Shown in pieces: positions 1 through 64,000 of a stretch of 64,000 nucleotides of DNA. This DNA comes from Candidatus Ozemobacteraceae bacterium (GTDB taxonomy: Bacteria; Muiribacteriota; Ozemobacteria; Ozemobacterales; Ozemobacteraceae), in assembly GCA_035388825.1 (NCBI GenBank), contig DAOOQQ010000008.1, positions 14,410 through 78,409 on the forward strand, written 5' to 3'. The notes below the pieces were generated by a model. It was not told the DNA's origin, made no database searches, and worked only from the letters and a program-made list of their open reading frames with translations. Made by a program: the position numbers and the translations under genes. How positions within the stretch are numbered: position 1 is the first letter of the stretch; each line of letters begins with the position of its first letter.

Positions 1-1289
1 TCGACCTCGCGTCGGCCGTAGTAATTCTGCGTCAGGAACAGGGCGAGCGTCGCCAGGCTCCGCGCGTTGGTCTTCAGATCGAGTCCGCGATGGATGATGG
101 AACGCCACGAGTAGAAGCGTCGCCGCCAGTCGCGGCAGGCCTCGGCCAATCCTTCCGGGGAGAAACCGGTCGGAACGAAGGGCACCTGGCCGAACCGGAA
201 GGCCGGGTCGAGCCACCATGCAGGTGAGGTCAGGCGGCCCTCGCCCTGCAGTTTCGCGTAGAGCGGAGTGCCGGGGAACGGCACCAGGTGATTGAACGCC
301 GCCAGGAAGAACCGATGCTTCTGGATGAACCGGAACGTCGGCGGGAAGGACCGTACATCGTCGCCGTCGATGCCGAACAGAAATGTTGCATAGATGCAGA
401 TATTGTTTTCGCGAAGCAGCGCGAGCGCCCGCTCGTATCCTTCGATGGAAACGTTGCACTGCTTGTTCAGACGCTGCATGAGATCGGGCCGGAGCGACTC
501 GAAGCCGATCAGGACACCGATGCAGCCCGACTCGGCCATGGCGCGCACCAGTTTCGGGTTGGCGGCGGCGTTGACGCTGATCTGGCTCACCCACTGGATC
601 CCGAGCGGCTTCAGCGCCTTGCACAGGTCGAAGGCAGCCTGGATATTGGCTGCGATATTATCATCGATGAGAAAGACGATCTTCTGCCCGCTCCGCCGGA
701 TATCCTCGACCACGTCGGCGGGCGGCCGGAAGTAATGCCTGGCTCCGGTGAAGGCGGTGATGGAGCAGAAGGTGCACCCGAAGCGGCAGCCGCGCGAAAA
801 CTCGACCAGGGCGAGCGGCAGATAGCCCTTGTGGGCGTAGACCTCCCGCCGCGGGTACAGGCCGTTCCAGGAAAAATCGAACGTTCCGTCATACCGCCGC
901 CCGAGCCGGCCGGCCCGGAAATCCTCGAGGACGCGCTCCCAAACACCCTCGGCGGGCCCCGTCACCACGGCGTCGGCGTGTTCCAGCACCTCGTCGGTCC
1001 AGAGGGTGGCGTGGTATCCGCCCATGACGACCTTCACCCCGCGCCGTCGGTACTCGGCCGCGATCTGGTAGGCGCGCCGCGCCGTGTAGGTCTCGACCGT
1101 GATGCCCACGAGATCGGCGGGGCGGCTCGTGTCGACGGGCTCCACCCGGTCGTCCTGGACCGAGATCTCCCAGTCGCGCGGCGTGAGAGCCGCCAGCACC
1201 GCCAGCACCAGCGGCTCCATCTGCCAGGTGGCGATGTACCGCTGGTCGGGCTTGCGCCCGATCGAGGGCATGATCAGGGTCAGCTTCAT
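1..1289 (-). CDS. B12-binding radical SAM protein (paralog 1; C-terminus runs off window start)
   Basis: Reverse-strand translation from ATG (rc of cat 1287-1289) gives MKLTLIMPSIGRKPDQRYIATWQMEPLVLAVL... with radical-SAM motif RGCRFGCTFCS (CxxxCxxC). It is a paralog of the three other rSAM ORFs in this window. Its start overlaps the stop of the upstream gene in an ATGA arrangement. The + strand ORF 288..1370 is the antisense artefact. Confidence 0.8.
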   Translation of the reverse strand, partial: MKLTLIMPSIGRKPDQRYIATWQMEPLVLAVLAALTPRDWEISVQDDRVEPVDTSRPADLVGITVETYTARRAYQIAAEYRRRGVKVVMGGYHATLWTDEVLEHADAVVTGPAEGVWERVLEDFRAGRLGRRYDGTFDFSWNGLYPRREVYAHKGYLPLALVEFSRGCRFGCTFCSITAFTGARHYFRPPADVVEDIRRSGQKIVFLIDDNIAANIQAAFDLCKALKPLGIQWVSQISVNAAANPKLVRAMAESGCIGVLIGFESLRPDLMQRLNKQCNVSIEGYERALALLRENNICIYATFLFGIDGDDVRSFPPTFRFIQKHRFFLAAFNHLVPFPGTPLYAKLQGEGRLTSPAWWLDPAFRFGQVPFVPTGFSPEGLAEACRDWRRRFYSWRSIIHRGLDLKTNARSLATLALFLTQNYYGRREV

Positions 1290-2626
1290 GCTCTGGGAAT
1301 GCCCTCCTGGACGTCATCGAACAGGACGCGGTCCGACATGCTGCGCAGCCGTTGGGCATACGAGCGGTAGCCGAGATTGAACGCGATGGCATACCCGGTG
1401 GATGTCCGCGAGCCGAGCAGACGCCGGGCGATCGACGGAAGCCGGTACGCGTGTTCCCAGGCCCAGTGCAGGCCTTCCCGGATCTGCTCTACGCTCATCC
1501 CCTTGGGCTGGACGACGATGTGCTCGACGTCGTAGAGGGTCCAGTCCCGCGTCAGGATGCGGTCTTCGGCATCGAGCTTGCGGTAGGCAGCGGTGTTGGG
1601 GAACGGCGTGTAGGTCGAGAAGCGCGGCAGATCGATGTGCGCGCGGTCGCAGAAGTCGACCGTCCGCCGGAAGATGTCGGGCTTGTCGTCGTCGAGGCCG
1701 AACACGAAACAGGCCTGAACGCCCATGCCGTGATCGTGCATGCGCTTGACGAGGTCGATGTAGAAGTCGACCGAGTTGTGATCCTTGCCGATCGAGCCGA
1801 TCGACATCTGGTTGATCGACTCGAAGCCGATCAGCAGCCCCTTGCAGCCGCTGTCCCCGACGATGCGCAGAAGCTCGGGGTCTTTGCCGATCTTGGTGGT
1901 CGAGAGGCCGAACCACTTCTTCTTCAGCGTGCCGATCGCCCGGAAAAGCTGCTTGGCGTGGTCGGGGTCTTCCATCGGGCTCGGGTCGACCAGGACGAAC
2001 TCGTTGCCCGGCATATCGGCGATCTCGGCGACCACCTCGTCGATCGGCCGCTTGTAGAAGTTGTTTCCCCACGTGGCCGGGATCGAGCAGAAGTCGCACT
2101 CGTTCAGGCAACCGCGCGTCGCCCAGATGGTATTCGTGGTGATATACCCTTCCTTCCGCAACAGGTCGCGCCGGGGTCGGACATACTTCACCAGCGACGG
2201 GCTCTGGAAATCCGTGTACCGCTTCTGCATCGCCCCCTGCTTGAAATCGCGGAGGAGCTGGGGCCAGCTCCGCTCCCCGAACCCGACCACGACGCAGTCG
2301 GCGTGCTGCTGGGCTTCGTCCGGGCAGAGGGTCGCATGAACCCCGCCGATGACGACGGGAATGCCGCGGCGCCGGAAGTGATCGGCGATCGCGTAGCCGC
2401 GCATGCAGGTTCCCGTCAGGATCGTCATGGCCACCAGGTCGGGCCGCGACTCGAAATCGACGAGCTGGACGCCTTCATCCGCCAGTTCGATCTCGACGTC
2501 GAGGTCCTGGGGAACGAGCGCCGCCAGCGTCGTGAGCGTGAGCGGGGCGTACCGAAGCGACTTGGGGAACGAGCCCACGCGGAACCGGTGGATGGTGCCG
2601 CTGGGCTGGATCAGGAGCAGTTTCAT
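1286..2626 (-). CDS. B12-binding radical SAM protein (paralog 2)
   Basis: 446 aa. N-terminal Rossmann-like B12-binding region (MKLLLIQPSG...VVIGGVHAT), CxxxCxxC motif RGCLNECDFCS, and a C-terminal region typical of ~450-aa class-B rSAMs. Sits 20 bp downstream of the secreted-protein gene on the same strand. Confidence 0.9.
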   Translation of the reverse strand: MKLLLIQPSGTIHRFRVGSFPKSLRYAPLTLTTLAALVPQDLDVEIELADEGVQLVDFESRPDLVAMTILTGTCMRGYAIADHFRRRGIPVVIGGVHATLCPDEAQQHADCVVVGFGERSWPQLLRDFKQGAMQKRYTDFQSPSLVKYVRPRRDLLRKEGYITTNTIWATRGCLNECDFCSIPATWGNNFYKRPIDEVVAEIADMPGNEFVLVDPSPMEDPDHAKQLFRAIGTLKKKWFGLSTTKIGKDPELLRIVGDSGCKGLLIGFESINQMSIGSIGKDHNSVDFYIDLVKRMHDHGMGVQACFVFGLDDDKPDIFRRTVDFCDRAHIDLPRFSTYTPFPNTAAYRKLDAEDRILTRDWTLYDVEHIVVQPKGMSVEQIREGLHWAWEHAYRLPSIARRLLGSRTSTGYAIAFNLGYRSYAQRLRSMSDRVLFDDVQEGIPRA

Positions 2627-2646
2627 GCGGATCTCCGTATCGGGAC

Positions 2647-4008
2647 TCAGAGCGCGTTCTTGCCGCGCCCGCTGAAGATGTAGACCATTTTTCCGGCGGA
2701 ATCGCGCTCGCAGGCGAGGTTCTCGAGCACCGGCGTGAAGGGAAAGCCCTTGCGGAGGTTCTCCGACGCGCGCCGCAGGAAGAAGTTGATGCCCTGCTCG
2801 CCGACGAACTTGGACAGGTCGGAGGCGATGCCGTCGTCGACCACCAGCAGCACATCACGGAAGCTGACGTGGCCGTCCTTCGGGGTCAGCACGCCCATGG
2901 CCTTCACCGACACGAGGCCGGTGACGTCGGTGCCCTGCAGGTAGACGAGGTTGCGCGAGCCGGTGTTCTTGAACTCGATGGTCTTGTCGGCGACGGCCGT
3001 CTTGGCGTTGAGCACGCCGACTTCGTCGTTGCCTTCGATCTCCTTGAGGATGGTGGAGATGCCGTCGGCCTTCGCGAAGGTCATCTTCCAGGTCTGGCCG
3101 GGCGCCATCGTGCCCATTTCGTAGGCGGCGCTGCCGGATTTGGGCATGACGTTGAGCTGCTCCTCGTCCTGGACGCAGCGATACCGCTTGAAATGCGCGT
3201 CACCGAGCACGTCGTCGACGGCGGTGGCCTCGGAGTTGTCGAGCGCCGCGAGCGTCACGTCGGCGAAATCGAGTTCACCCTCGAGAACCGAGAAGCCGTT
3301 CGGGGCGACGAAGCCCTGCACGAACACATGGATGTCGCACAGGTCGTCTCTCTTGAGGGTGATCTTGACGCTCATTTTGCCGGGTTCGGGAATGATGGTC
3401 TTGAGCTTGGCCAGCAGGTTGCTTTCGCGGCCGGCGGAGAGCTTCGCGGGCTGGCCGTCCTCGGCCATGACGTCGACGGTGATGCTTTTCCCGGCCCCGG
3501 TGCGGAGGATGCCGGCATGAGCCTTCTTGATCTTGTCCTGCAGGCGTTTGCGCCGGTCTTCGAGCTTGCCGCGGTCGACGGTGTCCTCGTCGGGCTGGTT
3601 GGGATCGAGATACCGTTCGATGCCGGCCACCATCTCGTCGATTTCATTCTTCAGATCGGGATCGGTGATCTCCTGCTGGGCTTTGGTGAACTGGAGGCGT
3701 TTGTGGGTCTTCTCGAGCAGCACTTCGAACATTTTCCGGGCGGAGGCGCGGGCCTTGAACTGCCGGGCTGCCGCAACGACCTCCTTGAAGGGCGTCAGAT
3801 CGTGATCTTTCTCGATTTTTTCCCGCAGATGCTCGTCGATGCTCTTGACCTTCTCCAGGAACGCTTCGTCCTGCACACCCTTGGAACTCTGGCTGTAAGC
3901 CGTGATCATTTCGGCGATCATGTCTTTGACATCCTCGGCGGATGCCGGAGCCGTGAAGGTCATGGAGAAAACGAACAGGCCGGCCAGTACGAACAAACGA
4001 TTGCGCAT
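2647..4008 (-). CDS. secreted hypothetical protein (signal peptide; no recognisable domain)
   Basis: 453 aa. N-terminal signal peptide MRNRLFVLAGLFVFSMTFTAPASA. K/E/D-rich, with locally lower GC (~58%) than its neighbours. First gene of the minus-strand operon that continues into two rSAM genes. Confidence 0.65.
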   Translation of the reverse strand: MRNRLFVLAGLFVFSMTFTAPASAEDVKDMIAEMITAYSQSSKGVQDEAFLEKVKSIDEHLREKIEKDHDLTPFKEVVAAARQFKARASARKMFEVLLEKTHKRLQFTKAQQEITDPDLKNEIDEMVAGIERYLDPNQPDEDTVDRGKLEDRRKRLQDKIKKAHAGILRTGAGKSITVDVMAEDGQPAKLSAGRESNLLAKLKTIIPEPGKMSVKITLKRDDLCDIHVFVQGFVAPNGFSVLEGELDFADVTLAALDNSEATAVDDVLGDAHFKRYRCVQDEEQLNVMPKSGSAAYEMGTMAPGQTWKMTFAKADGISTILKEIEGNDEVGVLNAKTAVADKTIEFKNTGSRNLVYLQGTDVTGLVSVKAMGVLTPKDGHVSFRDVLLVVDDGIASDLSKFVGEQGINFFLRRASENLRKGFPFTPVLENLACERDSAGKMVYIFSGRGKNAL

Positions 4009-4168
4009 ATCCTCTCCCTCTCCCGATAGATTCTGGTTTCAGGGCTTTTCAGCCTAGCATGGCCTCTCGAAGCTGAGCAACAGCGTGAAGCGTAATTTCG
4101 CTTTCCGAGGGCAACGCCATGCTGTATTCTCAGAAGACTTTCCACGAATCCCCCCGTACAGGAATCTT

Positions 4169-5521
4169 GTGAACATCGCTCTTGTCAAGCCCGCGCTCGG
4201 CGAACGCCGGGGTCGTCCCTACCGGACTCCGGCCGTTCTCGAGCCTCTCGTGTTCGGCCTGATCGCCGGAGCGACCCCGCCGGACGTCGAACTGCGGCTG
4301 ATCGACGAACGATTGGAGGACGTGCCGTTCGGGGAACCGTTCGACCTGGTCGCGATCACCGTCGAAACGTTCACGGCGCGCCGTTCCTACCAGATCGCCC
4401 AGGAGTTCCGCCGGCGGGGCGTCAAGGTGCTTCTTGGGGGCTTTCACCCCACCCTGGTACCCGAAGAATCCTGCCGATATGCGGATTCCATCGCGATCGG
4501 CGAGGTCGAGGCGGTCTGGCCCCGCGTGATGGCCGATCTGGCGCAAAACCGCCTGAAATCGCGGTATCAGCCTGAATCAACCGACGTTTCCGGGCCTTTT
4601 CGGATCGCCCGGAGCATCTTCCGGGAAAAATCCTATCTCCCGCTGGCGCTCGTGGAAACGAGCCGCGGATGCGCCTTCGACTGCGATTTCTGTTCCGTTC
4701 GCCGGTTCTACGGGAACGACGTGCGCTTTCGCCCGATCCCCGAACTGGTCGATGAGCTGGAACGCATGCAGCGACGGTTCGTCTTCTTCGCGGATGACAA
4801 CATCGCCGCTTCCCCGGCGCATGCGCGCCGTCTGTTTCAAGGTATACGTCCCCTGGGGCTGCGCTGGGTCAGCCAGACCAGCCTTTCTTCGGCGGCCGAA
4901 CCGGGGTTTCTCGACGAGATGGCGGCCAGTGGTTGTTTCGCCGTCATCATCGGGATCGAGTCGCTGTCCCCGGCGAACCTCCGGCGCATGAACAAGGACT
5001 GGAGCCTGGCCCTGGGCCGCCTGGAAAAGCTTCTGGACGAGTACCGGGCGCGGGGGATTCTCGTCTATGCGACGTTCGTTTTCGGCTACGACGACGACAC
5101 GCCCGCATCGATGCGTGAAACCGTCGAGTTCGCCCTGGACCGGCGGCTGTTTCTCGCCAACTTCAACATGCTGTATCCCTTCCCCGGAACCCGCGTCTAC
5201 GACAGCCTGCTCCGGCAGGGCCGCCTGCTTCACCCTCGCTGGTGGCTGACCCCCGGGTTCCGCTGGGAACGCCCTGCCTTCATTCCCCGGGGCATGTCCG
5301 TGGACGAGCTGGCAGCCGGGATCGCCGAGGCCCGGCGTCGGTTCCATAGTCTGGGAAGTATAATGCGCCGGAGCTGCGATCTGCAGGCGAACCTGGCAGA
5401 CCCTTTCCGGGCGCTGATATACCTGGCCGGAAACCTCGTTTCCCGCCTCGATATCCGCGGGAAAACGGGCCTCCGGCTGGGATTTTCCTCGCCCGATCTC
5501 CTCGAAGGAAATACGCCATGA
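4169..5521 (+). CDS. B12-binding radical SAM protein (paralog 3)
   Basis: The track ORF starts at 4085, but GTG 4169 follows an AGGAA Shine-Dalgarno and gives MNIALVKPALGE, matching the paralog N-termini. Motif RGCAFDCDFCS. The stop overlaps the next gene's ATG (ATGA at 5518-5521). Confidence 0.85.
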   Translation: MNIALVKPALGERRGRPYRTPAVLEPLVFGLIAGATPPDVELRLIDERLEDVPFGEPFDLVAITVETFTARRSYQIAQEFRRRGVKVLLGGFHPTLVPEESCRYADSIAIGEVEAVWPRVMADLAQNRLKSRYQPESTDVSGPFRIARSIFREKSYLPLALVETSRGCAFDCDFCSVRRFYGNDVRFRPIPELVDELERMQRRFVFFADDNIAASPAHARRLFQGIRPLGLRWVSQTSLSSAAEPGFLDEMAASGCFAVIIGIESLSPANLRRMNKDWSLALGRLEKLLDEYRARGILVYATFVFGYDDDTPASMRETVEFALDRRLFLANFNMLYPFPGTRVYDSLLRQGRLLHPRWWLTPGFRWERPAFIPRGMSVDELAAGIAEARRRFHSLGSIMRRSCDLQANLADPFRALIYLAGNLVSRLDIRGKTGLRLGFSSPDLLEGNTP

Positions 5522-6864
5522 AGGTCACGTTCATCAAGCCGAACATGGGACTGGTGCGCGGCAGGCCGTATCACGACCGCGGGCGGATGGAGCCGCTGAC
5601 CTTCGGGGTGCTGGCCGGGCAGCTGCCTGCCGACGTCGAGTGCGTCCTCTATGATGACCGGTTCGAGAAGATTCCCTACGAGGAGCCCACCGACCTGGTC
5701 TGCCTGAACGTCGAGATCTACACGGCCCGCCGCTCGTACGAAATCGCCGCGCGGTTCCGGGCGCGCGGCGTGCGCGTGGTCATGGGTGGCTTCCACGTTT
5801 CGATGATTCCCGGGGAGGCGGCTGCCCATGCCGATGCGATCATGATCGGCGATGCCGAGGGGGTCTTCCCGCACCTCGTGGCCGATGCCGCTGCCGGCCG
5901 GTTGAAGCCGGTCTACCAGGGATTCTTCCCTCCGAAGCTGGAAGGGCTCAGGACGCGCTGGGACCTGTTCGCGGGAAAGAGCTACCTGCCTCTTCGGCTG
6001 ACCCAGTTCAGCCGCGGCTGTCTCAACCACTGCCGGTTCTGCGCCACCGGCACGCTGTACAAGCGCTCTCACTGCCATCGCCCCCCGGCCGAGGTGGCCG
6101 CCGAGCTGGCCGAACAGCCCAACCCCTTCCTGTTTTTCGTCGATGATAATATCATTGGCGATATAGATGCTGCGAAGGAGCTGTTCCGCCTGCTGATTCC
6201 CCTCCGGCGCCGGTGGGTCGGGCAGGCAAGCCTGAACTTCACCGAGGATCCCGAGCTGATGGACCTGATGAAACGGAGCGGCTGTGCCGGTCTGGTGGTC
6301 GGATTCGAGTCCGTGAGCCCCGAAAACCTTCACCTGATGGGGAAAAACTGCAATCTTCAGCTCGAGGGATACGAGCCGGCGATCCAGAAGATCAGGGAGA
6401 TCGGATTCCAGCTCTGGGCCGCGTTTCTGATCGGCTACGACCATGACGACCCGGCCTCGATCCGCCGGACCGTCCAGTGGGCCATCGACCAGAAGTTCTG
6501 CTTCGCCGCCTTCAACATCCTCAGCCCGTATCCGGGAACGCCGCTCTACGAGGAGATGCAGGCCCAGGGACGGCTTCTGTACGACAAATGGTGGCTCGAC
6601 GACCGGTATCATTTCGGGGACTGCGTCTTCCGGCCTGCCCGGATGACTCCCGATGAGCTGACCGAGGCCTGCTTCTGGATGCGGCGGCGGTTCAACAACC
6701 CGTTCACGATCCTGCGCCGGGCTTTCGACTTCAAGACCAACATGAAGGATCTCTGGAGCGTGATCACCTACTTTTCCTACAACCCGCTCTTCCGACGGGA
6801 ACTCTTCAAAAAGCACGGCATGGTGCTGGGCTACCGCCACAAAGCCGGAATGAACCCCGGCTGA
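5518..6864 (+). CDS. B12-binding radical SAM protein (paralog 4)
   Basis: 448 aa, MKVTFIKPNMGL..., motif RGCLNHCRFCA. Translationally coupled to paralog 3. Confidence 0.9.
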   Translation: MKVTFIKPNMGLVRGRPYHDRGRMEPLTFGVLAGQLPADVECVLYDDRFEKIPYEEPTDLVCLNVEIYTARRSYEIAARFRARGVRVVMGGFHVSMIPGEAAAHADAIMIGDAEGVFPHLVADAAAGRLKPVYQGFFPPKLEGLRTRWDLFAGKSYLPLRLTQFSRGCLNHCRFCATGTLYKRSHCHRPPAEVAAELAEQPNPFLFFVDDNIIGDIDAAKELFRLLIPLRRRWVGQASLNFTEDPELMDLMKRSGCAGLVVGFESVSPENLHLMGKNCNLQLEGYEPAIQKIREIGFQLWAAFLIGYDHDDPASIRRTVQWAIDQKFCFAAFNILSPYPGTPLYEEMQAQGRLLYDKWWLDDRYHFGDCVFRPARMTPDELTEACFWMRRRFNNPFTILRRAFDFKTNMKDLWSVITYFSYNPLFRRELFKKHGMVLGYRHKAGMNPG

Positions 6865-6920
6865 ACGCAGACCACCCCGGCCTGTTGGGGCCGGGGCGGT
6901 CGGGAAATGAACCGGAACGA

Positions 6921-8444
6921 TCAGATCAGGGGGCGCAGCCAGTTCAGCTTCATCAGGAGCTTGAGCCGGTCGAGCACCTTCGGATCCGAGTGGCTTTCGG
7001 GGCCGAACAGGGTCTTGACCGAACCGTCAGCCTGGACTTCGATCTGATACTGGTGCGAGTTGCGCATGTCTTCCTCGATGCGCTTGGCGACCTGGGTCGC
7101 GAAGGGCTTCGACTTGATGACGGCGACTTCCTCGGAGTTGATCTGCTCGCTTACATAGTCCATGTTATACGTGCCGACGACGGCGACGGACCGGTCGAAC
7201 ACGAACACCTTCGAGTGCAGCTTGTTTTGCAGCTTGTAGGCGAAGATCTGGACGTTCGGCATCTTCTTGAGGATCTGGCGCCAGTCGCCCAGGAACATCG
7301 CCTGGGTGAGCAGGCTGTCGGAGCTCATCGGGGAGTTGGTCTGGATGATGATCTTCACGCCGCGGTCGTTGGCGCGCTGGAGGGCGGACTCGGCCTCGGG
7401 GGTCAGAACGACGTAGGGATTCTGAATGATGATCTCGCTCTTCGCCGAATCCATCAGCGAGGTCAGGTTGAAGGTGATCTCGTTCTTGAAACCGGTGCGG
7501 GAGTGTTTGTCGAGCAGCCGAACGGGCCAGGCATGCTCGCCCTGGAACAGCCGGAACGACGAATACCCGACCAGATGCGGATACTGCTTCAGCTCGGCGT
7601 TGCAGGCGCCGACGAGCGAGCGGGTCTCGGAGGAGAACTTTTCGGGATTCTTCAGCTCGAAGAAGCCGCCGCCGAGCATGAACCGGCGCATGGCCTGGTA
7701 GGCGATGTCGAGGTGGCGGTGCATGTCGTCGACGTTTCCGAGGGCGTCGCCGGCGATGGCGAAGTTGCTGCCGCCCTTGAACTCGGATTCAAAGGCTTCC
7801 CGAGCCTGCTTCGAGACGAGTTTGCTGCGGATGACGACGTCGGTGTCGCGATACACGGTCGGAACGTCGCGCGGATCGACGAAGTAGTTCATCGAGATGT
7901 TGCGGCCGCCGGTGACCAGATACTCTCCGTCCACGAGCAGGATCTTGTCGTGGTTGCTCGCCGTGATCTTGCGGATATCCTCGAACGCGGCCAGCAGCTT
8001 CGAGCTGACCGGGTTGTAGACGCGGATCTGCACATTCTTGAACTTGCCCAGCTCCTGGAGGATGTCCTGACCGAAGAATTTGCGGGCCAGCCCCTTGGTG
8101 CCGCGGGCATCGACCATGAGGCGGATCTCGATGCCTTCACGGGCTTTCTTGAGCAGCATGCCGAGCATGCTCTTGCCGAAGATGTCGGGCTCGACGATGA
8201 AATACGTCGTGTCGATCGAGTCGCGGGCATTTTCCATCAGATACCAGCGGGCATACCAGGCCGTGACGTTCTCGGGCAGGAAGCGCACCAGCGCCTTCTG
8301 GTCGAACTCGGCCGTCATCTTGTCGAAACACTCCTCGACGCTCGCGGCAGGAGCGGCAACGGGCTTCGCGGCCTGCGCCTGGCTGACCAGGGCGACCAGA
8401 AGGGCAACAAGCAGAAGGGCGAACAGACGGGGATGTTTCTTCAT
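6921..8444 (-). CDS. phospholipase D / cardiolipin-synthase-like family protein (two HKD motifs), exported
   Basis: HKD motifs NHDKILLVDGEY and HSKVFVFDR. Start chosen at MKKHPRLFALLLVALLVALVSQA (signal peptide), preceded by GGAGG 9 nt upstream. The track ORF extends to 8516. Local GC is lower (~58%). Confidence 0.8.
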   Translation of the reverse strand: MKKHPRLFALLLVALLVALVSQAQAAKPVAAPAASVEECFDKMTAEFDQKALVRFLPENVTAWYARWYLMENARDSIDTTYFIVEPDIFGKSMLGMLLKKAREGIEIRLMVDARGTKGLARKFFGQDILQELGKFKNVQIRVYNPVSSKLLAAFEDIRKITASNHDKILLVDGEYLVTGGRNISMNYFVDPRDVPTVYRDTDVVIRSKLVSKQAREAFESEFKGGSNFAIAGDALGNVDDMHRHLDIAYQAMRRFMLGGGFFELKNPEKFSSETRSLVGACNAELKQYPHLVGYSSFRLFQGEHAWPVRLLDKHSRTGFKNEITFNLTSLMDSAKSEIIIQNPYVVLTPEAESALQRANDRGVKIIIQTNSPMSSDSLLTQAMFLGDWRQILKKMPNVQIFAYKLQNKLHSKVFVFDRSVAVVGTYNMDYVSEQINSEEVAVIKSKPFATQVAKRIEEDMRNSHQYQIEVQADGSVKTLFGPESHSDPKVLDRLKLLMKLNWLRPLI

Positions 8445-8665
8445 GAAATCAACCTCCGGTTGAATTACGGTCATGCTCTTCGAACAGGATTTTTCAATTT
8501 TACCATGCCGACCCACCCCTCCTGTAAACGGGAAAACCGGGTGTACCGAGGCCGAAGGCGTGGCGCGGGAAGAAATTCACCCGTCGCGGCTGTTCCCAGA
8601 AAGCACATTTTTCAAAATTGAGCGGGCAATTTTCATACATTTTCTGCAAAATCCACCTTTTGAGC

Positions 8666-8699
8666 TTGACGAATCTTGATCCGAGCGTAGAATCGGATC
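8666..8699 (+). promoter_or_regulatory. putative sigma70 promoter of glnN (TTGACG-16-TAGAAT) with 7-bp inverted repeat GATCCGA/TCGGATC bracketing the -10
   Basis: TTGACG at 8666-8671 and TAGAAT at 8688-8693, ~45 nt upstream of the glnN ATG. Inverted repeat at 8678-8684 and 8693-8699. Read directly from the sequence. Confidence 0.35.
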
Positions 8700-8737
8700 A
8701 TCGATCCGCTCCACATCCCGCACCTCAGGAGATTCCC

Positions 8738-10843
8738 ATGTCAGACATCAACAGGATTTTCGGCGAGCTGACCTTCAACCGGAATGTCATGCGCGAGAAG
8801 CTCAACCGCGCAGCCTACGAGAAGCTTCAGGCGACCATTCAGAGCGGCACGCCGCTCGACGAGTCGATCGCCGACGAGGTGGCGCATGCGATGAAGGAGT
8901 GGGCGATCGGGAACGGCGCCACGCATTTCACCCACTGGTTTCAGCCTCAGCGCGGTGGAACCGCCGAAAAGCATGATGCCTTCATCAGCTACGGGGAGAA
9001 CGGGGAGTTGATCGAGCGGTTTTCGGCCAAGCAGTTGATCCAGTCCGAGCCTGATGCCTCTTCCTTTCCGTCCGGCGGCATCCGCTCGACGTTCGAGGCG
9101 CGCGGCTACACCGCCTGGGACCCGACCTCGCCGGCATTCCTCCAGGAAACCGGGAACACCCGCACCCTCGTCATCCCGTCCGTCTTCCTCTCCTGGACGG
9201 GCGACGTGCTCGATCTGAAAACGCCGTTCCTGCGCTCGATGCGCGCCCTGAACGACGTGAACATCCGCCTCCAGCGGGTTCTGGGGAATCGCCTCGCGAA
9301 AAAGACGATCGTGTACACCGGTCCGGAGCAGGAATACTTCGTCGTATCGCGAAAACTCTACGAAACCCGGCCCGATCTGCGCATCTGCGGCCGGACGCTG
9401 TTCGGCGCGGCCCCGGCCAAAGGCCAGCAGATGGAGGACCATTACTTCGGCTCGATCCACCGCAAGATGCTGCGGTTCATGGAAGACCTCGACCGCGAGC
9501 TGTACCGGCGCGGCATTCCGTCGAAAACCCGGCACAACGAAGTCTCGCCGAACCAGTTCGAGCTGGCGCCGCTGTTCGAGGAGGCGAACCTCGCGATCGA
9601 TCACAACCTCCAGATCATGGACATCATGAAACACGTCGCGATGCGTCACGAGTTCGTCGTCCTGCTGCACGAGAAGCCGTTCGCCGGTGTCAATGGCTCG
9701 GGGAAGCACGTGAACTGGTCGATCGGCGATTCCACCGGGGCGAACTATCTCGAACCCTCCGCCTCTCCGCTCAAGAACATCACCTTCCTCCTCACACTGG
9801 GCGCGATGATGCTCGGCGTCGACAAATACGGCGGTCTTCTCCGCGCGGCCGTCGCCGATGCCGGAAACGATCACCGCCTCGGGGCCAACGAGGCCCCGCC
9901 CGCGATCATGTCGATCTATCTTGGGGAATATCTTACTCAGCTTGTCGACGAGATCGCCGGGATCGGCAAGCTGAACGAGCAGACGATGGCCCACATCAAC
10001 ATGGGGGTGCGCAATCTGCCCCGGGTTGCACGCGACTACTCGGACCGCAACCGCACCTCGCCGATCGCCTTCACCGGCAACAAGTTCGAGTTCCGCGCCG
10101 TCGGCTCCTCCCAGAACTGCTCCGAGGCCGTGACCGTGTTGAACCTGGCCGTCACCTACGGCTACTTCCAGATCGAGAAACGGCTGTCCGCCCTCAAGAC
10201 GCCCCGCGACATCAAGGAGCGCGCCATCACGGTTCTTCGCGACGTTTTCCGGGAAACGCGGCGCGTCCGGTTCGAGGGAAACGGCTACTCGAGCCAGTGG
10301 CATGCCGAAGCCGAGAAGCGCGGCCTGCCGAATGCCCGCAACACGCCCCAGGCTGTCCAGGTGTATCTCGAAAAGGATGTCGGGGAGCTGATGGAGCGGA
10401 CCCACGTCCTCTCGACCCGCGAACTGCACGCGAAGGTCGAAGTGAAGCTCGAAACCTACGTCAAGACGAAGGAGATCGAGTACAAGACCGCCGTCAACAT
10501 GGCCCGCACGCTGATCATCCCTGCCCTGACCCGGCAGGTGGCGACGACCGCCGGCGCCGCCGCCGCCGCGAAGGCGGCGGGGCTCACCTCAAAGCGCCTG
10601 CAGGCCGAGGCGCGCCGGTTCGAAGAGCTGTTCACCCTCGTCCACGATTGCGCCGAGGAACTCGAGACGGTTCTCCGGAAGGCCGGTGAGCACCGGAGTT
10701 CCCACGAACACGCCGAATTCCTCGCGATGAACGGGGAAAAGGCTCTCGGCGCGCTGCGTTCCGTCGTCGACGAGGCCGAACAGACCCTTGCCGCCGATTT
10801 CTGGCCGATGGCGAAATACCAGGAGCTCTTGACCGTCCTGTAA
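8738..10843 (+). CDS. glnN: glutamine synthetase type III
   Basis: ~700 aa. MSDINRIFGELTFNRNVMREKL... is the characteristic GSIII N-terminus. Length and overall pattern match GlnN. AGGAG RBS at 8727-8731. The track ORF start 8618 is an upstream in-frame extension. Confidence 0.88.
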   Translation: MSDINRIFGELTFNRNVMREKLNRAAYEKLQATIQSGTPLDESIADEVAHAMKEWAIGNGATHFTHWFQPQRGGTAEKHDAFISYGENGELIERFSAKQLIQSEPDASSFPSGGIRSTFEARGYTAWDPTSPAFLQETGNTRTLVIPSVFLSWTGDVLDLKTPFLRSMRALNDVNIRLQRVLGNRLAKKTIVYTGPEQEYFVVSRKLYETRPDLRICGRTLFGAAPAKGQQMEDHYFGSIHRKMLRFMEDLDRELYRRGIPSKTRHNEVSPNQFELAPLFEEANLAIDHNLQIMDIMKHVAMRHEFVVLLHEKPFAGVNGSGKHVNWSIGDSTGANYLEPSASPLKNITFLLTLGAMMLGVDKYGGLLRAAVADAGNDHRLGANEAPPAIMSIYLGEYLTQLVDEIAGIGKLNEQTMAHINMGVRNLPRVARDYSDRNRTSPIAFTGNKFEFRAVGSSQNCSEAVTVLNLAVTYGYFQIEKRLSALKTPRDIKERAITVLRDVFRETRRVRFEGNGYSSQWHAEAEKRGLPNARNTPQAVQVYLEKDVGELMERTHVLSTRELHAKVEVKLETYVKTKEIEYKTAVNMARTLIIPALTRQVATTAGAAAAAKAAGLTSKRLQAEARRFEELFTLVHDCAEELETVLRKAGEHRSSHEHAEFLAMNGEKALGALRSVVDEAEQTLAADFWPMAKYQELLTVL

Positions 10844-10884
10844 CCGGTCTCCCATGGTGGCCCTCGCGCCTCCATGCATGCGGA

Positions 10885-11048
10885 GGGGCGGGTTTGAAAC
10901 CCGCCCCTACAGACGATTTGTGGGTTCCGGTCTGGGAACCGATCCGCAGATGACACAGATGGCGCAGATGAAATCCTGAAAATCAACGCACCACAGAGTC
11001 ACAGAGACACAGAGCCGGTTTTCTCTGTGCCTCTGTGACTCTGTGGTG
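10885..11048. repeat. REP-like intergenic element set: GC hairpin (10885-10907), 42-bp module (10936-10977), 60-bp hairpin (10989-11048)
   Basis: GGGGCGGGTTTGAAACCCGCCCC is a perfect hairpin. The 42-bp module GAACCGATCCGCAGATGACACAGATGGCGCAGATGAAATCCT recurs identically at 52466-52507. CACCACAGAGTCACAGAG...CTCTGTGACTCTGTGGTG has 18-bp inverted arms. Located between the convergent genes glnN and pepP. Confidence 0.7.
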
Positions 11049-11069
11049 AAGCGGTCGTTGCTCGGGGCG

Positions 11070-12458
11070 TTAGCGTGCGAGGGCGGATTCGACCTGGGCG
11101 ACGGTTTTGGGGATGGATGGGCCGAGGACGCGGTGACCGTCGGGCGTGACCAGCACGTCGTCCTCGATCCGGATGCCGCCGAATCCGACATATCGATCGA
11201 CGGCGGCGTAGTCGATGAAGGCCGCGTGCCGCTGATCCTTCTTCCAGGCGGCGATCAGGGCGGGAATGAAGTAGACGCCCGGCTCGACGGTCATCACGTG
11301 GCCGGGCCGGAGGCTGCGCGCGAACCGCAGATAGGCGAGGCCGAACTGGTCGCTGCGGGCCGCTTCCTCGCCGTAACCGACTTCGTTCTCGCCCAGCCCT
11401 TCCATGTCGTGCACGTCGAGGCCCAGAGCATGGCCCAGCCCGTGCGGGAAGAACAGGGCATGGGCGCCGACGGCGACCGCCGCCGCGGGCTCGCCGCGCA
11501 TCAGTCCCAGCCCGGTCAGACCTTCGGCGATGGCCGTCGCGGCGGCGAGGTGGATCTCCCGGAACGAGATCCCCGGCCGGATCATGCCGATCGCCTTCTC
11601 CTGGGCCGCGAGCACGACCTCGTAGAGGGCCTTCTGACGCGGCTCGAACCGGCCCGAAACCGGGAAGGTGCGGGTGATGTCGCTGGCGTAATGCCGGGGT
11701 GACTCGGCTCCCGAATCGATCACGAGCAGATCGCCCGCCTGCATGCGGTTCGCGTGGGCGTGGTTGTGGAGCGTCTCGCCGCGGATCGAGAGGATCGTCG
11801 GGAACGACGTGCGCGATCCTGCGGCAGCAACGACCCCCTCGATCGCGCCGACCAGTTCCTGCTCGATCATGCCGGGGCGGAGCCGTTTCAGGATCTCGGT
11901 ATACATCGCGCCGCTGATTTCCAGCGCGGCCTCGATCTCGGCGACCTCTTCGGGGCTTTTGAACAGCCGCTGATCGACGACGGCGCGGGTGAACTCCCCG
12001 GAGGCATACGAGTTTAGCGCCTCGGGGGTGATGCCGAGATGCCGGACCAGGGCCAGTTTCGTTTCGGCGCGGCACTGAGGCAGGAAGCGGATCGGCCGTT
12101 TCGCGCACCGGGCCGCCGCGAGATGGCCTTCCAGGGCCGAAAGGGGTTCGGTTTCGCGCACGCCTGCCGCCGCCGCCCGCGTCGCGAGCGTGGCGCAGGG
12201 GCCCATCCAGATCTCGTCATCGAGCGAGCGGTCCTCTCCGAACACGATCTCGCGGTCGAGGTCGAGATCGATCAGGGCGAACAGGCCGGGCTCGTCGAGG
12301 CCCCAGTAGTAGAGGAACGTGCTGTCCTGCCGGAACGGATACGTGTTCGCCGGGTAGTTCATCGGCGTCTCGCCGTTGCCCGGAAACAGGAGAAGCCCGT
12401 TCCCGAACCGGGCGCGCAGGTCGCGCCGGCGTGCGGTGTAGGTGGCGGCGGAAAACAT
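11070..12458 (-). CDS. pepP: Xaa-Pro aminopeptidase (M24B family)
   Basis: 462 aa. N-terminal creatinase-like domain plus C-terminal M24 pita-bread fold with metal ligands (HGLGHALGLDVHD...EPG...IRIEDDVLVT). Confidence 0.85.
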   Translation of the reverse strand: MFSAATYTARRRDLRARFGNGLLLFPGNGETPMNYPANTYPFRQDSTFLYYWGLDEPGLFALIDLDLDREIVFGEDRSLDDEIWMGPCATLATRAAAAGVRETEPLSALEGHLAAARCAKRPIRFLPQCRAETKLALVRHLGITPEALNSYASGEFTRAVVDQRLFKSPEEVAEIEAALEISGAMYTEILKRLRPGMIEQELVGAIEGVVAAAGSRTSFPTILSIRGETLHNHAHANRMQAGDLLVIDSGAESPRHYASDITRTFPVSGRFEPRQKALYEVVLAAQEKAIGMIRPGISFREIHLAAATAIAEGLTGLGLMRGEPAAAVAVGAHALFFPHGLGHALGLDVHDMEGLGENEVGYGEEAARSDQFGLAYLRFARSLRPGHVMTVEPGVYFIPALIAAWKKDQRHAAFIDYAAVDRYVGFGGIRIEDDVLVTPDGHRVLGPSIPKTVAQVESALAR

Positions 12459-12603
12459 GATGTTCCTCCTCGGGACGGGCCGTGCCCGTCGATTTTCTCC
12501 ATGTTACCCCACGATGCGCCGGAAGGAAAACCGGTCTATACTGGTTCTGGATTTCGTGGGGAGCGGCACCGGCCGTCTCCGGCAGAAACGAGGGAGGATC
12601 CGC

Positions 12604-13395
12604 ATGGGCGACGTCATCTGGTATTTCACGGGAACGGGCAACTCGCTGTCGGCGGCGAAACGCGCGGCGGCGGCGCTTGGCAGCGATGTAGAGGTGCGGC
12701 CGATCGCCGCGGTTGCCGGAACTCCGGTCGAGATCACGGCTTCGACCCTCGGTTTCGCGTTTCCGGTCTACTCGTTCGGCGTGCCGCGCCTGGTGAAGGA
12801 GTTCATCGAGACGGCTTCCGGCATCGGGGCCGAGCGCATCTTCGCGATCGCCACCTGCGGCAACGGCCCGGGCGGAGTCCTGGCCCAGCTCGATGCGCTT
12901 CTCGCGACGAAGGGCGCGCGGCTCGATGCCGCCCTGTCCGTGACCTATCCGGGAAACTGCATTCCGCTGCACCAGGCCCCGCCGGCCGAAAGCTGCGCCG
13001 CGGTGATCGCCCGGGCCGAACAGGCCATCGACGCTTTCATGGCGGAGGTGAAGGCCGGCCGTGACGTCCCGCCCAGTCTGCTCTCCCGCATCGGCGCGTT
13101 CCTGTTCGGGCCGCTCCATGCCGGATTCGTGCGGTCCGTCCGGAAAACCGGCAGAATGTTCCGGGCCGGGAACTCCTGCTCCCGATGCGGTCTCTGCATG
13201 CGCGCCTGCCCGGTGGCCAACATCGCTGCCGGCCCTGATGGGAAGCCCGTCTGGGGAGAACGATGCGAAGGCTGTCTGGCCTGCCTGAACCTCTGTCCTG
13301 TCGAGGCGATCCAGTTCGGGGGACTGACGCGGGGCCGGCGACGGTACCGGCACCCCGCCATCGAGATTGCGGAAATCGCGGCCCAGCGTCGCTAG
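12604..13395 (+). CDS. flavodoxin-like domain + 4Fe-4S ferredoxin domain protein (EFR1-family ferredoxin-like)
   Basis: MGDVIWYFTGTGNS... (flavodoxin-like start) and C-terminal CxxCxxC...C cluster (CSRCGLCMRACPV...CEGCLACLNLCP). Start taken at internal ATG 12604. The track ORF begins at 12442. Confidence 0.7.
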   Translation: MGDVIWYFTGTGNSLSAAKRAAAALGSDVEVRPIAAVAGTPVEITASTLGFAFPVYSFGVPRLVKEFIETASGIGAERIFAIATCGNGPGGVLAQLDALLATKGARLDAALSVTYPGNCIPLHQAPPAESCAAVIARAEQAIDAFMAEVKAGRDVPPSLLSRIGAFLFGPLHAGFVRSVRKTGRMFRAGNSCSRCGLCMRACPVANIAAGPDGKPVWGERCEGCLACLNLCPVEAIQFGGLTRGRRRYRHPAIEIAEIAAQRR

Positions 13396-13400
13396 CCGGG

Positions 13401-14744
13401 TCAGGCCACCGTGGCTGAGCGCCGCTCGGGCTCGTCGAGCAGATGTTTCAATGCCTGGATCAGCTCCATGATCCCGAAGGGTTTGGGCAGGGTCGTCAGA
13501 TACGCGTCCTGGGGAAACCTCTCCCGGACCTCGTTTGCGCCGAGCCCGCTGGCGATGATGATCGGCTGATCCTGTTTGAGGTTCCGGATTTCCGCGAATG
13601 CCTGCTGCCCGTTCATGCGCGGCATCAACAGATCGAGAATCACGGCACGGATCGGCTTGGCGGAGGCGGCGAACCGCTCGACGGCTTCGGCCCCGTCGCA
13701 TGCCGTCAGCACCTCGAACCCGAGACGCTCCAGGATCTGGCGGCCGACCACACGGATGGAATCCTCGTCGTCGACGAGCAGAATGGTGCCCTGGCCGCGC
13801 CAGGCCTCGGCCAGCCGTCCCGGAATCTGCTGCTTTCGCTGTTCCTGGGTCGGGGGCGCCGGGGAACGGTCGGCGGGTGGCGGGACCGGAGCGGAATCCG
13901 TGGCGGTGGGTGCCGGTGAGGGCCGCTGTCTGCTGATCTGCGCCGCTTTTCGCGCGGCATCGTGGATCATGCGGAGCTGGTCGCTGACGGCGGAGGCCGG
14001 CGGCACCGCGAGCTGCAGCATCTCGGTGTTTCCGATGATCGTGGCGAGCAGGTTGTTCAGCTCGTGGGCTGTTGCGGGATCGATGCCCGGTGGGGTATCC
14101 GGGGAATCGCCTCCCCGAAGCGCCGTCACATGCCGTTGATACAGCTCGGCATCGCGCCTGTGGCCGAGGTGCGACCGGAACGGCAGATGGAACGGGTTGT
14201 TCCGCAGCCGGTCTTCGAACCAGACCTGTCGATGGGCGTCCATGGCGGTCGTGAGGGCCGCTTTCGACAGGCTGGCGATCGGGTGGAAACAGGCGATCCG
14301 GACTTGCCCCGCGACGATGAGGCCGTCCAATTCCGCCTCGATTCCGCGCAGTACGGCCGGCTTCCGGTGGGTGGGCGACCAGAGGTGCAGGACGAGGAGC
14401 ATCGGGACGCCGGTTCCGGGGCGGGCCAGAGCCGAGGTGAGGAGCCTGGGGAGGGATCCCGGCTGTTCCGATTCGATCCAGACGAGGCGGCCGTCAGCCG
14501 CCGCCGCCGGGTGATCGAGGCTGCGCAGATCGAGATGCCGCCTCAGAGCTGCGGCATGGCGCGGGGGAAGCCAGCAGATCGTGGGGCGGCTCCGGCAGAG
14601 GGCGTCGATGATGCCATCGGCCATCAGGGAGATTGCCTGGGCGGTGTCCGGGACGATGAGCCCCGTATGCGACCGTTCAGCCAGGGGCCCCCAGGGAAAA
14701 GCGGCTTGGGGAAGGGGCGCGGGCACATGATGGATAGAATCCAT
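13401..14744 (-). CDS. signal-transduction protein: N-terminal sensor-like domain, HisKA-like H-box, C-terminal receiver (REC); no HATPase domain
   Basis: H-box HELNNLLATIIGNTEMLQ, then a Pro-rich linker, then a REC domain (ILLVDDEDSIRVV...LDLLMPRMNG...PKPF). No G1/G2 ATP-binding boxes. Start at MDSIHHVPAP (14744); the track ORF extends to 14894. Confidence 0.65.
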   Translation of the reverse strand: MDSIHHVPAPLPQAAFPWGPLAERSHTGLIVPDTAQAISLMADGIIDALCRSRPTICWLPPRHAAALRRHLDLRSLDHPAAAADGRLVWIESEQPGSLPRLLTSALARPGTGVPMLLVLHLWSPTHRKPAVLRGIEAELDGLIVAGQVRIACFHPIASLSKAALTTAMDAHRQVWFEDRLRNNPFHLPFRSHLGHRRDAELYQRHVTALRGGDSPDTPPGIDPATAHELNNLLATIIGNTEMLQLAVPPASAVSDQLRMIHDAARKAAQISRQRPSPAPTATDSAPVPPPADRSPAPPTQEQRKQQIPGRLAEAWRGQGTILLVDDEDSIRVVGRQILERLGFEVLTACDGAEAVERFAASAKPIRAVILDLLMPRMNGQQAFAEIRNLKQDQPIIIASGLGANEVRERFPQDAYLTTLPKPFGIMELIQALKHLLDEPERRSATVA

Positions 14745-15059
14745 GTGCGATTCCTCTCTGTGGAGGGTCTGCCGTGGCCGTTTTCTTTTTGTCGAAGCGT
14801 GTCTCTGTTTCGGCCATTCCGGTCGTCGACGACTCCAGCTCTCGTTACCTTGAGAATAGTCTGATTTGTTTCCCGGGTCAAGCGATCGGACCACAGCCAG
14901 AGAACGGCATCGATCGGCAGCGGCACCGTGCTCTGAACCGAGCCGACGAGGGATGAAAAAAAAGGCGAAAACTTTTTCCCGGTGAAGTGGTATAACTTTT
15001 TCCGGTATTCAGGATAAGGGTCAGAAGGGCCCAAGAAGCTTTTTCTCGAGAGGTTCCAG

Positions 15060-16265
15060 ATGGACAACATTCACGACCTTGCGACCTTCAATCCAGGGGA
15101 GCCCGTCTACTTCCAGGGGGAGCGGCGTCGTGAGTTTTACGGCCTGCACCAGGGGCGGTTCGCGAAAGTGCTTCTTCCCGCCGCCTCAGGTGACACGCCG
15201 CTTGCCGGCCAGCTCGCGCGGGCAACACTGGTCGAGATCATCGATCAGCCAGGGCAGGTGTTCGGCGAGATCGACGCGCTGCTCAACAAACCCCAGGAAT
15301 ACTCGGTGTTCGCGCTCGACCCATCCGGCGTCATGCCCATCCCGGCCGTCGGCCAGTCACTGAGGGACAAGCTCGCCGAAGTGCCGCAGGTCGGCATCAA
15401 GACATGCATCTCGCTCGCGCGCAATCTTCACCAGGCAATCGAGCGGTTTTCCCGGCTCGTCCAGCAGGAAGAAGAGCTGCAGCGTTTGCAGCTCACCTCG
15501 GCCCGGGCGCTGCTGGCCGCCATCAACGAGGTCGAACAGCTTGGCGGGGCCACGATGCCCGCCATCGCCGCGGTTCTCGAGTTCGCGCGAAACCACAAAG
15601 CCTTCGAGCTCGCAGCCCAACTGACCGCGGAAAACCGCATCCCGGGCGTTTCCCCTTCCATCTACAACGCCGTGATGCGGCCGCCCGAGACGCCCGAACA
15701 GACGCAGCGGTTTTCGACAGGCTCGATCCTGTGCCGCAAAGGATCGATCGGCGACAAGCTGTTCATCCTGCTCGAAGGCGTCGTCGAAGTCGTTCTCGGC
15801 CCGAATCACCGGGTGCAGATCGCCCGCCCCGGCAGTATTTTCGGGGAAATCGCGGTCCTGCTCAACCTGGAAGCCGCGACGCCCGAGATGCGCCGCACGG
15901 CCGATGTCGTCTGCGCCACGCCGGTTTCCGCGATCGTCATCGGCCTCGACCAGGCAGCCGCTTTTTTCCGCGAGAAGCCCGAGATCCTGACGAACCTGCT
16001 GTTCGCCCTCACCGACCGGATGGAAGAGACGCTTCAGCTCGAAAATGGCATCAAACGACGCCTCAACGAGCTTCTGTTCCAGGAGCTGCGGCATCTGCTC
16101 GAGGCCCATCACGGCATCGCTCTCCGCCTGAACGGGGTCCGCGAGCGGCATCTGGCCATGGAACGGCCGTTCAACTTCTGCGCCCACCAATCACGCCAGA
16201 TCTACACATCGTTCGCCGCCACCCTCGACACCTTCGGCCTCAGGAGCGGAACGTCCGGGAACTGA
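15060..16265 (+). CDS. tandem cyclic-nucleotide-binding (CAP-like) domain protein, no HTH
   Basis: Two cNMP-binding-like segments: GEPVYFQGE...VFGEIDALL and GSILCRKGSIGDKLFILLEGVV...IFGEIAVLL. No DNA-binding domain recognised. Confidence 0.75.
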   Translation: MDNIHDLATFNPGEPVYFQGERRREFYGLHQGRFAKVLLPAASGDTPLAGQLARATLVEIIDQPGQVFGEIDALLNKPQEYSVFALDPSGVMPIPAVGQSLRDKLAEVPQVGIKTCISLARNLHQAIERFSRLVQQEEELQRLQLTSARALLAAINEVEQLGGATMPAIAAVLEFARNHKAFELAAQLTAENRIPGVSPSIYNAVMRPPETPEQTQRFSTGSILCRKGSIGDKLFILLEGVVEVVLGPNHRVQIARPGSIFGEIAVLLNLEAATPEMRRTADVVCATPVSAIVIGLDQAAAFFREKPEILTNLLFALTDRMEETLQLENGIKRRLNELLFQELRHLLEAHHGIALRLNGVRERHLAMERPFNFCAHQSRQIYTSFAATLDTFGLRSGTSGN

Positions 16266-16389
16266 TCTGCCCGGCCCGGCCAGCGTCTTTTTCCGATTGC
16301 ACTCAGGGGAGCGTTGGCCTAGAATTCTCCGTGATCACGATGATGAATGCCGTTGCCGCCGAACGCCGCAGGCTCGACGGTTCGAATCT

Positions 16390-16578
16390 GCCGAGGAAAA
16401 AGGCCGGATCAAGGTCTCCGAAGCGACCTGGGCTCTGGCCCGCTCCCGATATGCCTGGGAGGAACGAGGGGAGATTTCTCTCAAGAACAAGGCGCCGATG
16501 AAGGCGTATTTCGTTACCGGACGGGTGGATACATCCCGCTCTTCCGACGCAAATTCAGGTGATGGGGGTCAGGGATGA
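16390..16578 (+). pseudogene. remnant of class III adenylate/guanylate cyclase catalytic domain (C-terminal ~55 aa only)
   Basis: ARRFESAEEKGRIKVSEATWALARSRYAWEERGEISLKNKAPMKAYFV matches the C-terminal cyclase consensus (...AsRlEs.a.pG.I.VSe.ty.ll...f.fe.rG...vKGKG.m.tyfl). The upstream ~130 aa of the domain (metal-binding Asp, F.DI.GFT) is not encoded in any frame. Its stop overlaps the ATG of the MBL gene (ATGA at 16575-16578). Confidence 0.45.
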
Positions 16579-17396
16579 ACACGAATGCCGAGATCGAATT
16601 CGGGCGGCCGGTGCGTGTTGTGGATGATATCTGGTGGATCGGCACGTTCGATGCCGACACGAAGCTGCACTGCAATCCCTATCTGGTGAAGGGCGAGTCC
16701 GGCATCGCCGTGATCGACGGCGGAAGCCGGCCCGATTTTGCCGGGGTCATGATGAAGATCCTCCAGGCCGGGGTGCATCCCGGTGAGATCACGGCGCTGA
16801 TCTACCAGCATCCCGATCCCGATCTGTGCGGCTCGCTGCCGAACTTCCTCGATCTGTGCACCAATCCCGAGTTGCGTATCTACTCGAAGGCGATCAACAA
16901 CGTCTTCATCCGACATTATGTCGAAAAATCCTACCACCCCAAATTCGTCGACATCGACGGGCTTCCGGGGCTCTCTCTCGGAAAACGCCGCCTGACCTTC
17001 ATCGATACCCCGTTTGCCCATGCCTCCGGCAGCTTCGTGACATACGATGGGCAGACCGGCACGCTGTTCACCAGCGACCTGTTCGGAAGCTACCGGGCCC
17101 AGTGGGATCTCTTTCTCGAGCTCGGGGAAGCCTGTTTCACCTGCACGGATCACACCCACTGCCCGAACGGAAAGCCGGCCGCCGATTGCCCGCTTCCCGA
17201 CATCATCAACTTCCACCGTCAGGTCATGCCCAGCACGCGCGCGTTGAAAGGGGCCATGACCCGCATCGCGAAACTTGCCCCGACGCTCATTGCTCCGCAA
17301 CACGGAAGCATCCTGCGCTCACCGAAGACGATTGCGCATCTGATCCAGGTGCTCGGATCTCTCGAAGCCGTCGGTATCGACGGCATACCGGAGTGA
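16575..17396 (+). CDS. metallo-beta-lactamase-fold protein
   Basis: 273 aa. MBL-fold signature region (AVIDGGS...YQHPDPDLCGSL...HASGSF...DLFG). Resembles ODP/flavo-diiron N-terminal-type MBL domains. Confidence 0.75.
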   Translation: MNTNAEIEFGRPVRVVDDIWWIGTFDADTKLHCNPYLVKGESGIAVIDGGSRPDFAGVMMKILQAGVHPGEITALIYQHPDPDLCGSLPNFLDLCTNPELRIYSKAINNVFIRHYVEKSYHPKFVDIDGLPGLSLGKRRLTFIDTPFAHASGSFVTYDGQTGTLFTSDLFGSYRAQWDLFLELGEACFTCTDHTHCPNGKPAADCPLPDIINFHRQVMPSTRALKGAMTRIAKLAPTLIAPQHGSILRSPKTIAHLIQVLGSLEAVGIDGIPE

Positions 17397-17414
17397 CGGG
17401 CCCGGAGACGGGCT

Positions 17415-17876
17415 TCAGATCCTGGTCAGCACGTTTCGCAGCATCATGCGGTGGTTCTGGGTTTCCTCCTGAAGCTTCCCGAGAAGGCTCGTGCAGACCG
17501 GGTCGGTCGTGGAGAACGCCTTGCTCAGTTCCGACTCGATAAGGGAGTTTTCGGTGTCCATCATGTGCTGGACGACGTAGCGGGGATTCACTTTCCTCGC
17601 GCGGATTTCCGCGGTCAGCGAGACGAGATCGGCGGTCATGAGCCGGAGGGTCTGGGGAAAGAATTTTCCCGGGTGCCAGCCTGAGGAGGTTTCCTCGATG
17701 GCCCGCCGGATCTGCCGGAACATGCCGGCGTGGTGCTGTTCCTGCGCGAGCAGAGCCGTCCAGACATTCGCGTGATCGGGCAGGAATTCGATGCAGGCCT
17801 CGTACAGCCGCGCGAGCGACTCCTCGTTTTCGATGAAGCAGTCGGCGAGTTCGAGGAGTTCCTGTTTCTTGTCCAT
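17415..17876 (-). CDS. hypothetical protein (all-helical, possibly ferritin-like)
   Basis: 153 aa from MDKKQELLELADCF... No signal peptide. Convergent with the MBL gene. Function not recognisable. Confidence 0.45.
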   Translation of the reverse strand: MDKKQELLELADCFIENEESLARLYEACIEFLPDHANVWTALLAQEQHHAGMFRQIRRAIEETSSGWHPGKFFPQTLRLMTADLVSLTAEIRARKVNPRYVVQHMMDTENSLIESELSKAFSTTDPVCTSLLGKLQEETQNHRMMLRNVLTRI

Positions 17877-18086
17877 GGTCCTCTCCTTCAAACGTGCTTT
17901 TCAGGAAGTACCATCGCAAAATCTCACGGGTTTGTCAAAGCCGAGGACGAACGGGAACTCCTCGATCCTCTGGCGCTCCTTCCTCCCGGCTTCATACGGT
18001 GCTCTTGGGTTTGGAATCTCTTGGCAGAATAGCCCCGACGGGGGTATGCTCACGCACATCCTGAAGTGAGAAGGAAGGAACACCGG

Positions 18087-20684
18087 ATGTGCGGCGTCAT
18101 CGGACTCAGTTGCGAACATGAACACAAGCAGATGGGCGGCATGGCCGCCAGGCTGCTGCGGATGCTGGAATACCGCGGATATGACTCGACCGGCGGGATC
18201 GTCCAGAACGAGAAGGGCGAGACGACTCTCCGCAAGGATGTAGGCGCGCCCAGCGACGTCGTGATCCGGCTTGGCATCTACAAGCTGTCGGGGCTGCTGT
18301 TTTGCGGCCAGGTGCGGTGGGCCACATTCGGGGCCGTGACGAAGGAGAACGCGCAGCCGCACGAGATGCGGTGCAAGCTGCACTTCTACGGCGCCCACAA
18401 CGGCAACATCACGAACTGCGAGCGCCTCAAAGAATGGCTGCGTCGCGAGGGCCACGAGGTCAAGAGCGACAACGACGGCGAGATGCTCGTCCACACGATC
18501 GAGCACTTTTTCGCCAGGGAGCTCCAGTACAAGAATGCCGACGACCGCGCGGTGCGGGAAGCGGCGCTGCGGGCGGCGGTTTTGCAGGCCGCGAAGCAGG
18601 TGACCGGCTCGTTCGCCTCGATCGTGGTCGATCCCGTCAGCCGCATCATGGTCGCGATCAAGGCCGGCAGCAGCTTGTACATCGGCCGCGGCCACGATCC
18701 CGACGGCGGCGATTTCACGCTCGCCTCGTCGGATCTCGCCTCGGTGCTGCAGATGACGCGCATTCTCGTGCCGATCCGCGAGAACGAGTTCGCCGTGTTC
18801 GGCCCGGGCGCCGAGCCGGTGCTCTACGATCTGCGCTCCGGCCGCAAGCTCAAGCGCGCTTCCCAGCGCAGCCTGCTCAAGGTCGAGGAGACCCGGCTGC
18901 AGCCGCAGTTCAAGTATTTCATGGAGCAGGAGATCTTCCACCAGGTGCAGACCACGCGCCGCCTGCTGACGTTGTTCACCGGCGGAAACGCGATGACCCG
19001 CCGCGTGCGCGAGCGCAAGGACGAGGCGGCGGTGCTCGAGAAGCTGAAGATCGCCGTTTCCCGTCTCGCCGAGGTCACCGACGCGGTCGCGTTCCAGGAA
19101 AAGGCCCGCCAGCTGCTCGACTCGGCCGAGCTCGCCAAGCTGAACCGGCTCGTCGAGGCCGATCCGCCGGCCGAGTACGATCACCAGTTCGACTCCTCCT
19201 ACGGCAGTCTGCTCGAGGAGCTGCGCGACATCGGCGGCCCCGGCCGGCGCAATCTGCCGCTGCTGCTGAAGATGATCGACGCGACCTTCGACCTCGAGGA
19301 TATCGACGACGTCGGCCGGCGCATCCGCGCCTTCCTGCGGCTTGTCACGGCTGCGGCCGACAAAGGCGGCACGATCTACATCCTCGCCTGCGGAAGCTCG
19401 TTCCATGCCGCCAAAACGGCCCCGATCTTCTTCAACGAGATCTGCGGCCTGCCCGTCATCCCGTTGCTGCCGGGCGAGTTCCGGGCCCAGTGCACCCGGT
19501 CGCTGCGGCCGAACGACCTCATCATCGGCATCAGCCAGAGCGGTGAGACGAAGGATCTGATCGACGTGTTCAACCTGGTCGAGCAGCAGTACCCGACCGT
19601 GAAGAAGGTGTGCATCCTCAACAACACCAACTCGACCCTGGGCCAGGAAAAGTCTGATCTCTGCATGCCGCTCTTCTGCGGCCCCGAGATCGCCGTTCCG
19701 GCCACCAAGAGCTTCATCAATCAGTTGATGGTGCTGCTGATCCTCGCCGTGCGGCTGCACGAGCACCGGCAGGGAAAGAAACCGGCCCAGGCCCGTGGGA
19801 AGCGCGCTACCGGGAAGAAGGCCGAGACCGAGGCCGTCGACTGGCGCGAGATGCTGGAGCGGATTCCCGCCCTGATCGACCGCACCCTCAAGACGACCTC
19901 ACGCGAAACCGAGCTGGTGGCGCAGGAGATTCACCAGGCGCCCAGCATGCACATTCTCGCGACCCGGATGCTCGGCATCGCCAAGGAGGGCGCGCTCAAG
20001 ATCCGCGAGATCGTGCTCAACCACACCGAGGGCTTCGAGGCGTCCGAGTTCAAACACGGGCCGAACACGATTCTCGGCATCAATACCGTGTTCGGCATGG
20101 GAAGCGTGCGCAGCCTGCTCGAGACGTTCGGCAAGGCGCTGTACCGCATCATCGACGACCCCGCCGGCCGTGCGCTCGACAACCGCGCCATCCACCGAAT
20201 GTTCGACTCGGTCGCCGCCTACGCGTTCGAGGACAAGGCGCCGAAGCTGGGCAGCCCCGTCGAGGAGCGGCTGTTCCGCGAGGTGTTCGCCGGCCACGAC
20301 TTTTTCGGCAGCATGTACGGCAACTACCCGCTGCTGTTCATCACCGGCCCGGCGGACCTCGACGTGAACCTCACGATCTCCCAGATCAACACTCACAAGA
20401 TCCGCGGCGCCGACGTATTCATGATCGCCGAGGATGACGACCGGCTGCGCGAGGCCGTTTCCATCGCACCCGCGGGGTCGGATAAGTATAAGCATGGATA
20501 TATAACCCTGCCCCGCACCGGAAACCCGCTGATGACGATATTCTCGGCGACCGTCGTGCTGCAGATGCTCGCGTTCCATATGAGCCTGCATAAAATGGAG
20601 ATGCTCAACCGCCTCGAGATCGAGGGCCACGGGGTGCACCCCGACGTGCCCAAGAACGTGAGCAAGTCGATCACCGTCGACTGA
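18087..20684 (+). CDS. GlmS-family glutamine--fructose-6-phosphate aminotransferase-like protein with large insertions
   Basis: N-terminal class-II GATase (MCGVIGLS...). Two SIS domains (ILACGSSFHAAK...; EGALKIREIVLNHTEGFEASEFKHGPNTIL). GlmS-type C-terminus PKNVSKSITVD. 865 aa versus ~610 aa for canonical GlmS. Confidence 0.75.
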   Translation: MCGVIGLSCEHEHKQMGGMAARLLRMLEYRGYDSTGGIVQNEKGETTLRKDVGAPSDVVIRLGIYKLSGLLFCGQVRWATFGAVTKENAQPHEMRCKLHFYGAHNGNITNCERLKEWLRREGHEVKSDNDGEMLVHTIEHFFARELQYKNADDRAVREAALRAAVLQAAKQVTGSFASIVVDPVSRIMVAIKAGSSLYIGRGHDPDGGDFTLASSDLASVLQMTRILVPIRENEFAVFGPGAEPVLYDLRSGRKLKRASQRSLLKVEETRLQPQFKYFMEQEIFHQVQTTRRLLTLFTGGNAMTRRVRERKDEAAVLEKLKIAVSRLAEVTDAVAFQEKARQLLDSAELAKLNRLVEADPPAEYDHQFDSSYGSLLEELRDIGGPGRRNLPLLLKMIDATFDLEDIDDVGRRIRAFLRLVTAAADKGGTIYILACGSSFHAAKTAPIFFNEICGLPVIPLLPGEFRAQCTRSLRPNDLIIGISQSGETKDLIDVFNLVEQQYPTVKKVCILNNTNSTLGQEKSDLCMPLFCGPEIAVPATKSFINQLMVLLILAVRLHEHRQGKKPAQARGKRATGKKAETEAVDWREMLERIPALIDRTLKTTSRETELVAQEIHQAPSMHILATRMLGIAKEGALKIREIVLNHTEGFEASEFKHGPNTILGINTVFGMGSVRSLLETFGKALYRIIDDPAGRALDNRAIHRMFDSVAAYAFEDKAPKLGSPVEERLFREVFAGHDFFGSMYGNYPLLFITGPADLDVNLTISQINTHKIRGADVFMIAEDDDRLREAVSIAPAGSDKYKHGYITLPRTGNPLMTIFSATVVLQMLAFHMSLHKMEMLNRLEIEGHGVHPDVPKNVSKSITVD

Positions 20685-20710
20685 CGGGCGTTTCTTGCCG
20701 CCGGGTCACG

Positions 20711-20786
20711 ATCCGCCCCTACGAGAGCGGAGCCGATTCAATGACTTGTAGGGGCGCATCGCGATGCGCCCGGCTTGTCGTTGCGC
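20711..20786. repeat. GC-rich palindromic REP-like elements between convergent genes
   Basis: CCGCCCCTACGAG...CTTGTAGGGGCG inverted repeat, plus palindrome GGGCGCATCGCGATGCGCCC. Shares AGGGGCGCATC...TGCGCCCGGC with 52601-52630, and GCCCCTAC with 10900-10910. Confidence 0.6.
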
Positions 20787-20810
20787 CACTCGGGGCGAGG
20801 CGGGTTGCCG

Positions 20811-21968
20811 TCAGGGAAGACGGGCGGCGAACAGGCCGGTGCCGGCCGTGGAGGCGCGCAGGGCGATGAGCAGCGCCTGACCGCCCCGGTCGGTCAGGAT
20901 ACAGGAGCGCTTGCCGGACAGGTCGAACGAGAGGTCGGGCAGAACCGAGGCAGTGCGGAGGGCGCCGGCCCGATACCGCAGAACGCGGCTCCAGGCGGGA
21001 TGATCGGCGTCGCCGGCCCCTTCCGAGACGAGGACGGCGAGCTCGCTCCCGCCGGCGGCGGTGCCGATGACGCGCGCATCGAGCGGAATCTGGCCGGGGG
21101 GCGGCGCGTAGGTGAACAGCGATGTTTCGCGGCCCGTGGAGGGATCGACGGCTAGGGCGCGCACCTGGTGGTCGTCGGATACCAGGCGGACGAGGGAGCC
21201 TGCCAGCCAGACGGGCTCGACGGTGCCTGGCAGTTCCGCCACGAGGTCGCCGCCGGCGCTGAACAGGAAGCTGCGGTTGGCTCCCGAATCGGTCACGCCG
21301 AACCTGCCGCCGGGAAGGGGAAACACGTGCCGGATAAACCGGAACAGGCGCCGTTCCCCGATCAGGCCGACCGTTGCCGCGTGCCGGAACGACCGGAATA
21401 GATGCACGGCCTGGCGGCGGTTGTCGGCCAGGGCGAGACCGCCGTCGGCGAGCACGGCGGCATCGGCGATCTCGATGAGGCCGGGAACGGTGTCGCGGGC
21501 AGACAGGCTCAGACGGCCGGTTGCCGGGTCGAGCAGCGAGATGCGCCGCTCGTGCGGTTCGAGGAGATACGGTGTGCCGTCCGCCGAAACGACGAGGCCG
21601 GGGGCCTGGAGGGTTTCCTCGATGCCGTCCGGGGCTGCCGGAAGTGCCGTCAGCGGCTGCCAGTCAATCGCGTCGGCCGGCCGCCGGGTCGAGAGGCCCG
21701 ACAGTACGCCGTCAGGATCGGCCAGATCGGGTTCGGCATCCGTGGCCGTCGCCACGGCCGGGGTGGCGGCCGTGACGGCCGCGGGCGGTAACGGGACGCT
21801 GGGAGGCCGGAGCGGCGCCGGGGCGGAGGCCGTGCGAGCGGCGCGGGCGGCCCGGAGCGTCTCGAGTTTCCTGGCGAGATCCGAGCCGATGCCCGCGTCG
21901 GCCGCTGCCGTCGAGACGCAGAAAATCAGGCCGAGCGCCATGGTGTGGGTGTATATAGTATTGTTCAT
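20811..21968 (-). CDS. hypothetical exported protein
   Basis: 385 aa. Signal peptide MNNTIYTHTMALGLIFCVSTAAADA. Ala/Pro-rich linker, then a beta-rich region. Immediately downstream of the M23 peptidase gene. Confidence 0.55.
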   Translation of the reverse strand: MNNTIYTHTMALGLIFCVSTAAADAGIGSDLARKLETLRAARAARTASAPAPLRPPSVPLPPAAVTAATPAVATATDAEPDLADPDGVLSGLSTRRPADAIDWQPLTALPAAPDGIEETLQAPGLVVSADGTPYLLEPHERRISLLDPATGRLSLSARDTVPGLIEIADAAVLADGGLALADNRRQAVHLFRSFRHAATVGLIGERRLFRFIRHVFPLPGGRFGVTDSGANRSFLFSAGGDLVAELPGTVEPVWLAGSLVRLVSDDHQVRALAVDPSTGRETSLFTYAPPPGQIPLDARVIGTAAGGSELAVLVSEGAGDADHPAWSRVLRYRAGALRTASVLPDLSFDLSGKRSCILTDRGGQALLIALRASTAGTGLFAARLP

Positions 21969-21980
21969 GATATGAAATTC

Positions 21981-23186
21981 TCAGTCCGCGAGGAGAGCAT
22001 CGGCCGATTCCGAGAGGAACGGGCGGGGATCGACGGGGCGGCCGGACTCGGCGTGCCGCCGGATCTCGAAATGCAGATGGGGGCCGGTCGAGACCCCCGT
22101 GTTGTTGCACAGGCCGATGGGATCGCCCCGGCCGACGACGGTGCCGGGAGGGAGACGCCCCTCGCGCCGCAGATGGCCGTATCGCGAGTAGACGAGGCCG
22201 GCGTCGAGATCGTGACGCAGGACGACCATGTAGCCGTAGCCGCCATTCCAGCCGCTGGAAACGACACGGCCGGGTCCGATCGCGGCGACCTTCCAGCCGT
22301 CGCAGCCCGCTCCGGCCAGGTCGATGCCGGAGTGGTACCGCATGCGGCCGGTTTTCGGATGGCGGCGCATGCCCATCGCCGAAGTGGTCGTGACGCCTTT
22401 GCCGCCGGGGGCGCGGAGGGGGGAGATGCCCCCGAACTCCTCGTCGAGGGTCTTGAGCTTCTCCTCGATATCCTCGCGGGTTGCCGGAAGCGGCTCTTCA
22501 TCGGGTTTTTCACCGGACTCGCCGGCCGGCTTCGAGCCGAGCGAGGCGAGGGCTTCGAGGAGATCCTCCCGGATGAGCTGTTTGAGTAGCCGCACTTTTT
22601 CGGGATCCTTGATCCGCCGGGCGAGCTCCTCGCGGGCCGTGGCGAGCAGAAAGGCATACCGGCCGCGCTTCGGGGTGTTGCCGAACCGGCGGGCGAGATC
22701 CGCCAGGGTGCCGTAGGTTTCGACGGCCCGGCGCAGCCCTTCGAGCTGGGACTCGGAAACCGCTTTTCCTCGCAGCCCCTGGATGCCGCGCCAGACGTCC
22801 GTCAGGGCATCGACCCGGAGGACGTTTTCGATCGCGTCGAGATTCCCCAGGTCGAGCGCTTTCACGGTCTCGGCGATCTGGAGGACGTTTCGCAGCTTCT
22901 CCCGCCGATCGGCCCGGTCGAGCTGCAGCAGCGGAAGCAGGAACGCCTTGTCGCCGAGCAGCTTCGCGAGCATCGCCTCGACATCGGCATCGCCGATCAC
23001 GCGGGCGGCCCGTTCCGGACGGAACTCGAGGTCCTCGGCGCGATAGACGAGATCCGGGCCGGCGGCGCCGGGCGTTCCGGGGACCGCCGGCATGGCCGGG
23101 CACGACGCGGAGATGCCCGTGAAGAGGGCGGCGAGAATGAACAGAGGAGCGCCTCGGCGGAGAGGTGAGTTGAATATATTCATCAA
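21981..23186 (-). CDS. M23 family metallopeptidase (LytM-like)
   Basis: C-terminal M23 signature HSGIDLAGAGCDG...GYGYMVVLRHD...HLHFEIR. N-terminal signal peptide. Confidence 0.8.
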   Translation of the reverse strand: MMNIFNSPLRRGAPLFILAALFTGISASCPAMPAVPGTPGAAGPDLVYRAEDLEFRPERAARVIGDADVEAMLAKLLGDKAFLLPLLQLDRADRREKLRNVLQIAETVKALDLGNLDAIENVLRVDALTDVWRGIQGLRGKAVSESQLEGLRRAVETYGTLADLARRFGNTPKRGRYAFLLATAREELARRIKDPEKVRLLKQLIREDLLEALASLGSKPAGESGEKPDEEPLPATREDIEEKLKTLDEEFGGISPLRAPGGKGVTTTSAMGMRRHPKTGRMRYHSGIDLAGAGCDGWKVAAIGPGRVVSSGWNGGYGYMVVLRHDLDAGLVYSRYGHLRREGRLPPGTVVGRGDPIGLCNNTGVSTGPHLHFEIRRHAESGRPVDPRPFLSESADALLAD

Positions 23187-23248
23187 AATAGATCCTCATG
23201 GGAAGCGGGCGCCGGCTTCGAACCGGCGCCCGCTGGATGCTTTTCTGG

Positions 23249-24367
23249 TCAGGGCTTGTAGGTGTCGGGGTTTTGAGCCCAGGGGGCCTTCCAGGTCGTG
23301 GTGTCGACCACCGGCAGTTCGGGACCGAGCAGGCCGCGCTTGGTCAGCATCGGCGGGACCCAGACCGGCATCGTGGCGCGGAAGTTGTAGATGAAGCTCG
23401 GCAGCGCCCACAGTTTGATGCGCCGGGCCGGCTCGAGGACGCGGTTCAGCAGGATGACGAGGTTGTTCGTGCAGTTGTTCGTGATCGTGTGGTAGAACTC
23501 GCCTTCGCGGTTTACCACGGCCTGTTCGATCGCCTCGCGCGCCAGTTGCTTCTTCTGGTCGCCGGTCAGCCGCACGGGATACAGGTGCAGCTTGCCTTTG
23601 CCGTAATGACAGCTTTGCTCGAGGTAATTGTCCCAGGTCGTCAGCAGCCAGACGACGCCGAACCGGCGCTTCATGCCTTCCACCAGGCCGTATTTCTGGT
23701 TGGTGCGCTGGTAGGCCTCGATCGTCAGCACCAGGCCGCTCGATTCACGGCCGGTCTCGTCGACCATGCCGCCCTTGTCGAAGGTGAACACCATCAGCGA
23801 GTGGGCGGCGATCCATTCGGGCGGGAAGGGCTTCTTCACGAAATACACGTTCTTCACGCGGTCGGGCCGGATCGTCGCCGTGCGCCAGCCGTAGGCCGGC
23901 TCCTCGTCGGCTTTCCCGGTTCCGCCGGGGGCGATGTCCCACCGGACGTTCGCCACCTGGAACGTATCGCCCTTGCGGCCGATGAGGGCCGGGGGCTTCT
24001 GGAACGACTTGTAGGGAGGCAGCTCGATCTTCGTGTCGGGATCGGGCGGAACGGGGGTGATCTTTTTCACCTTCCAGCGGTCGAGATCATCGGCCTGGCG
24101 GGCGAGGCCCTCGACCCGGACGGTGCGCCCGACCCACGAGGCGACCTTCTTCGGATTGACCAGCAGGGTGAACACCCGTCCGTCGCCGGTGTGCAGCGTC
24201 ACCACGCCCTCCTGAAGCTCGAGAACGCCGTCGAGGGTGTACTGGACGCCGTATCCGCCCCGCGCTTCGGGGGCCTGGGCCGCCGGCGTGCCGGCAAATC
24301 CGGCCGGCGGCACCAGCATCGTCAGAATACACAGAACGATCACCAGGACGTTGTTGCGAAGCTGCAT
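23249..24367 (-). CDS. hypothetical exported protein (possibly DUF4105/Lnb-like)
   Basis: Signal peptide MQLRNNVLVIVLCILTMLVPPAGFA. Conserved-looking core YHTITNNCTNNLVILLN. The family assignment is a guess made without any database search. Confidence 0.5.
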   Translation of the reverse strand: MQLRNNVLVIVLCILTMLVPPAGFAGTPAAQAPEARGGYGVQYTLDGVLELQEGVVTLHTGDGRVFTLLVNPKKVASWVGRTVRVEGLARQADDLDRWKVKKITPVPPDPDTKIELPPYKSFQKPPALIGRKGDTFQVANVRWDIAPGGTGKADEEPAYGWRTATIRPDRVKNVYFVKKPFPPEWIAAHSLMVFTFDKGGMVDETGRESSGLVLTIEAYQRTNQKYGLVEGMKRRFGVVWLLTTWDNYLEQSCHYGKGKLHLYPVRLTGDQKKQLAREAIEQAVVNREGEFYHTITNNCTNNLVILLNRVLEPARRIKLWALPSFIYNFRATMPVWVPPMLTKRGLLGPELPVVDTTTWKAPWAQNPDTYKP

Positions 24368-24510
24368 GAATTCTCCCCCATTCATCGAGAGTATTGTACC
24401 ATTATACCTGCCGGCCGGATTCTTGTCGCGTCAACCCCGACCCTGATGTACCATGGACTTGTTGCCGCCACCGGCGAGTGCCCGTGAACCAATTCACCCG
24501 GAGAGGGAAG

Positions 24511-26052
24511 ATGAAAAATATCGTTCTGTTTATATATATGATGACATTCGGCTTCTGCGCTTTTTCCTGGGATACTGCCCGGGCGGCGGACGTGCCGGAA
24601 ACCCTCCGAAACGGCCCCGGGGCAGAAGTTTGGCGGGCATTCTGGGAAATCAGCGCCGTCCCGCGCGGCTCAGGCCGGGAGGCGGGCATTCGCGATATGC
24701 TGAAAGCCGAGGCGGACCGGTTGGGCCTTCCAGCCACGGTCGATGCCGTCGGCAATCTGCTGGTCAGGGTTCCTGCAACCCGGGGTCGCGAAAAAGAGCC
24801 GGTCACGGTCTGTCATGCGCATCTCGACATGGTGTGCGACCGCGTTCCCGAGAGCCGTCACGATTTCGAGCGGGATCCGATCGTGCCGGGCGTGTCGGGG
24901 GAGTGGGTGAGCGCGAACGGTACGACGCTGGGGGCCGACAACGGCATCGGTGTCGCGGCGCTGCTCGCCCTGATGCGCGGCGCTGCTGCCGAGCATGGGC
25001 GGCTCGAGCTGCTGTTCACCGTCGACGAGGAGGGGAACTTCACGGGTGTGTATGGCCTGACGCCGACCTTTTTCGAGGGCCGGCGGCTGATCAATCTCGA
25101 CAGCGAGACGGATGGCGAGCTGAACATCGGCTGCGCCGGCGGCCGTGCCGACACGGCCGTGCTGCCGTGGCCGCGCAAACCGGCCGGCGGTTCGGATGTG
25201 CAGGCGCTACGGGTCACGATCGGCTCGCTCCAGGGCGGCCATTCCGGCGTCGACATCCATCGAGGCCGGGCGAATGCGATCCGGCTGGCGGGCCAGCTCC
25301 TGCGCACCGTCGCCTCGGTCGTTCCGTTGCGGCTGATCGCGATCCGTGGCGGCAGCATCGACACCACGATCCCCCGCGACGTCCTGCTCGACCTCGTCAT
25401 CCCGACGAAGCATCTGCCGTTCCTGGCCGAGATGCTGCCGGCGCTCCAGAAACGGCTGCGGCGCGAATACGGCGCCGCCGACCCCGGCATCGAGCTGCGG
25501 GTCGTTCCGATTCTCGGCCGGCAGCCCGACGCGCTGTCGGTCGATGAGACCCGCAAATTCACGGAGTTCATCCTCGAGCTGCCCAGCGGCATCCAGCAGA
25601 TGAGCAGCCAGTTCCCCGGGCTGGTCGAGACGTCGATGAATCCCGGCGTCATCACGACCGCGACCGAATCCGTGACGCTGATTTCCCACCTCCAGAGCTC
25701 GAAACCGCCCGCGATCGCCGCCCTGGGCGAGACGATCGCCCGGTTGGCGGCCCGTCATGGCGGTACCTGCGAGGCGGGCGTGCCGTATCCACCGTGGCAG
25801 ACGAGCCCCGATGCGCCGCTCGTGAAGAAGGTGTGCGACCTGTACCGCGCCGTCACCGGCTCCGCGATGAAGCTGAACGTCGTGCATGCCGGTCTCGAGT
25901 GCGGCGCGATCGCCGAGCGGGTGCCCGGCATGGAGATGGTGTCGTTCGGCCCGACGATCGAGAACGCCCACACGCCGCGCGAACGGCTGAACGTGCCGAG
26001 CGTCGGCCGCTTTTTCGGGCTTCTGACGAGACTGCTCGCCGAACGCTTCTGA
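24511..26052 (+). CDS. pepD: Xaa-His dipeptidase (M20 family, PepD-like), exported
   Basis: VTVCHAHLDMVCD...DPIVPGVSGEWVSANGTTLGADNGIGVAALLAL...LFTVDEEG matches PepD over its whole length. Start at MKNIVLF with signal-like N-terminus. Confidence 0.82.
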   Translation: MKNIVLFIYMMTFGFCAFSWDTARAADVPETLRNGPGAEVWRAFWEISAVPRGSGREAGIRDMLKAEADRLGLPATVDAVGNLLVRVPATRGREKEPVTVCHAHLDMVCDRVPESRHDFERDPIVPGVSGEWVSANGTTLGADNGIGVAALLALMRGAAAEHGRLELLFTVDEEGNFTGVYGLTPTFFEGRRLINLDSETDGELNIGCAGGRADTAVLPWPRKPAGGSDVQALRVTIGSLQGGHSGVDIHRGRANAIRLAGQLLRTVASVVPLRLIAIRGGSIDTTIPRDVLLDLVIPTKHLPFLAEMLPALQKRLRREYGAADPGIELRVVPILGRQPDALSVDETRKFTEFILELPSGIQQMSSQFPGLVETSMNPGVITTATESVTLISHLQSSKPPAIAALGETIARLAARHGGTCEAGVPYPPWQTSPDAPLVKKVCDLYRAVTGSAMKLNVVHAGLECGAIAERVPGMEMVSFGPTIENAHTPRERLNVPSVGRFFGLLTRLLAERF

Positions 26053-26061
26053 CGGAAAGGG

Positions 26062-26898
26062 TCAGCGAGGGCGTTCCGGCGCTTCCGGCGGGAGCGTCTC
26101 CTGCTCGGCCGGCGGGGTCATCCAGGCGGGTTTGCCGCGCGGCATCTCGCGGATCCGGCCGATCTCCTCGCGTATGCGGGGGTTCGGGCTGTTGCGGGCC
26201 ATATCCAGGGCCGAGTGGCCGTATCCCATGACCAGGGCCGGATTCGCGCCCGCCTCGAGAAGATACCGGACGCAGCCGGGGTGCTGCTTGTAGATGGCCA
26301 CGTGGAGCGGGGTCCACTCCTGAACGCGCAGGGCGTTCGGGTCGAACCGCAGGATCAGCAGGCGTTTCACCCACTCCTCGAGACCGCTTTCGGCCGCGCA
26401 GTGCAGCGCCGTCCAGCCCGCCCCGTCGACAGCTTTCAGATCCGCTCCGGCATTGGCCAGGATGATCGCGACCTTGCCGTGGCCTCCGAAAAGGGCGGCG
26501 AGAAACGGGGTGCGCCGGCCCCGGTTGCGGGCATCGATCTGGGCACCTTTCGAAAGCAGCATCAGAACAGCTTTTTCATGGCCTTTTGCCGCCGCAAGCA
26601 GAAGGGGCGTGTTTCCATCCCGATCGGTGGCATCGACCATGTCGCCGCGCAGCAGATACACTTCCATCAGATCGAGCAGGCCCAGCCTGGCCGCCAGATG
26701 CAGCGGCGTGCGGCCTTCCCGGTCGAGGGTGTAGGGGCCGTCGTCGCGGGACGGCGGATACTCGACGGCAACGGACGGGCCGGCGGAAGGCTGCGGGGTG
26801 CGCGCTTCCCGGGCCGCGCCGAGATACAACTGGGCAAGGATGTAGGCCCCGCCGATGATGAGCGGCAGGACCGACGTCACGTCATTGTGTTTCGCCAT
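26062..26898 (-). CDS. membrane-anchored ankyrin-repeat protein
   Basis: N-terminal TM helix (VLPLIIGGAYILAQLYL), then at least 5 ANK repeats (GRTPLHLAARLG.., GNTPLLLAAAKGH.., GWTALHCAAESG.., WTPLHVAIYKQH..). Confidence 0.8.
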   Translation of the reverse strand: MAKHNDVTSVLPLIIGGAYILAQLYLGAAREARTPQPSAGPSVAVEYPPSRDDGPYTLDREGRTPLHLAARLGLLDLMEVYLLRGDMVDATDRDGNTPLLLAAAKGHEKAVLMLLSKGAQIDARNRGRRTPFLAALFGGHGKVAIILANAGADLKAVDGAGWTALHCAAESGLEEWVKRLLILRFDPNALRVQEWTPLHVAIYKQHPGCVRYLLEAGANPALVMGYGHSALDMARNSPNPRIREEIGRIREMPRGKPAWMTPPAEQETLPPEAPERPR

Positions 26899-26923
26899 GG
26901 CAGCAGCATTCTACCATGGGGCG

Positions 26924-26957
26924 AAAAAAATGGCGCCCGGCTGGTTTACCGGGCGCT
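26924..26957 (-). terminator. rho-independent terminator (minus strand)
   Basis: On the minus strand: GCGCCCGGTAAACCAGCCGGGCGC stem-loop followed by CATTTTTTTCGCC. Confidence 0.5.
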
Positions 26958-27078
26958 CTGGGCTTCTCTCTGGCGGTAGATGCAGGCCTCTGACCTGCAC
27001 GGAGTTTTCAGGATGGTGAACCGGGAACAGGCCTTGCATTCGCGCTGATGAGGGGCCGAAACGATCTCTGCTTTCATC
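26946..27078 (-). CDS. small (43 aa) four-cysteine zinc-ribbon-like protein
   Basis: MKAEIVSAPHQRECKACSRFTILKTPCRSEACIYRQREAQSAR. AGGAGA Shine-Dalgarno 8 nt before the ATG. The TAA stop sits inside a terminator hairpin (GCGCCCGGTAAACCAGCCGGGCGC followed by a T-run on the minus strand, 26931-26957). Confidence 0.4.
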
Positions 27079-27295
27079 ACGAGCTTCTCCTTCCTGGTGG
27101 TCATTCCGAAAAGAACTCTCCTTTCCTGTATCGGCATGTTTGCCGATGTCCTCCAGCGCCCAGCCATACCCGGCATGCGGGGAAAACAAAACCATCAGCC
27201 GGGGGAAATGGGGCTGAACCCGCCGCAATCCGCGTTCTCTCTGTTGCGGAGCCGGGCGTGTTCGGGCATACTGACCTCATGCGAAGGAGTATGCC

Positions 27296-27748
27296 ATGAT
27301 CGTCACCGGACTGCAATCCCTGGCCCGTTACGACGGGTGTCTGCCGGCCCTGGCGCGGGCCCGGGCGTGGCTCGGCGCCCGTGATCTTGCATCGCTGGCC
27401 GTGGGCCGCCATGAGATCGACGGGGAGCGTCTCTTCGTCACGGTGTCGGATTACACGACGAAACGGCCCGGCGAAGGCTTCTGGGAAGCGCACCGCCGGT
27501 ATGTCGACGTCCAGCTCGTCGCCTCGGGCCGCGAGCGGTTCGGCTTCGGCCGTCTCGGGGAAATGCGCCTCGAGTCCCATGATGACGCCCGCGACCTGTC
27601 GGTGCTTTCGGGAGAGGGCGAATTCTTCACGCTCGCCCCGGAGATGGCCGTCATCCTCTTTCCGGAAGACGCCCACATGCCAGGCATGGCGTTGGACGGG
27701 AATCCCGGCCCCGTCCGGAAAATAGTTGTAAAAATAGAAGCCCCATGA
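27296..27748 (+). CDS. YhcH/YjgK/YiaL (DUF386, TabA-like) family protein
   Basis: 150 aa. Family-typical segments: HEIDGERLFVTVSDYTTK..., VDVQLV..G.E, FPEDAHMPG. Confidence 0.7.
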   Translation: MIVTGLQSLARYDGCLPALARARAWLGARDLASLAVGRHEIDGERLFVTVSDYTTKRPGEGFWEAHRRYVDVQLVASGRERFGFGRLGEMRLESHDDARDLSVLSGEGEFFTLAPEMAVILFPEDAHMPGMALDGNPGPVRKIVVKIEAP

Positions 27749-28137
27749 GCCTTGCCAGAGTCGAAGCCTGGGAGGCGAAGCTGCGCGAGGCGTTCGATCA
27801 GGCCGACGCGGAGCTCGAAAAGCGTCATGGCAGCCGTTTTTCCCGGAAGCCCCACCGGCCGGCGCACGGCGAGGGAAGCACGCGGGATGCCGACGGCCTG
27901 TTCGATCTGAGCGTCGGTTATACCGCCGGCTTCGGCTCAGCCCACGGCGAAGGCTACGTGTTCCGGGTGCGTCTGGCGACCTTCGAACCGGTTCCCGGGG
28001 CGGCCCGTGAGGCGATTGAGGCAGAGGCGCTCGATCTCCTGCGGGAGAGGCTGGCCGAGGCCTTCCCGGGCCGCGAACTGAGTATTCTGCGGGAAGGCGA
28101 CCAGTACAAGATCATCGGAGACCTGGGCCTCGATTGA
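27745..28137 (+). CDS. hypothetical protein (C-terminal YKIIGDLGLD motif); partial paralog at 37883
   Basis: 130 aa, overlapping the preceding gene by 4 nt. The last ~40 aa are ~65% identical to the ORF fragment at 37883-38005. Confidence 0.5.
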   Translation: MSLARVEAWEAKLREAFDQADAELEKRHGSRFSRKPHRPAHGEGSTRDADGLFDLSVGYTAGFGSAHGEGYVFRVRLATFEPVPGAAREAIEAEALDLLRERLAEAFPGRELSILREGDQYKIIGDLGLD

Positions 28138-28270
28138 TTCGTGACCGGGGGCTCTTGTTTCCACCTGAAGTCCGTTGTTAGAATGAGAGAGAGGACCCTG
28201 TCCTCTGCTGACCGGCCGAAACGGATCTTTCCTCAACTTCTGCGGTATTGCTTTGTCGGGAGGACGTCGG

Positions 28271-30684
28271 ATGAAGACGTGTATCTTCGGCCGGGGGCGG
28301 ACCCTGCCATCATGTCGCCTCGCAGCCATCGGGATTCTGATGGTTTTCCTGCTTTTCTGTCACGGCCGGGCCTGGGCTCTCAACCAGATCAACAACGGGA
28401 CGTTCCTGAGTGACTGGTCGGGATGGACGATCGACAACCAGGTGCGGCGCGGGTTTCCTCTCGAAGCCTTCTCCTGGGTTGCCACGGAAGGGGCTCCGGT
28501 TGGTTCCATCTTCGGCGGCATGACCACCAACAACCGCCAGGGGGACGGCCTAGTCGAACAGAAGTTCACCACCCCGGCCGGCTTCGTCCGGGCCAGTGCC
28601 TATCTGCAGCACAAGGCCTCCACCAACAAAAAAAGCGGCAAGAACAATCGCACGACCGTGACCCTTCGTCTGGACGGCAGTGCCGCCTACCCGAACGAGA
28701 CGATCATCACGACGTTCCTCAGCCTGATCCAGGATCCCACCGCCGCCTTCCAGACGATGAACTGGACGACGCCGGTCACGCTGCGCCCGGGAACCTCGTA
28801 TCTCTTCCGGCTCTACTGGGATATCAAGACCAATGGCGCTCTCGGGTTCTATTTCGACAACGTCAAGCTGAATATCAGCCCGTCCGGCCTGCGGACGGAC
28901 GACAACGGCACGGACGTGTTTCTGAGCTGGAATCCCAGTGTCGGTGCCGTGGCCCTGAAGGAATACCGGGTGTTCCGGGCGACCACCAGCGGCGGTCCAT
29001 ACACCCAGATCGCCACCACGACGGCGACCACCTATACCGATGCCGCATGGTCTCGGACAATATTTATTACTATGTTGTCCAGGATGTCGAGCTGGTCAGT
29101 GGTGATGTATCCCCCAACAGCGTCGAGGCCGTGTTTTTCAAGATCAAGGTGCGGGACGGTCCCTCGCAGGACATCGCGTATTCCTGGCTGACCGACCGGG
29201 TCGAGGCGAACTGGGACCATCCGAAAGCCTCTCTGCTGCGGTACAAGGTCGCCGTGGGCACGACTCCCGGCGGAAACGACGTCAAGGACTGGACCGATGT
29301 GGGCATGGCGAACACGGTCACGTTCACCGGGCTGAATCTTGCGAGCGGTATGACCTACTACACGACGGTCCAGTCCCAGGATGCGCTCGAGATCGACCAG
29401 TGCAAGGGCTCCAGCAACGGGTTCATGATCCGGACCGATCCCGTGTTCGTCGATACGGCCTCCTCCACGTTTTTCAACAACTCCCGGCTTCAGACGATGA
29501 TCGATTTCACGACCGACCCGGGCTCCATCCGGCCGAAAACCTTTGCCAGCGGGGGCTTCTGGCCTCGCCGCGTCTCCGTGACGGTTCGGGAGCCGGGCAT
29601 CACGGACCGCATCAACGCCCCCTGCCGCATCACCTTCAACATCCCGGCCGGGGCCCCGGCTGCGTTGGCCGAGATTCGCGTCGCCGACGATCAGGGAAGC
29701 AAAGTGCCGCGCGTCGTCGGCGGCACCCTGGCGAACCCGGTGGTGACCTTCCTCGTCAACATGCCCAAGAGCGATTCACGGATCTACTATGTGTATTGGG
29801 GTAATGCCGGGGCTCCGGAGCCGGCCTATGGCTTCTCGAACGGCGTCACCCAGACGGCCGCCCTCCAATATTCGCAGTACTATTCAAGAAAGCTCCTCGC
29901 AGCCGGAATCGAGTCGGTGCCGCTTGCCTTCAATTACGGGTATCGGGAGTCACCGGCCGTCATCTCGGGAGATCCCGATCCGGGAAATACGGCGCCCGAA
30001 AGTTGGGCCGAGGAGTTCGAGTATTTCAATGCGGCCGGCGGATATGCGAACAGCGCCGGCTGGCGGAACGATTGCCGCGGACAGCAGATCACGAACCTGT
30101 TCGGCGGCACCTTCTGGTTTTTCGGAACCAACACCCCGAACTGGTGGATCTGGAGTAACGACCTTCTGTACAACGCGACGGCGAACGCGAACAACTGGAG
30201 CTCCTTCGCGGGGGCTACGGCCCAGAGCTTCGCGACCTTCACGGGAAACGGCCGGTGGCAGGGCGGTCTGATCGCTCCGCTCTGGGTCGATCTCACCTAC
30301 AACGACGATACCGTCATCGATACCCCCGGTGTCTTTCGCGACACGTATGCCAACCGGGAGGTGTTCACCTGGCGGAGCTCGATGAATATCGACCCGACCG
30401 ACGATACCTATGTGTTTCAGACGACCCTGTACCAGACGGGGGATATCGCGCATCGGTACGATTACCTGAGCCCGAGCTCCGTGACGACGGCGAATGCCTC
30501 GGGACATCCCATTCTGAACGATATCAACGCCGTCGGCATTTCGGCGAACAATGGCACCAACTATCTGACGAACACGCCGCTCGAGCTTGGCCTGGGCCAG
30601 ACGCCCTCCTCTTTTTTTCAGTGCGATCGCGCTTTCGACGGCTACTATACGGTCGGGACGATCGAAAATCCGGTGGGCGGCTGA
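28271..30684 (+). pseudogene. exported multidomain protein (CBM4/9-like, FN3-like, DUF2341-like) interrupted by a -1 frameshift near 29036
   Basis: Signal peptide MKTCIFGRGRTLPSCRLAAIGILMVFLLFCHGRAWA after GGGAGGA RBS. Frame 2 reads ...YRVFRATTSGGPYTQIATTTATTYTDAA. The protein-like sequence then continues only in the 28423 frame: (M)VSDNIYYYVVQDVELVSGD, an FN3-type continuation. DUF2341-like segment AEIRVADDQGSKVPRVVGG...SRIYYVYWGNAGAPEP. Ends at TGA 30682 in frame with the next ORF. Confidence 0.6.
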
Positions 30685-30711
30685 TCGAATGTCGCCGATT
30701 TCGATTCGAAG

Positions 30712-33700
30712 GTGTTCGACTCCCGCCTGGATACCCCCGACTGGGTCCAGTTGGAGTACGATTGCACGGGTGATGCGACCGGCCGGCTCCTGTTCTACGT
30801 CCGGACGGGAAATACCCCCCTCCCGGAGCTTGGCGGCTGGAATTCGTGGGTGAATATAGCTACTGCTACGGCTGGTGGCTTTGCGACGATCACCAGTTCC
30901 GATCTTCGATATTGTCAGTACAAGGTCATCTTCCAGCGCAATTCGAACGGCCCCATGCCCGTTCTGAACGAAGTGCGCCTCATCTGCGGCGGTCTGAGCA
31001 TCGAGGCGATCACCACCGACACCCCGGACGGCGTCTGCCAGGGCCAGACCGGCATTCCCGTCGGCGTGACGCTCAAGAACACCTACATCAATCCGGTGTC
31101 GCTGACGAATGCGACCCTCAGCTTCTCGCTCGGGAGCTACACCTTCACGCTCGTGTCCCCAACGTTGCCTGTCACGATCAATCCCGGGGTGGCGACAGCT
31201 GCCACCTTCACCGTGTCGGTTGCCGATGCCTCTCCGGTCGGCATGGCGGTCATCCAGGCTCTGGCCACCGGCACATCCGGACCGAGCACCTTTTTCGATC
31301 GGGACGCCCAGATTCCGGGAAGCTGGCTGGTCCGGAAAAAGGCGACGATGGTGATCAAGGAGGTCCGGACGGTACCCACGGCGGTCAACAAGGGCCAGAA
31401 CGGTATCCCCGTCTTCATCGATCTCGAGAACACCGGCGAAACACCGCTGGTGTTCAACGGGGCGAGCCTGACGTTCTCCCTGGGGTTTTACACCCAGACC
31501 CTGATATCGCCCGCGCTCGGCACCGTCATTCCCGGCCCCGGGAGTCTCACCGTCCAGATTTCGGTCAACGTTCTGTCGAACAGCCCCTCGGGCATCTCGA
31601 CGATCGACGCGACCGCCTCGGGAACGAATGCGTTTTCCGGCAAGCCGGCAAATGCCGCAGGGGCGGTCGTGAAGGATGCCTGGACGATCCAGTCGCCTTC
31701 CGATCTCGTTCTCGTGTCGATCACGGCCTCGTCGACGGTTTATCGCGGCCAGACAGGGATTCCGGTGTTTCTGAACGTCCAGAACATCAAGGAAGCTCCG
31801 GCTTCCTGGACGAGTTCGACCCTGCTTCCCTATTTCACGCTTGGCACCTATGACGCCGTGTATCCCGTCACGCCATTCCCGGTCACGGTTCTGGGAGGCC
31901 AGTCTCTCACGGTTCAGTATGGCGTGGATATCTCGCCGCTTTCGGCAACGGGGACCTCCTCGGTCGATGCGCGTATCGACTGGCTCGACGGCAACATGGG
32001 CGATGCGAAATTCTATGAACGGGCCCTGCTGCCGGCCACCTGGACGATCATGGCCGAGGTCGTGAAAAGCTACAAGGACGCGGCCGGCCTGTATCCGTCG
32101 ACCAGCTTCAACCGCCCCAGCGTCGGTTCGACGATGATCTATGCGAAGGGGGAAAACCTCGCTCCGTTCAAGGATTTCGTCGTCCGGTGGTATGACCCGT
32201 CCGGCACCGAGGTGGCCTCCTCGAATCCGCCGCTGACGGCCCTGGCCTCCGGCACCCTTGCCCACCAGTATGCCATCGGCCCCACGTCCCCCTTCGGCCA
32301 GTGGACGATCCGCGTCACGAACCCGCTCAACACCATCGTTTCCTGTCAGACGTCCTTCGACGTCGTGAACGGGGCGAGCCTCACGGCATCGCTTTCCCTG
32401 CCCCTGACCGTGTCCGTCGGGCAGCCGTTCCAGGCAGTCATGTCCTGTTCGAACGTCGGCGGCGCACGCATCCGGGACGCGTATCCGGGCGTGCTGGCCA
32501 GTTCCGGCACGGGGATCGCCACGCTGACGGCCGGGCCGACGCCGGATTCCCAGGATATTCTGGGGTATACATCGGCGACATTCACCTGGATGTGGCGGGC
32601 GACGAGCGCGGGCACCTTCGTTGCATCGGATGTTGCCTTCGGTGTCGACGCGAACGCGGATCTTGCCATCCGGAGCGCGACGGCGACGAGCAACGTCTGC
32701 GTGATCCAGACGCCGCCGAGCCTTTCCCTGATCTCGCTGACGGCAACCCCGACCCTGGTCTACCGGAACCAGAAGAACATCGAGGTCGAGGCGCGGGTGC
32801 GGAACTCGGGGCAGGCAACGGCCATGCTGACGACCGCCAGCCTGTCGTTCACGCTGGGCTCCTATACGCAGGCGATTGCCACGCCTTCGGTCCTGCCCGC
32901 GTCGATTCCCGGGAACAATGCCGTGGCGACGATCACGTTCATGGTGGACGTGGACTTCGATTCCCCCGAGGGCCTTGCAACGCTGACGTTCGGCATGCGG
33001 GCCTACGATGCCAACGTTCCGGCATCGGTGACGATTCTCGTGCCTGCGTCCCCAAACGACCGGTGGACGATCGGATCGATCGGTATCCAGCTCTCCCGGG
33101 AGACGGATTTCTCCACCGAACAGTATGCGTTCAACCGTGGTCAGGATGTGAAGATCCGTGCGTTCGGCCTGCCGCCGTATTCCACGGGATACAGGTTCAG
33201 GCTGTACAGCTCGACGATTCCCAACACCTCGCCGGCCCCGGCCGGATGGACCGATGTGTCGAACCGCCTGACCGCGACCTCGAAGGGATGGGTGGATTAC
33301 GTCTATACGCTTCCGGCCGGAGCTGCGCTGACGCGCTGGAGTGTCGAGATCGAAACCGACCCTGACAGCAACAGTACGACGCGCGACCAGCTCCTCGCCG
33401 TGAACTATTTCGATGTCCAGACGCCCGGAAACCTGATCGCCAGCCTGACGATCTCGCCCAATCCGGTGTTCGTCGATGACACCGTGACCGTCACGCTCGT
33501 TGCCAGCAATACGACACCGTCGGGAGCGAGCGTCTCCCCGGCGACCCCTTCGGCTCTCGTCCCGACCGCGGCAAGCACGGGAGCCATGTCGTATCAGACG
33601 GGCCCCGCGCCCGCCTCTTCCACCGTGACGGCGCTGGCATCGACCACCTTCGTCTGGACCTACAAGGCGACGGACGACACGGGAACGGTCGGCAGTTACT

Positions 33701-36700
33701 CGCTGACGGCCCAGCTTGCCTGCTCGGTCTACGGTGTGGATGCCAACACAGGAACTCCGATCAACAGCCAGGCGGCCGTTTCCAACGGGCTGAAAATCTA
33801 CCGGCGGGCCATGGCTCTTTCCCCGTCGGCATTCGACCTGGGCTCGCTTGCGCCAGGGGAGACCACTTCGACCATCCCCTTCCAGGTCGGCAACGTCGGC
33901 AACCTCGTCCTGAGCGCCGTGAAGTGGAACAAGGTCGATCTGAACGGCGTTTTCCCCCTGACGACTTCTCACGCCTACGTGACGCTGGCCCCGTCTCCGA
34001 TCGGAGCGATCAATCCCGACGCCAGCGCCGCCGTCTCGATTGCGATGACGGTTCCCTACAATCAGGCTTCCGGCACCTATGCCACGACGATGTCGGTGTA
34101 CGAAGACATGAATGGTAACGGGAATCCCGATTCCATCGAACCGTATAAGATTTTCACCGTCACGGTGAACGTGCTGAGCCGGCCGAAAGTCTTCGTCATC
34201 GAGAATCTGATCGATCTCGGCAACTGGAGCCCCGGTCAGACGACCAATGCGAAGAGTGTGAACCTGTTCAACGGAGGAAACCAGGCGGTCACGAACGTCA
34301 AATTCGTTCAGACGATCGGAAGTGCAACCTTCCTGGCCGTTTCTCCGAATCCCGGAAATCTGACGATCGGGGAATCCCGCGTAGCAAGCGTCTCCGCCGC
34401 GATTCCTGCCGCCGCCACCCAAGGGATTTACGTCGCGACCTGGACGATGTGGGCGGATACGGATGCCGACGGGGCGATCGATGCCGGAGAAGCGAGTGAC
34501 ACGTTCCAGGTGCGGGTCGGTGTCGGCACCAAACAGTTCACTCTGTCCCCTCCCGTGCTTCCTGCGGGGCTCGGGACGCCTTCGACGATCATCTCCGGGC
34601 TCAAGGAGACCATCACCAATACCGGTTCGCTGTCTCTGACGAATCTCAAGGCTTCGCTTCAGGCCCTGCAGGATGGGATGGGCAACTCGATCGCCACAGA
34701 CAATATCTCCATCATTCCGCCTGCTTCGGTCGTGACGACGGGTACCGCGACCGTCGCCCTGTTCGTCCCTCCCGGCATGATCATGGGCGCGTATTCGGGA
34801 GTTCAGACTCTGTACGAAGACTCGAACGGGAACGGCGTGGCCGACCCCGGCGAAGCCTCGGGAACATTCACCCTGACCGTCAGCATTCCCGCCTATCCCG
34901 CGGTTCAGGTGCTCGCTCCGACCGTGGAACTGGGCGATCTTGCCCCGGGAGCGGTTGTGACGGTTCCCTTTGCCTGCCGTAACTCGGGCAATGTCACGCT
35001 GTCCCGGCTCATGTGGACCAAGCTGCCTTTGGTATCTGCAGGCGGCAACACGATCTCGACGCCGAGCTACGATTTCCCGCCCGGAGTGCCGTTTACGGCG
35101 GCTCCCGGAGCCATCTTCACGAGGGATGTGAGGCTGATCGTGAACGTGGCTCAGCCCCCGGGGGATTATACCGGCAGCTCGGCATGGCTGTTCGATGACA
35201 CCGATCTGGGGCTCGATCGTGACACCGGCGAGCCCCAATCCCCGTTCATCATCAAGTGCCGGATCGGCTCTGCGGCTTTGGACATCGAAAACCTGTCGTA
35301 TGCCACGAGCGGCCCGCCCGCCACCTACTCGGCCGAAACGGCGATCAAGTTCCGCAACACCGGCTCGTTGACGATCACGAGTCTCGTGGCGACCTGTTCC
35401 GCTCTTGTCGGGCCGCAAACGATCCCCGCCTCGGCGAGCTTCATCTTTCCGGTTTCCGGTTCTTTCGTGCCGGCGCCCCTCGGCAGCATCCTGGTCGGCG
35501 GCCAGAAGTTCGGGTACTGGCGCGTGTTGGTTCCGGCCAACAGGCTTCCCGGGCTCTACACGGGCACCCTGACCGCCTGGAATGATATCAATGGCGACAA
35601 GCAGCTTCAGAGCTACGAGGCGAGCGACACTTGCGCGATCAATCTGACGGTGACCTCGAACAAGGCGATCAATGTCCTCCAGTCGAATCTCGACCTGGGG
35701 TGGACGACGGAGAACTCCGTCGTCAGCGGCACGATCGAGATCGTGAACACCGGAAACCAGGATCTGACCATGGTCAGAGCCGTCATTGCCACGCTCTCGA
35801 GCGGGATCGACGTGATTCCGGCTTCTTCGATCGTGTATCTTCCGGCCGTGCCGGGTGGATTCACGGTTGGTCAGTCGCAACTGGCGACGATCACGATCAC
35901 GGTGGGCTCTCCGAAGGCGGATGGCACGTATGTCGCAACCCATCGCATCTATGACGATTACAATGGTGCCGACGGGAGTTATAACCCCGGCAATGAGGAA
36001 AACGACACCTTCACGATCACGCTGCGCATCGGCCACAAGAGCGTGTTCGAGACGGATCCGACGAATCCGCCGGTGGATTTCGGCCCGCAGGATCCGGGAG
36101 GGACGGTTGTGAAGAGCTTCACCGCCTACAACGGATCGGCGATTCCGCTGACGAAGCTGCGGTGGAAGAATCTCGTCCCGCTGACGGGGACCGGATATAC
36201 CTTCCCTCTCGCGTCTCTGACCTGGTCACCCGCCGCACCTTTCGGCATTCCGGGAAGCGGGAACATCTCCTGCGCCGCAACCGTCGAACTGGCGAGTTTC
36301 GTTCCACCGGATGTGTATACGGGGGATTCGGCGGTCTGGGAGGATGAGAACGGTGACGGGGTCATCCAGGCTGCCGAGGCCACCGCGAATTTCCAGGTGA
36401 AACTGACGGTGAATCCGCGGCCTCTGATCACGCTTCTGCCCGGAATGGTCGATTTCGGCCGGATCGGCCGGGGCCAGGCCTCGGGCTGGGTCGGAATTTG
36501 CTATTACAACGCCGGCAATGTCCCGCTGAATGCCTTTTCCTGGACGTTCGCGAATGTCGGGGACGGGGCCGGACACACCATCCCCGCGGCGGTGATCGCC
36601 TTCGATCCGTTGTTCAACCCCGATCCAACGCCGGTCGGCTCCTACGGCACGACGACGGTCCGGATCGGCCCGGTCGATCCCCTGCAGGAGCTTGGAGTCT

Positions 36701-37317
36701 ATGATCAGTCGGGGCCGCAGGTGATATCGGCCGGCGGAGGCGTGGTCTCGGATGATTGTCAGTTTCGGTGCGAGATCATCCAGGGCGGGCCGATCGGCCT
36801 CTCGAGTGGGACGGTGTATCAGGAAATCGCGACATTCACGTTCCAGCCTCCCGAGTCCCGGTATGTTCTTTCGGCGTATGTCTGCCCAGGAACCGGCTCC
36901 GCGCGGATTTCCTTCTTCGACACGACGGAGGGGGGGGCGATCGTCTTCCAGCCCTGGGTCGAGATTGATTCGGACGGCCGCGTGCAGGGCAGCACGACGG
37001 GGTCGGGGGAGTTCGGTGTCGTCGAAGCCTGGCCCGCCCAGTTCGGTGCGAACGTTTATATGTGGTATAGAATATATGTGTCGTTCGAATACTACCTCGA
37101 CACGTCGACGGCGAGCAAAACCTACATCATGCTTGGCAACACGTCGCCGGTATCGCCGCCGACGGCTTCCCACGCCGTCTGGTTCGATGGGGTGCAGCTG
37201 GAAAAGCCGGATAATCAGACGCAGAAACGTCCGACGGCGTTCGCCCCCGGGAAAAAGATCGTGTCGCCCTACACCGAACTGGACCTGTCGGGGAAAAAAT
37301 ATTATTTCGAATGGTAA
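30712..37317 (+). CDS. giant repetitive surface protein segment (about 20 CARDB/Ig-like ~100-aa repeats plus a C-terminal CBM-like domain); same frame as the upstream ORF across one TGA
   Basis: 2201 aa. Recurring module [I/V]..GQ[T/N]GIPV.V.L.NTG..P..L..A.L.F.LG.YT..L.SP. Ends ...HAVWFDGVQLEKP...KKYYFEW, paralogous to the C-terminus of the 38051-46777 gene. No separate RBS is visible. GTG 30712 abuts a GAAGG, and the first ATG lies far downstream. The antisense 2028-aa ORF is an artefact. Confidence 0.75.
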   Translation: MFDSRLDTPDWVQLEYDCTGDATGRLLFYVRTGNTPLPELGGWNSWVNIATATAGGFATITSSDLRYCQYKVIFQRNSNGPMPVLNEVRLICGGLSIEAITTDTPDGVCQGQTGIPVGVTLKNTYINPVSLTNATLSFSLGSYTFTLVSPTLPVTINPGVATAATFTVSVADASPVGMAVIQALATGTSGPSTFFDRDAQIPGSWLVRKKATMVIKEVRTVPTAVNKGQNGIPVFIDLENTGETPLVFNGASLTFSLGFYTQTLISPALGTVIPGPGSLTVQISVNVLSNSPSGISTIDATASGTNAFSGKPANAAGAVVKDAWTIQSPSDLVLVSITASSTVYRGQTGIPVFLNVQNIKEAPASWTSSTLLPYFTLGTYDAVYPVTPFPVTVLGGQSLTVQYGVDISPLSATGTSSVDARIDWLDGNMGDAKFYERALLPATWTIMAEVVKSYKDAAGLYPSTSFNRPSVGSTMIYAKGENLAPFKDFVVRWYDPSGTEVASSNPPLTALASGTLAHQYAIGPTSPFGQWTIRVTNPLNTIVSCQTSFDVVNGASLTASLSLPLTVSVGQPFQAVMSCSNVGGARIRDAYPGVLASSGTGIATLTAGPTPDSQDILGYTSATFTWMWRATSAGTFVASDVAFGVDANADLAIRSATATSNVCVIQTPPSLSLISLTATPTLVYRNQKNIEVEARVRNSGQATAMLTTASLSFTLGSYTQAIATPSVLPASIPGNNAVATITFMVDVDFDSPEGLATLTFGMRAYDANVPASVTILVPASPNDRWTIGSIGIQLSRETDFSTEQYAFNRGQDVKIRAFGLPPYSTGYRFRLYSSTIPNTSPAPAGWTDVSNRLTATSKGWVDYVYTLPAGAALTRWSVEIETDPDSNSTTRDQLLAVNYFDVQTPGNLIASLTISPNPVFVDDTVTVTLVASNTTPSGASVSPATPSALVPTAASTGAMSYQTGPAPASSTVTALASTTFVWTYKATDDTGTVGSYSLTAQLACSVYGVDANTGTPINSQAAVSNGLKIYRRAMALSPSAFDLGSLAPGETTSTIPFQVGNVGNLVLSAVKWNKVDLNGVFPLTTSHAYVTLAPSPIGAINPDASAAVSIAMTVPYNQASGTYATTMSVYEDMNGNGNPDSIEPYKIFTVTVNVLSRPKVFVIENLIDLGNWSPGQTTNAKSVNLFNGGNQAVTNVKFVQTIGSATFLAVSPNPGNLTIGESRVASVSAAIPAAATQGIYVATWTMWADTDADGAIDAGEASDTFQVRVGVGTKQFTLSPPVLPAGLGTPSTIISGLKETITNTGSLSLTNLKASLQALQDGMGNSIATDNISIIPPASVVTTGTATVALFVPPGMIMGAYSGVQTLYEDSNGNGVADPGEASGTFTLTVSIPAYPAVQVLAPTVELGDLAPGAVVTVPFACRNSGNVTLSRLMWTKLPLVSAGGNTISTPSYDFPPGVPFTAAPGAIFTRDVRLIVNVAQPPGDYTGSSAWLFDDTDLGLDRDTGEPQSPFIIKCRIGSAALDIENLSYATSGPPATYSAETAIKFRNTGSLTITSLVATCSALVGPQTIPASASFIFPVSGSFVPAPLGSILVGGQKFGYWRVLVPANRLPGLYTGTLTAWNDINGDKQLQSYEASDTCAINLTVTSNKAINVLQSNLDLGWTTENSVVSGTIEIVNTGNQDLTMVRAVIATLSSGIDVIPASSIVYLPAVPGGFTVGQSQLATITITVGSPKADGTYVATHRIYDDYNGADGSYNPGNEENDTFTITLRIGHKSVFETDPTNPPVDFGPQDPGGTVVKSFTAYNGSAIPLTKLRWKNLVPLTGTGYTFPLASLTWSPAAPFGIPGSGNISCAATVELASFVPPDVYTGDSAVWEDENGDGVIQAAEATANFQVKLTVNPRPLITLLPGMVDFGRIGRGQASGWVGICYYNAGNVPLNAFSWTFANVGDGAGHTIPAAVIAFDPLFNPDPTPVGSYGTTTVRIGPVDPLQELGVYDQSGPQVISAGGGVVSDDCQFRCEIIQGGPIGLSSGTVYQEIATFTFQPPESRYVLSAYVCPGTGSARISFFDTTEGGAIVFQPWVEIDSDGRVQGSTTGSGEFGVVEAWPAQFGANVYMWYRIYVSFEYYLDTSTASKTYIMLGNTSPVSPPTASHAVWFDGVQLEKPDNQTQKRPTAFAPGKKIVSPYTELDLSGKKYYFEW

Positions 37318-37799
37318 CTCGAGCGGAGGATGTCACGAAGTTTCCGGCTTTCGATGAGCAAAAGAAGGCAGAGAACGCCGAGAAGCAGGAGCTTGCCGAC
37401 TGGGATCGACTCAGGCTGGCCGAGCACGGATCTGTGGCGTTGGATGCTGGCGGTGTCGCCAGCTTTGATCGCACGAGCAAGGAGGATGTGGCGGACTTCG
37501 ACATTCGTCGGCGAGGTGAGCAGAATGGCCTCGAGCTCTGCGTCCGAGCGCTCATCCAGGGGCTGGGCGGAAGGGGGGGCCATCTGCGGGGCAGTCCAGT
37601 TGCCCGCTTTTGCCGATGGTTCGAACGTCCGGACCTGGGCAAGAAGGCGGGTGGCTTCGCTGGCGTTGCCACTCCGTGATGCCGCGCGGGCGTTATTCAT
37701 CAGCAGGAGCGTCTTCAGCGGCACCCGGGGAGCCTGTGCGTTCAGGCATCCCGGCAAGGTCGCCAGCAGGAGAACCAGGATTCCTTTTCGCAGAGGCAT
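37302..37799 (-). CDS. small lipoprotein-like protein with TPR-like helix pair and C-terminal hydrophobic segment
   Basis: Start at MPLRKGILVLLLATLPGC (lipobox-like LPGC); track ORF extends to 37871. Ends with VGKLLLLGVLCLLLLIE. Overlaps the 3' end of the giant + gene by 16 nt. Weak similarity of organisation to the 46774-47406 protein. Confidence 0.4.
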   Translation of the reverse strand: MPLRKGILVLLLATLPGCLNAQAPRVPLKTLLLMNNARAASRSGNASEATRLLAQVRTFEPSAKAGNWTAPQMAPPSAQPLDERSDAELEAILLTSPTNVEVRHILLARAIKAGDTASIQRHRSVLGQPESIPVGKLLLLGVLCLLLLIESRKLRDILRSSYHSK

Positions 37800-37882
37800 C
37801 GGTCTTCTCGCGGTGATATTCAGGTCATGATAGCAGAAATACGCACCATGATTGAAATATTTGATAAACAATAGAAACCTGC

Positions 37883-38008
37883 GTGGCCATCGAGCAAAAA
37901 GCGATCGCCTTGGTGGCGAAACACCTGGCGAAGGAATTTCCCGGCCGAGAACTTCGGATCGTTTGCGAAGGGGGTCTCTACAAGATCATTGGGGATCTTG
38001 ACCTTGGA
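37883..38008 (+). pseudogene. partial duplicate of the 27745-28137 gene (C-terminal ~41 aa only)
   Basis: MAIEQKAIALVAKHLAKEFPGRELRIVCEGGLYKIIGDLDL versus AIEAEALDLLRERLAEAFPGRELSILREGDQYKIIGDLGLD. The downstream remainder of the ORF overlaps the giant minus-strand gene and looks non-coding. Confidence 0.4.
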
Positions 38009-38050
38009 AAGCTCGAACGGCATCCCTTGATCGGGATGCCGAATAATATG

Positions 38051-41000
38051 TTACCAAGTATAATAAGGCGTTCCCCGGAACAGGCCGTTCTGCCGGGTCG
38101 GCGTGACGACACCCCGTTCGGGGGTCCAGGGAGTTGCCTCCTGCGCCGGTGAAAGCCCGGGAAGGGTGACGGCTTTTTCCAGTTGGATTCCGTCGAACAT
38201 CACGGCCTCGCCCGTCTTCGTACTGAAAAGCCCGAGTTCCACGGTGAAGCTTCCCAGAAGCGCGCTCGAGGTCGAGGTGAAGGCGAACGAGTACCGCTGC
38301 CAGCGGTTGATGGAGATATTGATTTCTTCGGCTCGGATCCCGTTGGTGCCATACTCGTGCGTCGTGGAGGCCGTGCCGCACCATTCGGTGACCCGCAGGA
38401 GGACCCGTGAGGTCGAAGCGGGATTGGGATCGACATGGAGGGGAGCCGTGGCGAGAAGATAGCTGCTGAAGACATACGCCGTGCTCGTCGCGATTTTGTC
38501 CGGCCCCGTGATGGTCTGATACACGACTTCGGGGATGCCGGCCGGTCCCGTGACCTGAACCGGGATCTGAACGGTGGGACTGGCTTCGTTCTGGAAGAGG
38601 GCATCCCGGATCGTCATGGTTCCGACGTGGAAGCCGATCGGCGTGGCGGGGTCGATCGTGAGACTGCATGTGCCGTTGACCGTTCCGCCGATTGCCAGGG
38701 TGGGCATGCCGAACAGGACATTTGCTGCGGAAAAGGGAATGATGCCCGGGCCGACGAGATTGGTACCGACGGCGTCGAGGGCGATGGGGTATGGGCCGGT
38801 GTTCGTCAGGGTGAACCCGAAGCTCACGGTGCTTCCCTGGGCTGCGGAAATCGGGGTGAAGACGGATGGCGTGATCGTGAATTTCGTCGGGGGGACTTCC
38901 ACATACACCATCAAAGGGGCGGTTGCGGCCGGGTGATCGAGGTCGATCACCGTCTGTGTCGCCGTATAATACCGGCCGGCGGGCTGCATGGACGGGATGG
39001 TGACGGACAGCGATGCATCGACCGTTTCCATCACCTGGATGTTGACGGAGGGAGGCGTCATCCTCAGGTTCGAGGCCGGAATCGTGAATGCCCCGAGGAT
39101 TGGGGCTGCCGTGACCATCTGCACGTTCGTCAGGGGATTGTCACAGATGCTGGTGATGTGGAAACTCCTCGTGGCCGTCGTGTTGCGGGGCGCAACGATG
39201 ATCAGGGGATTGGGGGCCGTGACCATTTCGTAGGACAGGGCGCCGCCGGAAGTGACGATCAGGGTGAGAACGAACGAGTCCTGGGGTTCGAGCGGTTCGC
39301 GGACGCCGTTGCCGTTCAGATCCTCGTAGACCCACTGTTCTCCCGAAAACGTTCCGGAGAGGGTCGTCGGCGTCGTGTGAATACTTACCGATATATCACG
39401 CGTGACGCCCGGATTCAGGGCGGGTGGGGCGACCTGGTTGGGCAGGAAGCGGATGTCGGGCGTCCCGATGGCACCAACCGGCTGCTTGTCGATCTTCAGG
39501 TTCGACAGGAAGACGGTGCCTGTATTGCGGACCGTGAATGTCTGGGTTGCCGTGTCGTTGCCCTTGGCGATGTTGCCGAAATTGATGGTGGTGGCAAGGA
39601 CGTCGACGGATTTCGCGCCCACGGAGATCTTGACAGGGAGCTTCCAGAAAGATTCTCCCGCATCGAGGCCCGGGGTTCCGCCCGTTTCTTCCCAGAACGT
39701 GACCTCTCCGGAATAGTTTCCGGTCGGGGTGGTCGTCAGCGTGGTGACGGTGAAGGTGGCGACCTGGGAGGAAGGACCGGTCCAGGGAAGGGCCCAGGGA
39801 GAGGGCGGGACCTGGAGGCTGAGCTGCCCCGTGGGAATCGAGTTTCCGCCATCTTTCAGGGGGGAGAGGAGGTATTTCAGGTTGTTGATCTGCTTGTTTC
39901 CGACATTGAATGCCGTGAAGGTCTTCGCAATGGTTTCGCCCTTGTTGATGCCCCCCAGATCGAGAGGAGAGGCTTCGAACCGCAGCGCCAGCTTTTCCTT
40001 TACGAGGAGGTGAAGGGTGATGGTGTCGTATTTCTCGGGGGACGTGTAGGTCTCATCGGGAAGATCGTCCTGAAATACGCGCAACGGGCCAGAATACAAG
40101 CCCGGCCCCTGGTTTTCGGGAATGGCGACCTGGATGGAGGGAGCCCACGTGACTCCTGCCGTGAGCAGGCCGATCGGATCGGGATACGAGTAGATCTGGA
40201 AGAACGGCGTGAGTGCCGGATACGGGGCTTGGATGAGATTCGGCTTTTCGTAGAGGAGCCGGGTCAGGGTGCGCTCGCCGATATTTTTCACGCTGAAGAT
40301 GACGGGAGGGGTTTTCTCGCCGGGGGCCGCTGAGCCGAGATCCAGCGGGGACGAGTCGAGGATGTCCACCCCATCCACGCCGACCTCGAGGTACCCCGTG
40401 ACCGTGTCGGATGCTTCCCCGGCGTCGATGACGGTGTCGTTGTCCAGGTCGTTCCAGAGTGTCCAGCTGCCCCAGTAGGTGCCGGGTGTGGCGGCGAGCG
40501 GAATTGGATTGATCGAAAGGGTTGCGACGGTGGCCGGTGGGGTGAGATCCCAGCCGTTTCCGCCGTTTCCCGGATTGAATGCCGGTTGTGTCCCGGGGGG
40601 GGATACGGCGAATGTCGTCACCCCGTTGCTCAGTGGGCTGAGACACTTCCATTTCAAGTTTTGGCAGTCGAGATTGCCGATGTTGACGACATGTACCCCG
40701 ATCTCGACGGTTTCGTTCGGCACACCTGCGCCGAAATTGGCGATCTCCTCGACGATGGCGAAGTTGCGTGAATCGAGAATGTTCGTCGATATCGTGATCG
40801 TATCCCTGGCTTCTCCTGCATCCAGGAGGCCGTTTCCGTTTCGGTCGTTGAAGATCGTCTGGACTCCCGAATACGCTGGCCCGGGGTTGCGGTCCTGATC
40901 GAACGGGATGTCGACGTAGAAGACGAAGGTGGTGAACAGGCCCGTTCCCACCGTGGGGAGCGGTGCCGGTGCGATCGTGACGTTCGTTGCATCGATCGTC

Positions 41001-44000
41001 CGGCCGCTGACGGTGAGGGAGGACGAAACGAACTGGAGGCGTTCCAGCGGAAGCCCGCCGGTGTTCGATAACCGCAATGCCGGAGAAAAGGTGACTTGGC
41101 CGGGGGATACATTGGGAAGCGTGACGGTCGCCGAAACGATATCCAGGGACTCGTTCGGACCCACGATGAGCGAAAGGCTGACGGCGGAAGAAGCCTCGCC
41201 GGGATCGGCAAGCGTGTCGACATCCTTGTCGTTGAGAAACGTGCCCGTTCCAACATAGGTTCCCGGGGTCTGCGCGTTGGGGATCTGCACCGAAAAGTTC
41301 ACCCAGCGGGCATCTCCGGGACTCATCAGGCCGAAAATGACGGGCTGAAGGCTTGCCGAAGAACTCGGGATCGTGTTTCCCAGATACTTCAGATCCGAGA
41401 TGACGAAGCGGACCTTGATCTGATCCATGTTCCCGATGTTCGTCACCATGAGGGATGCCGTGGCGGTGCGGTCGTTGGCGAGCCAGCTTCCCAGGAAAAG
41501 AGAGGTGTGGTTTGCCCGCAGCAGTTCCGTCGGGGGAACGACGACGCGCATCAGAAACTGCGCGATGGCATCTCCGATCGATGCCCCGTCTTGGTTGGTG
41601 TCCTCGAAAACGAATTGGTAGGCGGTATAGGTGCCCGGCTCCTGCATCGGTGGAATCGTGACGCGCAGCCCCCCCGTCGTGGAGTCGCCGACGGCGAGGG
41701 CGCCGATCATATCCGGTGTTCCGACGCTGCCGTCGGGCGGGATGAAGTAGGGATCCGAGGCAAGATTGTGAAACTCCCACTTCAGATGCTCGAGATCGAG
41801 ATTTCCGGTGTTCGTGATGGTTACGGAACGACTCGGACTGGTTTGCCCGGGACCCACCGTTCCCATGTCGACCAACCCGGGAGTGACCTGGAGCGCCTTC
41901 TGGGAGATGCTGACCCCCGTCGAACGGGTATCCGGCACATGACAGTCCTGGCCGTCGAGAAGGGAGACGCCCGAAGCGAGAACCCCGTTTTCGACCGGCC
42001 CGTGGAGATAGAAGCGTGTGCCGGCACTTGTCATCTGAGTCGGTGTGTAAAGCGCCGTGAATGAAACCGTTTCCCCGCAGGAAAGGGTGTTCGAGGCTGG
42101 CTGGGGATTCTGGATGCAGACGCCGTTTCCCGTACAGTCGCCTCCGGGGGCTTTTTCCCAGATGTGCGGAATGATGCGGAGGCGCTCGTGGTTTTCGGAC
42201 TGCCCCGTGAGATACACGTCGTCGAGCAGGAGGTGATCCATTCCCCCGGCATCCGCCTGGAGTCGGAAACGGATCCGGACATTCGAATTGCCCAACAGAT
42301 CTTCGGGAAGAGCGATGAGCAGGTCTTTCCAGATGCCTATTCCCAGCTGGGCCGTCTCCGTGAACAGACTCGTCCAGGTGACGCCGTCGGGGGAGGTCTC
42401 CACGACGAAAACCGGGGCACCTGCGAAGACCGTGGAATACCTCGCGTGGAGGGAAACGCCGGTCATGTCGCGGAGATTGACCACCCGCGTGAGGGTTTCG
42501 GCTCCGGCAGCATTGTAGGAGAGATGGACGAACTGGCTGGGGGGATTCGCCGCGTAGGCTGCCGCCGTGTCGAGGATTTCGGTGCCCGGTCCTGCCGTCG
42601 TCCAGGCGGACGAGAAGATGCCGGCTTCGAACAGGTCGCCGAACACCGAGGAGGTGACGGACAAGGCGGCGGTCATGGGGGTTCCGAGACTGCTCGTTGC
42701 CGGCGAAAGCTCGAAGGAGGGCATCGGAAAAGGTTTTTCCAAGATTCGGGCCGACCCCGTCGCAAGGTGGGTGGCCCCGTTCCTGACCTGAATCGTGCCG
42801 AGGCCATACCGGAACGCCGCCGTCGGTGTATAGGTCTGGGTGAGGCTCCCGCCGGCGTTGGTCGAGACCGGCAAGGAGGCGATGGGGGCCGCGTCGGGGG
42901 GGAACGCATCATACCAGCACAAGGAAAGCGTTTGGAGAGAGGGGAAGCCTGTTCCCAAGACCGTGATCGGCTGGCCCCGTGCGAATCGGCTACAGGGAAT
43001 CGTGGCCGCACCATCGGAAAACGTCTGCAGAGACGAGGTCGACACCGTCCACTGGTCGTTCAGCGTGGCTCCGACGATACTCTGGACGCCGGTCGCGACG
43101 ACGCTCGTCGCCGTTGCGGCGGCATCGATCGTCGTCAGCCCGGCTGCGGCGGCAACCGAAACGTCCACGCTCAGGGTTGCGATCAAGGTCGTGACCGGAA
43201 TCGTTTCTTCCCCCAAGCCGATCGCGTTCGGCGCATTCATGAACAGCCGGATGTCGTCGAAACACAGGCGATTGTTGTTGGTCGACCAACCGTACCAGAA
43301 GTTGGCCTCGAACTGGATCTGCCATCCGGGGCCGGTCTGATACCCCGACAAATCGTAGGTTTCCTCGTGCCAAAGGTCATCGTTGGGGCCGTTGGCCGGG
43401 TAAAAAATCAACTCGTTCCAGGCGGCTCCGTCATACAGTTTGACTCGCCCCCAGTCATAATTCGTTCCCGCGGTCGTTCCCGTGCAGCCATTGTCGAAAT
43501 ATCGATGATAGGTGAGTTGAAGGTGGTGATATCCGCTCGTGTCGATCGACCGGGCGGCTTGGGCGAACTTGTTCAGGTTGAAGGTGTTCCCGAAGTCCAG
43601 ACCGCGGAAACAGAGAGACTGTGCTGCGAGAAGCGGCGACGAATCCGGACCGAGTTGAAGGGGAGAGGTATCGTTATTGTTTCTGGAGATATAAATGCCA
43701 TTGACGCCGGCATCGTTCGTCGCCCAGCCGGGGAAATTGGGTTGACTGATGTCTGCGAGCAGGGAGAAGCCGTTTCCGTAGACCGAGCCTTCCCAATCCT
43801 CCCAGAAAATGTAGCAATTCTTCCGGTTCGCGGCGAGATCGGCACTCGTAGCGGCGGTGTTCCCATAGTAGACGTAATATCCTTCGTCGCGGCCATACGG
43901 CAAAATCTCGTTCCGGATCTTGAAGATAGATTTATTCGAGCTGATATAATGCCGATCGAGTTGCACCCAGCCCGTTCCTTCGATCCACTGCATCAAGCGC

Positions 44001-46777
44001 CAATCGTCGAGATCGCCTTGCAGTTTCCCGGCGGCGATCAGATCGTTCGTCTTGATGGTGATCTGGGACGACGAGTTGGGGGGATACCGCTGGTCATCGG
44101 CCGTGATGCGGAGACGCTGCCGATACTTGTAGGCGGTGTTCCACCAGGGGGGGGAACCGGTGCCCGACAGATGCGCGGGAATGGTTGGGGAGACGATGAC
44201 GGCCGTGTAGTCGGGAGATCGGTCGGTCGCTCCCTGCCTGGCCGTGAAGCTCAGAGAGGCGATGTTCAGGTCCGCCGATCCGGTGTTCGAAAGAGTCACC
44301 GATACCGGCACGCCGGTCTGGCCTCGGGTGACGGTCGTCTCATCCGCCGCGACTTGGCTGATCGACATCTGTTCCGTGAGTATCCGGCAGATGTTCGAGC
44401 CTCCCGAGGCGGATTCGACCTGAAGGGAGCTGCCCTCGACGGTTCCGAGGGCATTGCCCCGGAATGCCAGGTTGCCGGGGGCTCCAGCCGTCATCGTCCA
44501 GGTGAACTCGCCGGTTGCGCCGCCGGTGATCGTCAACGCCATGGGGGAGGGTCCCGTGAAGGCGGTGAAGCCGCCCCCGCCGTCGGCCGTCGGGGCGGTC
44601 GGGGTGACGCCGATCGCGGGAGTCTGACCGGTGTTCTTCACGCGCTCCGTCAACGTGATCTGCTGACCCTGGATGGCATACTCCGGCAGGATAAGCTCGC
44701 TCAGCAGTTGGGGCTTCGTGTTGAGATGGAAGCCGGTTTCCGCGTAGGAAACCGTGCCGGCGGCGTTCGTGACGATGAGACGCCATTGGCCGCTTCCATC
44801 CGTGGGCGACATCGTGCGTTGGTCGAACAGGACACCGGAGGACTGCGGCGTCACCGTCGTCGTCGTCACGAGATTTCCCGAGGGGTTGTACCAGGCGACC
44901 CGGTAGTACACGCCGGCGGTGTACCCCGAACCTCTGACATACACCGTTTCACCCGCGTTGAAAGCGGTCTTGGGCATCATGTAGAAGGGGTTTCCATAGG
45001 CTGTGATATCTTGTCCGGCGATCTCCCAGACGAGGGGAACGGCGGCCGAGTCATCGCTGATCGGCTGGCCGCTGTTGATCTCGACGCCCTCGGCCAGCCC
45101 GTCGATCTGATCCGGTCCCGAAACGGCTGCGGGAGAGACCGAAATGTCGAAGAACGCCTTGATCGTCGGTGCCAGGGGAACCTGCTCCTCGATGCCGAGG
45201 AGGGGATTGTCCGGCTCATGGTCGGCGATCTGGCGGATGCGGATATCGTCGAGACCCCAACCGTATCCAAACACCAGTTGGTCCACCCGAAGACAATACT
45301 CGAGATAGATTCGTTCGCCGACCAGGGCGGAAAGCCCATAGCTTTGGGGCTGCCACGTGTAATGTTCGTTCAGATATTGATCTTCGAAGCGGAGAAGCGC
45401 GGTTGCCGGCGCTGGTGCGATTCCTGCCGCCGCTACGGGAGCGCGATAGGCGCGGAGGGTGCCGTAATCGTAGGGAGCTCCCGGGTCTTCGATGTCGAAA
45501 ACATCGTAGAACGTGAGGGTGGGATTCAGTTTGCCGGCCAGATCGATGGAGGGTGAGCGAAGCCACATCACTTCGGCAGCAGGTACTTGTCCCGTATACT
45601 GGGTCGTGAGGCCGGTGGCGGCGATTCTCGTGCCGCTGTAGGCGGACAAGGGGGTGATCTGGCCCGCCGGGCCGGGAATGCCGATGGCCCATGCCGTCGT
45701 ATAGGCGGCGATTTTGCCGATGGTCCAGTTGAGAGGGGCCGGTCGGTTGCCGCTTTCGAAGTCGTCGTCGAAGATGAAGACGGCGTTGGGATCATCAGGT
45801 GGGTTCATCGCATCAGCCATGCCGGCTCCATAGTAGATGGCATATTTTTTGTCCGCCGCGGGAGCGGGTGCGAGGGGCGTTTGGAGCCGGAACCAGATCG
45901 TCGTCTGGGGAGATTGCCAGGAGCTTTGCCGCGTATCGAGATAGCGGGGGATTTCGTAGAAGTTCACCCCGTCGTCGTAGATGATGCGGATGTCATCGCC
46001 GGAGGGAAGGGATTTTCCGGCATCGACGAGAGCGGCATGATCGAACGTGAGGCGTATCTCGTAGGTGGCCGGAAGCGTCAGTTGCGATTGGTTGGTGATC
46101 GACATCATTCTTCGAAACGGCCATTTTTTGTTCCACCAAGAGCTGCGGGTGAAATTTTGCGGCAGCTGCGGGGATTTGAGCACCCAATCGAGATAGTTCG
46201 TCGGTGTATCGGGAACGAGGTCGACGGCATTCAGCCAGGCACTGGCCTCACCCGAACGGCTGACATCCATGATCGCCTGATTGCCGATGCTGCCCCGGGA
46301 GATGGTCGAGGGGCCGATGATCGAAGTGATGACCAGTTCCGAAGGCTGCTGGACCGTCCAGGTATGGATGACGTCGGCCGATGGGTCGCTGCCGCCCGAC
46401 GTCGTGACCGTGCCATCGACCGTACAGACCCCAGAGGTGGAAAGCGGATTGACGGACACGGTGAAAACACAGGCGAGATGCGAGCCTGCTCCGATGCTTG
46501 TCGGAAGGGCTGGGCTGTTGTGGGCCACTTCGTAGCTGCCGAGCGTGAAGGTGAGGTTGGCCGCCGTGAGGGTCACGGCGGATGCCGTATCCAGATTTTC
46601 GACATCCATCGTGACCTGGATTCCCGTTTGCCCCTTGGACACGGTTGCTCTGGAACAGGTGATGCTATTGATGCGCACGGCTCCATTGGCGGGAAGGGGT
46701 GCGCAAAGGAGCAGAACCAGGAGGGCGAGAAGAAAAACGGGAATGCTTCGTGGACGAGGATCATGATGACGGTTCAT
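38051..46777 (-). CDS. giant (2,908 aa) exported repetitive surface protein: CARDB/Ig-like repeat arrays, two DUF2341-like modules, LamG/CBM-like C-terminal domain
   Basis: Start at MNRHHDPRPRSIPVFLLALLVLLLCAPLPANGA (signal peptide), overlapping the upstream gene's stop (ATGA at 46774-46777). The track ORF begins 330 nt further upstream, inside the neighbouring gene. Repeats of type VSKGQTGIQVTMDVENL...LTFTLGSYEV. DUF2341-like KKYAIYYGAGMADAMNPPDDPNAVFIFDDDFESG and EGYYVYYGNTAATSADL...CYIFWEDWEG. C-terminus ...AVMFDGIQLEKA...GTPYYTW, paralogous to the 30712-37317 gene. Confidence 0.85.
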   Translation of the reverse strand: MNRHHDPRPRSIPVFLLALLVLLLCAPLPANGAVRINSITCSRATVSKGQTGIQVTMDVENLDTASAVTLTAANLTFTLGSYEVAHNSPALPTSIGAGSHLACVFTVSVNPLSTSGVCTVDGTVTTSGGSDPSADVIHTWTVQQPSELVITSIIGPSTISRGSIGNQAIMDVSRSGEASAWLNAVDLVPDTPTNYLDWVLKSPQLPQNFTRSSWWNKKWPFRRMMSITNQSQLTLPATYEIRLTFDHAALVDAGKSLPSGDDIRIIYDDGVNFYEIPRYLDTRQSSWQSPQTTIWFRLQTPLAPAPAADKKYAIYYGAGMADAMNPPDDPNAVFIFDDDFESGNRPAPLNWTIGKIAAYTTAWAIGIPGPAGQITPLSAYSGTRIAATGLTTQYTGQVPAAEVMWLRSPSIDLAGKLNPTLTFYDVFDIEDPGAPYDYGTLRAYRAPVAAAGIAPAPATALLRFEDQYLNEHYTWQPQSYGLSALVGERIYLEYCLRVDQLVFGYGWGLDDIRIRQIADHEPDNPLLGIEEQVPLAPTIKAFFDISVSPAAVSGPDQIDGLAEGVEINSGQPISDDSAAVPLVWEIAGQDITAYGNPFYMMPKTAFNAGETVYVRGSGYTAGVYYRVAWYNPSGNLVTTTTVTPQSSGVLFDQRTMSPTDGSGQWRLIVTNAAGTVSYAETGFHLNTKPQLLSELILPEYAIQGQQITLTERVKNTGQTPAIGVTPTAPTADGGGGFTAFTGPSPMALTITGGATGEFTWTMTAGAPGNLAFRGNALGTVEGSSLQVESASGGSNICRILTEQMSISQVAADETTVTRGQTGVPVSVTLSNTGSADLNIASLSFTARQGATDRSPDYTAVIVSPTIPAHLSGTGSPPWWNTAYKYRQRLRITADDQRYPPNSSSQITIKTNDLIAAGKLQGDLDDWRLMQWIEGTGWVQLDRHYISSNKSIFKIRNEILPYGRDEGYYVYYGNTAATSADLAANRKNCYIFWEDWEGSVYGNGFSLLADISQPNFPGWATNDAGVNGIYISRNNNDTSPLQLGPDSSPLLAAQSLCFRGLDFGNTFNLNKFAQAARSIDTSGYHHLQLTYHRYFDNGCTGTTAGTNYDWGRVKLYDGAAWNELIFYPANGPNDDLWHEETYDLSGYQTGPGWQIQFEANFWYGWSTNNNRLCFDDIRLFMNAPNAIGLGEETIPVTTLIATLSVDVSVAAAAGLTTIDAAATATSVVATGVQSIVGATLNDQWTVSTSSLQTFSDGAATIPCSRFARGQPITVLGTGFPSLQTLSLCWYDAFPPDAAPIASLPVSTNAGGSLTQTYTPTAAFRYGLGTIQVRNGATHLATGSARILEKPFPMPSFELSPATSSLGTPMTAALSVTSSVFGDLFEAGIFSSAWTTAGPGTEILDTAAAYAANPPSQFVHLSYNAAGAETLTRVVNLRDMTGVSLHARYSTVFAGAPVFVVETSPDGVTWTSLFTETAQLGIGIWKDLLIALPEDLLGNSNVRIRFRLQADAGGMDHLLLDDVYLTGQSENHERLRIIPHIWEKAPGGDCTGNGVCIQNPQPASNTLSCGETVSFTALYTPTQMTSAGTRFYLHGPVENGVLASGVSLLDGQDCHVPDTRSTGVSISQKALQVTPGLVDMGTVGPGQTSPSRSVTITNTGNLDLEHLKWEFHNLASDPYFIPPDGSVGTPDMIGALAVGDSTTGGLRVTIPPMQEPGTYTAYQFVFEDTNQDGASIGDAIAQFLMRVVVPPTELLRANHTSLFLGSWLANDRTATASLMVTNIGNMDQIKVRFVISDLKYLGNTIPSSSASLQPVIFGLMSPGDARWVNFSVQIPNAQTPGTYVGTGTFLNDKDVDTLADPGEASSAVSLSLIVGPNESLDIVSATVTLPNVSPGQVTFSPALRLSNTGGLPLERLQFVSSSLTVSGRTIDATNVTIAPAPLPTVGTGLFTTFVFYVDIPFDQDRNPGPAYSGVQTIFNDRNGNGLLDAGEARDTITISTNILDSRNFAIVEEIANFGAGVPNETVEIGVHVVNIGNLDCQNLKWKCLSPLSNGVTTFAVSPPGTQPAFNPGNGGNGWDLTPPATVATLSINPIPLAATPGTYWGSWTLWNDLDNDTVIDAGEASDTVTGYLEVGVDGVDILDSSPLDLGSAAPGEKTPPVIFSVKNIGERTLTRLLYEKPNLIQAPYPALTPFFQIYSYPDPIGLLTAGVTWAPSIQVAIPENQGPGLYSGPLRVFQDDLPDETYTSPEKYDTITLHLLVKEKLALRFEASPLDLGGINKGETIAKTFTAFNVGNKQINNLKYLLSPLKDGGNSIPTGQLSLQVPPSPWALPWTGPSSQVATFTVTTLTTTPTGNYSGEVTFWEETGGTPGLDAGESFWKLPVKISVGAKSVDVLATTINFGNIAKGNDTATQTFTVRNTGTVFLSNLKIDKQPVGAIGTPDIRFLPNQVAPPALNPGVTRDISVSIHTTPTTLSGTFSGEQWVYEDLNGNGVREPLEPQDSFVLTLIVTSGGALSYEMVTAPNPLIIVAPRNTTATRSFHITSICDNPLTNVQMVTAAPILGAFTIPASNLRMTPPSVNIQVMETVDASLSVTIPSMQPAGRYYTATQTVIDLDHPAATAPLMVYVEVPPTKFTITPSVFTPISAAQGSTVSFGFTLTNTGPYPIALDAVGTNLVGPGIIPFSAANVLFGMPTLAIGGTVNGTCSLTIDPATPIGFHVGTMTIRDALFQNEASPTVQIPVQVTGPAGIPEVVYQTITGPDKIATSTAYVFSSYLLATAPLHVDPNPASTSRVLLRVTEWCGTASTTHEYGTNGIRAEEINISINRWQRYSFAFTSTSSALLGSFTVELGLFSTKTGEAVMFDGIQLEKAVTLPGLSPAQEATPWTPERGVVTPTRQNGLFRGTPYYTW

Positions 46778-47406
46778 GGTACGACTCCTGCCGTGTGTCC
46801 AAGCCGGCGTGTCAGGCGCTGCCAGGTATCGAACGCGGATGTGTCCAACGGCTTTCGCTTCAGGTGGGTCCGGAGAAGGGACACGGCCGAGGCTGGCTCG
46901 TTCGATTGTTCGAAGAAGGTGATGAGGCGCATGGCATGACGATCGAAAAACATCGGATCGGCCGAGGCTGCATTCGTGAAAAGGTTCCAGACATCGGATG
47001 GCGAGCTGGCAGCCATCGCTGCCAGAATGTCCGATTCGGCAGCTCGGCGTGCCGTTGCGGTCGGGAGGGTGGAGAGGAGATAGGCGAACCTCGGATCGTC
47101 GGGGCATAACGCCCTGGCCCGCAGAAGCAGAGGCTCGGCCGTGCCGATGTTCCCTGCGTCGATCAGGTGTGCCGCTTCGATGAACAGGGCTTCGGCCATC
47201 TTCGCTTCATGGAGGTGGGGGGAAGAACGGGGAACGACGGTGGCAGATGGCGTGGATGGAGGTCGAGGTCGGATCTGGAATGGCGAGGGAAGCGGAGGGG
47301 GATTCGTCCGGAAGAGAGGAATGAGAAACTTGGCGAAGAGACAGCAGCCCAGGAGGAAGAGGAGCACCACGATGATCGTGTCCAGGATGCGGGCATATCG
47401 TTGCAT
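46774..47406 (-). CDS. membrane-anchored TPR-like protein, first-neighbour partner of giant protein gene
   Basis: Start MQRYARILDTIIVVLLFLLGCCLFAKFLI (TM helix) after AAGGA RBS. Pro-rich linker, then helical TPR-like region. Translationally coupled (ATGA) to the giant gene. The track ORF 46774..47691 starts further upstream. Confidence 0.55.
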   Translation of the reverse strand: MQRYARILDTIIVVLLFLLGCCLFAKFLIPLFRTNPPPLPSPFQIRPRPPSTPSATVVPRSSPHLHEAKMAEALFIEAAHLIDAGNIGTAEPLLLRARALCPDDPRFAYLLSTLPTATARRAAESDILAAMAASSPSDVWNLFTNAASADPMFFDRHAMRLITFFEQSNEPASAVSLLRTHLKRKPLDTSAFDTWQRLTRRLGHTAGVVP

Positions 47407-47441
47407 ATCCTTGGTCGGGTCAGAGGGATGCCCTGTCGAGT

Positions 47442-48035
47442 TCATTTGCTGACCAATAGCAGAGCATGTCCGCCCTGTCCGAAAATCGATCCGAAGCGGT
47501 TTGCCAGGTTGGGGGCGGCGTTGTCGCCCGTCGTTTTTCCATTCCATTGGTTGGACGTGACGAGAGCGATACCGCAGGTGAGGCCATCCGCCCGCCATCG
47601 TGTCTGTGACAGATCCTGGACTTCGAAGCTGCCACTCGCGACCAGATTTCGCGTCGGGTACCAGAAAATCATTCCGGGTTGGGAGCCCCATCGGAAGGCG
47701 GGAACGAGAGGATCGCTCTGGACCAGGGGGAGATAGCCGCTTGCAACGAGGGAGCTGAGATAGACGTCGAACGCCAACGTGCGGAGATCCTGGCGATGGT
47801 CGGGGATCGACCAGATCTGCTGGTAGAGAGACTGGAGATGAGGGCTGCCTGCGGCTGCGTCGAGCAGCATCGCCTGGCGCATGGCTTCGAGTCGCCCGGC
47901 CAGCTCGACTTCACGCTCGCGCTGTACGGTCGTGGCGTAGCTGGGAATCAACTGAATGGAAATGACCCCGGCGATCATGATCGATACCAGAAGCAGGAGC
48001 AGGACCGAGCCCGTGGTGATACGGCGAAGATGCAT
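47442..48035 (-). CDS. hypothetical single-pass membrane protein (first gene of 3-gene operon)
   Basis: MHLRRITTGSVLLLLLVSIMIAGVISIQLIP... A TM helix, then ~170 aa periplasmic region. 36 nt upstream of the TPR-like gene. AT-rich putative promoter region at 48060-48160. Confidence 0.45.
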   Translation of the reverse strand: MHLRRITTGSVLLLLLVSIMIAGVISIQLIPSYATTVQREREVELAGRLEAMRQAMLLDAAAGSPHLQSLYQQIWSIPDHRQDLRTLAFDVYLSSLVASGYLPLVQSDPLVPAFRWGSQPGMIFWYPTRNLVASGSFEVQDLSQTRWRADGLTCGIALVTSNQWNGKTTGDNAAPNLANRFGSIFGQGGHALLLVSK

Positions 48036-48158
48036 GCGATCCCTCTTCTCCGGCATCGGGACGGGGCGGGAGAGTCCACCGGCACGATGCCGTCATTCTG
48101 TCATGCAAAGTATAACATTTCCTCGAATGATATGAAAAGTATGTATTTTAATAATAAA

Positions 48159-48192
48159 GCCCCCGATCCGTCAGGATCGGGGGCTTTTTATC
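48159..48192. terminator. bidirectional rho-independent terminator
   Basis: AAAGCCCCCGATCCGTCAGGATCGGGGGCTTTTTA. 9-bp GC stem with A/T runs on both sides. Terminates the M16 peptidase gene (minus strand) and precedes the AT-rich promoter region of the 48035 operon. Confidence 0.6.
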
Positions 48193-48199
48193 GAAGGGA

Positions 48200-51028
48200 C
48201 TATCTGAGTGGCTTGGCTTCGGCGTCGAGAACGAGAATCTCGCCGAGGTTGAGTTCGCGGATGCCGGGCTCGATCTTGGCGCGGTCGCCGATCAGCAGGA
48301 GCGTTGCAGGGCCCTTGCCGGCGTAGGTTGCGGCGGCGGCGTTCACCTCGGCGAGGCCGAGGGTTTTCGTTTTCTCGAACTCGGTGACGAACTCGGTATA
48401 CGGCAGGCCGAGCGCCCACAGTTCACCGATACGGTCGGCGACCTTTCCCATCGTGTCGAACCGCTGGGCATAGCCGCGCAGGCGCGTTTCCCGGGCACTC
48501 TGGAGCTCGGCTTCGGTGATCGGCTTTTTGCCGCCGAGGTTTTCGAGCTCCTTCACGAACTCGACGACCGACTCCTTCGTCTTGTTGCCCTGCACCGAGG
48601 CCGAGGCGAACCAGCTTCCCGCCTCTCGGGACGAGGCCAGGGCCGACCGGGCCCCGTACGTGTAGCCCTTGTCCTCGCGAAGATTCAGGTTGAGCCGGGT
48701 GCCGAACCCGCCGCTGCCCCAGACGGCATCGGCGAGCATCAGCGGGTAGTAGGCGGGATCCGCACGCTTGATGCCGGGGAGCAACTGGAGGACGACGGTC
48801 TGCACCGCGCCGGGCTTGTCGATCAGGTAGACGGTGCCGGTTTTGGCGGGCTTGGGAGCCGGGAGCTCGAGGGCGGGGGCCGTTCCGGCACTCCAGGAGC
48901 CGAAAGCCTCCTGGGCCAGCTTCGTCGCCTCGTCGAGGGTGATGTCGCCCACGAAGCTCAGTGCGGCATTTCCCGGCATGAACCGGTCCGCGTGCATCTT
49001 GACCAGGTCTTCCCGGCTCAGAGATTCGACCGTGGAGGCGAAGCCGTTCGACGGCCAGCCGTACGGATGGTCGGCGCCGAAGGCGAGCACCGACCGGAGG
49101 CGACCGGCGAGGCTGCGCGGATCGTTTTCCTCCTGGGACATCCCGTCGAGCATCCGCTTACGCTCGCGCTCGAACTCCTCGGCCGGAAACACCGGATTCA
49201 GGGCCACATCGGCCATGATCGCCAGGGCCGGGGCGATATTGCGCTTCAACACCTCGAACGCGAGGCCGGCGGATTCGCGGCCGGCCGAAGAGCCGAGCGA
49301 GGTGCCGAGCTGGAACATCGCCTGCTCGATCTCGAGTGCCTTGCGGGTCTTGGTGCCCATCTCGATCGTGGCCATCGTCAACTGGGCGCAGCCGGCCTTG
49401 CCGGGCTGGTCGAACAGGCTGCCGGCCCGGACGGTCAGGCTGACGGCGACTTTGGGAAGCTCGGGCCGTTCCACGACCAGAATCTCGAGGCCGTTGGCGA
49501 GCTTGCCGGTCTTGACGGCGGGCGGGGCGAAATCACGGTCCTGGCCGAGTTCGGGGGCTTTGTCCCGGGTGACGGCGATCTGCTCGACCTCTCCCGGTTT
49601 CTCGGGCCGGAAGCGCATTTTCACCCGCTTCGTGTTGTCGATCCAGCGTGCCACCGCAGCCCGCACATCCTCGCCCGTCAAGCGGGTGAACCGCTCGAAA
49701 TCCGCGGCGAACTTTTCGGGGCTGCCGAGGTAGGTGTTGTATTTGTTCAGCATGTCGGCCTTGCCGCCGAAGCCGCCGATCGCCTCCAGCGACGAGACGA
49801 AGCCGAACTCGATCTTGTTCTTCACCCGCTCCAGCTCCTCGGCGGTCGGGCCCTCCTTCGCCAGGCGTGCGATCTCGGCATCGATGATGCTCTCGACTTC
49901 CTCCACCCGGGCGTCGGGCCGGAGGGTCGCCTCGATGCAGAAGTTGCCGGCGATCTCCATGCTGTCCTGGTAGGCGCCGACGCCGGTGCACAACTGCCGG
50001 TCATACACCAGGGCCTTGTTCAGGCGCGAGGATAGGCCGTCGGACAGCACCGCCGCCGCGATGTCCAGCTCTGCGTCCTGCGACCCGAAATATGCCGGCG
50101 AGTGCCAGCAGAGATAGATCTTCGTCTGGGGAACGCGGTCGGCGACTTCGACGATCCGCTCGGCGCTCAGCTCCGGAATCCACTGCTTCGGCCGGGCAAG
50201 GGCCGGACCCGAGGGAATGGTTCCGAAATACTTCGCCACGAGCTTCTTCGCCTCGGCCGGATCGAAGTCGCCGGTGATCGTGAGCGACATATTGTTCGGA
50301 GTATAATATGTCTTGAAAAACTCCTTCACGTCATCCAGCGTGGCGGCCGTCAGGTCTTCCTGGCTGCCGATGACGGGCCAGGAGTAGGGGTGGTCGGGCG
50401 GATACATGTACGTGGCGAACAGTTCGCCGGCCCGGCCGTAGGGAGCGTTCTCATAGCTCTGACGACGTTCGTTCTTCACGACGTCGCGCTGGTTGTTCAG
50501 CTTCGCCTCGTCGAGGTCGTCGATGAGGGTGGCCATGCGGTCGGACTCGAGCCACAGCAGATACTCGAGATGGCCCGCCGGGACCGTGGCGAAGTAATTG
50601 GTGCGGTCGTTGCCCGTGGTGCCGTTGACGCCCCCCTCGCGCAGGTTGGCGCCGGCCCGTTCGACCCAGGTGAAATACTCGCCCTTCGCGTTCTTCGAGC
50701 CCTGAAACATCAGATGCTCGAACAGATGGGCGAAGCCGGTGCGGCCCCGTTTCTCGTTCTTCGAACCCACGTGATACCACTGGTTCACATGCACGACGGG
50801 AAGTTTCTTGTCGACATGCAGAATCACCTGCAGGCCGTTGGGAAGCACATACTTCTCGAACTCCAGCTTGGGAAGGACGGGCCTGGCCTGCTCCTCCGCC
50901 GCGATCAGGGGTGCCGCCGCGACGAGAGCCAGAACGAGCACCAGCCCGGCAAACAGGCGAAAACGGGGCGATCGATTCACGCGAAAATCTCCTTTCCGAT
51001 GGCCGGCCTCTCTTCGCGCCGGCTTCAT
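48200..51028 (-). CDS. M16 family zinc peptidase (pitrilysin-like, tandem M16 units), exported
   Basis: 942 aa. Inverted zinc motif HLFEHLMFQGS (HxxEH). Signal peptide. Two M16 active plus inactive domain pairs, by length. Confidence 0.85.
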   Translation of the reverse strand: MKPARREAGHRKGDFRVNRSPRFRLFAGLVLVLALVAAAPLIAAEEQARPVLPKLEFEKYVLPNGLQVILHVDKKLPVVHVNQWYHVGSKNEKRGRTGFAHLFEHLMFQGSKNAKGEYFTWVERAGANLREGGVNGTTGNDRTNYFATVPAGHLEYLLWLESDRMATLIDDLDEAKLNNQRDVVKNERRQSYENAPYGRAGELFATYMYPPDHPYSWPVIGSQEDLTAATLDDVKEFFKTYYTPNNMSLTITGDFDPAEAKKLVAKYFGTIPSGPALARPKQWIPELSAERIVEVADRVPQTKIYLCWHSPAYFGSQDAELDIAAAVLSDGLSSRLNKALVYDRQLCTGVGAYQDSMEIAGNFCIEATLRPDARVEEVESIIDAEIARLAKEGPTAEELERVKNKIEFGFVSSLEAIGGFGGKADMLNKYNTYLGSPEKFAADFERFTRLTGEDVRAAVARWIDNTKRVKMRFRPEKPGEVEQIAVTRDKAPELGQDRDFAPPAVKTGKLANGLEILVVERPELPKVAVSLTVRAGSLFDQPGKAGCAQLTMATIEMGTKTRKALEIEQAMFQLGTSLGSSAGRESAGLAFEVLKRNIAPALAIMADVALNPVFPAEEFERERKRMLDGMSQEENDPRSLAGRLRSVLAFGADHPYGWPSNGFASTVESLSREDLVKMHADRFMPGNAALSFVGDITLDEATKLAQEAFGSWSAGTAPALELPAPKPAKTGTVYLIDKPGAVQTVVLQLLPGIKRADPAYYPLMLADAVWGSGGFGTRLNLNLREDKGYTYGARSALASSREAGSWFASASVQGNKTKESVVEFVKELENLGGKKPITEAELQSARETRLRGYAQRFDTMGKVADRIGELWALGLPYTEFVTEFEKTKTLGLAEVNAAAATYAGKGPATLLLIGDRAKIEPGIRELNLGEILVLDAEAKPLR

Positions 51029-51156
51029 GGTTCTCCGCCTTATGTACCACCCGGGACTCGATCATGGCAAGATGCCCTCGAACGCGGAAACTCCGCGGTA
51101 TACACGAGAGGCATGCCCGGTGTACAATCCGGTCATACGCAGCGACGGGGAAACGG

Positions 51157-51744
51157 ATGGACGTGACAAAGCGGGAAGAACTGCTGGAAGTGCTGGACGA
51201 ACTGCTCCGGCAGAACTCCGTCTGGCGCGAGGAGGAGCTTCTCGACCGGCTCCGGGAAGGGGGCCATGACGTTTTCGGCGGCTGGCATTCCGCCGATCCC
51301 GTGCGGCTCTTCCGGGCCCATTTCACGCTGTTCCACCTGCTGTATCTGCTCCGGGAGCGGCTTCGCGGCTCGGGGGAGGCGGATCTCGAGATCCACTGCC
51401 TCCGCATCGCCCGTAGAGCGTTGAAACGGCACGAAGGCCTCGTTCCAGAGCTCCATGATCCGCTGCGCGCGTATTACCTCGATCTGAAACAGCTCGAGGA
51501 GACGGACCGGGTCGCCGTCGAAACCCTCCTCGACGCGTTCTGGGGCGCCTACCACCGACGCAGCAGCCGGCTGGACGCGCTGGCCGTTCTTGGTCTCGAA
51601 AAAAACGCTTCGGATGCCGATATCCGTCGTGCCTGGCGGCGGCTTGCCCTGCGGCACCACCCCGACCGCGGGGGGGATCCGGCCACCTTCCGGCGTATGG
51701 CCGAAGCCGTGACGATTCTCAAAGAACACCCTCTTGCAAACTGA
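51157..51744 (+). CDS. J-domain (DnaJ-like) protein with C-terminal J domain
   Basis: C-terminal LGLEKNASDADIRRAWRRLALRHHPDRGGDPATFRRMAEAVTIL (HPD motif). Start at MDVTKREELL. The track ORF begins at 50911. Confidence 0.7.
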   Translation: MDVTKREELLEVLDELLRQNSVWREEELLDRLREGGHDVFGGWHSADPVRLFRAHFTLFHLLYLLRERLRGSGEADLEIHCLRIARRALKRHEGLVPELHDPLRAYYLDLKQLEETDRVAVETLLDAFWGAYHRRSSRLDALAVLGLEKNASDADIRRAWRRLALRHHPDRGGDPATFRRMAEAVTILKEHPLAN

Positions 51745-51792
51745 CTAATATAGAACGAGCCGGTCTGGCCTGCTCGTGAATGGAAGAACGAG

Positions 51793-52335
51793 ATGAAGCA
51801 TTCGATTCGCAGTATGATCGCCCTGGGATGTGTTGCGGCTGCAGGGGTGTACCTTCTGGTCACCTGTCCGTCGGTCGCGTTCGAGGTTCGGGCTTCCAGC
51901 CCGGCCGCGGAATCGGGAGGTGCCAGCATGACGGACCGTATCGTGAAGACCGACGAGGAGTGGCAGAAGATCCTGACGCCCGACCAGTTCCACATCACGC
52001 GGGAGAAAGGCACCGAAGTGCCGTTCTCGGGCGAATACGTGAAACTGAACGATAATGGTGTCTATACCTGTGTCTGCTGCGGCGCTGACCTGTTTTCGTC
52101 CGGTGACAAGTTCGACACCGAGTGTGGCTGGCCCAGCTTCTCCGCGCCGATCGCCGCCGGCCGCCTCACGACCGAGGCCGACCACAGCTTCGGCATGTCG
52201 CGCCTCGAAGTGCGGTGCGCCCGGTGCGATGCCCACCTGGGCCACGTGTTCCGTGACGGCCCCAAGCCGACCGGCCTCCGGTTCTGCATCAACTCCCTGG
52301 CCCTCAAATTCGTGAAAACCGGCAGCTCCCGCTGA
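51793..52335 (+). CDS. msrB: peptide-methionine (R)-S-oxide reductase MsrB, exported
   Basis: SelR domain with two CxxC zinc pairs (CVCCGADLF...CARCDAHLGHVF) and the catalytic RFCINS motif. N-terminal signal peptide. Confidence 0.85.
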   Translation: MKHSIRSMIALGCVAAAGVYLLVTCPSVAFEVRASSPAAESGGASMTDRIVKTDEEWQKILTPDQFHITREKGTEVPFSGEYVKLNDNGVYTCVCCGADLFSSGDKFDTECGWPSFSAPIAAGRLTTEADHSFGMSRLEVRCARCDAHLGHVFRDGPKPTGLRFCINSLALKFVKTGSSR

Positions 52336-52400
52336 TCTCAAAGGCGCAAACGCCCACCCGGTTATCCGCCGGACTCGCCACGGAGTTCCAAAGAACGTTT

Positions 52401-52630
52401 CACCACAGAGGCGCAGAGAATGAGAACCAATTTCTCTGTGCCTGGTATGTGTTTTTCGTCACAAGAACCGATCCGCAGATGACACAGATGGCGCAGATGA
52501 AATCCTCTCTGGCTTTTCATCTGCGTTCATCGGCCCTCCATCTGCGGATTCGTTTCCCCTTCTCTCGTGTTATCGCTAGAGACCCCAACGCCACATTTGC
52601 AGGGGCGCATCAGGGTGCGCCCGGCAGAAC
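52401..52630. repeat. REP-like intergenic element set (second locus): hairpin, identical 42-bp module, imperfect palindrome extension, GC palindrome
   Basis: Hairpin CACCACAGAGGCGCAGAGAA...TTCTCTGTGCCTGGT (52401-52446). 42-bp module 52466-52507, identical to 10936-10977. Partial inverted copy TTTCATCTGCG...CATCTGCGGAT (52520-52555). AGGGGCGCATCAGGGTGCGCCCGGC (52601-52626). Lies between the convergent msrB gene and the 52637 gene. Confidence 0.7.
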
Positions 52631-52636
52631 GGGCTT

Positions 52637-53428
52637 TCAGTGGGCGGCCGAGAAGCCGAAATACCAGGTCGGGGTGCGGTTGAGACTGCGGGCGGAAAGT
52701 TCAGCGGAAAAACGGCTGTACTGCAGCCTGCAGCCGGCGTTGACCGAGTAGTGGTCGTCCCCGTAGTAGAGGAAATCCTCGTCGTCGAACATCTGGGTCT
52801 CGCCGAACAGGGTCAGCCCCGTCCGGAATCGGCGCATCGCTCCGACCGTTCCGATCACCACCCGCTTGAGCGGAACGCGGATCTGTCGGCCGTCGGGATA
52901 CACGGCGGTGTATTCCTGGCTGAACGCCTCTTTGAGCTGGAGATATCCGCGCAGGTTTCTGGCCAGCTCGTCCGAAACCGTGACGTAGACGTGGCGCAGA
53001 TGCTCGAGCTGGGAAAGATCGATCCGGCCCATGTCCCCGGCCGTGAGCTGGGTGTAGGAGCCGCCGAACGCCAGGCTCTTCTCGGGAACCTCGATGTGAA
53101 CTCCGCCGGCCGTGATCCCCGCATCCCCGTCGATGCCGACCGTGGTCGGGCTTGTGTCACGGCTCGATGCCAGGTGCGTTGCGATGAACAGCACATGGGG
53201 ATGGAGGCGTGCGGCTGCCGAAATCCAGGTTTCATGCTTGGTTTCACGGATGGTTCGGCCGCGGATGCTGACGTCGCCTTCCGCGATACCGTGGCGGACG
53301 CTTCCCGTGATCAGCCGGGTGGCCGTTCCGACAGGAACTGCCATCGTCAGCAGGCCGGGCCGTCCGTCGAGACTGACCGGGCCGCTCGGGGCTGCTTGCG
53401 CGGGAAAAGCGGACAGGAACAGCAGCAC
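52637..53428 (-). CDS. hypothetical exported protein (beta-rich, possibly outer-membrane)
   Basis: Signal peptide MLLFLSAFPAQA. 263 aa. Alternating hydrophobic pattern, and a C-terminus rich in Y/F/G. Confidence 0.45.
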   Translation of the reverse strand: MLLFLSAFPAQAAPSGPVSLDGRPGLLTMAVPVGTATRLITGSVRHGIAEGDVSIRGRTIRETKHETWISAAARLHPHVLFIATHLASSRDTSPTTVGIDGDAGITAGGVHIEVPEKSLAFGGSYTQLTAGDMGRIDLSQLEHLRHVYVTVSDELARNLRGYLQLKEAFSQEYTAVYPDGRQIRVPLKRVVIGTVGAMRRFRTGLTLFGETQMFDDEDFLYYGDDHYSVNAGCRLQYSRFSAELSARSLNRTPTWYFGFSAAH

Positions 53429-53475
53429 GAACCCGAGAAGCGCGATTCCCGGGAATCTGGTCGCGATGCGGCTGT

Positions 53476-55239
53476 TCAGAAATTCTCCTGCTCGTAGTTT
53501 GTGACGAAGGTCGTCTGGCCCGCCACGACGTCGACGATGAAATAGAATTTCCGCACCCCCGGCGGGATGGTGAGGATTTTATAGTCTTCGCCATATTCCG
53601 GGGCCGTGTTGCCGCCTTCGCCCACGACGATGAGATACTTGCGGTTGGAAGTGGTCGGATTCAGGTGGGTGAACTTGAAGATCCCGCTCTCGTTCGACGA
53701 GGTGAGCGGCGAATCCGCGCCGGTTACGGTCGTCTTGATCGGCGTGTAGGGGCTCACGAGCGTCCACAGGAGATTGGTGGCGCTCTCGGAGTAGATCTGG
53801 TAGACGGCAACAGGAAGGCCGCTTTCGGGCGGAATGGACGGCACATACCGGCCGACGATCGAGCCCTGGCCCGCGCCCTGCGTGTAGATCATGAAGTAAT
53901 CTAGGCTGGGCGGAGAGGTGGTGCCGTCGGCGTTCACCGTCAGGGCGACGTCGAGCTGGTTGAACCCCTCCTTGGTGAAGGTCAACTGGTACCGGCCGGG
54001 CGCGATATTGCCGAGCGAATAATATCCGTACCGGTCGGTGATCGTGCTCGCGTAGCCTTTCAGGATGACCGTGACGAACTCGAGCGGGCCGGCCGTGTAG
54101 GCGTCGCGAATGGTTCCCGAAGCCCAGATCAGGTCGTTTTCGGAAGGCAGCCGCGTCAGGAACAGCTCCGGCGTGGCCGGCGAGATCGAGCCGTCCTGGA
54201 AGATCTGGACCACGGCGGTCGCGTTGTAGAAACCGTCGCCCTGGGCCGTCAGATACATCAGGCCGGCCGGCAGGTTCAGAAACGAGAACTTCCCCTCGGC
54301 CGTGGAGAGGGTCCAGGCGACGGAGGTGGAATCCTGGTCGAGCAGATCGATGCGGATGCCGCCGAGCGGCTCTTTCGTCGAGTCGAGCTTGACCAGCCCC
54401 TGCATCGAGAAGCTGCTTGGCGAGAGGGAAATGACGATCGCGGCCGGGGAGACCGTGCCGTCCGGCTTGATCTCGACCTGGACGCGTGCTTTTTCGAAAC
54501 TGCCCGGTTTCTGCGCGACGATGGTGTACAGACCGGATTTCAGGCCTGCAAAGGTGAAGGCGCCGTTGCTGGTCGTCGTCGTGGTGAAGCTGGCGAGCCC
54601 CTCGATCGCGACATCGACGCCGTCGATCGCCTCTTCGTAATATCCCATCGAGGAGTCCCCGGCCGAGCCCTTGTTCACGACGTATCCCCGGATCGTGTAT
54701 GTTTTGCGGGTGATGAACACGTCGAGAGGCGGTTGCAGGGCGCCGGAGGAGGCGAGTGTGAAGGCGTAGGAGAAGTCCTCGTAATCGCTTGCCGAGAGCG
54801 AGATCGTGTGGATGCCCGATGGGACCGCCGTCAGGTAGAACCGGCCGTTCGACAGGGTTTTCACATTGTGACCGGCGCTCGTCGTTACCGTGACGTTGGG
54901 AACGCCCGCCGCCGTGACCGAATCGTAGACCGAGCCGCTGAGATCGAAGGCGCCGGTCGTGTCGGACGGGGTCACCGTCGTCGTGGGGGTCGCGATCGTC
55001 GCCGAACCCGAGCCGACGGTCGCAGTTCCCGAGCCGATGCCTGTCGCCGTCGGCCCGGGCGGTTCGACATACGACACGGGAACGAGCGGGCTGCGCTCAC
55101 TGCAGCCTGTTGCCAGGATGGCAAGAGCGGCGATCGACAACAGAACCGCCAGAGCGGTCACCAGGTCGATTGGCCGTGAAGTTCCCGTGCGCACGTCACA
55201 CTCCCCCAGATATAGAGAATCAGATACCTCTATCGGCAC
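53476..55239 (-). CDS. lipoprotein with repeated carboxypeptidase-regulatory-like (transthyretin-like) beta-sandwich domains
   Basis: Lipobox ILATGCS. Several ~80-aa repeats of type ...I.G.V.D..T..PL..V.V.L.G....T...G.Y.L..L..G.Y.L. Start could also be GTG 55194. Confidence 0.55.
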   Translation of the reverse strand: MPIEVSDSLYLGECDVRTGTSRPIDLVTALAVLLSIAALAILATGCSERSPLVPVSYVEPPGPTATGIGSGTATVGSGSATIATPTTTVTPSDTTGAFDLSGSVYDSVTAAGVPNVTVTTSAGHNVKTLSNGRFYLTAVPSGIHTISLSASDYEDFSYAFTLASSGALQPPLDVFITRKTYTIRGYVVNKGSAGDSSMGYYEEAIDGVDVAIEGLASFTTTTTSNGAFTFAGLKSGLYTIVAQKPGSFEKARVQVEIKPDGTVSPAAIVISLSPSSFSMQGLVKLDSTKEPLGGIRIDLLDQDSTSVAWTLSTAEGKFSFLNLPAGLMYLTAQGDGFYNATAVVQIFQDGSISPATPELFLTRLPSENDLIWASGTIRDAYTAGPLEFVTVILKGYASTITDRYGYYSLGNIAPGRYQLTFTKEGFNQLDVALTVNADGTTSPPSLDYFMIYTQGAGQGSIVGRYVPSIPPESGLPVAVYQIYSESATNLLWTLVSPYTPIKTTVTGADSPLTSSNESGIFKFTHLNPTTSNRKYLIVVGEGGNTAPEYGEDYKILTIPPGVRKFYFIVDVVAGQTTFVTNYEQENF

Positions 55240-55337
55240 ATGGGAAGCATCTCTTGAGCCGCATCGGCGTCAAGGCTGCCTGAGACTGTGCCATCCTGCC
55301 GCCGAGGGCTCCCTCTTCGCATCGTGCGCGTCGGGAC

Positions 55338-55371
55338 TTGACGATATGAGCGCATGACGTTATATTAACGT
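55338..55371 (+). promoter_or_regulatory. putative higBA promoter (TTGACG-17-TATATT) with inverted repeat ACGTTA-TAT-TAACGT over the -10
   Basis: TTGACG at 55338-55343 and TATATT at 55361-55366. Inverted repeat at 55357-55371. ~30 nt upstream of the higB start. Confidence 0.4.
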
Positions 55372-55397
55372 TAGGCGTTATGCCGCGAGGCGCAGGA

Positions 55398-55679
55398 ATG
55401 ATTCTGAGTTTTTGTTCGAAAGACACGGAAACCCTTTTCCACCGGGGACGATCGAAACGCATCCCGTCGGCCATTCAGCGTGTCGCCTTGAGAAAACTCT
55501 TGCAGATCCATGCCGCCGTGAGCCTCGACAACCTGAAGATTCCGCCCGGGAACCATCTCGAAGAACTGAAAGGATCCCGGAAGGGGCAACATAGCATACG
55601 CATCAATGATCAGTGGAGGATCTGCTTCCGATGGAGCAATGGAAATGCCCGGGATGTCGAAATCATCGACTACCATTGA
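55398..55679 (+). CDS. higB: HigB toxin (RelE/ParE superfamily, killer-protein type)
   Basis: MILSFCSKDTETLFHRGRSKRIPSAIQRVALRKLLQIHAAVSLDNLKIPPGNHLEELKGSRKGQHSIRINDQWRICFRWSNGNARDVEIIDYH matches the HigB consensus (IKSFKHKGLEKLF...LHALKGDRKG.WSIRVN.NWRI.F). Alternative start at 55380. Confidence 0.8.
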   Translation: MILSFCSKDTETLFHRGRSKRIPSAIQRVALRKLLQIHAAVSLDNLKIPPGNHLEELKGSRKGQHSIRINDQWRICFRWSNGNARDVEIIDYH

Positions 55680-55702
55680 GGGACAGGGAGACGAGGTGCA
55701 AG

Positions 55703-56014
55703 ATGAAGAAACATGAAAGAAAACTCCTGCCGGTTCATCCCGGGGAAATCCTTCTCGAGGATTTTCTGAAACCGCTGCAAATCAGCCAGTATCGGCTTGC
55801 CGTGCGCATCGGCGTTCCTCCCCGGAGAATCAACGAGATCGTTCTGGGGAAGCGGGCTGTCACGGCCGACACCGCTCTGCGCCTCGGCCGATTTTTCGGC
55901 ATGGAGGCGCAATACTGGCTCAATCTCCAGTCATGGTATGACCTCGAGGTGGCGCAAGATTCCGTACTTTACGAAACCCTCGATGGGATCGTCCCCTGGA
56001 AGAGCGTCGCCTGA
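55703..56014 (+). CDS. higA: HigA antitoxin (XRE-family HTH)
   Basis: MKKHERKLLPVHPGEILLEDFLKPLQISQYRLAVRIGVPPRRINEIVLGKRAVTADTALRLGRFFG... is the typical HigA/VapI HTH. Sits directly downstream of higB. Confidence 0.8.
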   Translation: MKKHERKLLPVHPGEILLEDFLKPLQISQYRLAVRIGVPPRRINEIVLGKRAVTADTALRLGRFFGMEAQYWLNLQSWYDLEVAQDSVLYETLDGIVPWKSVA

Positions 56015-56031
56015 TGGGAGGCTGAGTTCGT

Positions 56032-58209
56032 TCACCCCTCCCTTTTTCGATTTCCCTCTCGAGGCATTGTCCGCATCGAAAGAGAAATGCGGGAACGCTG
56101 CTCGTCGACTTCGAGGACGGTGACGGAGACTTTCTGTTGCACCTTCACGACCTCGGACGGTTCGCGAACGAACCGGTCGGCGAGTTCACTGACATGCACC
56201 AGGCCGTCCTGGTGGACGCCGATGTCGACGAAGGCCCCGAACCGGGTCACGTTCGTCACGATGCCGGGCAGCTTCATGCCGGGTCGCAGGTCCGAGATCC
56301 GGTGGATGCCTTCGGCGAAGGAAAACGCCTCGAAGCCGGCGCGAGGGTCACGGCCGGGTTTCTCGAGCTCGCCGAGAATGTCGCGCAGGGTCGGCAGGCC
56401 AACATCCTCTGATATATATTTATTGATGTCTATCTCTGCCCGGAGGTCGCGGCGGGCGAGAAGGTCGGATACGGCGCAACCGAGATCTGAGGCCATCTTT
56501 TTCACGAGCGCATACCGCTCGGGGTGGACGGCGCTGGCGTCGAGCGGGTTGTCGCTCTGGCGCACGCGCAGGAAGCCGGCGCACTGCTCGAACGCTTTGG
56601 GGCCGAGCCGCGCCACCTTCTTCAGATCGGCCCGGCTCCGGAACGGCCCGTTCTCGGTGCGCCAGGCGACGATGTTCGAGGCGAGCTGCGCGCCCACGCC
56701 CGCGACGTAGGTCAGCAGTGGGGCGCTGGCCGTGTTCACTTCGACGCCGACGGCGTTCACGCAGCTCATGACGACGTCGTCGAGACCCCGCTTGAGTTTC
56801 TTCTGATCGACGTCGTGCTGATACTGGCCGACGCCGATCGATTTGGGATCGATCTTGACCAGCTCGGCGAGCGGATCCATCAGCCGGCGGCCGATCGAGA
56901 TCGAACCGCGTACCGTCACGTCCTGGTCGGGGAACTCGGCGCGGGCCACGTCCGAGGCCGAATACACCGAGGCGCCGCTCTCGTTCACGAGCACGACGGG
57001 AATCTGCTTCAGATCCGGCAGGCTTCGGACGAACGATTCGGTTTCGCGGCTTCCGGTGCCGTTCCCGATGGCGACGGCCTCGATCGAGAAGGTTCGGCAC
57101 AGCTCCCGGAGCGTGATGGCCGCTTCCTCGCGCTGCCGGTCGCTGCCGGTGACATAGATGACGGTATGGTGGCGCAGGGCGCCCTGCCGGTCGAGGCAGA
57201 CGAGCTTGCAGCCGGTGCGCAGGCCGGGATCGAGGGCGAGCACGTTCTTCTGGCCGAGCGGGGCTGCCATCAGCAGCTCGCGCAGATTCGAGGCGAACAC
57301 GGCGATCGCCTCGTCGTCGGCCCGCGTCTTCAGGCCTGCGCGCAGCTCCGTCTCGAGGGAAGGGGCGAGCAGCCGCTCATACCCGTCTTCGAGGGCGAGG
57401 CGCACCTGCTCCGTTGCCCTGCCCGTGTTCTTCAGGAACCGGCGGCCGAGGATGCCAAGCGCCTTGTCGGCCGGGGGGCGGATCGTGACCCGCAGGATGC
57501 CTTCGTTCTCCCCGCGGAAGATCGCGAGGAGGCGATGGCCGGCGGCTTTGGCGGCGGGCTCGCGCCAGGAGAACCAGTCGCGGAACTTCGCGCCCTCCTC
57601 CTCCTTGCCTTTCGCGACGGCCGTTTCGATGAGGGCGAATGCCTCGAAATAGGCGCGCACCGCCTGGCGGGCCTCGGCGTGCTCGCTGACGAACTCGGCG
57701 ATGATGTCGCGGGCCCCTTCGAGGGCCTCCTCCGGGCTCTTCACGCCCTTTTCCGCATCGATGTAGGCTTCCGCCGCCCGGAGCGGGTCGAACGCGGGCT
57801 CCTGGAGGAGCAGGTGGTTCGACAGCGGCTCGAGGCCCCGTTCCCGGGCCATCTGGGCGCGGGTGCGCCGCTTCGGGCGGTAGGGGAGATACAGGTCTTC
57901 CAGCGCCGTCAGCGTGGATGCGCCGCGGACCGAGGATTCGAGCTCCGGGGTGAGCAGTTGCCGCTCGGACAGCGAGCCGAGAATCGCCTCGCGCCGCTTG
58001 TCCAGCTCGCCGAGCTGTTCCAGACGGTCGCGGATCGTCTGAAGGGCGACTTCGTCGAGGCTTCCCGTTTTCTCCTTGCGGTACCGTGCGATGAACGGCA
58101 CGGTCGCACCTTCCTCGAACAACGAGGCGGCAGCCTCGACCTGGGCCGGGCGCAGTTGGAGCTCGGTGGAGATGAGACGGCAGTGGGATGAGACGATGGC
58201 GACAGTCAT
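56032..58209 (-). CDS. tex: transcription accessory protein Tex (S1 RNA-binding, YqgF/RNase H-like, HhH)
   Basis: 725 aa. N-terminus ...IARYRKEKTGSLDEVALQTIRDRLE... C-terminal S1 domain (GMKLPGIVTNVTRFGAFVDIGVHQDGLVHVSEL). Colinear with Tex throughout. Confidence 0.88.
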   Translation of the reverse strand: MTVAIVSSHCRLISTELQLRPAQVEAAASLFEEGATVPFIARYRKEKTGSLDEVALQTIRDRLEQLGELDKRREAILGSLSERQLLTPELESSVRGASTLTALEDLYLPYRPKRRTRAQMARERGLEPLSNHLLLQEPAFDPLRAAEAYIDAEKGVKSPEEALEGARDIIAEFVSEHAEARQAVRAYFEAFALIETAVAKGKEEEGAKFRDWFSWREPAAKAAGHRLLAIFRGENEGILRVTIRPPADKALGILGRRFLKNTGRATEQVRLALEDGYERLLAPSLETELRAGLKTRADDEAIAVFASNLRELLMAAPLGQKNVLALDPGLRTGCKLVCLDRQGALRHHTVIYVTGSDRQREEAAITLRELCRTFSIEAVAIGNGTGSRETESFVRSLPDLKQIPVVLVNESGASVYSASDVARAEFPDQDVTVRGSISIGRRLMDPLAELVKIDPKSIGVGQYQHDVDQKKLKRGLDDVVMSCVNAVGVEVNTASAPLLTYVAGVGAQLASNIVAWRTENGPFRSRADLKKVARLGPKAFEQCAGFLRVRQSDNPLDASAVHPERYALVKKMASDLGCAVSDLLARRDLRAEIDINKYISEDVGLPTLRDILGELEKPGRDPRAGFEAFSFAEGIHRISDLRPGMKLPGIVTNVTRFGAFVDIGVHQDGLVHVSELADRFVREPSEVVKVQQKVSVTVLEVDEQRSRISLSMRTMPREGNRKREG

Positions 58210-58225
58210 GGTTTGATCCTCCGGC

Positions 58226-59236
58226 TCAGCGTCCGGCCGATGCGGCGGAGCGGAGCAGGCTTCGGAAGGCCCAGAGGCCGGCGATGGTCGTGAGGACGTT
58301 CGTGAACAGAACGCCGGGAACGACCGCGAAGGTGAGCAGGATGACGGGGCCGGACGGTCGCCCCTGCTTTCTGAAGACGAAGATCATCGTGAAAAAGAAG
58401 AGAAAGAGCGGCAGGGAGGCGATCTCCTGTGCGCCAAACAGGATGCGGAGGGGGACCAGCGACTGGAGCGTCATCGTTTCGACGGCCAGCTTCTGATACA
58501 GGAACAGGTAGAGCGTCGGGAAACCGACCCACAAACTGGCGCCGGCTGTGATGCCCGCCCAGATGTTCGGCCGCCATGCGCCGCAGCGGCGCAGGAACAC
58601 GAGGCAGCCGCCCAGGGCGGTCAGCACCTGCAGGAAAAGGAACGGGGCTGGACCGGTCAGCATGAGGGTGCTGATGAACCTTTTCGGAAGGGTGTTCGCC
58701 CTGCCGAGGCCGTAGACATCCGGGTCGAATCCGTCGAGCGCGGCCTTCCACGATTCGAGAGGAATTCCCTGTTTTGTACAATTCGATATAAAATATGACC
58801 GAATGGCATCGGCGGTCACGATCTGGTTGCCGCTGCCGTCGTGGATGCGGCTGAGGAATCCGTGTTTGGCGCAGTAGAGGTCGTCCGTGGTTCCGGATGC
58901 CCGCTCCGGGGCGGGGAGCGCCCAGGGGGCGACGGCATACCGGCAGGAGGGCTGCATGAGACGGAGAAGATCGAGGTCGGCCACGAGCGACTGTTCGACG
59001 AAAAAGGTCAGGGGGATTTCTCCGGTGTCCGTGGCATAAGGGAGATTGGGCGGGGGAAACCCGGCGTGATCCAGCGACATCAGCTCGGCCCAGCCGAACA
59101 GCTTCTGGAGCGTGTCCTGGCACCGGTCATACTCGGTTTTCGAGCGCCTGGATGCCTCGGCCGGGATGGCGCCCAGGATCAGCAGGATGGTGAGCAGGGG
59201 CAACATCAAGCGGGTCGTTCCGTTCATGGGCTCCAT
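58226..59236 (-). CDS. hypothetical membrane protein (signal peptide, periplasmic domain, C-terminal multi-TM region)
   Basis: 336 aa. MEPMNGTTRLMLPLLTILLILGAIPAEA. Hydrophobic helices in the C-terminal half. Confidence 0.5.
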   Translation of the reverse strand: MEPMNGTTRLMLPLLTILLILGAIPAEASRRSKTEYDRCQDTLQKLFGWAELMSLDHAGFPPPNLPYATDTGEIPLTFFVEQSLVADLDLLRLMQPSCRYAVAPWALPAPERASGTTDDLYCAKHGFLSRIHDGSGNQIVTADAIRSYFISNCTKQGIPLESWKAALDGFDPDVYGLGRANTLPKRFISTLMLTGPAPFLFLQVLTALGGCLVFLRRCGAWRPNIWAGITAGASLWVGFPTLYLFLYQKLAVETMTLQSLVPLRILFGAQEIASLPLFLFFFTMIFVFRKQGRPSGPVILLTFAVVPGVLFTNVLTTIAGLWAFRSLLRSAASAGR

Positions 59237-59252
59237 TCCTTTGGATTCTTCG

Positions 59253-60755
59253 TCATTTCGAGGAGGGGCGTGCCTGTTCCATCAGCTCCGCGAGCCGCAG
59301 AAAGCGTTTGCTCCGGGCGAGATCGAGCGGCGTTTCCCCTTTCAGGTCGGGGATGTGCGGATTGGCGTTCCAGGACAGCAGGATCTTCACGTCCTGGAGG
59401 TTGTTCGCATCGACGGCGAGATGCAGCGGCGTTTTGCCCTCGGCGTTTCGCGCGTCGATGACGGCGGGAAGATACTCGGTGAAGCCGTAATAGAGGGCGT
59501 CGCGTGCGCCGAGATTGCGCATCGTCATGATGTGCAGGAACGTGTTGCCCGCCGTGTCGGTCGCCGTAGGGGAAAGGCCCGCATCCAGGAGGAGCCGGAG
59601 GGTGTCGGGCTGCCTGCCGAGGAGCGCGAGAAAGAACAGATTGCCCTTCGTCGTTTTCAGGGGATCCGCTCCGAGGCGGATCAGCTCGGGAACGATGACG
59701 TTGCTGTCCTGACAGCCGAGAGTCGCCTCGACGGGAAACCGCCCGCGATCGTCGATCGGGGCGTTGAGATCCGCACCGTGGCTTGCGAGCAGACGGATGA
59801 ACGCGATCGTTCGTTCGGTCGGATACCCCATCGAAAGCACCATGCCGAGCGGCTTTTCCTGGCTCGAAGAGGAAAACGGCGTGTTTGCCGGAGCACCGGC
59901 CCGGAGCAGGCGCTCCGCCACCTCGACGCTCCCCTTACCCCGCAGTGCCCACCAAAGAGGCGGTTCCCGTCTGCCTTCCGGCGCATCGTTCAGATTGGGG
60001 CCCAAGGTGAGCAGCCACTCGACGAGCTCGACGTGGTGGCGATCACAGGCTTCGCAGAGCGCGATCTCGAGGGCGGAGTCCGGAAGCTCGGCCTTCATGT
60101 CTTCCAGGCGGGCGGCGAACAGATCCTTCCGGCCTTTCGCCGCCGCGTCCATCAGGCGGTCGAGGGCGGGCAGCTTGAGGACGGGCAGAAGGGCTGTCCA
60201 GATCACGATGAGAAGCATTGCGAGCGAGAAGCTGCGCTTGGGAAACGGGAGCGACGTGGCAGCTTCCGGTTCATCCGGCTGTCCGGGGGCGTTCGCCACC
60301 CGGTGGGCCTGCCAGGCGAACCAGCCGCCGAAGACGATCCAGAGGGGGGCAAGGACGGCAATGTTCATGAGATACTGGCGTGTGAGCCCCCGGATGAGAA
60401 TGAGGGACAGCGCGGCGAGAAGGTTCAGCAAGGCCCAGCCGAGATAGCTGTCGGTGAGCCAGCCGACCCGGTGGCGGGCGGCGGCCTCGAGGTTGCCGAT
60501 GCAGACCGTGACGCCGGCCATGGCGAGAAGGAACGCCGTTGCCCGCAGGGCGCCCGTGGTGTATCCGAGATACTCGGCCACGCCGAAGCCGGCGATGACG
60601 AGGCCGGCTTTTGCCGCCCGGGCGGGAAAACTCCAGTTCATCGCATGGCCGTTCATGTCGACAGGCTCCTCGGCGCCGTTTCCCTTCGGGGAGAACAACG
60701 ATAACCCCATGAATACAACCAGCACACTGTACGCGCCCTTTCCCGGAAAAGTCAA
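59253..60755 (-). CDS. multi-pass membrane protein with C-terminal ankyrin-repeat domain
   Basis: N-terminal ~200 aa with about 5 TM helices. Then ANK repeats (NTPFSSSS..., GRFPVEATLGCQD..., GNTFLHIMTMRN..., GKTPLHLAVDANNLQDVKILL, GETPLDLARS). The exact start is uncertain. Confidence 0.65.
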   Translation of the reverse strand: MTFPGKGAYSVLVVFMGLSLFSPKGNGAEEPVDMNGHAMNWSFPARAAKAGLVIAGFGVAEYLGYTTGALRATAFLLAMAGVTVCIGNLEAAARHRVGWLTDSYLGWALLNLLAALSLILIRGLTRQYLMNIAVLAPLWIVFGGWFAWQAHRVANAPGQPDEPEAATSLPFPKRSFSLAMLLIVIWTALLPVLKLPALDRLMDAAAKGRKDLFAARLEDMKAELPDSALEIALCEACDRHHVELVEWLLTLGPNLNDAPEGRREPPLWWALRGKGSVEVAERLLRAGAPANTPFSSSSQEKPLGMVLSMGYPTERTIAFIRLLASHGADLNAPIDDRGRFPVEATLGCQDSNVIVPELIRLGADPLKTTKGNLFFLALLGRQPDTLRLLLDAGLSPTATDTAGNTFLHIMTMRNLGARDALYYGFTEYLPAVIDARNAEGKTPLHLAVDANNLQDVKILLSWNANPHIPDLKGETPLDLARSKRFLRLAELMEQARPSSK

Positions 60756-60921
60756 ACGCCGGAGGAGGGTGACTCCCCCTGCCGGCGCTGATCATGCGAA
60801 ACCGCCAATTATGGCATCAATAATATAATAAATGATATCTAATTCGCTCGGCGGGTCCCTGAATGGGAGGGTCGAGAGCGTGCCGTGGCGCCGTGGCCGC
60901 CGGAATCCGCGGGAAGAAGGG

Positions 60922-62160
60922 TCAGACGGCGATTTTCTCGAGGGGGCGGCAGCGGCGCGTCAGGCCGTCGACGTGCTTTGCCAGCCCGCCGCCGGCGGTT
61001 TCCCGATACCGGCTCTGGAGGTCCATGCCGGTTTCGCGCATCGTGATCACGACCTGGTCGAACGAGACGCGGTGGCGGCCGTCGGACAGCAACACGTAGC
61101 TGGCGCATTCGACGGCGCGCGCCGCGGCCATCGCGTTGCGCTCGATGCAGGGGATCTGCACCAGGCCGGCCACCGGATCGCAGGTCAGGCCGAGATGGTG
61201 TTCGAGGCCCATTTCGGCGGCATACTCGATCTGGGGGGCCGTGCCGCCCCAAAGTTTGCAGGCGGCGGCCGCCGCCATGGCGCATGCGGTACCGATCTCG
61301 CCCTGGCACCCGACTTCGGCCCCGCTGATCGAGGCGTTCTTCTTGACCAGGTTGCCGATCAGGCCGGCGACGGCCAGACTGCGCACGATGCGGGCATCCG
61401 ACAGATGGTCGAGCCGCTGCAGCAGATACAATACCGCCGGCAGCACCCCTGCCGAACCGCAGGTGGGGGCGGTCACGACCAGGCCGCCGCCCGCGTTCTC
61501 CTCGGAGGTCGCCAGCGCATAGGCGAACACCAGGCTGATTTTCTGCAGCAGATCGCTCTGCTGGCGGGCGCGGGAAAAGTAGATTCCCGCCTTCCGCGGC
61601 AGGCGCAGGCCGCCTGGCAGCACCCCTTCGGCCTCAAGACCACGCTGGATCGTCGCTTTCATCGTCTCCCAGACGTTCGCGAGGTGGTCCCAGGTCGAGG
61701 CAGGCTCGTGCTCCTTCACGTAGTCGGCGAAGGAAATGCCGTTGTCATCGAGATACTCGAGGATCTCGCGCATCGTGTCGTGGGGATACACCTGGACGGG
61801 AGCCGTCTCGGTCGCGTGCTCCTCGCGCAGGAAGCCCCCGCCGACGCTGAAGACGCGCCACCGGTCGGTCTCGCGGCGTTCCGCATCCAGCGCCACGCAC
61901 TCCATGCCGTTCGGGTGGAACGGCAGCACCGTGTCGGGCTTCCAGACGATCTCGACGGGAACCGGCTGCATGGCCTCGATGATCGCCTGGTCGGTCAGAT
62001 GCCCTTTCCCGGTCGCCGCCAGACTGCCGTACAGGGTGACCGAAAAGGCCGCGGCCTCGGGGTGGCGGGCCCGGAACTGCTCGACGGCCTTACGGGGGCC
62101 CATGGTGTGGCTGCTGGACGGGCCGTGCCCGATCTTGAAAATCTCGCGAATCGATTCCAT
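60922..62160 (-). CDS. sdaA: L-serine dehydratase (iron-sulfur dependent, single chain)
   Basis: MESIREIFKIGHGPSSSHTMGP... signature N-terminus. Beta and alpha domains present, with the conserved Cys region (GCQGEIGTACAMAAAA). Track ORF extends to 62331; start chosen at 62160 with an AAAGGA RBS. Confidence 0.85.
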   Translation of the reverse strand: MESIREIFKIGHGPSSSHTMGPRKAVEQFRARHPEAAAFSVTLYGSLAATGKGHLTDQAIIEAMQPVPVEIVWKPDTVLPFHPNGMECVALDAERRETDRWRVFSVGGGFLREEHATETAPVQVYPHDTMREILEYLDDNGISFADYVKEHEPASTWDHLANVWETMKATIQRGLEAEGVLPGGLRLPRKAGIYFSRARQQSDLLQKISLVFAYALATSEENAGGGLVVTAPTCGSAGVLPAVLYLLQRLDHLSDARIVRSLAVAGLIGNLVKKNASISGAEVGCQGEIGTACAMAAAAACKLWGGTAPQIEYAAEMGLEHHLGLTCDPVAGLVQIPCIERNAMAAARAVECASYVLLSDGRHRVSFDQVVITMRETGMDLQSRYRETAGGGLAKHVDGLTRRCRPLEKIAV

Positions 62161-62293
62161 GGAAGAGGGTCCTTTGCGTGGTGAGGGTCGTGAGCGGCGG
62201 TGTGCCGCGCTTCTGATATGTCGGCTGTTCCGATCCGAAACGTGAGGGGCTTGAAACGCGCTACGGATCAGACTCGAGGGCGCAGGTCGCGGG

Positions 62294-63061
62294 TCACTTG
62301 ACGAGCCGGTCGCGCATTGCCCGTCGCGCAATTTTCACCAGGACGGCCGTCCAGAGAAGAACGGCGATGACGGCAAGGGGCTTGAGCGGGAATCCCAGCG
62401 TCAGCGAGCGGAGAACCGAGATGGCCGGTGTGAGCGGCAGCAGCCAGGCGATTCCCTGCAGGATCGCCGGCATCTGGTCGAGCGGGAAAAAGACGCCGCA
62501 GAACAGGAACATCGGAAAGATCAGCAGGAACTGCGGATACGAGATCTCGTCGATCGTCGCCGAGCGTGCCGCGGTCAGCAGGCCCATTGCCGCGAACAGA
62601 AGGCTGCCGGCGAAGACGAAGGGCAGGACACACAGCGCGCCGATGGGCCGGAAGTCGCCCGCGAGAACGCCGATCAGCACGACGGCGGTCGAGGCGAACG
62701 TGGCTTTCGAGGCGTCCCAGAGGAGTTCGCCCCACAACACCTCCGACATCGTGACGGGGGTCACGGCGATCGCCTGGAACACCTTCTGATAATACATGCG
62801 CACGAAGCCCCCATAGGCGGCCTCGAAGAAGCCCTGGAACAGCATCGTCTGGCCGACGATGCCGGCGAAGACGAACTGGCGGTAGGTGAGGGAGACGCCC
62901 TCGGTCGTCAGCGCGCCCACCAGGCCGCCGACGCCCACACCGAACGAGACCAGATACAGCAGCGGTTCGACGAACGTCGTGACGATGCCGAACCAGAAGT
63001 TCTTCTCGTAGACGGCGAAATACCGGCGCCACACCGTCGCGATCGCCTGAATGCCGCTCAT
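62294..63061 (-). CDS. ABC-2 type transporter permease
   Basis: 255 aa, 6 predicted TM helices, ABC-2/NodJ-like pattern. The start overlaps the ATPase gene's stop (ATGA at 63058-63061). Confidence 0.8.
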   Translation of the reverse strand: MSGIQAIATVWRRYFAVYEKNFWFGIVTTFVEPLLYLVSFGVGVGGLVGALTTEGVSLTYRQFVFAGIVGQTMLFQGFFEAAYGGFVRMYYQKVFQAIAVTPVTMSEVLWGELLWDASKATFASTAVVLIGVLAGDFRPIGALCVLPFVFAGSLLFAAMGLLTAARSATIDEISYPQFLLIFPMFLFCGVFFPLDQMPAILQGIAWLLPLTPAISVLRSLTLGFPLKPLAVIAVLLWTAVLVKIARRAMRDRLVK

Positions 63062-63903
63062 GACGCGCCCCCCGCCTCATCTTCGACCTCTTCGGACTCG
63101 TCATCCGCCAGGGAAAGGCCGGTCAGCTTCAGGTAGACATCCTCGAGGTTGGGCGGCCGCTTCCAGCGAACGCCGGGCCGGATCTCCTCCTCGATCTCGG
63201 ATACGCCGATGTGACGGCAGATCAGATCGGGGGGCGGGGCGCAGTCGAGGATCTGGCCGCGGTGGATGATGGCGATGCGGTCGCACAGCCGCTCGGCCTC
63301 GTCCATGTAATGGGTCGAGAGCAGCACGGCGCCCCCCGTCTGGCGGAACCCGCTGATGATCGACCAGAGCGTGCGCCGGGCCTCGGGGTCGAGGCCCGTG
63401 GTCGGCTCGTCGAGCACGAGCAGCTTCGGATCCGCGATGAGCGCGCGTGCCACCTGGAGACGGCGGCGCATGCCCCCCGACAGGGCTTCGACCAGCACCC
63501 CCGTCTTGGCGGTGAGATCGAACCGTTCGAGCAGCGATGCGGCCTTGCGACCCGCCTCGGCCTCACCGATGCCGAAAAACGAGGCGTGGCGGACGAGTTG
63601 GTCGAACACCGTGAAATCCGTGTCGAGGGTGTCCTCCTGGTGGCAGACGCCGAGGGCTTTTCTGGCCTGCCGCGGGTCGGCATGCACGTCGTGACCGAGA
63701 ACCGTCACCCGCCCCGAGGTCGGCGGATAGAAGCCGGTGATGCACTGCATCGACGTCGATTTGCCGGCCCCGTTCGGGCCGAGCAGCCCGAAACACTCGC
63801 CCTCGGCGACCGAAAACGAGATGCCATCGACGGCGCGAAAGGCTGCCTGCCCTTTCACGCGGTAATCCTTGACCAGTGCTTCGACGACCAGGGGGTGATT
63901 CAT
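63058..63903 (-). CDS. ABC transporter ATP-binding protein (ABC-2 exporter ATPase)
   Basis: Walker A GPNGAGKST, signature LSGGMRRRL, Walker B LLVLDEPTTGLD, H-loop. Acidic C-terminal tail. Confidence 0.88.
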   Translation of the reverse strand: MNHPLVVEALVKDYRVKGQAAFRAVDGISFSVAEGECFGLLGPNGAGKSTSMQCITGFYPPTSGRVTVLGHDVHADPRQARKALGVCHQEDTLDTDFTVFDQLVRHASFFGIGEAEAGRKAASLLERFDLTAKTGVLVEALSGGMRRRLQVARALIADPKLLVLDEPTTGLDPEARRTLWSIISGFRQTGGAVLLSTHYMDEAERLCDRIAIIHRGQILDCAPPPDLICRHIGVSEIEEEIRPGVRWKRPPNLEDVYLKLTGLSLADDESEEVEDEAGGAS

Positions 63904-63959
63904 GGATGCTGTAATTATATTGTGTGATATATATGCTGCTTTCGGATGCGTCGTCGGAG

Positions 63960-64000
63960 ACTCAGCCGTGGAGTTTGTTGAGCGCCCAGGCCATGTTGAG
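63960..64000 (-). CDS. 3' end of an unidentified minus-strand gene (window edge)
   Basis: Reverse translation ...LNMAWALNKLHG* ends at a stop (rc of tca 63960-63962). Too short to assign. Confidence 0.25.

What the first reader, a model, noticed from the sequence alone, without database searches (positions are those of the whole stretch)
28271..30684. First giant-protein gene is interrupted by a -1 frameshift at ~29036
The protein-like reading (signal peptide, CBM4/9-like domain ending GFYFDNVKLN, FN3-like ...YRVFRATTSGGPYTQIATTTATTYTDAA) switches frame exactly inside an FN3 consensus. That consensus continues as (M)VSDNIYYYVVQDVELVSGD in the -1 frame. Both flanking alternative frames are non-protein-like. 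This is either a sequencing indel, a genuine inactivating mutation, or programmed slippage.
Basis: seen in the sequence. Interest (0 to 1): 0.55.

Follow-up and report, generated by a model that had tools for sequence, protein, structure and literature searches.

The report
Giant surface-protein gene broken by two mutations
A 9-kb gene for a giant secreted protein in an uncultured Ozemobacteraceae bacterium carries a real one-base deletion and, 1.6 kb downstream, a premature stop codon, so it is a recently inactivated gene, which is an ordinary event.

Summary
The frame switch is real. The window lacks one G at 29045: it reads GATGCC-GCATGG, where the closest relative reads GATGCCGGCATGG. That relative is L001, a Ca. 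Ozemobacteraceae MAG with 89% nucleotide identity. The deletion lies in the E-F loop of an FN3 domain.

The gene does not end at 30684. That TGA is a second lesion (TGG, Trp, in the relative), and homology continues in the same frame to 37317. In L001 the whole stretch is one intact 3013/3019-aa ORF.

The broken allele is not an assembly artefact. The exact 306-aa product, including its out-of-frame tail, is on six contigs. The three retrieved loci, under three sample accessions, are 100% identical to the window.

Recoding is not supported. There is no slippery heptamer or homopolymer at the site, and no significant downstream structure. TGA ends most long ORFs in the window. The downstream pieces have no Shine-Dalgarno sequence or signal peptide.

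dN/dS against L001 is 0.07-0.10 in all three pieces, so the lesions are young.

Verdict: a recent strain-specific pseudogene of a giant surface protein, comparable to ebhA/ebhB in Staphylococcus aureus. Interest is low.

The parts
28258..28263 (+). Shine-Dalgarno GGGAGG, 7 nt before the ATG at 28271
   Evidence: Read from the sequence. No comparable motif precedes 29047, 29131 or 30712.
28271..28378 (+). Sec-type signal peptide (36 aa, ...GRAWA|LNQ)
   Evidence: By inspection of the translation: basic n-region, hydrophobic core LAAIGILMVFLLF, A-x-A cleavage motif. Conserved in homologs. No signal-peptide predictor was run.
28271..29044 (+). Gene piece 1: codons 1-258 in native frame (window frame 2)
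   Evidence: Collinear with L001 ORF 5030..14089 and with distant homologs. GC3 0.82. dN/dS 0.066.
28379..28885 (+). N-terminal beta-jelly-roll domain (aa 37-205), CBM-like fold
   Evidence: AlphaFold model pLDDT 81.8. Foldseek PDB hits to CBM61 2xom, CBM4 1gu3, CBM16 2zez, phage tailspike C-terminal domains, MAM and the gingipain adhesin, TM 0.45-0.58. No Pfam CBM hit.
28877..29148 (+). FN3 domain interrupted by the frameshift in its E-F loop; strands F and G are encoded in the other frame
   Evidence: Pfam fn3 match spans the repaired junction, aa 204-271, E 1.3e-4, below the gathering score. Model of the homologous domain of P0005 has pLDDT 93.2 and seven strands; the window junction aligns between strand E (52-55) and strand F (61-71). 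Top fold hits are FN3 domains, TM about 0.8.
29044..29046 (+). Lesion 1: one G missing (ortholog GCC GGC ATG, window GCC G-C ATG)
   Evidence: It is the only indel in the 9-kb gene alignment with L001 whose length is not a multiple of three.
29045..29191 (+). Out-of-frame tail: 48 codons (AWSRTIF...SRIPG) and TGA; the end of the 306-aa truncated product
   Evidence: Translation. No counterpart in the ortholog. GC3 phase is wrong for this frame.
29047..30681 (+). Gene piece 2: 545 codons in window frame 1
   Evidence: Collinear with L001 and distant homologs. dN/dS 0.066. Annotated separately in public records as 545 aa (HOY66032.1) or 517 aa.
30682..30684 (+). Lesion 2: in-frame TGA where the ortholog has TGG (Trp), a G-to-A nonsense change
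   Evidence: Homology to P0003/P0006 and L001 continues in the same frame on both sides of it.
30685..37317 (+). Gene piece 3: 2210 codons plus TAA; Ig-like/MG2-like repeats and a C-terminal jelly-roll-like end (...VWFDGVQLEK...YYFEW*)
   Evidence: Collinear with L001. dN/dS 0.10. Weak Pfam MG2 and HYDIN/VesB-like Ig hits. Annotated as the 2201-aa HOY66033.1.

Best explanation
Window 28271-37317 is a single gene of about 3015 codons for a giant secreted or cell-surface protein. Its order is: signal peptide, CBM-like jelly-roll, FN3, then many Ig-like repeats. The organism is an uncultured Candidatus Ozemobacteraceae bacterium (Rifleibacteriota). In this strain the gene has been knocked out by two ordinary chromosomal mutations. 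The first is loss of one G at 29045, which shifts the frame in the E-F loop of the FN3 domain. Translation from the only good ribosome-binding site then yields 258 native residues plus 48 nonsense residues and stops at 29191. The second is a TGG-to-TGA nonsense change at 30682-30684. The remaining roughly 2760 codons have no Shine-Dalgarno sequence and no export signal of their own. Even if they are translated at a low level, they cannot reach the surface. Shown here: both lesions, their reproducibility, the intact ortholog, and the absence of recoding signals. Inferred: loss of function, and that the event is recent, because the pieces still look as constrained as a working gene.
For: Ortholog L001 (DATCTT010000032.1, 89% nt identity) has one intact ORF 5030..14089, annotated by NCBI as the 3013-aa HEY9068920.1. 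In 9 kb the only frame-breaking indel is the missing G, and the only internal stop is TGA versus TGG. A second assembly of the sister strain (L010, JGI 3300022663) is also intact across both sites. The exact 306-aa product, tail included, is recorded on 6 contigs. The three retrieved loci come from ENA ERZ761564 (cov 8.7), JGI 3300025855 and JGI 3300010355. They are 100% identical to the window over 11-21 kb and have the same 306/517/2201 gene calls. The recorded sources are NCBI, JGI, ENA, Logan and GEM. All other 1-2 nt indels against L001 in 17 kb lie between genes, so the assembly is not generally indel-prone. There is no X_XXY_YYZ heptamer or run of 4 or more identical bases at the site, and the downstream fold has z = -1.2. 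TGA ends 21 of 28 long high-GC3 ORFs. The GGGAGG motif occurs only before 28271. dN/dS is 0.066/0.066/0.10 at dS 0.385. About 2.8% of random substitutions would create a stop, so one nonsense change corresponds to roughly 35 neutral substitutions. That is about 0.4% divergence, or about 1% of dS.
Against: No reads were available, so within-population polymorphism and read-level support could not be examined. Several of the assemblies may derive from the same or related libraries, because they carry no SNPs at all. The gene shows no sign of relaxed constraint: dN/dS is 0.09, and the amino-acid relative-rate test gives 24 window-derived against 16 L001-derived changes, which is not significant. 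That is what a very young pseudogene looks like, but it is also what a still-functional gene would look like. No expression data exist.
Confidence: 0.85

Rival explanations
1. Functional gene fission or truncation. The 306-aa secreted N-terminal fragment (jelly-roll plus partial FN3) is the working product, and possibly internally initiated downstream pieces as well. On this reading the locus is now two or three genes rather than a dead one.
For: Public annotations call three separate ORFs. The signal peptide and the complete jelly-roll domain lie upstream of the frameshift. The pieces show low dN/dS.
Against: The ortholog and all distant homologs are continuous across both sites. The FN3 domain is cut in its E-F loop and loses strands F and G, so it cannot fold. 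The downstream pieces have no SD and no signal peptide. Low dN/dS measured against L001 mostly reflects the time before the lesions arose.
Confidence: 0.07
2. Sequencing or assembly artefact. The true genome would have GCCGGC and TGG and an intact gene.
For: MAG-derived sequence of modest coverage (8.7x in one assembly). The assemblies are identical, so they may share reads.
Against: Both lesions recur in all three retrieved loci, which have different lengths and break points, come from different pipelines and carry three sample accessions. The deletion is not in a homopolymer. No other coding indel appears in the 17 kb comparable with L001. Two independent errors in one gene would be needed, one an indel and one a substitution.
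Confidence: 0.04
3. Recoding. Full-length protein would still be made by a -1 ribosomal or transcriptional slip near 29045 plus UGA read-through as Trp, or by a reassigned TGA.
For: The ortholog has Trp exactly where the window has TGA, which is the residue near-cognate read-through would insert. Undiminished purifying selection would fit a gene that is still read.
Against: No slippery heptamer lies within the 6-nt interval where homology forces the shift, there is no homopolymer, and the downstream structure is not significant. The frameshift is absent from the ortholog, whereas programmed shifts are conserved. TGA terminates most long ORFs in the window, so it is not reassigned. From general knowledge, not tested here: UGA followed by U is an efficient terminator in bacteria. 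Two independent inefficient events would multiply to a negligible yield.
Confidence: 0.02

Closest known systems
Staphylococcus aureus ebh split into ebhA/ebhB (strains Mu50, N315)
   Same: A giant cell-surface protein gene is intact in some strains. In others a frameshift mutation breaks it into adjacent same-strand ORFs that are annotated separately (PMC3868527, citing Clarke et al. 2002).
   Different: The protein family is unrelated and the organism is Gram-positive. Here there are two lesions (a frameshift and a nonsense codon), and the organism is an uncultured Rifleibacteriota member known only from metagenomes.
Strain-specific pseudogenes of large adhesin or surface-protein genes (for example shdA, ratB and sivH in Salmonella Typhi; from general knowledge, not checked here)
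   Same: A long surface-protein gene is inactivated by point lesions while the close relative keeps it intact. The lesions are few and young.
   Different: Those cases are linked to host restriction in cultured pathogens with known ecology. Here the selective context is unknown.
Programmed -1 ribosomal frameshifting (dnaX, IS3-family transposases, phage tail chaperones)
   Same: Two overlapping ORFs with the downstream one in the -1 frame, and a protein homology that continues across the frame change.
   Different: No X_XXY_YYZ slippery site, no stimulatory structure and no conservation of the shift in the ortholog. The shift falls inside a folded domain rather than at a domain boundary.
Phase-variable contingency loci (slipped-strand mispairing in surface-protein genes)
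   Same: A surface-protein gene is switched off by a 1-nt indel.
   Different: The indel is in a GG dinucleotide within GCCGGC, not in a homopolymer or short tandem repeat. A second lesion (the nonsense codon) is also present, and repeat slippage could not restore it.

Membership tests
Unitary pseudogene (recently inactivated gene) | Intact, collinear ortholog in a close relative | tested here: met
   L001 has a single ORF 5030..14089 (3013-aa HEY9068920.1) at 89% nt identity. L010 is also intact over both sites.
Unitary pseudogene (recently inactivated gene) | One or more disabling lesions relative to that ortholog | tested here: met
   1-nt deletion at 29045 and TGG-to-TGA at 30682-30684.
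Unitary pseudogene (recently inactivated gene) | Lesions are real, that is, reproducible in independent sequence data | tested here: met
   The exact product is recorded on 6 contigs. The three retrieved loci carry three sample accessions and are 100% identical. Read-level independence could not be checked.
Unitary pseudogene (recently inactivated gene) | Relaxed selection (raised dN/dS, further lesions) | tested here: not met
   dN/dS is 0.07-0.10 in all pieces. The relative-rate test gives 24 versus 16, not significant. This is compatible only with a very recent event. It does not bear on whether the gene is broken.
Unitary pseudogene (recently inactivated gene) | No full-length product made | not testable with these tools
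   Needs a proteome or ribosome profiling.
Programmed -1 ribosomal frameshift | Slippery heptamer X_XXY_YYZ at the shift site | tested here: not met
   The only heptamer in the 777-nt overlap is CCCGGGA at 28786, 260 nt upstream of where homology requires the shift.
Programmed -1 ribosomal frameshift | Downstream stimulatory RNA structure | tested here: not met
   Folding 29048-29140 gives z = -1.23; 23 of 200 shuffles fold at least as well.
Programmed -1 ribosomal frameshift | Frameshift conserved in orthologs | tested here: not met
   The ortholog and all homologs are in frame.
Phase-variable contingency locus | Indel lies in a homopolymer or short tandem repeat tract | tested here: not met
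   No run of 4 or more identical bases in 28990-29110. The site is GCC(G)GC.
TGA reassignment (code 4/25) or selenocysteine | TGA not used as a terminator; in-frame TGAs common; for Sec, Cys or Sec in orthologs | tested here: not met
   TGA ends 21 of 28 long ORFs. There is a single in-frame TGA in 3015 codons, and the ortholog residue is Trp. No SECIS search was done.
Fibronectin type III domain (the domain that is cut) | Seven-strand beta-sandwich with FN3 sequence signature | tested here: met
   The homolog domain model has pLDDT 93 and TM about 0.8 to FN3 structures.
   No Pfam CBM hit even at E <= 1. There is only a fold-level resemblance to several jelly-roll CBM families.

The most novel reading that the evidence does not exclude
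The two 'lesions' are tolerated because a trace of full-length protein is still made, through a non-canonical -1 slip at GCC-GCA-UGG plus near-cognate Trp read-through of UGA. That would throttle an expensive 3000-aa surface protein rather than abolish it, and would explain why all three pieces still look fully constrained. A milder variant is also possible: the knock-out is adaptive, for example escape from a phage or predator that uses this protein. It might be coupled to the strain-specific 10.3-kb segment next door, which carries a different 3018-aa giant protein.
Probability: 0.03. Interest if true: 0.55.

Novelty: new member of a known kind. Interest (0 to 1): 0.12.

Why it matters
The practical value lies mainly in annotation. 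Three 'hypothetical proteins' in public records (306 aa; 517 or 545 aa, HOY66032.1; 2201 aa, HOY66033.1) are fragments of one disrupted giant gene and should be flagged as a pseudogene. Protein-family and pangenome analyses of Rifleibacteriota would otherwise count them as three genes. Biologically it is one more example of giant surface-protein genes being gained and lost between close strains of an uncultured lineage. It opens no new question.

Tried and rejected
- A metagenome-contig scan with the repaired protein found only two distant FN3 relatives (32-33% identity), so it gave no extra close strains.
- Exact-product look-ups for the 3018-aa minus-strand ORF and for the 545-aa start variant found nothing. 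The 306-aa and 2201-aa products did.
- The search for homologous proteins returned no hit closer than 47% identity. The close ortholog came only from the genome-contig scan and the cluster look-up.
I modelled the exact N-terminal domain, and the FN3 domain of homolog P0005, instead.
- The hypothesis that the adjacent 3018-aa ORF is a recent duplicate making the broken gene redundant is rejected. It is only 23-28% identical in repeat regions.
- The hypothesis of recurrent frameshifts in homologs is rejected for P0005. Its odd C-terminus is a GC-rich contig-end stretch with no homology in any frame. The odd tail of P0129 is likewise the last 88 nt of a contig.
- A transcriptional slip at the A7 run 28628-28634 is rejected, because homology stays in frame 2 for another 410 nt.
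- A literature search for the sample accessions found nothing.
- The promoter/terminator scan of 27700-31000 found nothing above shuffle expectation.

Full report
**Observation**

Frame 2 from ATG 28271 encodes a signal-peptide-like N-terminus, a domain ending GFYFDNVKLN, and an FN3-like stretch ending TTYTDAA. It then runs into 48 residues with no homolog and stops at 29191. Frame 1 is protein-like only from about 29047 (MVSDNIYYYVVQDV...) and runs to a TGA at 30682-30684.

Third-codon-position GC supports the switch. It is 0.82 in frame 2 before 29044 and 0.80 in frame 1 after it. A Pfam fn3 match spans the repaired junction at aa 204-271 (E 1.3e-4, 22.5 bits, just under the gathering score).

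**Homologs**

A search with the repaired protein found relatives of 37-47% identity from Candidatus Rifleibacteriota and unnamed metagenomes. All of them read straight through the junction, for example TSFTDTSPPAAEAIYYTVADVD.

The same alignment showed that P0003 and P0006 continue past the window's 'C-terminus'. Translating across the TGA gives ...TVGTIENPVGG*SNVADFDSKVFDSRLDTPDW.... This matches ...TVGTISGGGGQQTVAHFESMIFDSRTSKPDW... in P0003, in the same frame. So the 2201-aa ORF 30712..37317 is the continuation of the same gene.

**Close ortholog**

A scan of species-representative genomes found one close relative, L001. It is DATCTT010000032.1, the Candidatus Ozemobacteraceae MAG SMAG_U7338.
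- It aligns to window 23252-37841 at 89.3% and to 48210-50957 at 91.2% nucleotide identity.
- It carries one uninterrupted ORF 5030..14089, annotated by NCBI as the 3013-aa HEY9068920.1.
- In the 9-kb gene alignment there are 923 substitutions, two 3-nt indels and one 1-nt gap. The window reads GATGCC-GCATGG where L001 reads GATGCCGGCATGG (...TYTDAGMVSDNIYYY...).
- At 30682-30684 the window has TGA where L001 has TGG.
- A second assembly of the sister strain, L010 (JGI 3300022663; 1 mismatch in 3671 nt to L001), is also intact across both sites.

**Is the lesion real or an artefact?**

The exact 306-aa product of piece 1, including its out-of-frame tail, is on six contigs in the public gene index.
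- The three loci retrieved are ENA ERZ761564 NODE_335 (coverage 8.7), JGI 3300025855 and JGI 3300010355. They have different contig lengths and break points.
- They are 100% identical to the window over 11-21 kb and show the same 306/517/2201-aa gene calls.
- The cluster look-up lists NCBI, JGI/IMG, ENA, Logan and GEM as sources. It names the NCBI entries HOY66032.1 and HOY66033.1 of a Candidatus Ozemobacteraceae MAG.
- All other 1-2-nt indels between the window and L001 in the 17 kb they share fall between genes. The assembly is therefore not generally indel-prone.
- The deletion is not in a homopolymer.

I cannot see reads, and the assemblies may share libraries. I therefore keep a small residual probability for an artefact.

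**Recoding**

- The zero-frame/-1-frame overlap contains one canonical slippery heptamer, CCCGGGA at 28786. It lies 260 nt upstream of the 6-nt interval (29042-29047) where homology forces the shift.
- There is no run of four or more identical bases nearby.
- The 93 nt downstream fold no better than shuffles, z = -1.2.
- TGA terminates 21 of 28 long high-GC3 ORFs in the window, so it is an ordinary stop here.
- A strong GGGAGG precedes only ATG 28271. Nothing similar precedes 29047, 29131 or 30712, and those pieces lack a signal peptide.

**Age**

- Nei-Gojobori dN/dS against L001 is 0.090 overall (dS 0.385). It is 0.066, 0.066 and 0.100 for the three pieces.
- An amino-acid relative-rate count polarised with distant homologs gives 24 window-derived against 16 L001-derived changes, which is not significant.
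- About 2.8% of random single-base changes in this gene would create a stop codon. One nonsense change therefore corresponds to roughly 35 neutral substitutions, or about 0.4% divergence. That is about 1% of the synonymous distance to L001.

The gene was under strong purifying selection for almost all of its history and was disabled very recently.

**What the gene is**

- The N-terminal domain (aa 37-206) models with pLDDT 82 as a beta-jelly-roll. Its best PDB matches are CBM61, CBM4 and CBM16, phage tailspike C-terminal domains, MAM domains and the gingipain adhesin, with TM 0.45-0.58.
- No Pfam CBM profile matches. 'CBM-like fold' is therefore as far as the evidence goes.
- The homologous FN3 domain of P0005 models at pLDDT 93 with seven strands and matches FN3 structures at TM about 0.8.
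- The window's junction aligns to the loop between strands E and F. The truncated product therefore loses strands F and G of that domain and everything after it.
- The rest of the protein gives only weak MG2 and HYDIN/VesB-like Ig hits. No NCBIfam family matches.

**Interpretation**

The locus is a strain-specific, very young pseudogene of a giant surface or secreted protein. It carries two independent point lesions. The best-known parallel is the split of S. aureus ebh into ebhA and ebhB by a frameshift in strains Mu50 and N315 (PMC3868527).

The rival readings are a functional fragment, an artefact, and recoding. None is excluded absolutely without reads or proteomics. Each fails at least one direct test.

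**Context**

Window segment about 37880-48145 carries a different 3018-aa giant protein on the minus strand. It is only 23-28% identical to the broken gene in repeat regions. The segment is missing from L001. Giant surface-protein content therefore differs between these two close lineages in two ways. Whether the neighbouring gene compensates for the lost one is speculation.

Noticed in passing
window 37880-48145: A 10.3-kb segment is absent from the sister-lineage locus L001 (L001 14614 to 14709). It holds a second giant gene on the minus strand (38051..47107, 3018-aa ORF; DUF2341, choice-of-anchor-D and Ig-like hits) and a 204-aa ORF (47442..48056). Both edges carry similar AT-rich 'AAACAATA.AAACC / AATAATAAAGCCCCC' sequence next to terminator-like hairpins. 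It is a strain-specific gain or loss of a giant surface-protein gene right beside the broken one.
   Followed up: partly
The 2201-aa 'second' ORF is the same gene.
   Followed up: yes
window 29042-29046 / L001 5819-5824: In the ortholog the deleted G sits in the palindrome GCCGGC, a NaeI/NgoMIV-type recognition sequence. The deletion destroys it. This is probably coincidence.
   Followed up: no
window 28628-28634: An A7 run lies inside piece 1 (AAC AAA AAA AGC, ...TNKKSG...). It is in frame and conserved as KK in L001. It is a potential slippage tract but not the site of the shift.
   Followed up: partly
L008 10001-13123 (ENA ERZ21831104 ctg97266l, 654-kb contig): The distant homolog P0003 ends at 1040 aa inside the Ig-repeat region. 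It is followed immediately by an unrelated sigma-54 activator gene on the other strand. It is either a naturally short version or a truncated remnant of the giant gene in another Rifleibacteriota-like genome.
   Followed up: partly
L009 5808-6039 and L010 3672-3759: Two metagenome contigs carrying homologs end in stretches unrelated to the gene. L009 ends in GC-rich low-complexity sequence and L010 in 88 nt of non-matching sequence. These give the called proteins (P0005, P0129) spurious C-termini. They look like contig-end assembly artefacts, not frameshifts.
   Followed up: yes
window 29085-29110: Just 40 nt downstream of the deletion there is a dense cluster of substitutions plus a 3-nt insertion relative to L001 (ELVSGDVS versus DVNNDVS). 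It lies in the predicted F-G loop of the FN3 domain, which is variable among homologs too.
   Followed up: no

What the first reader, a model, noticed from the sequence alone, without database searches (positions are those of the whole stretch)
30676..30720. Single in-frame TGA separates the 800-aa and 2,200-aa ORFs
ORF 28423-30684 and ORF 30712-37317 are in the same reading frame. Only one TGA (30682-30684) lies between them. The downstream ORF has no convincing independent start: GTG 30712 directly abuts GAAGG, and the first ATG is far inside. Combined with the upstream frameshift, this reconstructs one ~3,000-aa protein. Its architecture (signal peptide, DUF2341 and CBM modules, repeat array, CBM-like C-terminus) mirrors the intact 2,908-aa paralog on the other strand. 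Options are pseudogenisation, sequencing error, stop-codon readthrough or recoding. A weak hairpin (TCGAAT...ATTCGA) follows the TGA.
Basis: partly seen in the sequence, partly recalled or inferred. Interest (0 to 1): 0.65.

Follow-up and report, generated by a model that had tools for sequence, protein, structure and literature searches.

The report
Broken giant surface-protein gene (pseudogene)
The in-frame TGA is a conserved tryptophan codon (TGG) mutated to a stop inside a roughly 3,000-residue surface-protein gene that also lost one base upstream, so this is an ordinary, recently broken gene and not recoding.

Summary
TGA 30682-30684 is the only stop between two same-frame ORFs, and a frameshift lies upstream at 29045/29046. 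Together the pieces rebuild one gene of about 3,015 aa (28271-37317, + strand).

The closest relative is a Ca. Ozemobacteraceae MAG (L003), 89% identical in DNA and syntenic. It carries this gene as one intact 3,019-aa ORF. At the TGA it has TGG (Trp), and at the frameshift it has one extra G. Four more distant Riflebacteria orthologues are also single ORFs with Trp in that column.

TGA is the normal terminator here, ending 28 of 34 window genes. There is no SECIS or Rfam match. The downstream fold is no better than shuffled sequence and also forms in the TGG-bearing relative. No in-frame start after the TGA has a Shine-Dalgarno site at working distance.

All three pieces have dN/dS of 0.07-0.10, and the window lineage shows no rate excess (56 vs 52 changes). 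The lesions are therefore very recent, or they are consensus errors. Error is less likely. Every other frame-breaking indel against the relative is intergenic, and the other genes scanned show full-length domain matches.

Verdict: ordinary nonsense plus frameshift pseudogenisation. Interest is low.

The parts
28271..29045 (+). Piece A of the broken giant gene. It has ATG 28271 with a GGAGG Shine-Dalgarno site 7 nt upstream, a signal peptide (…FLLFCHGRAWA/LNQ), and the N-terminal module with the first half of an fn3-like domain. In the window this frame runs on out of frame to TGA 29189-29191.
29045..29046 (+). Site of the 1-nt deletion. The window reads GCCG-CATG where the sister MAG L003 reads GCCGGCATG (Ala-Gly-Met). 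There is no homopolymer or short-repeat tract and no slippery heptamer.
29047..30681 (+). Piece B, 545 codons of true coding sequence in frame 1. dN/dS against L003 is 0.070.
30682..30684 (+). In-frame TGA. The orthologous codon is TGG (Trp) in L003, and the column is Trp in L004-L007. A single G-to-A transition explains it.
30685..37317 (+). Piece C, 2,210 codons plus TAA. It holds Ig-like repeat arrays (sub-threshold MG2 match, HYDIN/VesB-like Ig) and the C-terminal module. dN/dS against L003 is 0.100. It has no start codon with a Shine-Dalgarno site and no signal peptide of its own.
27745..28137 (+). Small 130-aa gene just upstream of the giant gene. It is conserved in L003 at 91% aa identity in the same position.
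38051..46777 (-). Intact, convergent giant paralogue. It is 2,908 aa from ATG 46777, or 3,018 aa from the first ATG at 47107. It is about 25% identical to the broken gene in the repeat and C-terminal regions and contains DUF2341.
37880..48209 (.). A 10.3-kb segment present in the window but absent at the syntenic site of L003. It carries the intact paralogue and a 216-aa gene with a hydrophobic N-terminus. Its left edge (37886-38005) holds a 40-aa remnant of a second copy of the small upstream gene.

Best explanation
The TGA is a plain nonsense mutation. A conserved tryptophan codon (TGG) became TGA through one G-to-A transition. It sits inside a single ancestral gene of about 3,015 aa that encodes a secreted or cell-surface protein of a Ca. 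Ozemobacteraceae (Riflebacteria) bacterium. The same gene also lost one G about 1.6 kb upstream, which shifts the frame. With both lesions, the ribosome starting at ATG 28271 would make a 306-aa product: signal peptide, 258 native residues and 48 out-of-frame residues. It would stop at TGA 29189-29191. Pieces B and C have no start signal or signal peptide, so they are not expected to be made or exported. The gene is therefore a very young pseudogene. An intact, distantly related giant gene lies next to it on a 10.3-kb segment that the sister species lacks, and it may cover the lost function. Shown: the lesions, the intact orthologues, the Trp ancestry, normal use of TGA as a stop, and the absence of recoding signals. 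Inferred: that the lesions exist in the cells and are not assembly artefacts, that the gene is non-functional, and that the neighbouring gene compensates.
For: The sister MAG L003 is 89.4% identical in DNA and collinear over window 23252-37879. It has one intact 3,019-aa ORF. At the TGA it reads TGG, and at 29045 it has one extra G. Orthologues in L004-L007 are single ORFs of 2,986-3,437 aa, and all have Trp in the TGA column. More distant P0001 and P0002 read through with Gln and Asn.

TGA ends 28 of 34 complete genes in the window. Pfam domains finish just before those stops. There is no Rfam match, no tRNA, and no significant structure after the TGA. A similar fold forms in L003, which has TGG. 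No in-frame ATG, GTG or TTG within 500 nt after the TGA has a Shine-Dalgarno site at a working distance. True starts in the window do have one, such as GGAGG before 28271 and AAGGAG before 27296.

The assembly is otherwise clean. Over about 19 kb aligned to L003, every other indel that is not a multiple of 3 lies in non-coding DNA. The other window genes scanned give full-length domain matches. Two lesions concentrated in one gene fit neutral decay after a first hit.
Against: No reads are available, so a consensus or strain-mixture error at one or both sites cannot be excluded. There is no sign of relaxed selection. dN/dS is 0.066, 0.070 and 0.100 for pieces A, B and C. The window lineage has no excess of amino-acid changes, 56 vs 52, p = 0.77. 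Apart from the two lesions, the only indels in 9 kb are two in-frame 3-nt ones. This fits a very recent event. By rough inference it covers less than a few percent of the branch to the sister species. It fits an artefact or a still-expressed gene equally well. No second sample of the same species was found to check the alleles.
Confidence: 0.72

Rival explanations
1. Assembly or consensus artefact. The organism has an intact 3,015-aa gene, and the G-to-A change and the missing G are errors or chimeric calls from a mixed-strain population.
For: All three pieces look fully constrained (dN/dS 0.07-0.10). There is no lineage acceleration. Repairing one base at each site restores an ORF collinear with L003. 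The source appears to be an uncultured lineage known only from MAGs.
Against: The assembly shows no other coding frameshift or nonsense difference across about 19 kb aligned to L003. Homopolymer lengths in coding sequence agree between the two assemblies. The other genes scanned give full-length Pfam matches. Neither lesion lies in a homopolymer. GCCGGC occurs 121 times and GATC 614 times elsewhere in the window, so there is no systematic motif error. Two independent errors landing in one gene with none elsewhere is unlikely. By my rough estimate, two random hits in this window share a gene about 6% of the time.
Confidence: 0.2
2. Leaky termination. Trp-tRNA(CCA) reads the UGA as a near-cognate codon and restores the ancestral Trp, so some full-length protein is still made.
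For: The ancestral residue is Trp. In E. coli K-12 reporters, UGA is read through at about 2-4% by Trp-tRNATrp competing with RF2 (PMC10570021). Bacterial tRNATrp variants that read UGA well are known (PMC13092985). The downstream piece shows no decay.
Against: The upstream 1-nt deletion ends translation at 29189-29191, before any ribosome reaches the UGA. The stop is not conserved in any orthologue. TGA is the main terminator in this genome, which would not tolerate efficient readthrough. There is no stimulatory structure. The base after the stop is U, which gives strong termination in E. coli (my own knowledge, Poole et al. 1995).
Confidence: 0.04
3. The gene is now a working split gene. Pieces B and/or C are translated separately by reinitiation at GTG 30712 or ATG 29047.
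For: In-frame start codons exist close to both lesions: ATG 29047 (the ancestral Met codon) and GTG 30712.
Against: Neither has a Shine-Dalgarno site at a usable distance; GAAG abuts GTG 30712. Neither fragment has a signal peptide, so an extracellular Ig-repeat protein could not be exported. All seven homologues compared read straight through both sites. The frameshift cuts an fn3-like domain: the match is model positions 3-51 as found and 3-69 after repair, both below threshold. No Pfam domain is detected at the TGA site.
Confidence: 0.03
4. Selenocysteine insertion at the UGA, or a UGA codon reassignment (genetic code 4 or 25).
For: An in-frame UGA with a small hairpin 3' of it.
Against: Homologues have Trp, Gln or Asn at this column, never Cys. 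There is no SECIS or any Rfam hit. The fold has z = -1.29 and also forms in the TGG-bearing relative. TGA terminates 28 of 34 genes, and no other gene needs an in-frame TGA. The residue lies in a Gly-rich surface-protein linker, not a redox site.
Confidence: 0.01

Closest known systems
Nonsense and frameshift pseudogenes of very large surface or adhesin genes, for example shdA, ratB and sivH in Salmonella Typhi (my own knowledge, Parkhill et al. 2001)
   Same: A multi-kilobase gene for a secreted, repeat-rich surface protein is disabled by point lesions while close relatives keep it intact. More than one lesion sits in the same gene, and neighbouring genes are untouched.
   Different: Here the organism is an uncultured Ca. 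Ozemobacteraceae bacterium. The decay is so recent that no relaxation of selection can be measured. No read-level or population data confirm the alleles.
Near-cognate UGA readthrough by Trp-tRNATrp in E. coli (PMC10570021), and 4-bp anticodon-stem tRNATrp variants (PMC13092985)
   Same: The stop is UGA and the ancestral amino acid is Trp, which is the residue such readthrough would insert.
   Different: The stop is not conserved and there is no leaky context or stimulatory structure. An upstream frameshift pre-empts it. At most this is background noise, not a programmed event.
Bacterial selenoprotein genes, for example fdhF, with UGA plus an adjacent SECIS hairpin
   Same: An in-frame UGA inside a long conserved ORF.
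   Different: There is no SECIS. Homologues carry Trp, not Cys or Sec. The setting is a structural surface protein, not a redox active site.

Membership tests
Recent unitary pseudogene | Orthologues in related genomes are single intact ORFs | tested here: met
   L003 3,019 aa; L004 2,986 aa; L005 3,415 aa; L006 3,437 aa; L007 3,414 aa
Recent unitary pseudogene | Disabling lesions can be identified against the orthologue | tested here: met
   TGG to TGA at 30682-30684 and a 1-nt deletion at 29045/29046. These are the only frame-breaking differences in coding DNA.
Recent unitary pseudogene | Downstream fragments lack their own translation start and export signals | tested here: met
   No Shine-Dalgarno site at a usable distance before any in-frame start within 500 nt after the TGA or at 29047. 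The only signal peptide is at the N-terminus of piece A.
Recent unitary pseudogene | Relaxed selection: raised dN/dS, extra lesions, lineage acceleration | tested here: not met
   dN/dS 0.066, 0.070 and 0.100; 56 vs 52 lineage-specific changes, p = 0.77. This limits the age to very recent and leaves the artefact rival open.
Recent unitary pseudogene | Lesions verified in reads or in a second isolate | not testable with these tools
   No reads. No same-species sequence in the metagenome or genome collections.
Selenoprotein (Sec-UGA recoding) | SECIS stem-loop immediately 3' of the UGA | tested here: not met
   No Rfam hit even at E <= 10. Fold z = -1.29. A similar fold forms in the TGG-bearing L003.
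Selenoprotein (Sec-UGA recoding) | Cys or Sec at the aligned position in homologues | tested here: not met
   Trp in 5 homologues, Gln in 1, Asn in 1
Selenoprotein (Sec-UGA recoding) | selA, selB, selC and selD present in the genome | not testable with these tools
   Only 64 kb is available, and the window holds no tRNA gene.
UGA sense-codon reassignment (genetic code 4 or 25) | UGA is not used as a terminator, and in-frame UGAs are spread over many genes | tested here: not met
   28 of 34 complete genes end in TGA, with Pfam domains ending just before it. This is the only in-frame TGA in the genes of the window.
Programmed stop-codon readthrough | The stop codon is conserved at that position across orthologues | tested here: not met
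   All seven homologues have a sense codon there.
Programmed stop-codon readthrough | A stimulatory 3' context or structure | tested here: not met
   The context is UGA-U. The structure is no better than shuffled sequence.
Programmed ribosomal frameshift (upstream site) | The frameshift is conserved in orthologues and has a slippery motif | tested here: not met
   Orthologues are in one frame. The sequence GATGCCGCATGGTC has no X XXY YYZ heptamer or +1 shift motif.

The most novel reading that the evidence does not exclude
The lesions are real, yet the gene is still expressed at a low, regulated level. The UGA would be decoded as its ancestral Trp by near-cognate or variant tRNATrp, and the 1-nt deletion would be bypassed. 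This would give stochastic, phase-like production of a giant surface protein, which could explain why no decay is detectable downstream.
Probability: 0.03. Interest if true: 0.5.

Novelty: already known. Interest (0 to 1): 0.08.

Why it matters
It matters little beyond annotation. The three ORFs 28271-29191, 28423-30684 and 30712-37317 should be annotated as one disrupted gene (pseudogene), not as three proteins and not as a recoding candidate. There is a small evolutionary point. In this Ca. Ozemobacteraceae lineage, the ancestral giant surface-protein gene has just been knocked out. It lies next to a 10.3-kb segment that carries a different, intact giant gene and that the sister species lacks. 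This pattern fits turnover or replacement of giant surface proteins, but that reading is an inference only.

Tried and rejected
- **Paralogue alignment.** I aligned the junction to the intact paralogue on the other strand. It is only about 25% identical and does not cover the junction, so it gives no information there.
- **Same-species search in metagenomes.** A degenerate DNA pattern across the TGA and a protein-seeded scan both found nothing.
- **Protein database search.** It returned only three homologues and not the window's own proteins, so the source is not in that collection.
- **P0003.** Its scrambled C-terminus looked like a second frameshifted orthologue. Its contig is 99.97% identical to L004 for 5,750 nt and then diverges at the contig end, so this is a chimeric end and not a lesion.
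- **Systematic motif errors.** I checked the GCCGGC motif at the deletion and the GATC created by the TGA. Both motifs are abundant and intact elsewhere in the window.
- **RNA elements.** Rfam found nothing at gathering thresholds over the whole window or at relaxed thresholds over 30550-30850.
- **Pfam at relaxed thresholds.** No DUF2341 or CBM turned up in the broken gene.
- **Literature on Ozemobacter and Riflebacteria.** Nothing relevant to these genes.
- **Homology between the two small upstream genes** (27745-28137 and 47445-48092). None found.
Full report
**1. Observation**

TGA lies at 30682-30684. ORF 28423-30684 and ORF 30712-37317 share frame 1. The nine codons between the TGA and GTG 30712 contain no other stop.

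An upstream frameshift is also real. The true N-terminus is in frame 2. It starts at ATG 28271, which has GGAGG 7 nt upstream, and it carries the signal peptide MKTCIFGRGRTLPSCRLAAIGILMVFLLFCHGRAWA/LNQ. The conserved reading continues in frame 1 from about 29046.

So the '800-aa ORF' holds only 545 codons of genuine coding sequence (29047-30681). Its first ~208 codons are an out-of-frame read over the real frame-2 sequence. Repairing both sites gives one protein of about 3,015 aa.

**2. Organism and genetic code**

The window is 60-68% GC. Its closest relative in the genome collection is a Ca. Ozemobacteraceae MAG (DATCTT010000032.1, locus L003). Further relatives are Ca. Ozemobacter sibiricus and Rifleibacterium/Riflebacteria MAGs.

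Of 34 complete genes recognised by their codon-position GC pattern, 28 end in TGA, 4 in TAA and 2 in TAG. Pfam domains finish just before those TGAs. Examples are DUF386 1-145/145 ending at residue 155 of 157, M20 ending at 556 of 560, and S1 ending at 771 of 783. TGA is therefore the normal terminator, and a code reassignment is excluded.

**3. Orthologue comparison (the decisive test)**

L003 aligns collinearly with window 23252-37879 at about 89% DNA identity. It carries the gene as one intact ORF of 3,019 aa. The two lesion sites compare as follows:

- At the window's TGA, L003 reads GGT GGC TGG TCG AAT (Gly-Gly-Trp-Ser-Asn).
- At the frameshift, L003 reads GAT GCC GGC ATG GTT, where the window reads GAT GCC G-C ATG GTC.
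- The window therefore differs by one G-to-A transition (TGG to TGA) and by the loss of one G.

More distant orthologues in L004-L007 are single ORFs of 2,986-3,437 aa. All have Trp in the TGA column (…GGW/GTW…). The still more distant P0001 and P0002 have Gln and Asn there. All read straight through the frameshift site.

The codon is therefore an ancestrally conserved Trp codon. It is not a conserved stop and not a Cys/Sec position.

**4. Recoding signals**

- Rfam gives no hit at gathering thresholds across the window.
- Even at E <= 10, nothing relevant appears in 30550-30850.
- ARAGORN finds no tRNA in the window.
- The 85 nt starting at 30676 fold to -30.2 kcal/mol. Shuffles average -26.4 +/- 2.9, giving z = -1.29, and 18 of 200 shuffles fold at least as well.
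- The orthologous stretch of L003, which has TGG, folds similarly (z = -0.84).
It is a by-product of the Ser-Asn…Asp-Ser codons.
- The base after the stop is U. No slippery motif lies at the deletion site.
- Any ribosome starting at 28271 would stop at TGA 29189-29191, long before reaching 30682.

**5. Independent translation of the fragments**

In-frame ATG, GTG or TTG codons lie at 30712, 30751, 30850, 30955 and further downstream. None has a Shine-Dalgarno site at a working distance; GAAG directly abuts GTG 30712.

True starts in this window do have such sites, namely GGAGG before 28271 and AAGGAG before 27296. Pieces B and C also lack signal peptides.

The deletion cuts an fn3-like domain. 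The Pfam fn3 match covers model positions 3-51 as found and 3-69 after repair. Both matches are below the curated threshold.

**6. Real mutation or artefact?**

I could not test this on reads. Two metagenome scans found no second sample of the species.

Indirect evidence favours real lesions:

- Across about 19 kb aligned to L003, every other indel that is not a multiple of 3 lies between genes or in the unaligned 5' leaders. Within the giant gene, the only other indels are two in-frame 3-nt ones.
- The other window genes scanned give full-length domain matches.
- Neither lesion is in a homopolymer.
- The motifs involved (GCCGGC, GATC) are abundant and intact elsewhere in the window.
- Two errors confined to one gene in an otherwise clean assembly is improbable. 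A second neutral hit in an already dead 9-kb gene is expected.

**7. Age of the lesions**

dN/dS against L003 is 0.066 for piece A, 0.070 for piece B and 0.100 for piece C, with dS of 0.35-0.51. I polarised the amino-acid differences using L004-L007 as outgroups. That gives 56 changes on the window branch and 52 on the L003 branch (p = 0.77).

No relaxation of selection is detectable. If the lesions are real, inactivation is very recent. By rough inference it covers at most a few percent of the branch to the sister species. The same data are what an artefact would give, which is why I keep that rival at about 0.2.

**8. Surroundings**

Just upstream is a small 130-aa gene (27745-28137), conserved in L003.

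Downstream, window 37880-48209 is absent from L003, where the flanks are only about 57 bp apart. This segment carries:

- The intact convergent giant paralogue. It contains DUF2341 and HYDIN/VesB-like Ig domains.
- A 216-aa gene with a hydrophobic N-terminus.
- At its left edge (37886-38005), a 40-aa remnant of a second copy of the small upstream gene (60% identity, E = 2e-9).

The paralogue is only about 25% identical to the broken gene, and only in the repeat and C-terminal regions. It may make the ancestral gene dispensable. That is inference.

**9. Comparison with known cases and verdict**

This is the standard signature of a young pseudogene: a large surface-protein gene knocked out by a nonsense mutation plus a frameshift. 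It fails the tested defining features of Sec recoding, codon reassignment, programmed readthrough and programmed frameshifting (see the membership table).

Background UGA readthrough by Trp-tRNATrp runs at about 2-4% in E. coli K-12 reporters (PMC10570021). It would insert the ancestral residue, but the upstream frameshift pre-empts it.

Novelty: already known. Interest: low.

Noticed in passing
window 37880-48209: A 10.3-kb segment is absent at the syntenic site of the sister MAG L003. It carries the intact 2,908-aa giant gene on the minus strand and a 216-aa gene with a hydrophobic N-terminus (47445-48092). It is either an insertion in the window lineage or a deletion in L003.
   Followed up: partly
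window 37886-38005 (+): A 40-aa remnant of the C-terminus of the small gene 27745-28137 (60% identity, E = 2e-9). It sits between the two convergent giant genes at the edge of the lineage-specific segment. It hints at a past duplication or rearrangement of a 'small gene plus giant gene' module.
   Followed up: partly
L007 5360-5362 (JANJUX010000046.1): Another Riflebacteria MAG has a neighbouring giant gene split into ORFs of 1,695 and 1,276 aa by a single in-frame TAG (…GSVTP*LLQKT…). In L005 the gene at the equivalent upstream position is one 2,987-aa ORF. This is a second example of a giant gene interrupted by a nonsense codon in this group.
   Followed up: partly
L001 10001-13123 (ENA ERZ21831104 ctg97266l): Homologue P0001 is only 1,040 aa. 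It ends abruptly inside the first Ig-like repeats and overlaps an opposite-strand sigma-54 activator gene. It looks like a truncated remnant of the same gene family.
   Followed up: no
L002 5750-6039 (JGI 3300038964): This contig is 99.97% identical to Ca. Ozemobacter sibiricus L004 for 5,750 nt and then diverges for its last ~290 nt. That gives protein P0003 a scrambled C-terminus. The contig end is probably chimeric.
   Followed up: yes
window 1-6864: Four adjacent radical-SAM genes, two on each strand (the two minus-strand ones also have B12-binding domains), with a 463-aa gene of no Pfam family between the pairs. This is possibly a peptide- or lipid-modification cluster.
   Followed up: no
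window 51754-52335 (+): An MsrB/SelR-domain gene with no in-frame TGA. It is a Cys-type enzyme, not a selenoprotein form.
   Followed up: yes
window 26062-26910 (-) and 59253-60791 (-): Two ankyrin-repeat proteins lie within one 64-kb bacterial window.
   Followed up: no

What the first reader, a model, noticed from the sequence alone, without database searches (positions are those of the whole stretch)
28271..47406. Two convergent giant paralogous surface proteins with DUF2341-like + CARDB/Ig-like repeat arrays and dedicated small membrane/TPR partners
The ~19-kb block encodes two ~3,000-aa exported proteins in tail-to-tail orientation. Each contains about 20 or more ~100-aa repeats with the motif GQTGIPV.V.L.NTG...L..A.L.F.LG.YT. 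It also contains modules with the DUF2341-like YY.YYGN...vF.FDD signature and CBM4/9-like jelly rolls. The minus-strand copy heads a three-gene operon (membrane protein, TM-TPR protein, giant) with ATGA coupling. The plus-strand copy looks degraded. No sortase, T1SS, T9SS or PEP-CTERM signals are recognisable. The repeat-array size and paired architecture suggest an adhesin/S-layer-like system. How the proteins are exported or anchored cannot be determined from this sequence.
Basis: partly seen in the sequence, partly recalled or inferred. Interest (0 to 1): 0.75.

Follow-up and report, generated by a model that had tools for sequence, protein, structure and literature searches.

The report
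Giant surface proteins with pilin-like partner
An uncultured Riflebacteria genome carries two ~3,000-residue secreted proteins built from about 22 beta-sandwich domains (one intact, one broken), and the intact one sits in an operon with a divergent type IV pilin-like protein, which suggests a pilus-type machine displays or exports it.

Summary
The two convergent giant genes are real. A runs 38051-46777 (-), 2,908 aa. B runs 28271-37317 (+), ~3,014 aa, and is broken by one frameshift and one TGA at a conserved Trp codon. The operon of membrane protein, TM-TPR protein and giant, with two ATGA overlaps, is also real and extends to 48056, beyond the finding's end.

The repeat description is only partly right. 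The GQTGIPV motif occurs 3-4 times per protein, not about 20. The main array is 8-9 copies of a different Ig-like unit (HYDIN/VesB or choice-of-anchor-D type). DUF2341 passes Pfam's cut-off only in A. CARDB and CBM_4_9 are not matched by sequence.

Three new points:
- The "membrane protein" is a remote homologue of GspG-type pseudopilins that lacks Glu5. It lies next to 11 of 13 related giant genes, in any orientation.
- All giants share a unique C-terminal jelly roll with a CBM-like fold, followed by a 28-residue tail ending in Y-[YF]-x-W.
- The family is small (83 clusters in 1.84 billion proteins). Every relative that could be named is from Riflebacteria.

Best model: these are Sec-exported fibrous adhesins that a type IV filament displays or exports through a dedicated cap-type pilin, analogous to PilY1. 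This is a new variant of a known kind and of moderate interest.

The parts
48109..48138 (-). Promoter-like hexamers (TTTTCA, 18 nt spacer, TG-TATACT) about 50 nt upstream of gene 1. A terminator-like hairpin at 48161-48176 (-) closes the upstream M16 peptidase gene.
   Evidence: These are consensus scans only: 4 promoter-like sites were found against 0.2 expected.
47442..48056 (-). Gene 1, 204 aa: a divergent type IV pilin / GspG-like protein. It has a basic N-terminus, Gly at -1 (TTG|SVLLLLLV), a long hydrophobic alpha-1 helix, and a 'YL..(i)p.DP..P..RWG' loop. It lacks Phe+1 and Glu+5.
   Evidence: The family profile retrieves proteins that JGI names 'general secretion pathway protein G' and that carry PF07963 (E 4e-7 to 1e-3 against 5.8 billion proteins). 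hhalign against those gives 98.7%, E 4e-16, and still 96.9%, E 2e-10 once the hydrophobic N-terminus is removed. The best PDB profile hits are type IV pilins (7tgg, E 1.4e-3). Absence of Glu5 is seen in alignments A4 and A2. Single-sequence Pfam finds no pilin family.
46774..47445 (-). Gene 2, 223 aa: a bitopic membrane protein with a TM helix, a Pro-rich linker (~35 aa) and a TPR-like helical domain. Its start overlaps the gene 1 stop (ATGA) and its stop overlaps the giant's start (ATGA).
   Evidence: TPR_14 E 1.5e-6, above the cut-off. The PDB profile search hits consensus TPR proteins. Orthologues lie directly upstream of A-type giants in L001, L002, L007, L008, L009, L012 and L016. Overlaps are shown.
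38051..46777 (-). Giant A, 2,908 aa, intact. Order of modules: signal peptide; GQTG-type Ig domains; DUF2341 plus jelly-roll modules; two MG2-like domains; a third jelly roll; nine ASH / choice-of-anchor-D-like Ig repeats; a C-terminal jelly roll; a conserved tail.
   Evidence: It is 100% identical to P0001, named as a hypothetical protein of a Candidatus Ozemobacteraceae MAG.
46679..46777 (-). Signal peptide of A (MNRHHDPRPRSIPVFLLALLVLLLCAPLPANG|A).
   Evidence: Read directly from the sequence. Orthologues keep AxA|AV[RK]IN. No signal-peptide predictor was available.
45722..46000 (-). DUF2341 domain of A (aa 260-352).
   Evidence: PF10102, 31.9 bits against a cut-off of 23.4 and 24.1 bits on a sub-fragment. 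A second, weak copy lies at about aa 948-999 (E 0.12).
43043..44356 (-). A GQTG-type Ig domain split in two. Residues aa 808-876 match HMM positions 1-62 and aa 1174-1245 match positions 57-109. The ~300-aa insert between them (aa 877-1173) is a DUF2341-like module plus a jelly roll, so this is a nested domain.
   Evidence: HMM coordinates; window coordinates.
38600..41872 (-). Array of 9 Ig-like repeats of ~125 aa (aa 1636-2726), with the motif 'DLG...PG......v.N.Gn..L..l'.
   Evidence: Iterated HMM, domain E 1e-16 to 3e-35. The whole protein scores 38.4 bits for HYDIN_VesB_CFA65-like_Ig against a cut-off of 25.5, with weaker DUF7507 and DUF1573 hits. choice_anch_D scores 33 bits, below its cut-off of 45.
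38054..38599 (-). Family-defining C-terminal domain of A (aa 2727-2908). It is a beta-sandwich with a CBM-like fold, followed by a 28-aa tail (38054-38137) ATPWTPERGVVTPTRQNGLFRGTPYYTW-COOH.
37905..37919 (-). Terminator-like hairpin plus T-run about 130 nt downstream of the stop of A.
   Evidence: consensus scan only.
28271..37317 (+). Giant B, ~3,014 aa when repaired; apparently a pseudogene. Order of modules: signal peptide; N-terminal jelly roll; FN3-like domains; an unassigned ~340-aa module; four GQTG-type Ig domains; two MG2-like domains; eight ASH-like Ig repeats (33832-36726); the same C-terminal domain (36766-37314) with tail PTAFAPGKKIVSPYTELDLSGKKYYFEW.
   Evidence: B is 40-44% identical over 2,600-2,860 aa to P0010-P0013.
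29053..29056 (+). Frameshift in B, inside an FN3-like domain (...TYTDAAWS / DNIYYYVV...).
   Evidence: The alignment with P0011 and P0012 runs across the repaired site.
30682..30684 (+). In-frame TGA in B at a Trp codon conserved in orthologues (VGG*SNV against VGTWNEV and VGGWANV). A single TGG-to-TGA change would account for it.
37302..37799 (-). Possible extra gene between the two giants (165 aa). It has a lipobox-like N-terminus MPLRKGILVLLLATLPG|C and a C-terminal hydrophobic stretch. Whether it belongs to the system is uncertain.
   Evidence: ORF; GC3 0.72, no homologue in any fetched locus. No Pfam or NCBIfam hit.

Best explanation
The block encodes members of a small family of giant fibrous cell-surface proteins; the relatives that could be named are all from Riflebacteria.

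Shown:
- Each giant is a string of about 22 beta-sandwich modules with no recognisable enzyme domain. The modules are Ig-like domains of two kinds, DUF2341, MG2-like domains and CBM/MAM-like jelly rolls.
- Each has an N-terminal Sec signal peptide.
- Each ends in a family-specific C-terminal jelly roll plus a 28-residue tail ending in Y-[YF]-x-W-COOH.
- The first gene of A's operon is a remote homologue of GspG-type pseudopilins / type IV pilins. It keeps the basic leader, Gly-1 and the hydrophobic alpha-1 helix but lacks Glu5.
- Relatives of this pilin-like gene accompany almost every giant of both subfamilies, in any gene order.

Inferred mechanism:
1. The giant crosses the inner membrane through Sec and folds in the periplasm of this diderm.
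2. Its conserved C-terminal domain or tail docks onto the pilin-like protein anchored in the inner membrane.
3. Like the Glu5-less cap pilins PilX and GspK, that protein primes or caps a type IV filament assembled by machinery encoded elsewhere in the genome.
4. Filament growth carries the giant through the outer membrane. The giant is then either displayed at the fibre tip with its variable N-terminal modules outward (as PilY1 is) or released.
5. The TM-TPR protein is an accessory that holds or chaperones the giant or the pilin at the membrane.

B belongs to the sister subfamily. It has recently been inactivated, or it carries two assembly errors.
For: - Organism and envelope: A is 100% identical to a Ca. 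Ozemobacteraceae MAG protein. Riflebacteria are inferred to be diderm, with OmpM tethering (bioRxiv 10.1101/2021.05.31.446380).
- Architecture.
- Pilin homology: profile hits to PF07963/GspG proteins. hhalign gives 98.7%, E 4e-16, and 96.9%, E 2e-10 without the hydrophobic segment. The top PDB profile hits are all type IV pilins.
- No Glu5 in any member.
- Linkage: a pilin-like gene lies within about 1 kb of 11 of 13 giant genes. It is upstream in the window, L001, L007, L008, L012 and L016; downstream in L002, L004 and L010; divergent in L009; convergent in L011. Linkage kept through rearrangement argues for functional coupling.
- C-terminal module: it is invariant and always terminal in 83 cluster representatives out of 1.84 billion. 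It also occurs as ~200-aa 'signal peptide + CTD' proteins and on a 430-aa passenger, so it behaves as an autonomous targeting or anchoring module. The tail has low confidence on its own, which fits a peptide that orders on a partner.
- Precedent from the literature: the tip complex is capped by a Glu5-less pilin that contacts PilY1 or T2SS substrates. [quoted passage not shown] Large DUF2341 proteins sit in archaeal type IV pilus loci and were predicted to be tip adhesins (PMC4858521). A DUF2341 gene in the epd pilus locus was hit repeatedly in a transformation screen (PMC10133366).
- One relative (L009) has TadE-like pseudopilin genes, an A24 prepilin peptidase and a CpaE/TadZ-like ATPase 3-7 kb from its giant operon.
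Against: - No filament machinery is encoded in the 64-kb window: no ATPase, platform protein, secretin or prepilin peptidase. Its presence in this genome was not tested.
- No Pfam or NCBIfam pilin model matches gene 1 or its relatives in single-sequence scans.
- The GspG-like comparison set was itself picked by the family profile, which inflates the apparent similarity somewhat.
- Only one pilin-like gene is linked to each giant, whereas known tip complexes use four minor pilins.
- Contact between the pilin-like protein and the C-terminal domain was not tested.
- Two giants have no pilin-like gene of their own nearby: the one shared by L005/L006, and window B.
- A ~300-kDa cargo is twice the size of PilY1.
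Confidence: 0.45

Rival explanations
1. The giant is a surface layer or sheath protein anchored to glycan. After Sec export and an unknown route across the outer membrane, it is held on the cell by its C-terminal CBM-like jelly roll, which binds an envelope polysaccharide. The pilin-like and TM-TPR proteins are only inner-membrane assembly chaperones, or are unrelated to targeting.
Against: This does not explain why a GspG-like gene follows giants of both subfamilies through rearrangements. It also does not explain the invariant extreme C-terminal Y-[YF]-x-W, which lies outside the jelly roll. No SLH or other known envelope-binding domain matched. No sequence match to any CBM family was found.
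Confidence: 0.2
2. The giant is a released type II secretion substrate with a dedicated pseudopilin adaptor. A T2SS-like piston pushes it out and it works away from the cell, for example binding particulate polysaccharide or other cells, rather than staying on a fibre tip.
For: The closest recognisable relatives of gene 1 are annotated GspG. GspK-type Glu5-less pseudopilins contact T2SS substrates (PMC7541494). Many CBM/MAM-like jelly rolls in the giant would suit polysaccharide binding.
Against: No enzyme domain is present, unlike most T2SS substrates. T2SS substrates are not known to share a conserved terminal domain. No gsp genes lie in the window.
Confidence: 0.15
3. The giant stays inside the envelope. 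The pilin-like protein does not polymerise, because it lacks Glu5. Together with the TM-TPR protein it tethers the giant to the outer face of the inner membrane, where it acts as a periplasmic or intercellular structural element.
For: Glu5, which is needed for normal subunit docking, is absent in the whole family. Both small proteins have a single N-terminal membrane anchor. TPR domains often clamp C-terminal peptides, and the PDB hits include SGTA, PP5 and TOM71-type TPRs.
Against: A ~100-nm string of adhesin-type Ig, CBM and DUF2341 modules has no obvious role in a periplasm. B-type giants lack the TPR partner. The DUF2341 precedent points to pilus association.
Confidence: 0.12
4. The gene linkage has no functional meaning. 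The giants are ordinary large adhesins and the neighbouring small genes simply travel with them.
For: Only about 13 loci from one phylum were examined. The L005/L006 giant lacks the partner.
Against: The pilin-like gene is retained next to giants of two subfamilies that are only about 25-30% identical. It appears in four different relative positions and orientations. That pattern is not expected from simple co-inheritance of an operon.
Confidence: 0.06

Closest known systems
PilY1/PilC tip adhesin with the minor-pilin priming complex of type IVa pili (Glu5-less PilX as cap), as in Myxococcus xanthus, Pseudomonas aeruginosa and Neisseria
   Same: A large non-pilin protein with a type I signal peptide, a conserved C-terminal domain and a variable N-terminal part, encoded next to pilin-like genes. 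The linked pilin lacks Glu5, as the cap subunit does (PMC7541494, PMC10191384).
   Different: No PilY1/PilC beta-propeller domain was detected; the conserved C-terminus here is a CBM-like jelly roll plus tail. One linked pilin-like gene replaces four minor pilins. The cargo is about twice as large. A TM-TPR partner is present. No pil genes lie nearby.
Large DUF2341 proteins in archaeal type IV pilus (Epd-type) loci (arCOG03508; COG 'MJ1470/DUF2341, predicted component of type IV pili-like system')
   Same: Large DUF2341-containing proteins genetically linked to proteins with class III signal peptides. They have been proposed to be pilus-tip adhesins (PMC4858521). The locus is functionally implicated in M. 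maripaludis (PMC10133366).
   Different: This is a bacterial (Riflebacteria) family. The proteins are far larger and dominated by Ig-like arrays. DUF2341 is one small module, and it passes the cut-off only in A. The family-defining C-terminal domain has not been described for the archaeal proteins.
T2SS pseudopilus: GspG major pseudopilin and the GspK cap that contacts substrates
   Same: Gene 1 is most similar to proteins annotated GspG, sharing alpha-1 and the 'DLV..GYL..iP.DP' loop. Like GspK it lacks Glu5.
   Different: It does not reach any Pfam pilin or T2SSG threshold. It has a ~80-residue C-terminal part with no match. It lacks Phe+1 and Glu+5. It is not in a gsp operon.
Giant multi-Ig 'choice-of-anchor D' / HYDIN-VesB-type repeat surface proteins of environmental bacteria
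   Same: Tandem ASH/PapD-like Ig repeats and great length, in an environmental uncultured host.
   Different: Those proteins normally end in a recognised sorting signal (PEP-CTERM, LPXTG, T9SS CTD). None is present here. Instead there is a family-specific terminal domain and tail.
T9SS C-terminal domain (CTD) cargo signal of Bacteroidota
   Same: A beta-sandwich at the extreme C-terminus, shared by passengers of very different size, including minimal 'signal peptide + CTD' proteins.
   Different: No match to the T9SS CTD models. It occurs in a different phylum. It has a jelly-roll CBM-like fold of about 150 aa plus a linear tail. It is linked to a pilin-like gene rather than to Por genes.

Membership tests
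DUF2341 (PF10102) | Match to the Pfam model at or above the gathering score (23.4 bits) | tested here: met
   Giant A aa 260-352 scores 31.9 bits, E 1.9e-7, and 24.1 bits on a sub-fragment. The second A copy reaches only E 0.12. B gives no hit at E <= 0.1, so membership holds for A only.
CARDB (PF07705) | Match to the Pfam model | tested here: not met
   No CARDB hit at E <= 0.1 in A or in any B fragment. The Ig-like repeats instead touch HYDIN_VesB_CFA65-like_Ig, DUF7507, DUF1573 and MG2.
CBM_4_9 (PF02018) / CenC-type carbohydrate-binding modules | Sequence match to the family model | tested here: not met
   No hit in Pfam.
CBM_4_9 (PF02018) / CenC-type carbohydrate-binding modules | Beta-jelly-roll fold of CBM4/9/22 type | tested here: met
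HYDIN/VesB/CFA65-like Ig (PF22544) / choice-of-anchor D (NF012200) | Match at or above the curated cut-off | tested here: inconclusive
   PF22544 whole-protein scores are 38.4 bits for A and 30.1 bits for B against a cut-off of 25.5, but no single stretch passes on its own. NF012200 scores 33 bits against a cut-off of 45.
Type IV pilin / pseudopilin (class III signal peptide; N_methyl PF07963; T2SSG) | Short basic leader ending in Gly, followed by a ~20-residue hydrophobic alpha-1N helix | tested here: met
   Family alignment A4 shows [KR][KR]G|[AS]L.L.LLV...IG. The window copy reads RRITTG|SVLLLLLVSIMIAGV.
Type IV pilin / pseudopilin (class III signal peptide; N_methyl PF07963; T2SSG) | Glu at +5 (and usually Phe/Met at +1) of the mature protein | tested here: not met
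   Position +5 is L, M, I, A or S in all members. This feature is also absent in the cap pilins PilX and GspK, so its absence excludes a canonical polymerising pilin, not a cap-type pilin.
Type IV pilin / pseudopilin (class III signal peptide; N_methyl PF07963; T2SSG) | Sequence homology to recognised pilins | tested here: inconclusive
   Profile-level homology is clear: hhalign gives 98.7%, E 4e-16, and 96.9%, E 2e-10 without alpha-1N. The PDB profile search returns pilins. However, no Pfam or NCBIfam pilin model is matched by any single member.
Type IV pilin / pseudopilin (class III signal peptide; N_methyl PF07963; T2SSG) | Pilin fold (alpha-1 packed on an antiparallel beta-sheet) | tested here: inconclusive
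Type IV pilin / pseudopilin (class III signal peptide; N_methyl PF07963; T2SSG) | Cleavage by a prepilin peptidase and assembly by an ATPase/platform machine | not testable with these tools
   No such genes lie in the window. A relative's locus, L009, carries Peptidase_A24 and TadE genes.
PilY1/PilC tip adhesins | C-terminal PilY1/PilC beta-propeller domain | tested here: not met
   No such Pfam hit in A or B. The C-terminal domain is a jelly roll. The giant may work like PilY1 but is not a member of that family.
TPR proteins | Match to a TPR model above the cut-off | tested here: met
   Gene 2 matches TPR_14 at 28.7 bits against a cut-off of 23.5. The family profile hits consensus TPR structures at E 3e-8.
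Known C-terminal sorting signals (LPXTG/sortase, PEP-CTERM/exosortase, T9SS CTD, T1SS RTX) | Match to the corresponding Pfam or NCBIfam models; for the sortase-type signals, a terminal TM helix plus basic tail | tested here: not met
   No such family is listed for A or B at E <= 1. The last 28 residues are polar or aromatic with no TM helix.
S-layer proteins of diderm Terrabacteria | SLH or another recognised S-layer anchoring domain | tested here: not met
   No SLH hit in Pfam or NCBIfam.

The most novel reading that the evidence does not exclude
The shared C-terminal module is a previously unrecognised cargo signal for a type IV filament or T2SS-like machine. The module is a CBM-like jelly roll plus a 28-residue tail ending in an invariant Y-[YF]-x-W-COOH. 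It would dock passengers of any size (about 200 to 3,800 aa) onto a dedicated Glu5-less cap pilin, possibly by strand addition or through a TPR carboxylate clamp. This would be a defined, transferable recognition element for pilus-type export. No such element is known for type II secretion.
Probability: 0.15. Interest if true: 0.75.

Novelty: new variant of a known kind. Interest (0 to 1): 0.45.

Why it matters
How type II secretion systems and type IV pili recognise the proteins they push out or carry at their tip is still poorly defined. Known cases (PilY1, T2SS exoproteins) share no simple signal.

This family offers a compact, conserved pairing of one Glu5-less pilin-like protein with one terminal domain and tail. 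The pairing is found on passengers from about 200 to 3,800 residues, which makes the interaction easy to test by complex prediction or pull-down.

It also gives the first functional lead for the largest genes of an uncultured diderm Terrabacteria phylum (Riflebacteria). And it extends the proposed link between DUF2341 proteins and type IV pili from archaea to bacteria.

If the pilin link is wrong, what remains is an ordinary lineage-specific giant adhesin.

Tried and rejected
- phmmer of A and of the large B fragment against all PDB sequences gave no hit at E <= 0.1.
- Single-sequence Pfam and NCBIfam scans of gene 1 and its 15 relatives found no pilin family.
The first genome scan with the broad alignment had no stretch conserved enough. 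The narrower patterns used in the repeat scan find only close relatives, so 'Riflebacteria only' is a lower bound on distribution. The three Myxococcales hits in that scan are spurious short matches.
- A second putative small-small-giant operon downstream in L001 (26064-28697) turned out to be unrelated, defence-like genes.
- Recoding of the TGA in B was considered and rejected. Genes 1 and 2 use TGA as their stop codon, and the frameshift is an independent second lesion.
- A lipoprotein reading of A's signal peptide (LLLC) and of gene 2 (LLGC) was rejected. The Cys is not conserved in orthologues.
- A recent tandem or inverted duplication as the origin of the A/B pair was rejected. Each is closer to its orthologues in other genomes than to the other.
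- No DNA repeats link the two genes.

Full report
**What is in the sequence**

The window has about 63% G+C. Between 28.2 and 48.1 kb it holds two very long reading frames that converge on a 733-nt spacer.

Giant A is on the minus strand. The ORF opens at 47107, but the real start is the ATG at 46777. That start gives a typical signal peptide (MNRHHDPRPRSIPVFLLALLVLLLCAPLPANG|A) and overlaps the stop of the upstream gene in an ATGA. A therefore runs 38051-46777 and is 2,908 aa long.

Giant B starts at 28271, also with a signal peptide. It is interrupted twice:
- A frameshift lies at about 29053-29056, inside an FN3-like domain.
- An in-frame TGA lies at 30682-30684.

Once repaired, B is about 3,014 aa and aligns without breaks across both lesions to orthologues (40-44% identity over 2,600-2,860 residues). 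The TGA falls on a Trp that is conserved in P0011, P0012 and P0013, so a single TGG-to-TGA change explains it. The 2,200 codons downstream of the TGA are still open. The inactivation is therefore recent, or the two lesions are assembly errors. Reads were not available to decide.

Upstream of A lie gene 2 (46774-47445, 223 aa) and gene 1 (47442-48056, 204 aa). Both junctions are ATGA overlaps. Consensus scans place a promoter-like site at 48138-48109 and a terminator-like hairpin at 48176-48161, between the upstream M16 peptidase gene and gene 1. Another terminator-like hairpin lies at 37919-37905, after A. The operon therefore reaches about 650 nt beyond the finding's end coordinate.

**Checking the domain claims**

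Pfam supports DUF2341 in A (aa 260-352, 31.9 bits against a cut-off of 23.4). It also gives HYDIN/VesB-like Ig, DUF7507, DUF1573 and MG2 signals in A, and MG2, HYDIN/VesB-like Ig and a weak fn3 in B. There is no CARDB, no CBM_4_9 and no DUF2341 in B. NCBIfam adds only a sub-threshold choice-of-anchor-D match and no sorting-signal model.

Iterated HMMs built from the proteins themselves give the repeat census:
It also occurs once in A as a split domain: aa 808-876 match the first 62 model positions and aa 1174-1245 match positions 57-109. Between the halves sits a ~300-residue DUF2341-like plus jelly-roll insert.
- The dominant array is a different ~125-residue Ig-like unit, with nine copies in A (1636-2726) and eight in B (1854-2818).
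- Each protein also has two MG2-like domains, each followed by a further Ig-like domain, plus several jelly rolls.

About 22 beta-sandwich modules per protein is a fair total, but 20 or more copies of that one motif is not. No enzyme domain was found.

**Family and distribution**

A is identical to a hypothetical protein of a Candidatus Ozemobacteraceae MAG. In 5.8 billion clustered proteins only about a dozen full-length relatives share words with it. They fall into two groups:
- A-type (P0002-P0008), 42-44% identical to A.
- B-type (P0009-P0013), 25-27% identical to A but 39-44% identical to B.

A and B themselves match only in patches of 23-35% identity. They are therefore old paralogues, not a recent pair. 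The convergent arrangement is not seen in any other locus. Riflebacteria are inferred to be diderm Terrabacteria with OmpM tethering (bioRxiv 10.1101/2021.05.31.446380), so a surface protein must cross an outer membrane.

**The C-terminal module**

All giants end in the same way. After a last 'FDG[IV]QLE[KR]' strand comes a 28-residue tail, PT..-x-..[ST]P..-x-..Y[YF]xW-COOH, with invariant T, P, Y and terminal W.

A profile of the last ~180 residues was searched exhaustively against 1.84 billion cluster representatives. It found 83 proteins at E <= 1e-10, always with the domain at the extreme C-terminus, and 69 of the 79 inspected end in W. Most full-length hits are giants of 2,000-3,800 aa. 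There are also ~200-residue proteins that consist only of a signal peptide and this domain, and a 430-residue protein with another passenger. The module is therefore autonomous.

**The small partners**

Gene 2 is a bitopic membrane protein with a Pro-rich linker and a TPR domain. Weakly conserved orthologues (19-30% identity) sit directly upstream of A-type giants.

Gene 1 has no Pfam or NCBIfam match. Its orthologues (33-60% identity) show a basic leader, a Gly, a ~20-residue hydrophobic helix, an amphipathic continuation, and a 'YL.DLVA.GYL..iP.DP.cP..WG' loop.

Several results identify gene 1 as a remote homologue of type IV pilins / GspG-type pseudopilins:
- A profile of five members, searched against 5.8 billion proteins, retrieved the family and then proteins carrying PF07963 that JGI names 'general secretion pathway protein G' (E 4e-7 to 1e-3).
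- Profile-profile comparison with those proteins gives 98.7% probability, E 4e-16, over residues 10-125.
- With the hydrophobic segment cut from both alignments, the comparison still gives 96.9%, E 2e-10.
- A profile search of PDB sequences returns only type IV pilins at the top (geopilin, PilA, GspG; best E 1.4e-3).

Gene 1 lacks Phe+1, and in every member it lacks Glu+5.

The structural test failed to add anything. The model is confident only for the helical half, and fold searches were uninformative.

**Linkage**

HMMs for gene 1, gene 2 and the C-terminal domain were run over all six-frame ORFs of the fetched loci. A pilin-like gene lies within about 1 kb of 11 of the 13 distinct giant genes, in different relative positions:
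- Upstream in the window, L001, L007, L008, L012 and L016.
- Immediately downstream in L002, L004 (between two tandem B-type giants) and L010.
- Divergent in L009.
- Convergent in L011.

Only the giant shared by L005/L006 and window B lack a pilin-like gene of their own. Retention through rearrangement, and across two subfamilies, argues for a functional pair. The TM-TPR gene goes only with A-type giants. One relative (L009) also has two TadE-like genes, an A24 prepilin peptidase and a CpaE/TadZ-like gene 3-7 kb away.

The genome scan found the pilin-like family only in Riflebacteria/Ozemobacteraceae MAGs. The search patterns were narrow, so this is a lower bound.

**Mechanism**

In type IV filaments the tip complex is capped by a pilin that lacks Glu5 (PilX, GspK). 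This cap contacts PilY1 or the secreted substrate. [quoted passage not shown]

Independently, large DUF2341 proteins are encoded in archaeal type IV pilus loci and were predicted to be tip adhesins (PMC4858521). A DUF2341 gene in the M. maripaludis epd locus was hit repeatedly in a transformation screen (PMC10133366).

The features here match that pattern: Sec signal, conserved C-terminal module, variable N-terminal modules, DUF2341, and a tightly linked Glu5-less pilin-like gene. I therefore propose that the giant is exported by Sec and docks through its C-terminal domain or tail onto the pilin-like protein. It would then be carried through the outer membrane and displayed, or released, by a type IV filament assembled by machinery encoded elsewhere. 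The TPR protein would act as an accessory.

The identities of the parts are shown. The docking, the involvement of a filament machine and the final location are inferred.

The main rival is anchoring by glycan binding of the CBM-like domain, with no role for the pilin. Other rivals are release as a T2SS substrate, or retention at the inner membrane.

**Comparison with known systems and verdict**

The giants are not members of the PilY1/PilC family, since they have no beta-propeller. They are not CARDB or CBM_4_9 members by sequence, and they carry no recognised sorting signal. Gene 1 fails the Glu5 and Pfam tests for a canonical pilin, but it is homologous at profile level and resembles cap pilins.

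The system is best described as a new variant of the known 'type IV filament with large tip or cargo protein' theme, in an uncultured phylum. What sets it apart is a family-specific terminal module that could serve as a transferable recognition element.

Without the pilin link it would be an ordinary lineage-specific giant adhesin. Interest is moderate.

Noticed in passing
window 27985-28150 (+) and 37868-38040 (+): The 3' end of the small ORF just upstream of B (27745-28137, 130 aa, no family) has a diverged copy just downstream of B. The copy is about 70% identical in nucleotides, and the protein fragments match at E 1e-8: '...FPGRELSILREGDQYKIIGDLGLD' against '...FPGRELRIVCEGGLYKIIGDLDLG'. 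B and the lipoprotein-like ORF are thus bracketed by old direct repeats. This could mark an insertion of B next to A.
   Followed up: partly
window 37302-37799 (-): An ORF in the spacer between the giants has a lipobox-like signal (LLLATLPG|C), helical TPR-like content by eye, and a C-terminal hydrophobic stretch. It has no Pfam or NCBIfam hit and no homologue in any related locus. It overlaps the end of B by 16 nt.
   Followed up: partly
window 43043-44356 (-) (giant A aa 808-1245): This is a nested domain. One GQTG-type Ig domain is interrupted in a loop by a ~300-residue DUF2341-like plus jelly-roll insert. The first DUF2341 plus jelly-roll module of A (aa ~246-565) looks inserted in the same way, but that was judged by eye only.
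   Followed up: partly
window 26062-26898 (-), 59253-60755 (-); L001 23175-25151; L008 20783-22198; L011 965-2215: Ankyrin-repeat proteins, some with signal peptides, recur within a few kb of the giant or pilin-like genes in several loci. This may only reflect an abundance of ankyrin genes in Riflebacteria.
   Followed up: no
window 3-6864: A cluster of four paralogous B12-binding radical SAM genes (3-1289, 1286-2626, 4085-5521, 5518-6864) surrounds a 453-aa secreted protein with no family match (2647-4008).
   Followed up: no
L009 2809-6716: In the relative that carries giant P0008, two TadE-like pseudopilin genes, an A24 prepilin peptidase and a CpaE/TadZ-like gene lie 3-7 kb from the divergent pilin-like / TM-TPR / giant cluster. 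A second TM-TPR gene starts right after the giant (18949-19674).
   Followed up: partly
P0060, P0079, P0102, P0107, P0115 (about 200 aa) and P0058 (430 aa): These are stand-alone secreted proteins made only of a signal peptide plus the giants' C-terminal jelly roll and Y-[YF]-x-W tail. Both A-type and B-type tails occur. Their genomic context could not be looked up.
   Followed up: partly
L002 8646-9066: A tandem DNA repeat lies just upstream of that locus's TM-TPR / giant operon; it reads as the repeated peptide '...TTTVSRRLFHDDCF...' in a minus-strand ORF. In L002 the upstream pilin-like gene is missing, and two pilin-like genes lie downstream of the giant instead (18981-19589 +, 19638-20297 -).
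   Followed up: no
window 53476-55239 (-) and 52637-53428 (-): A 587-aa protein carries four CarboxypepD_reg / SdrD-B-like beta-sandwich repeats and a lipoprotein-like N-terminus. Next to it is a 263-aa protein without any family that ends in an aromatic-rich C-terminus typical of outer-membrane beta-barrels (…TWYFGFSAAH).
   Followed up: no
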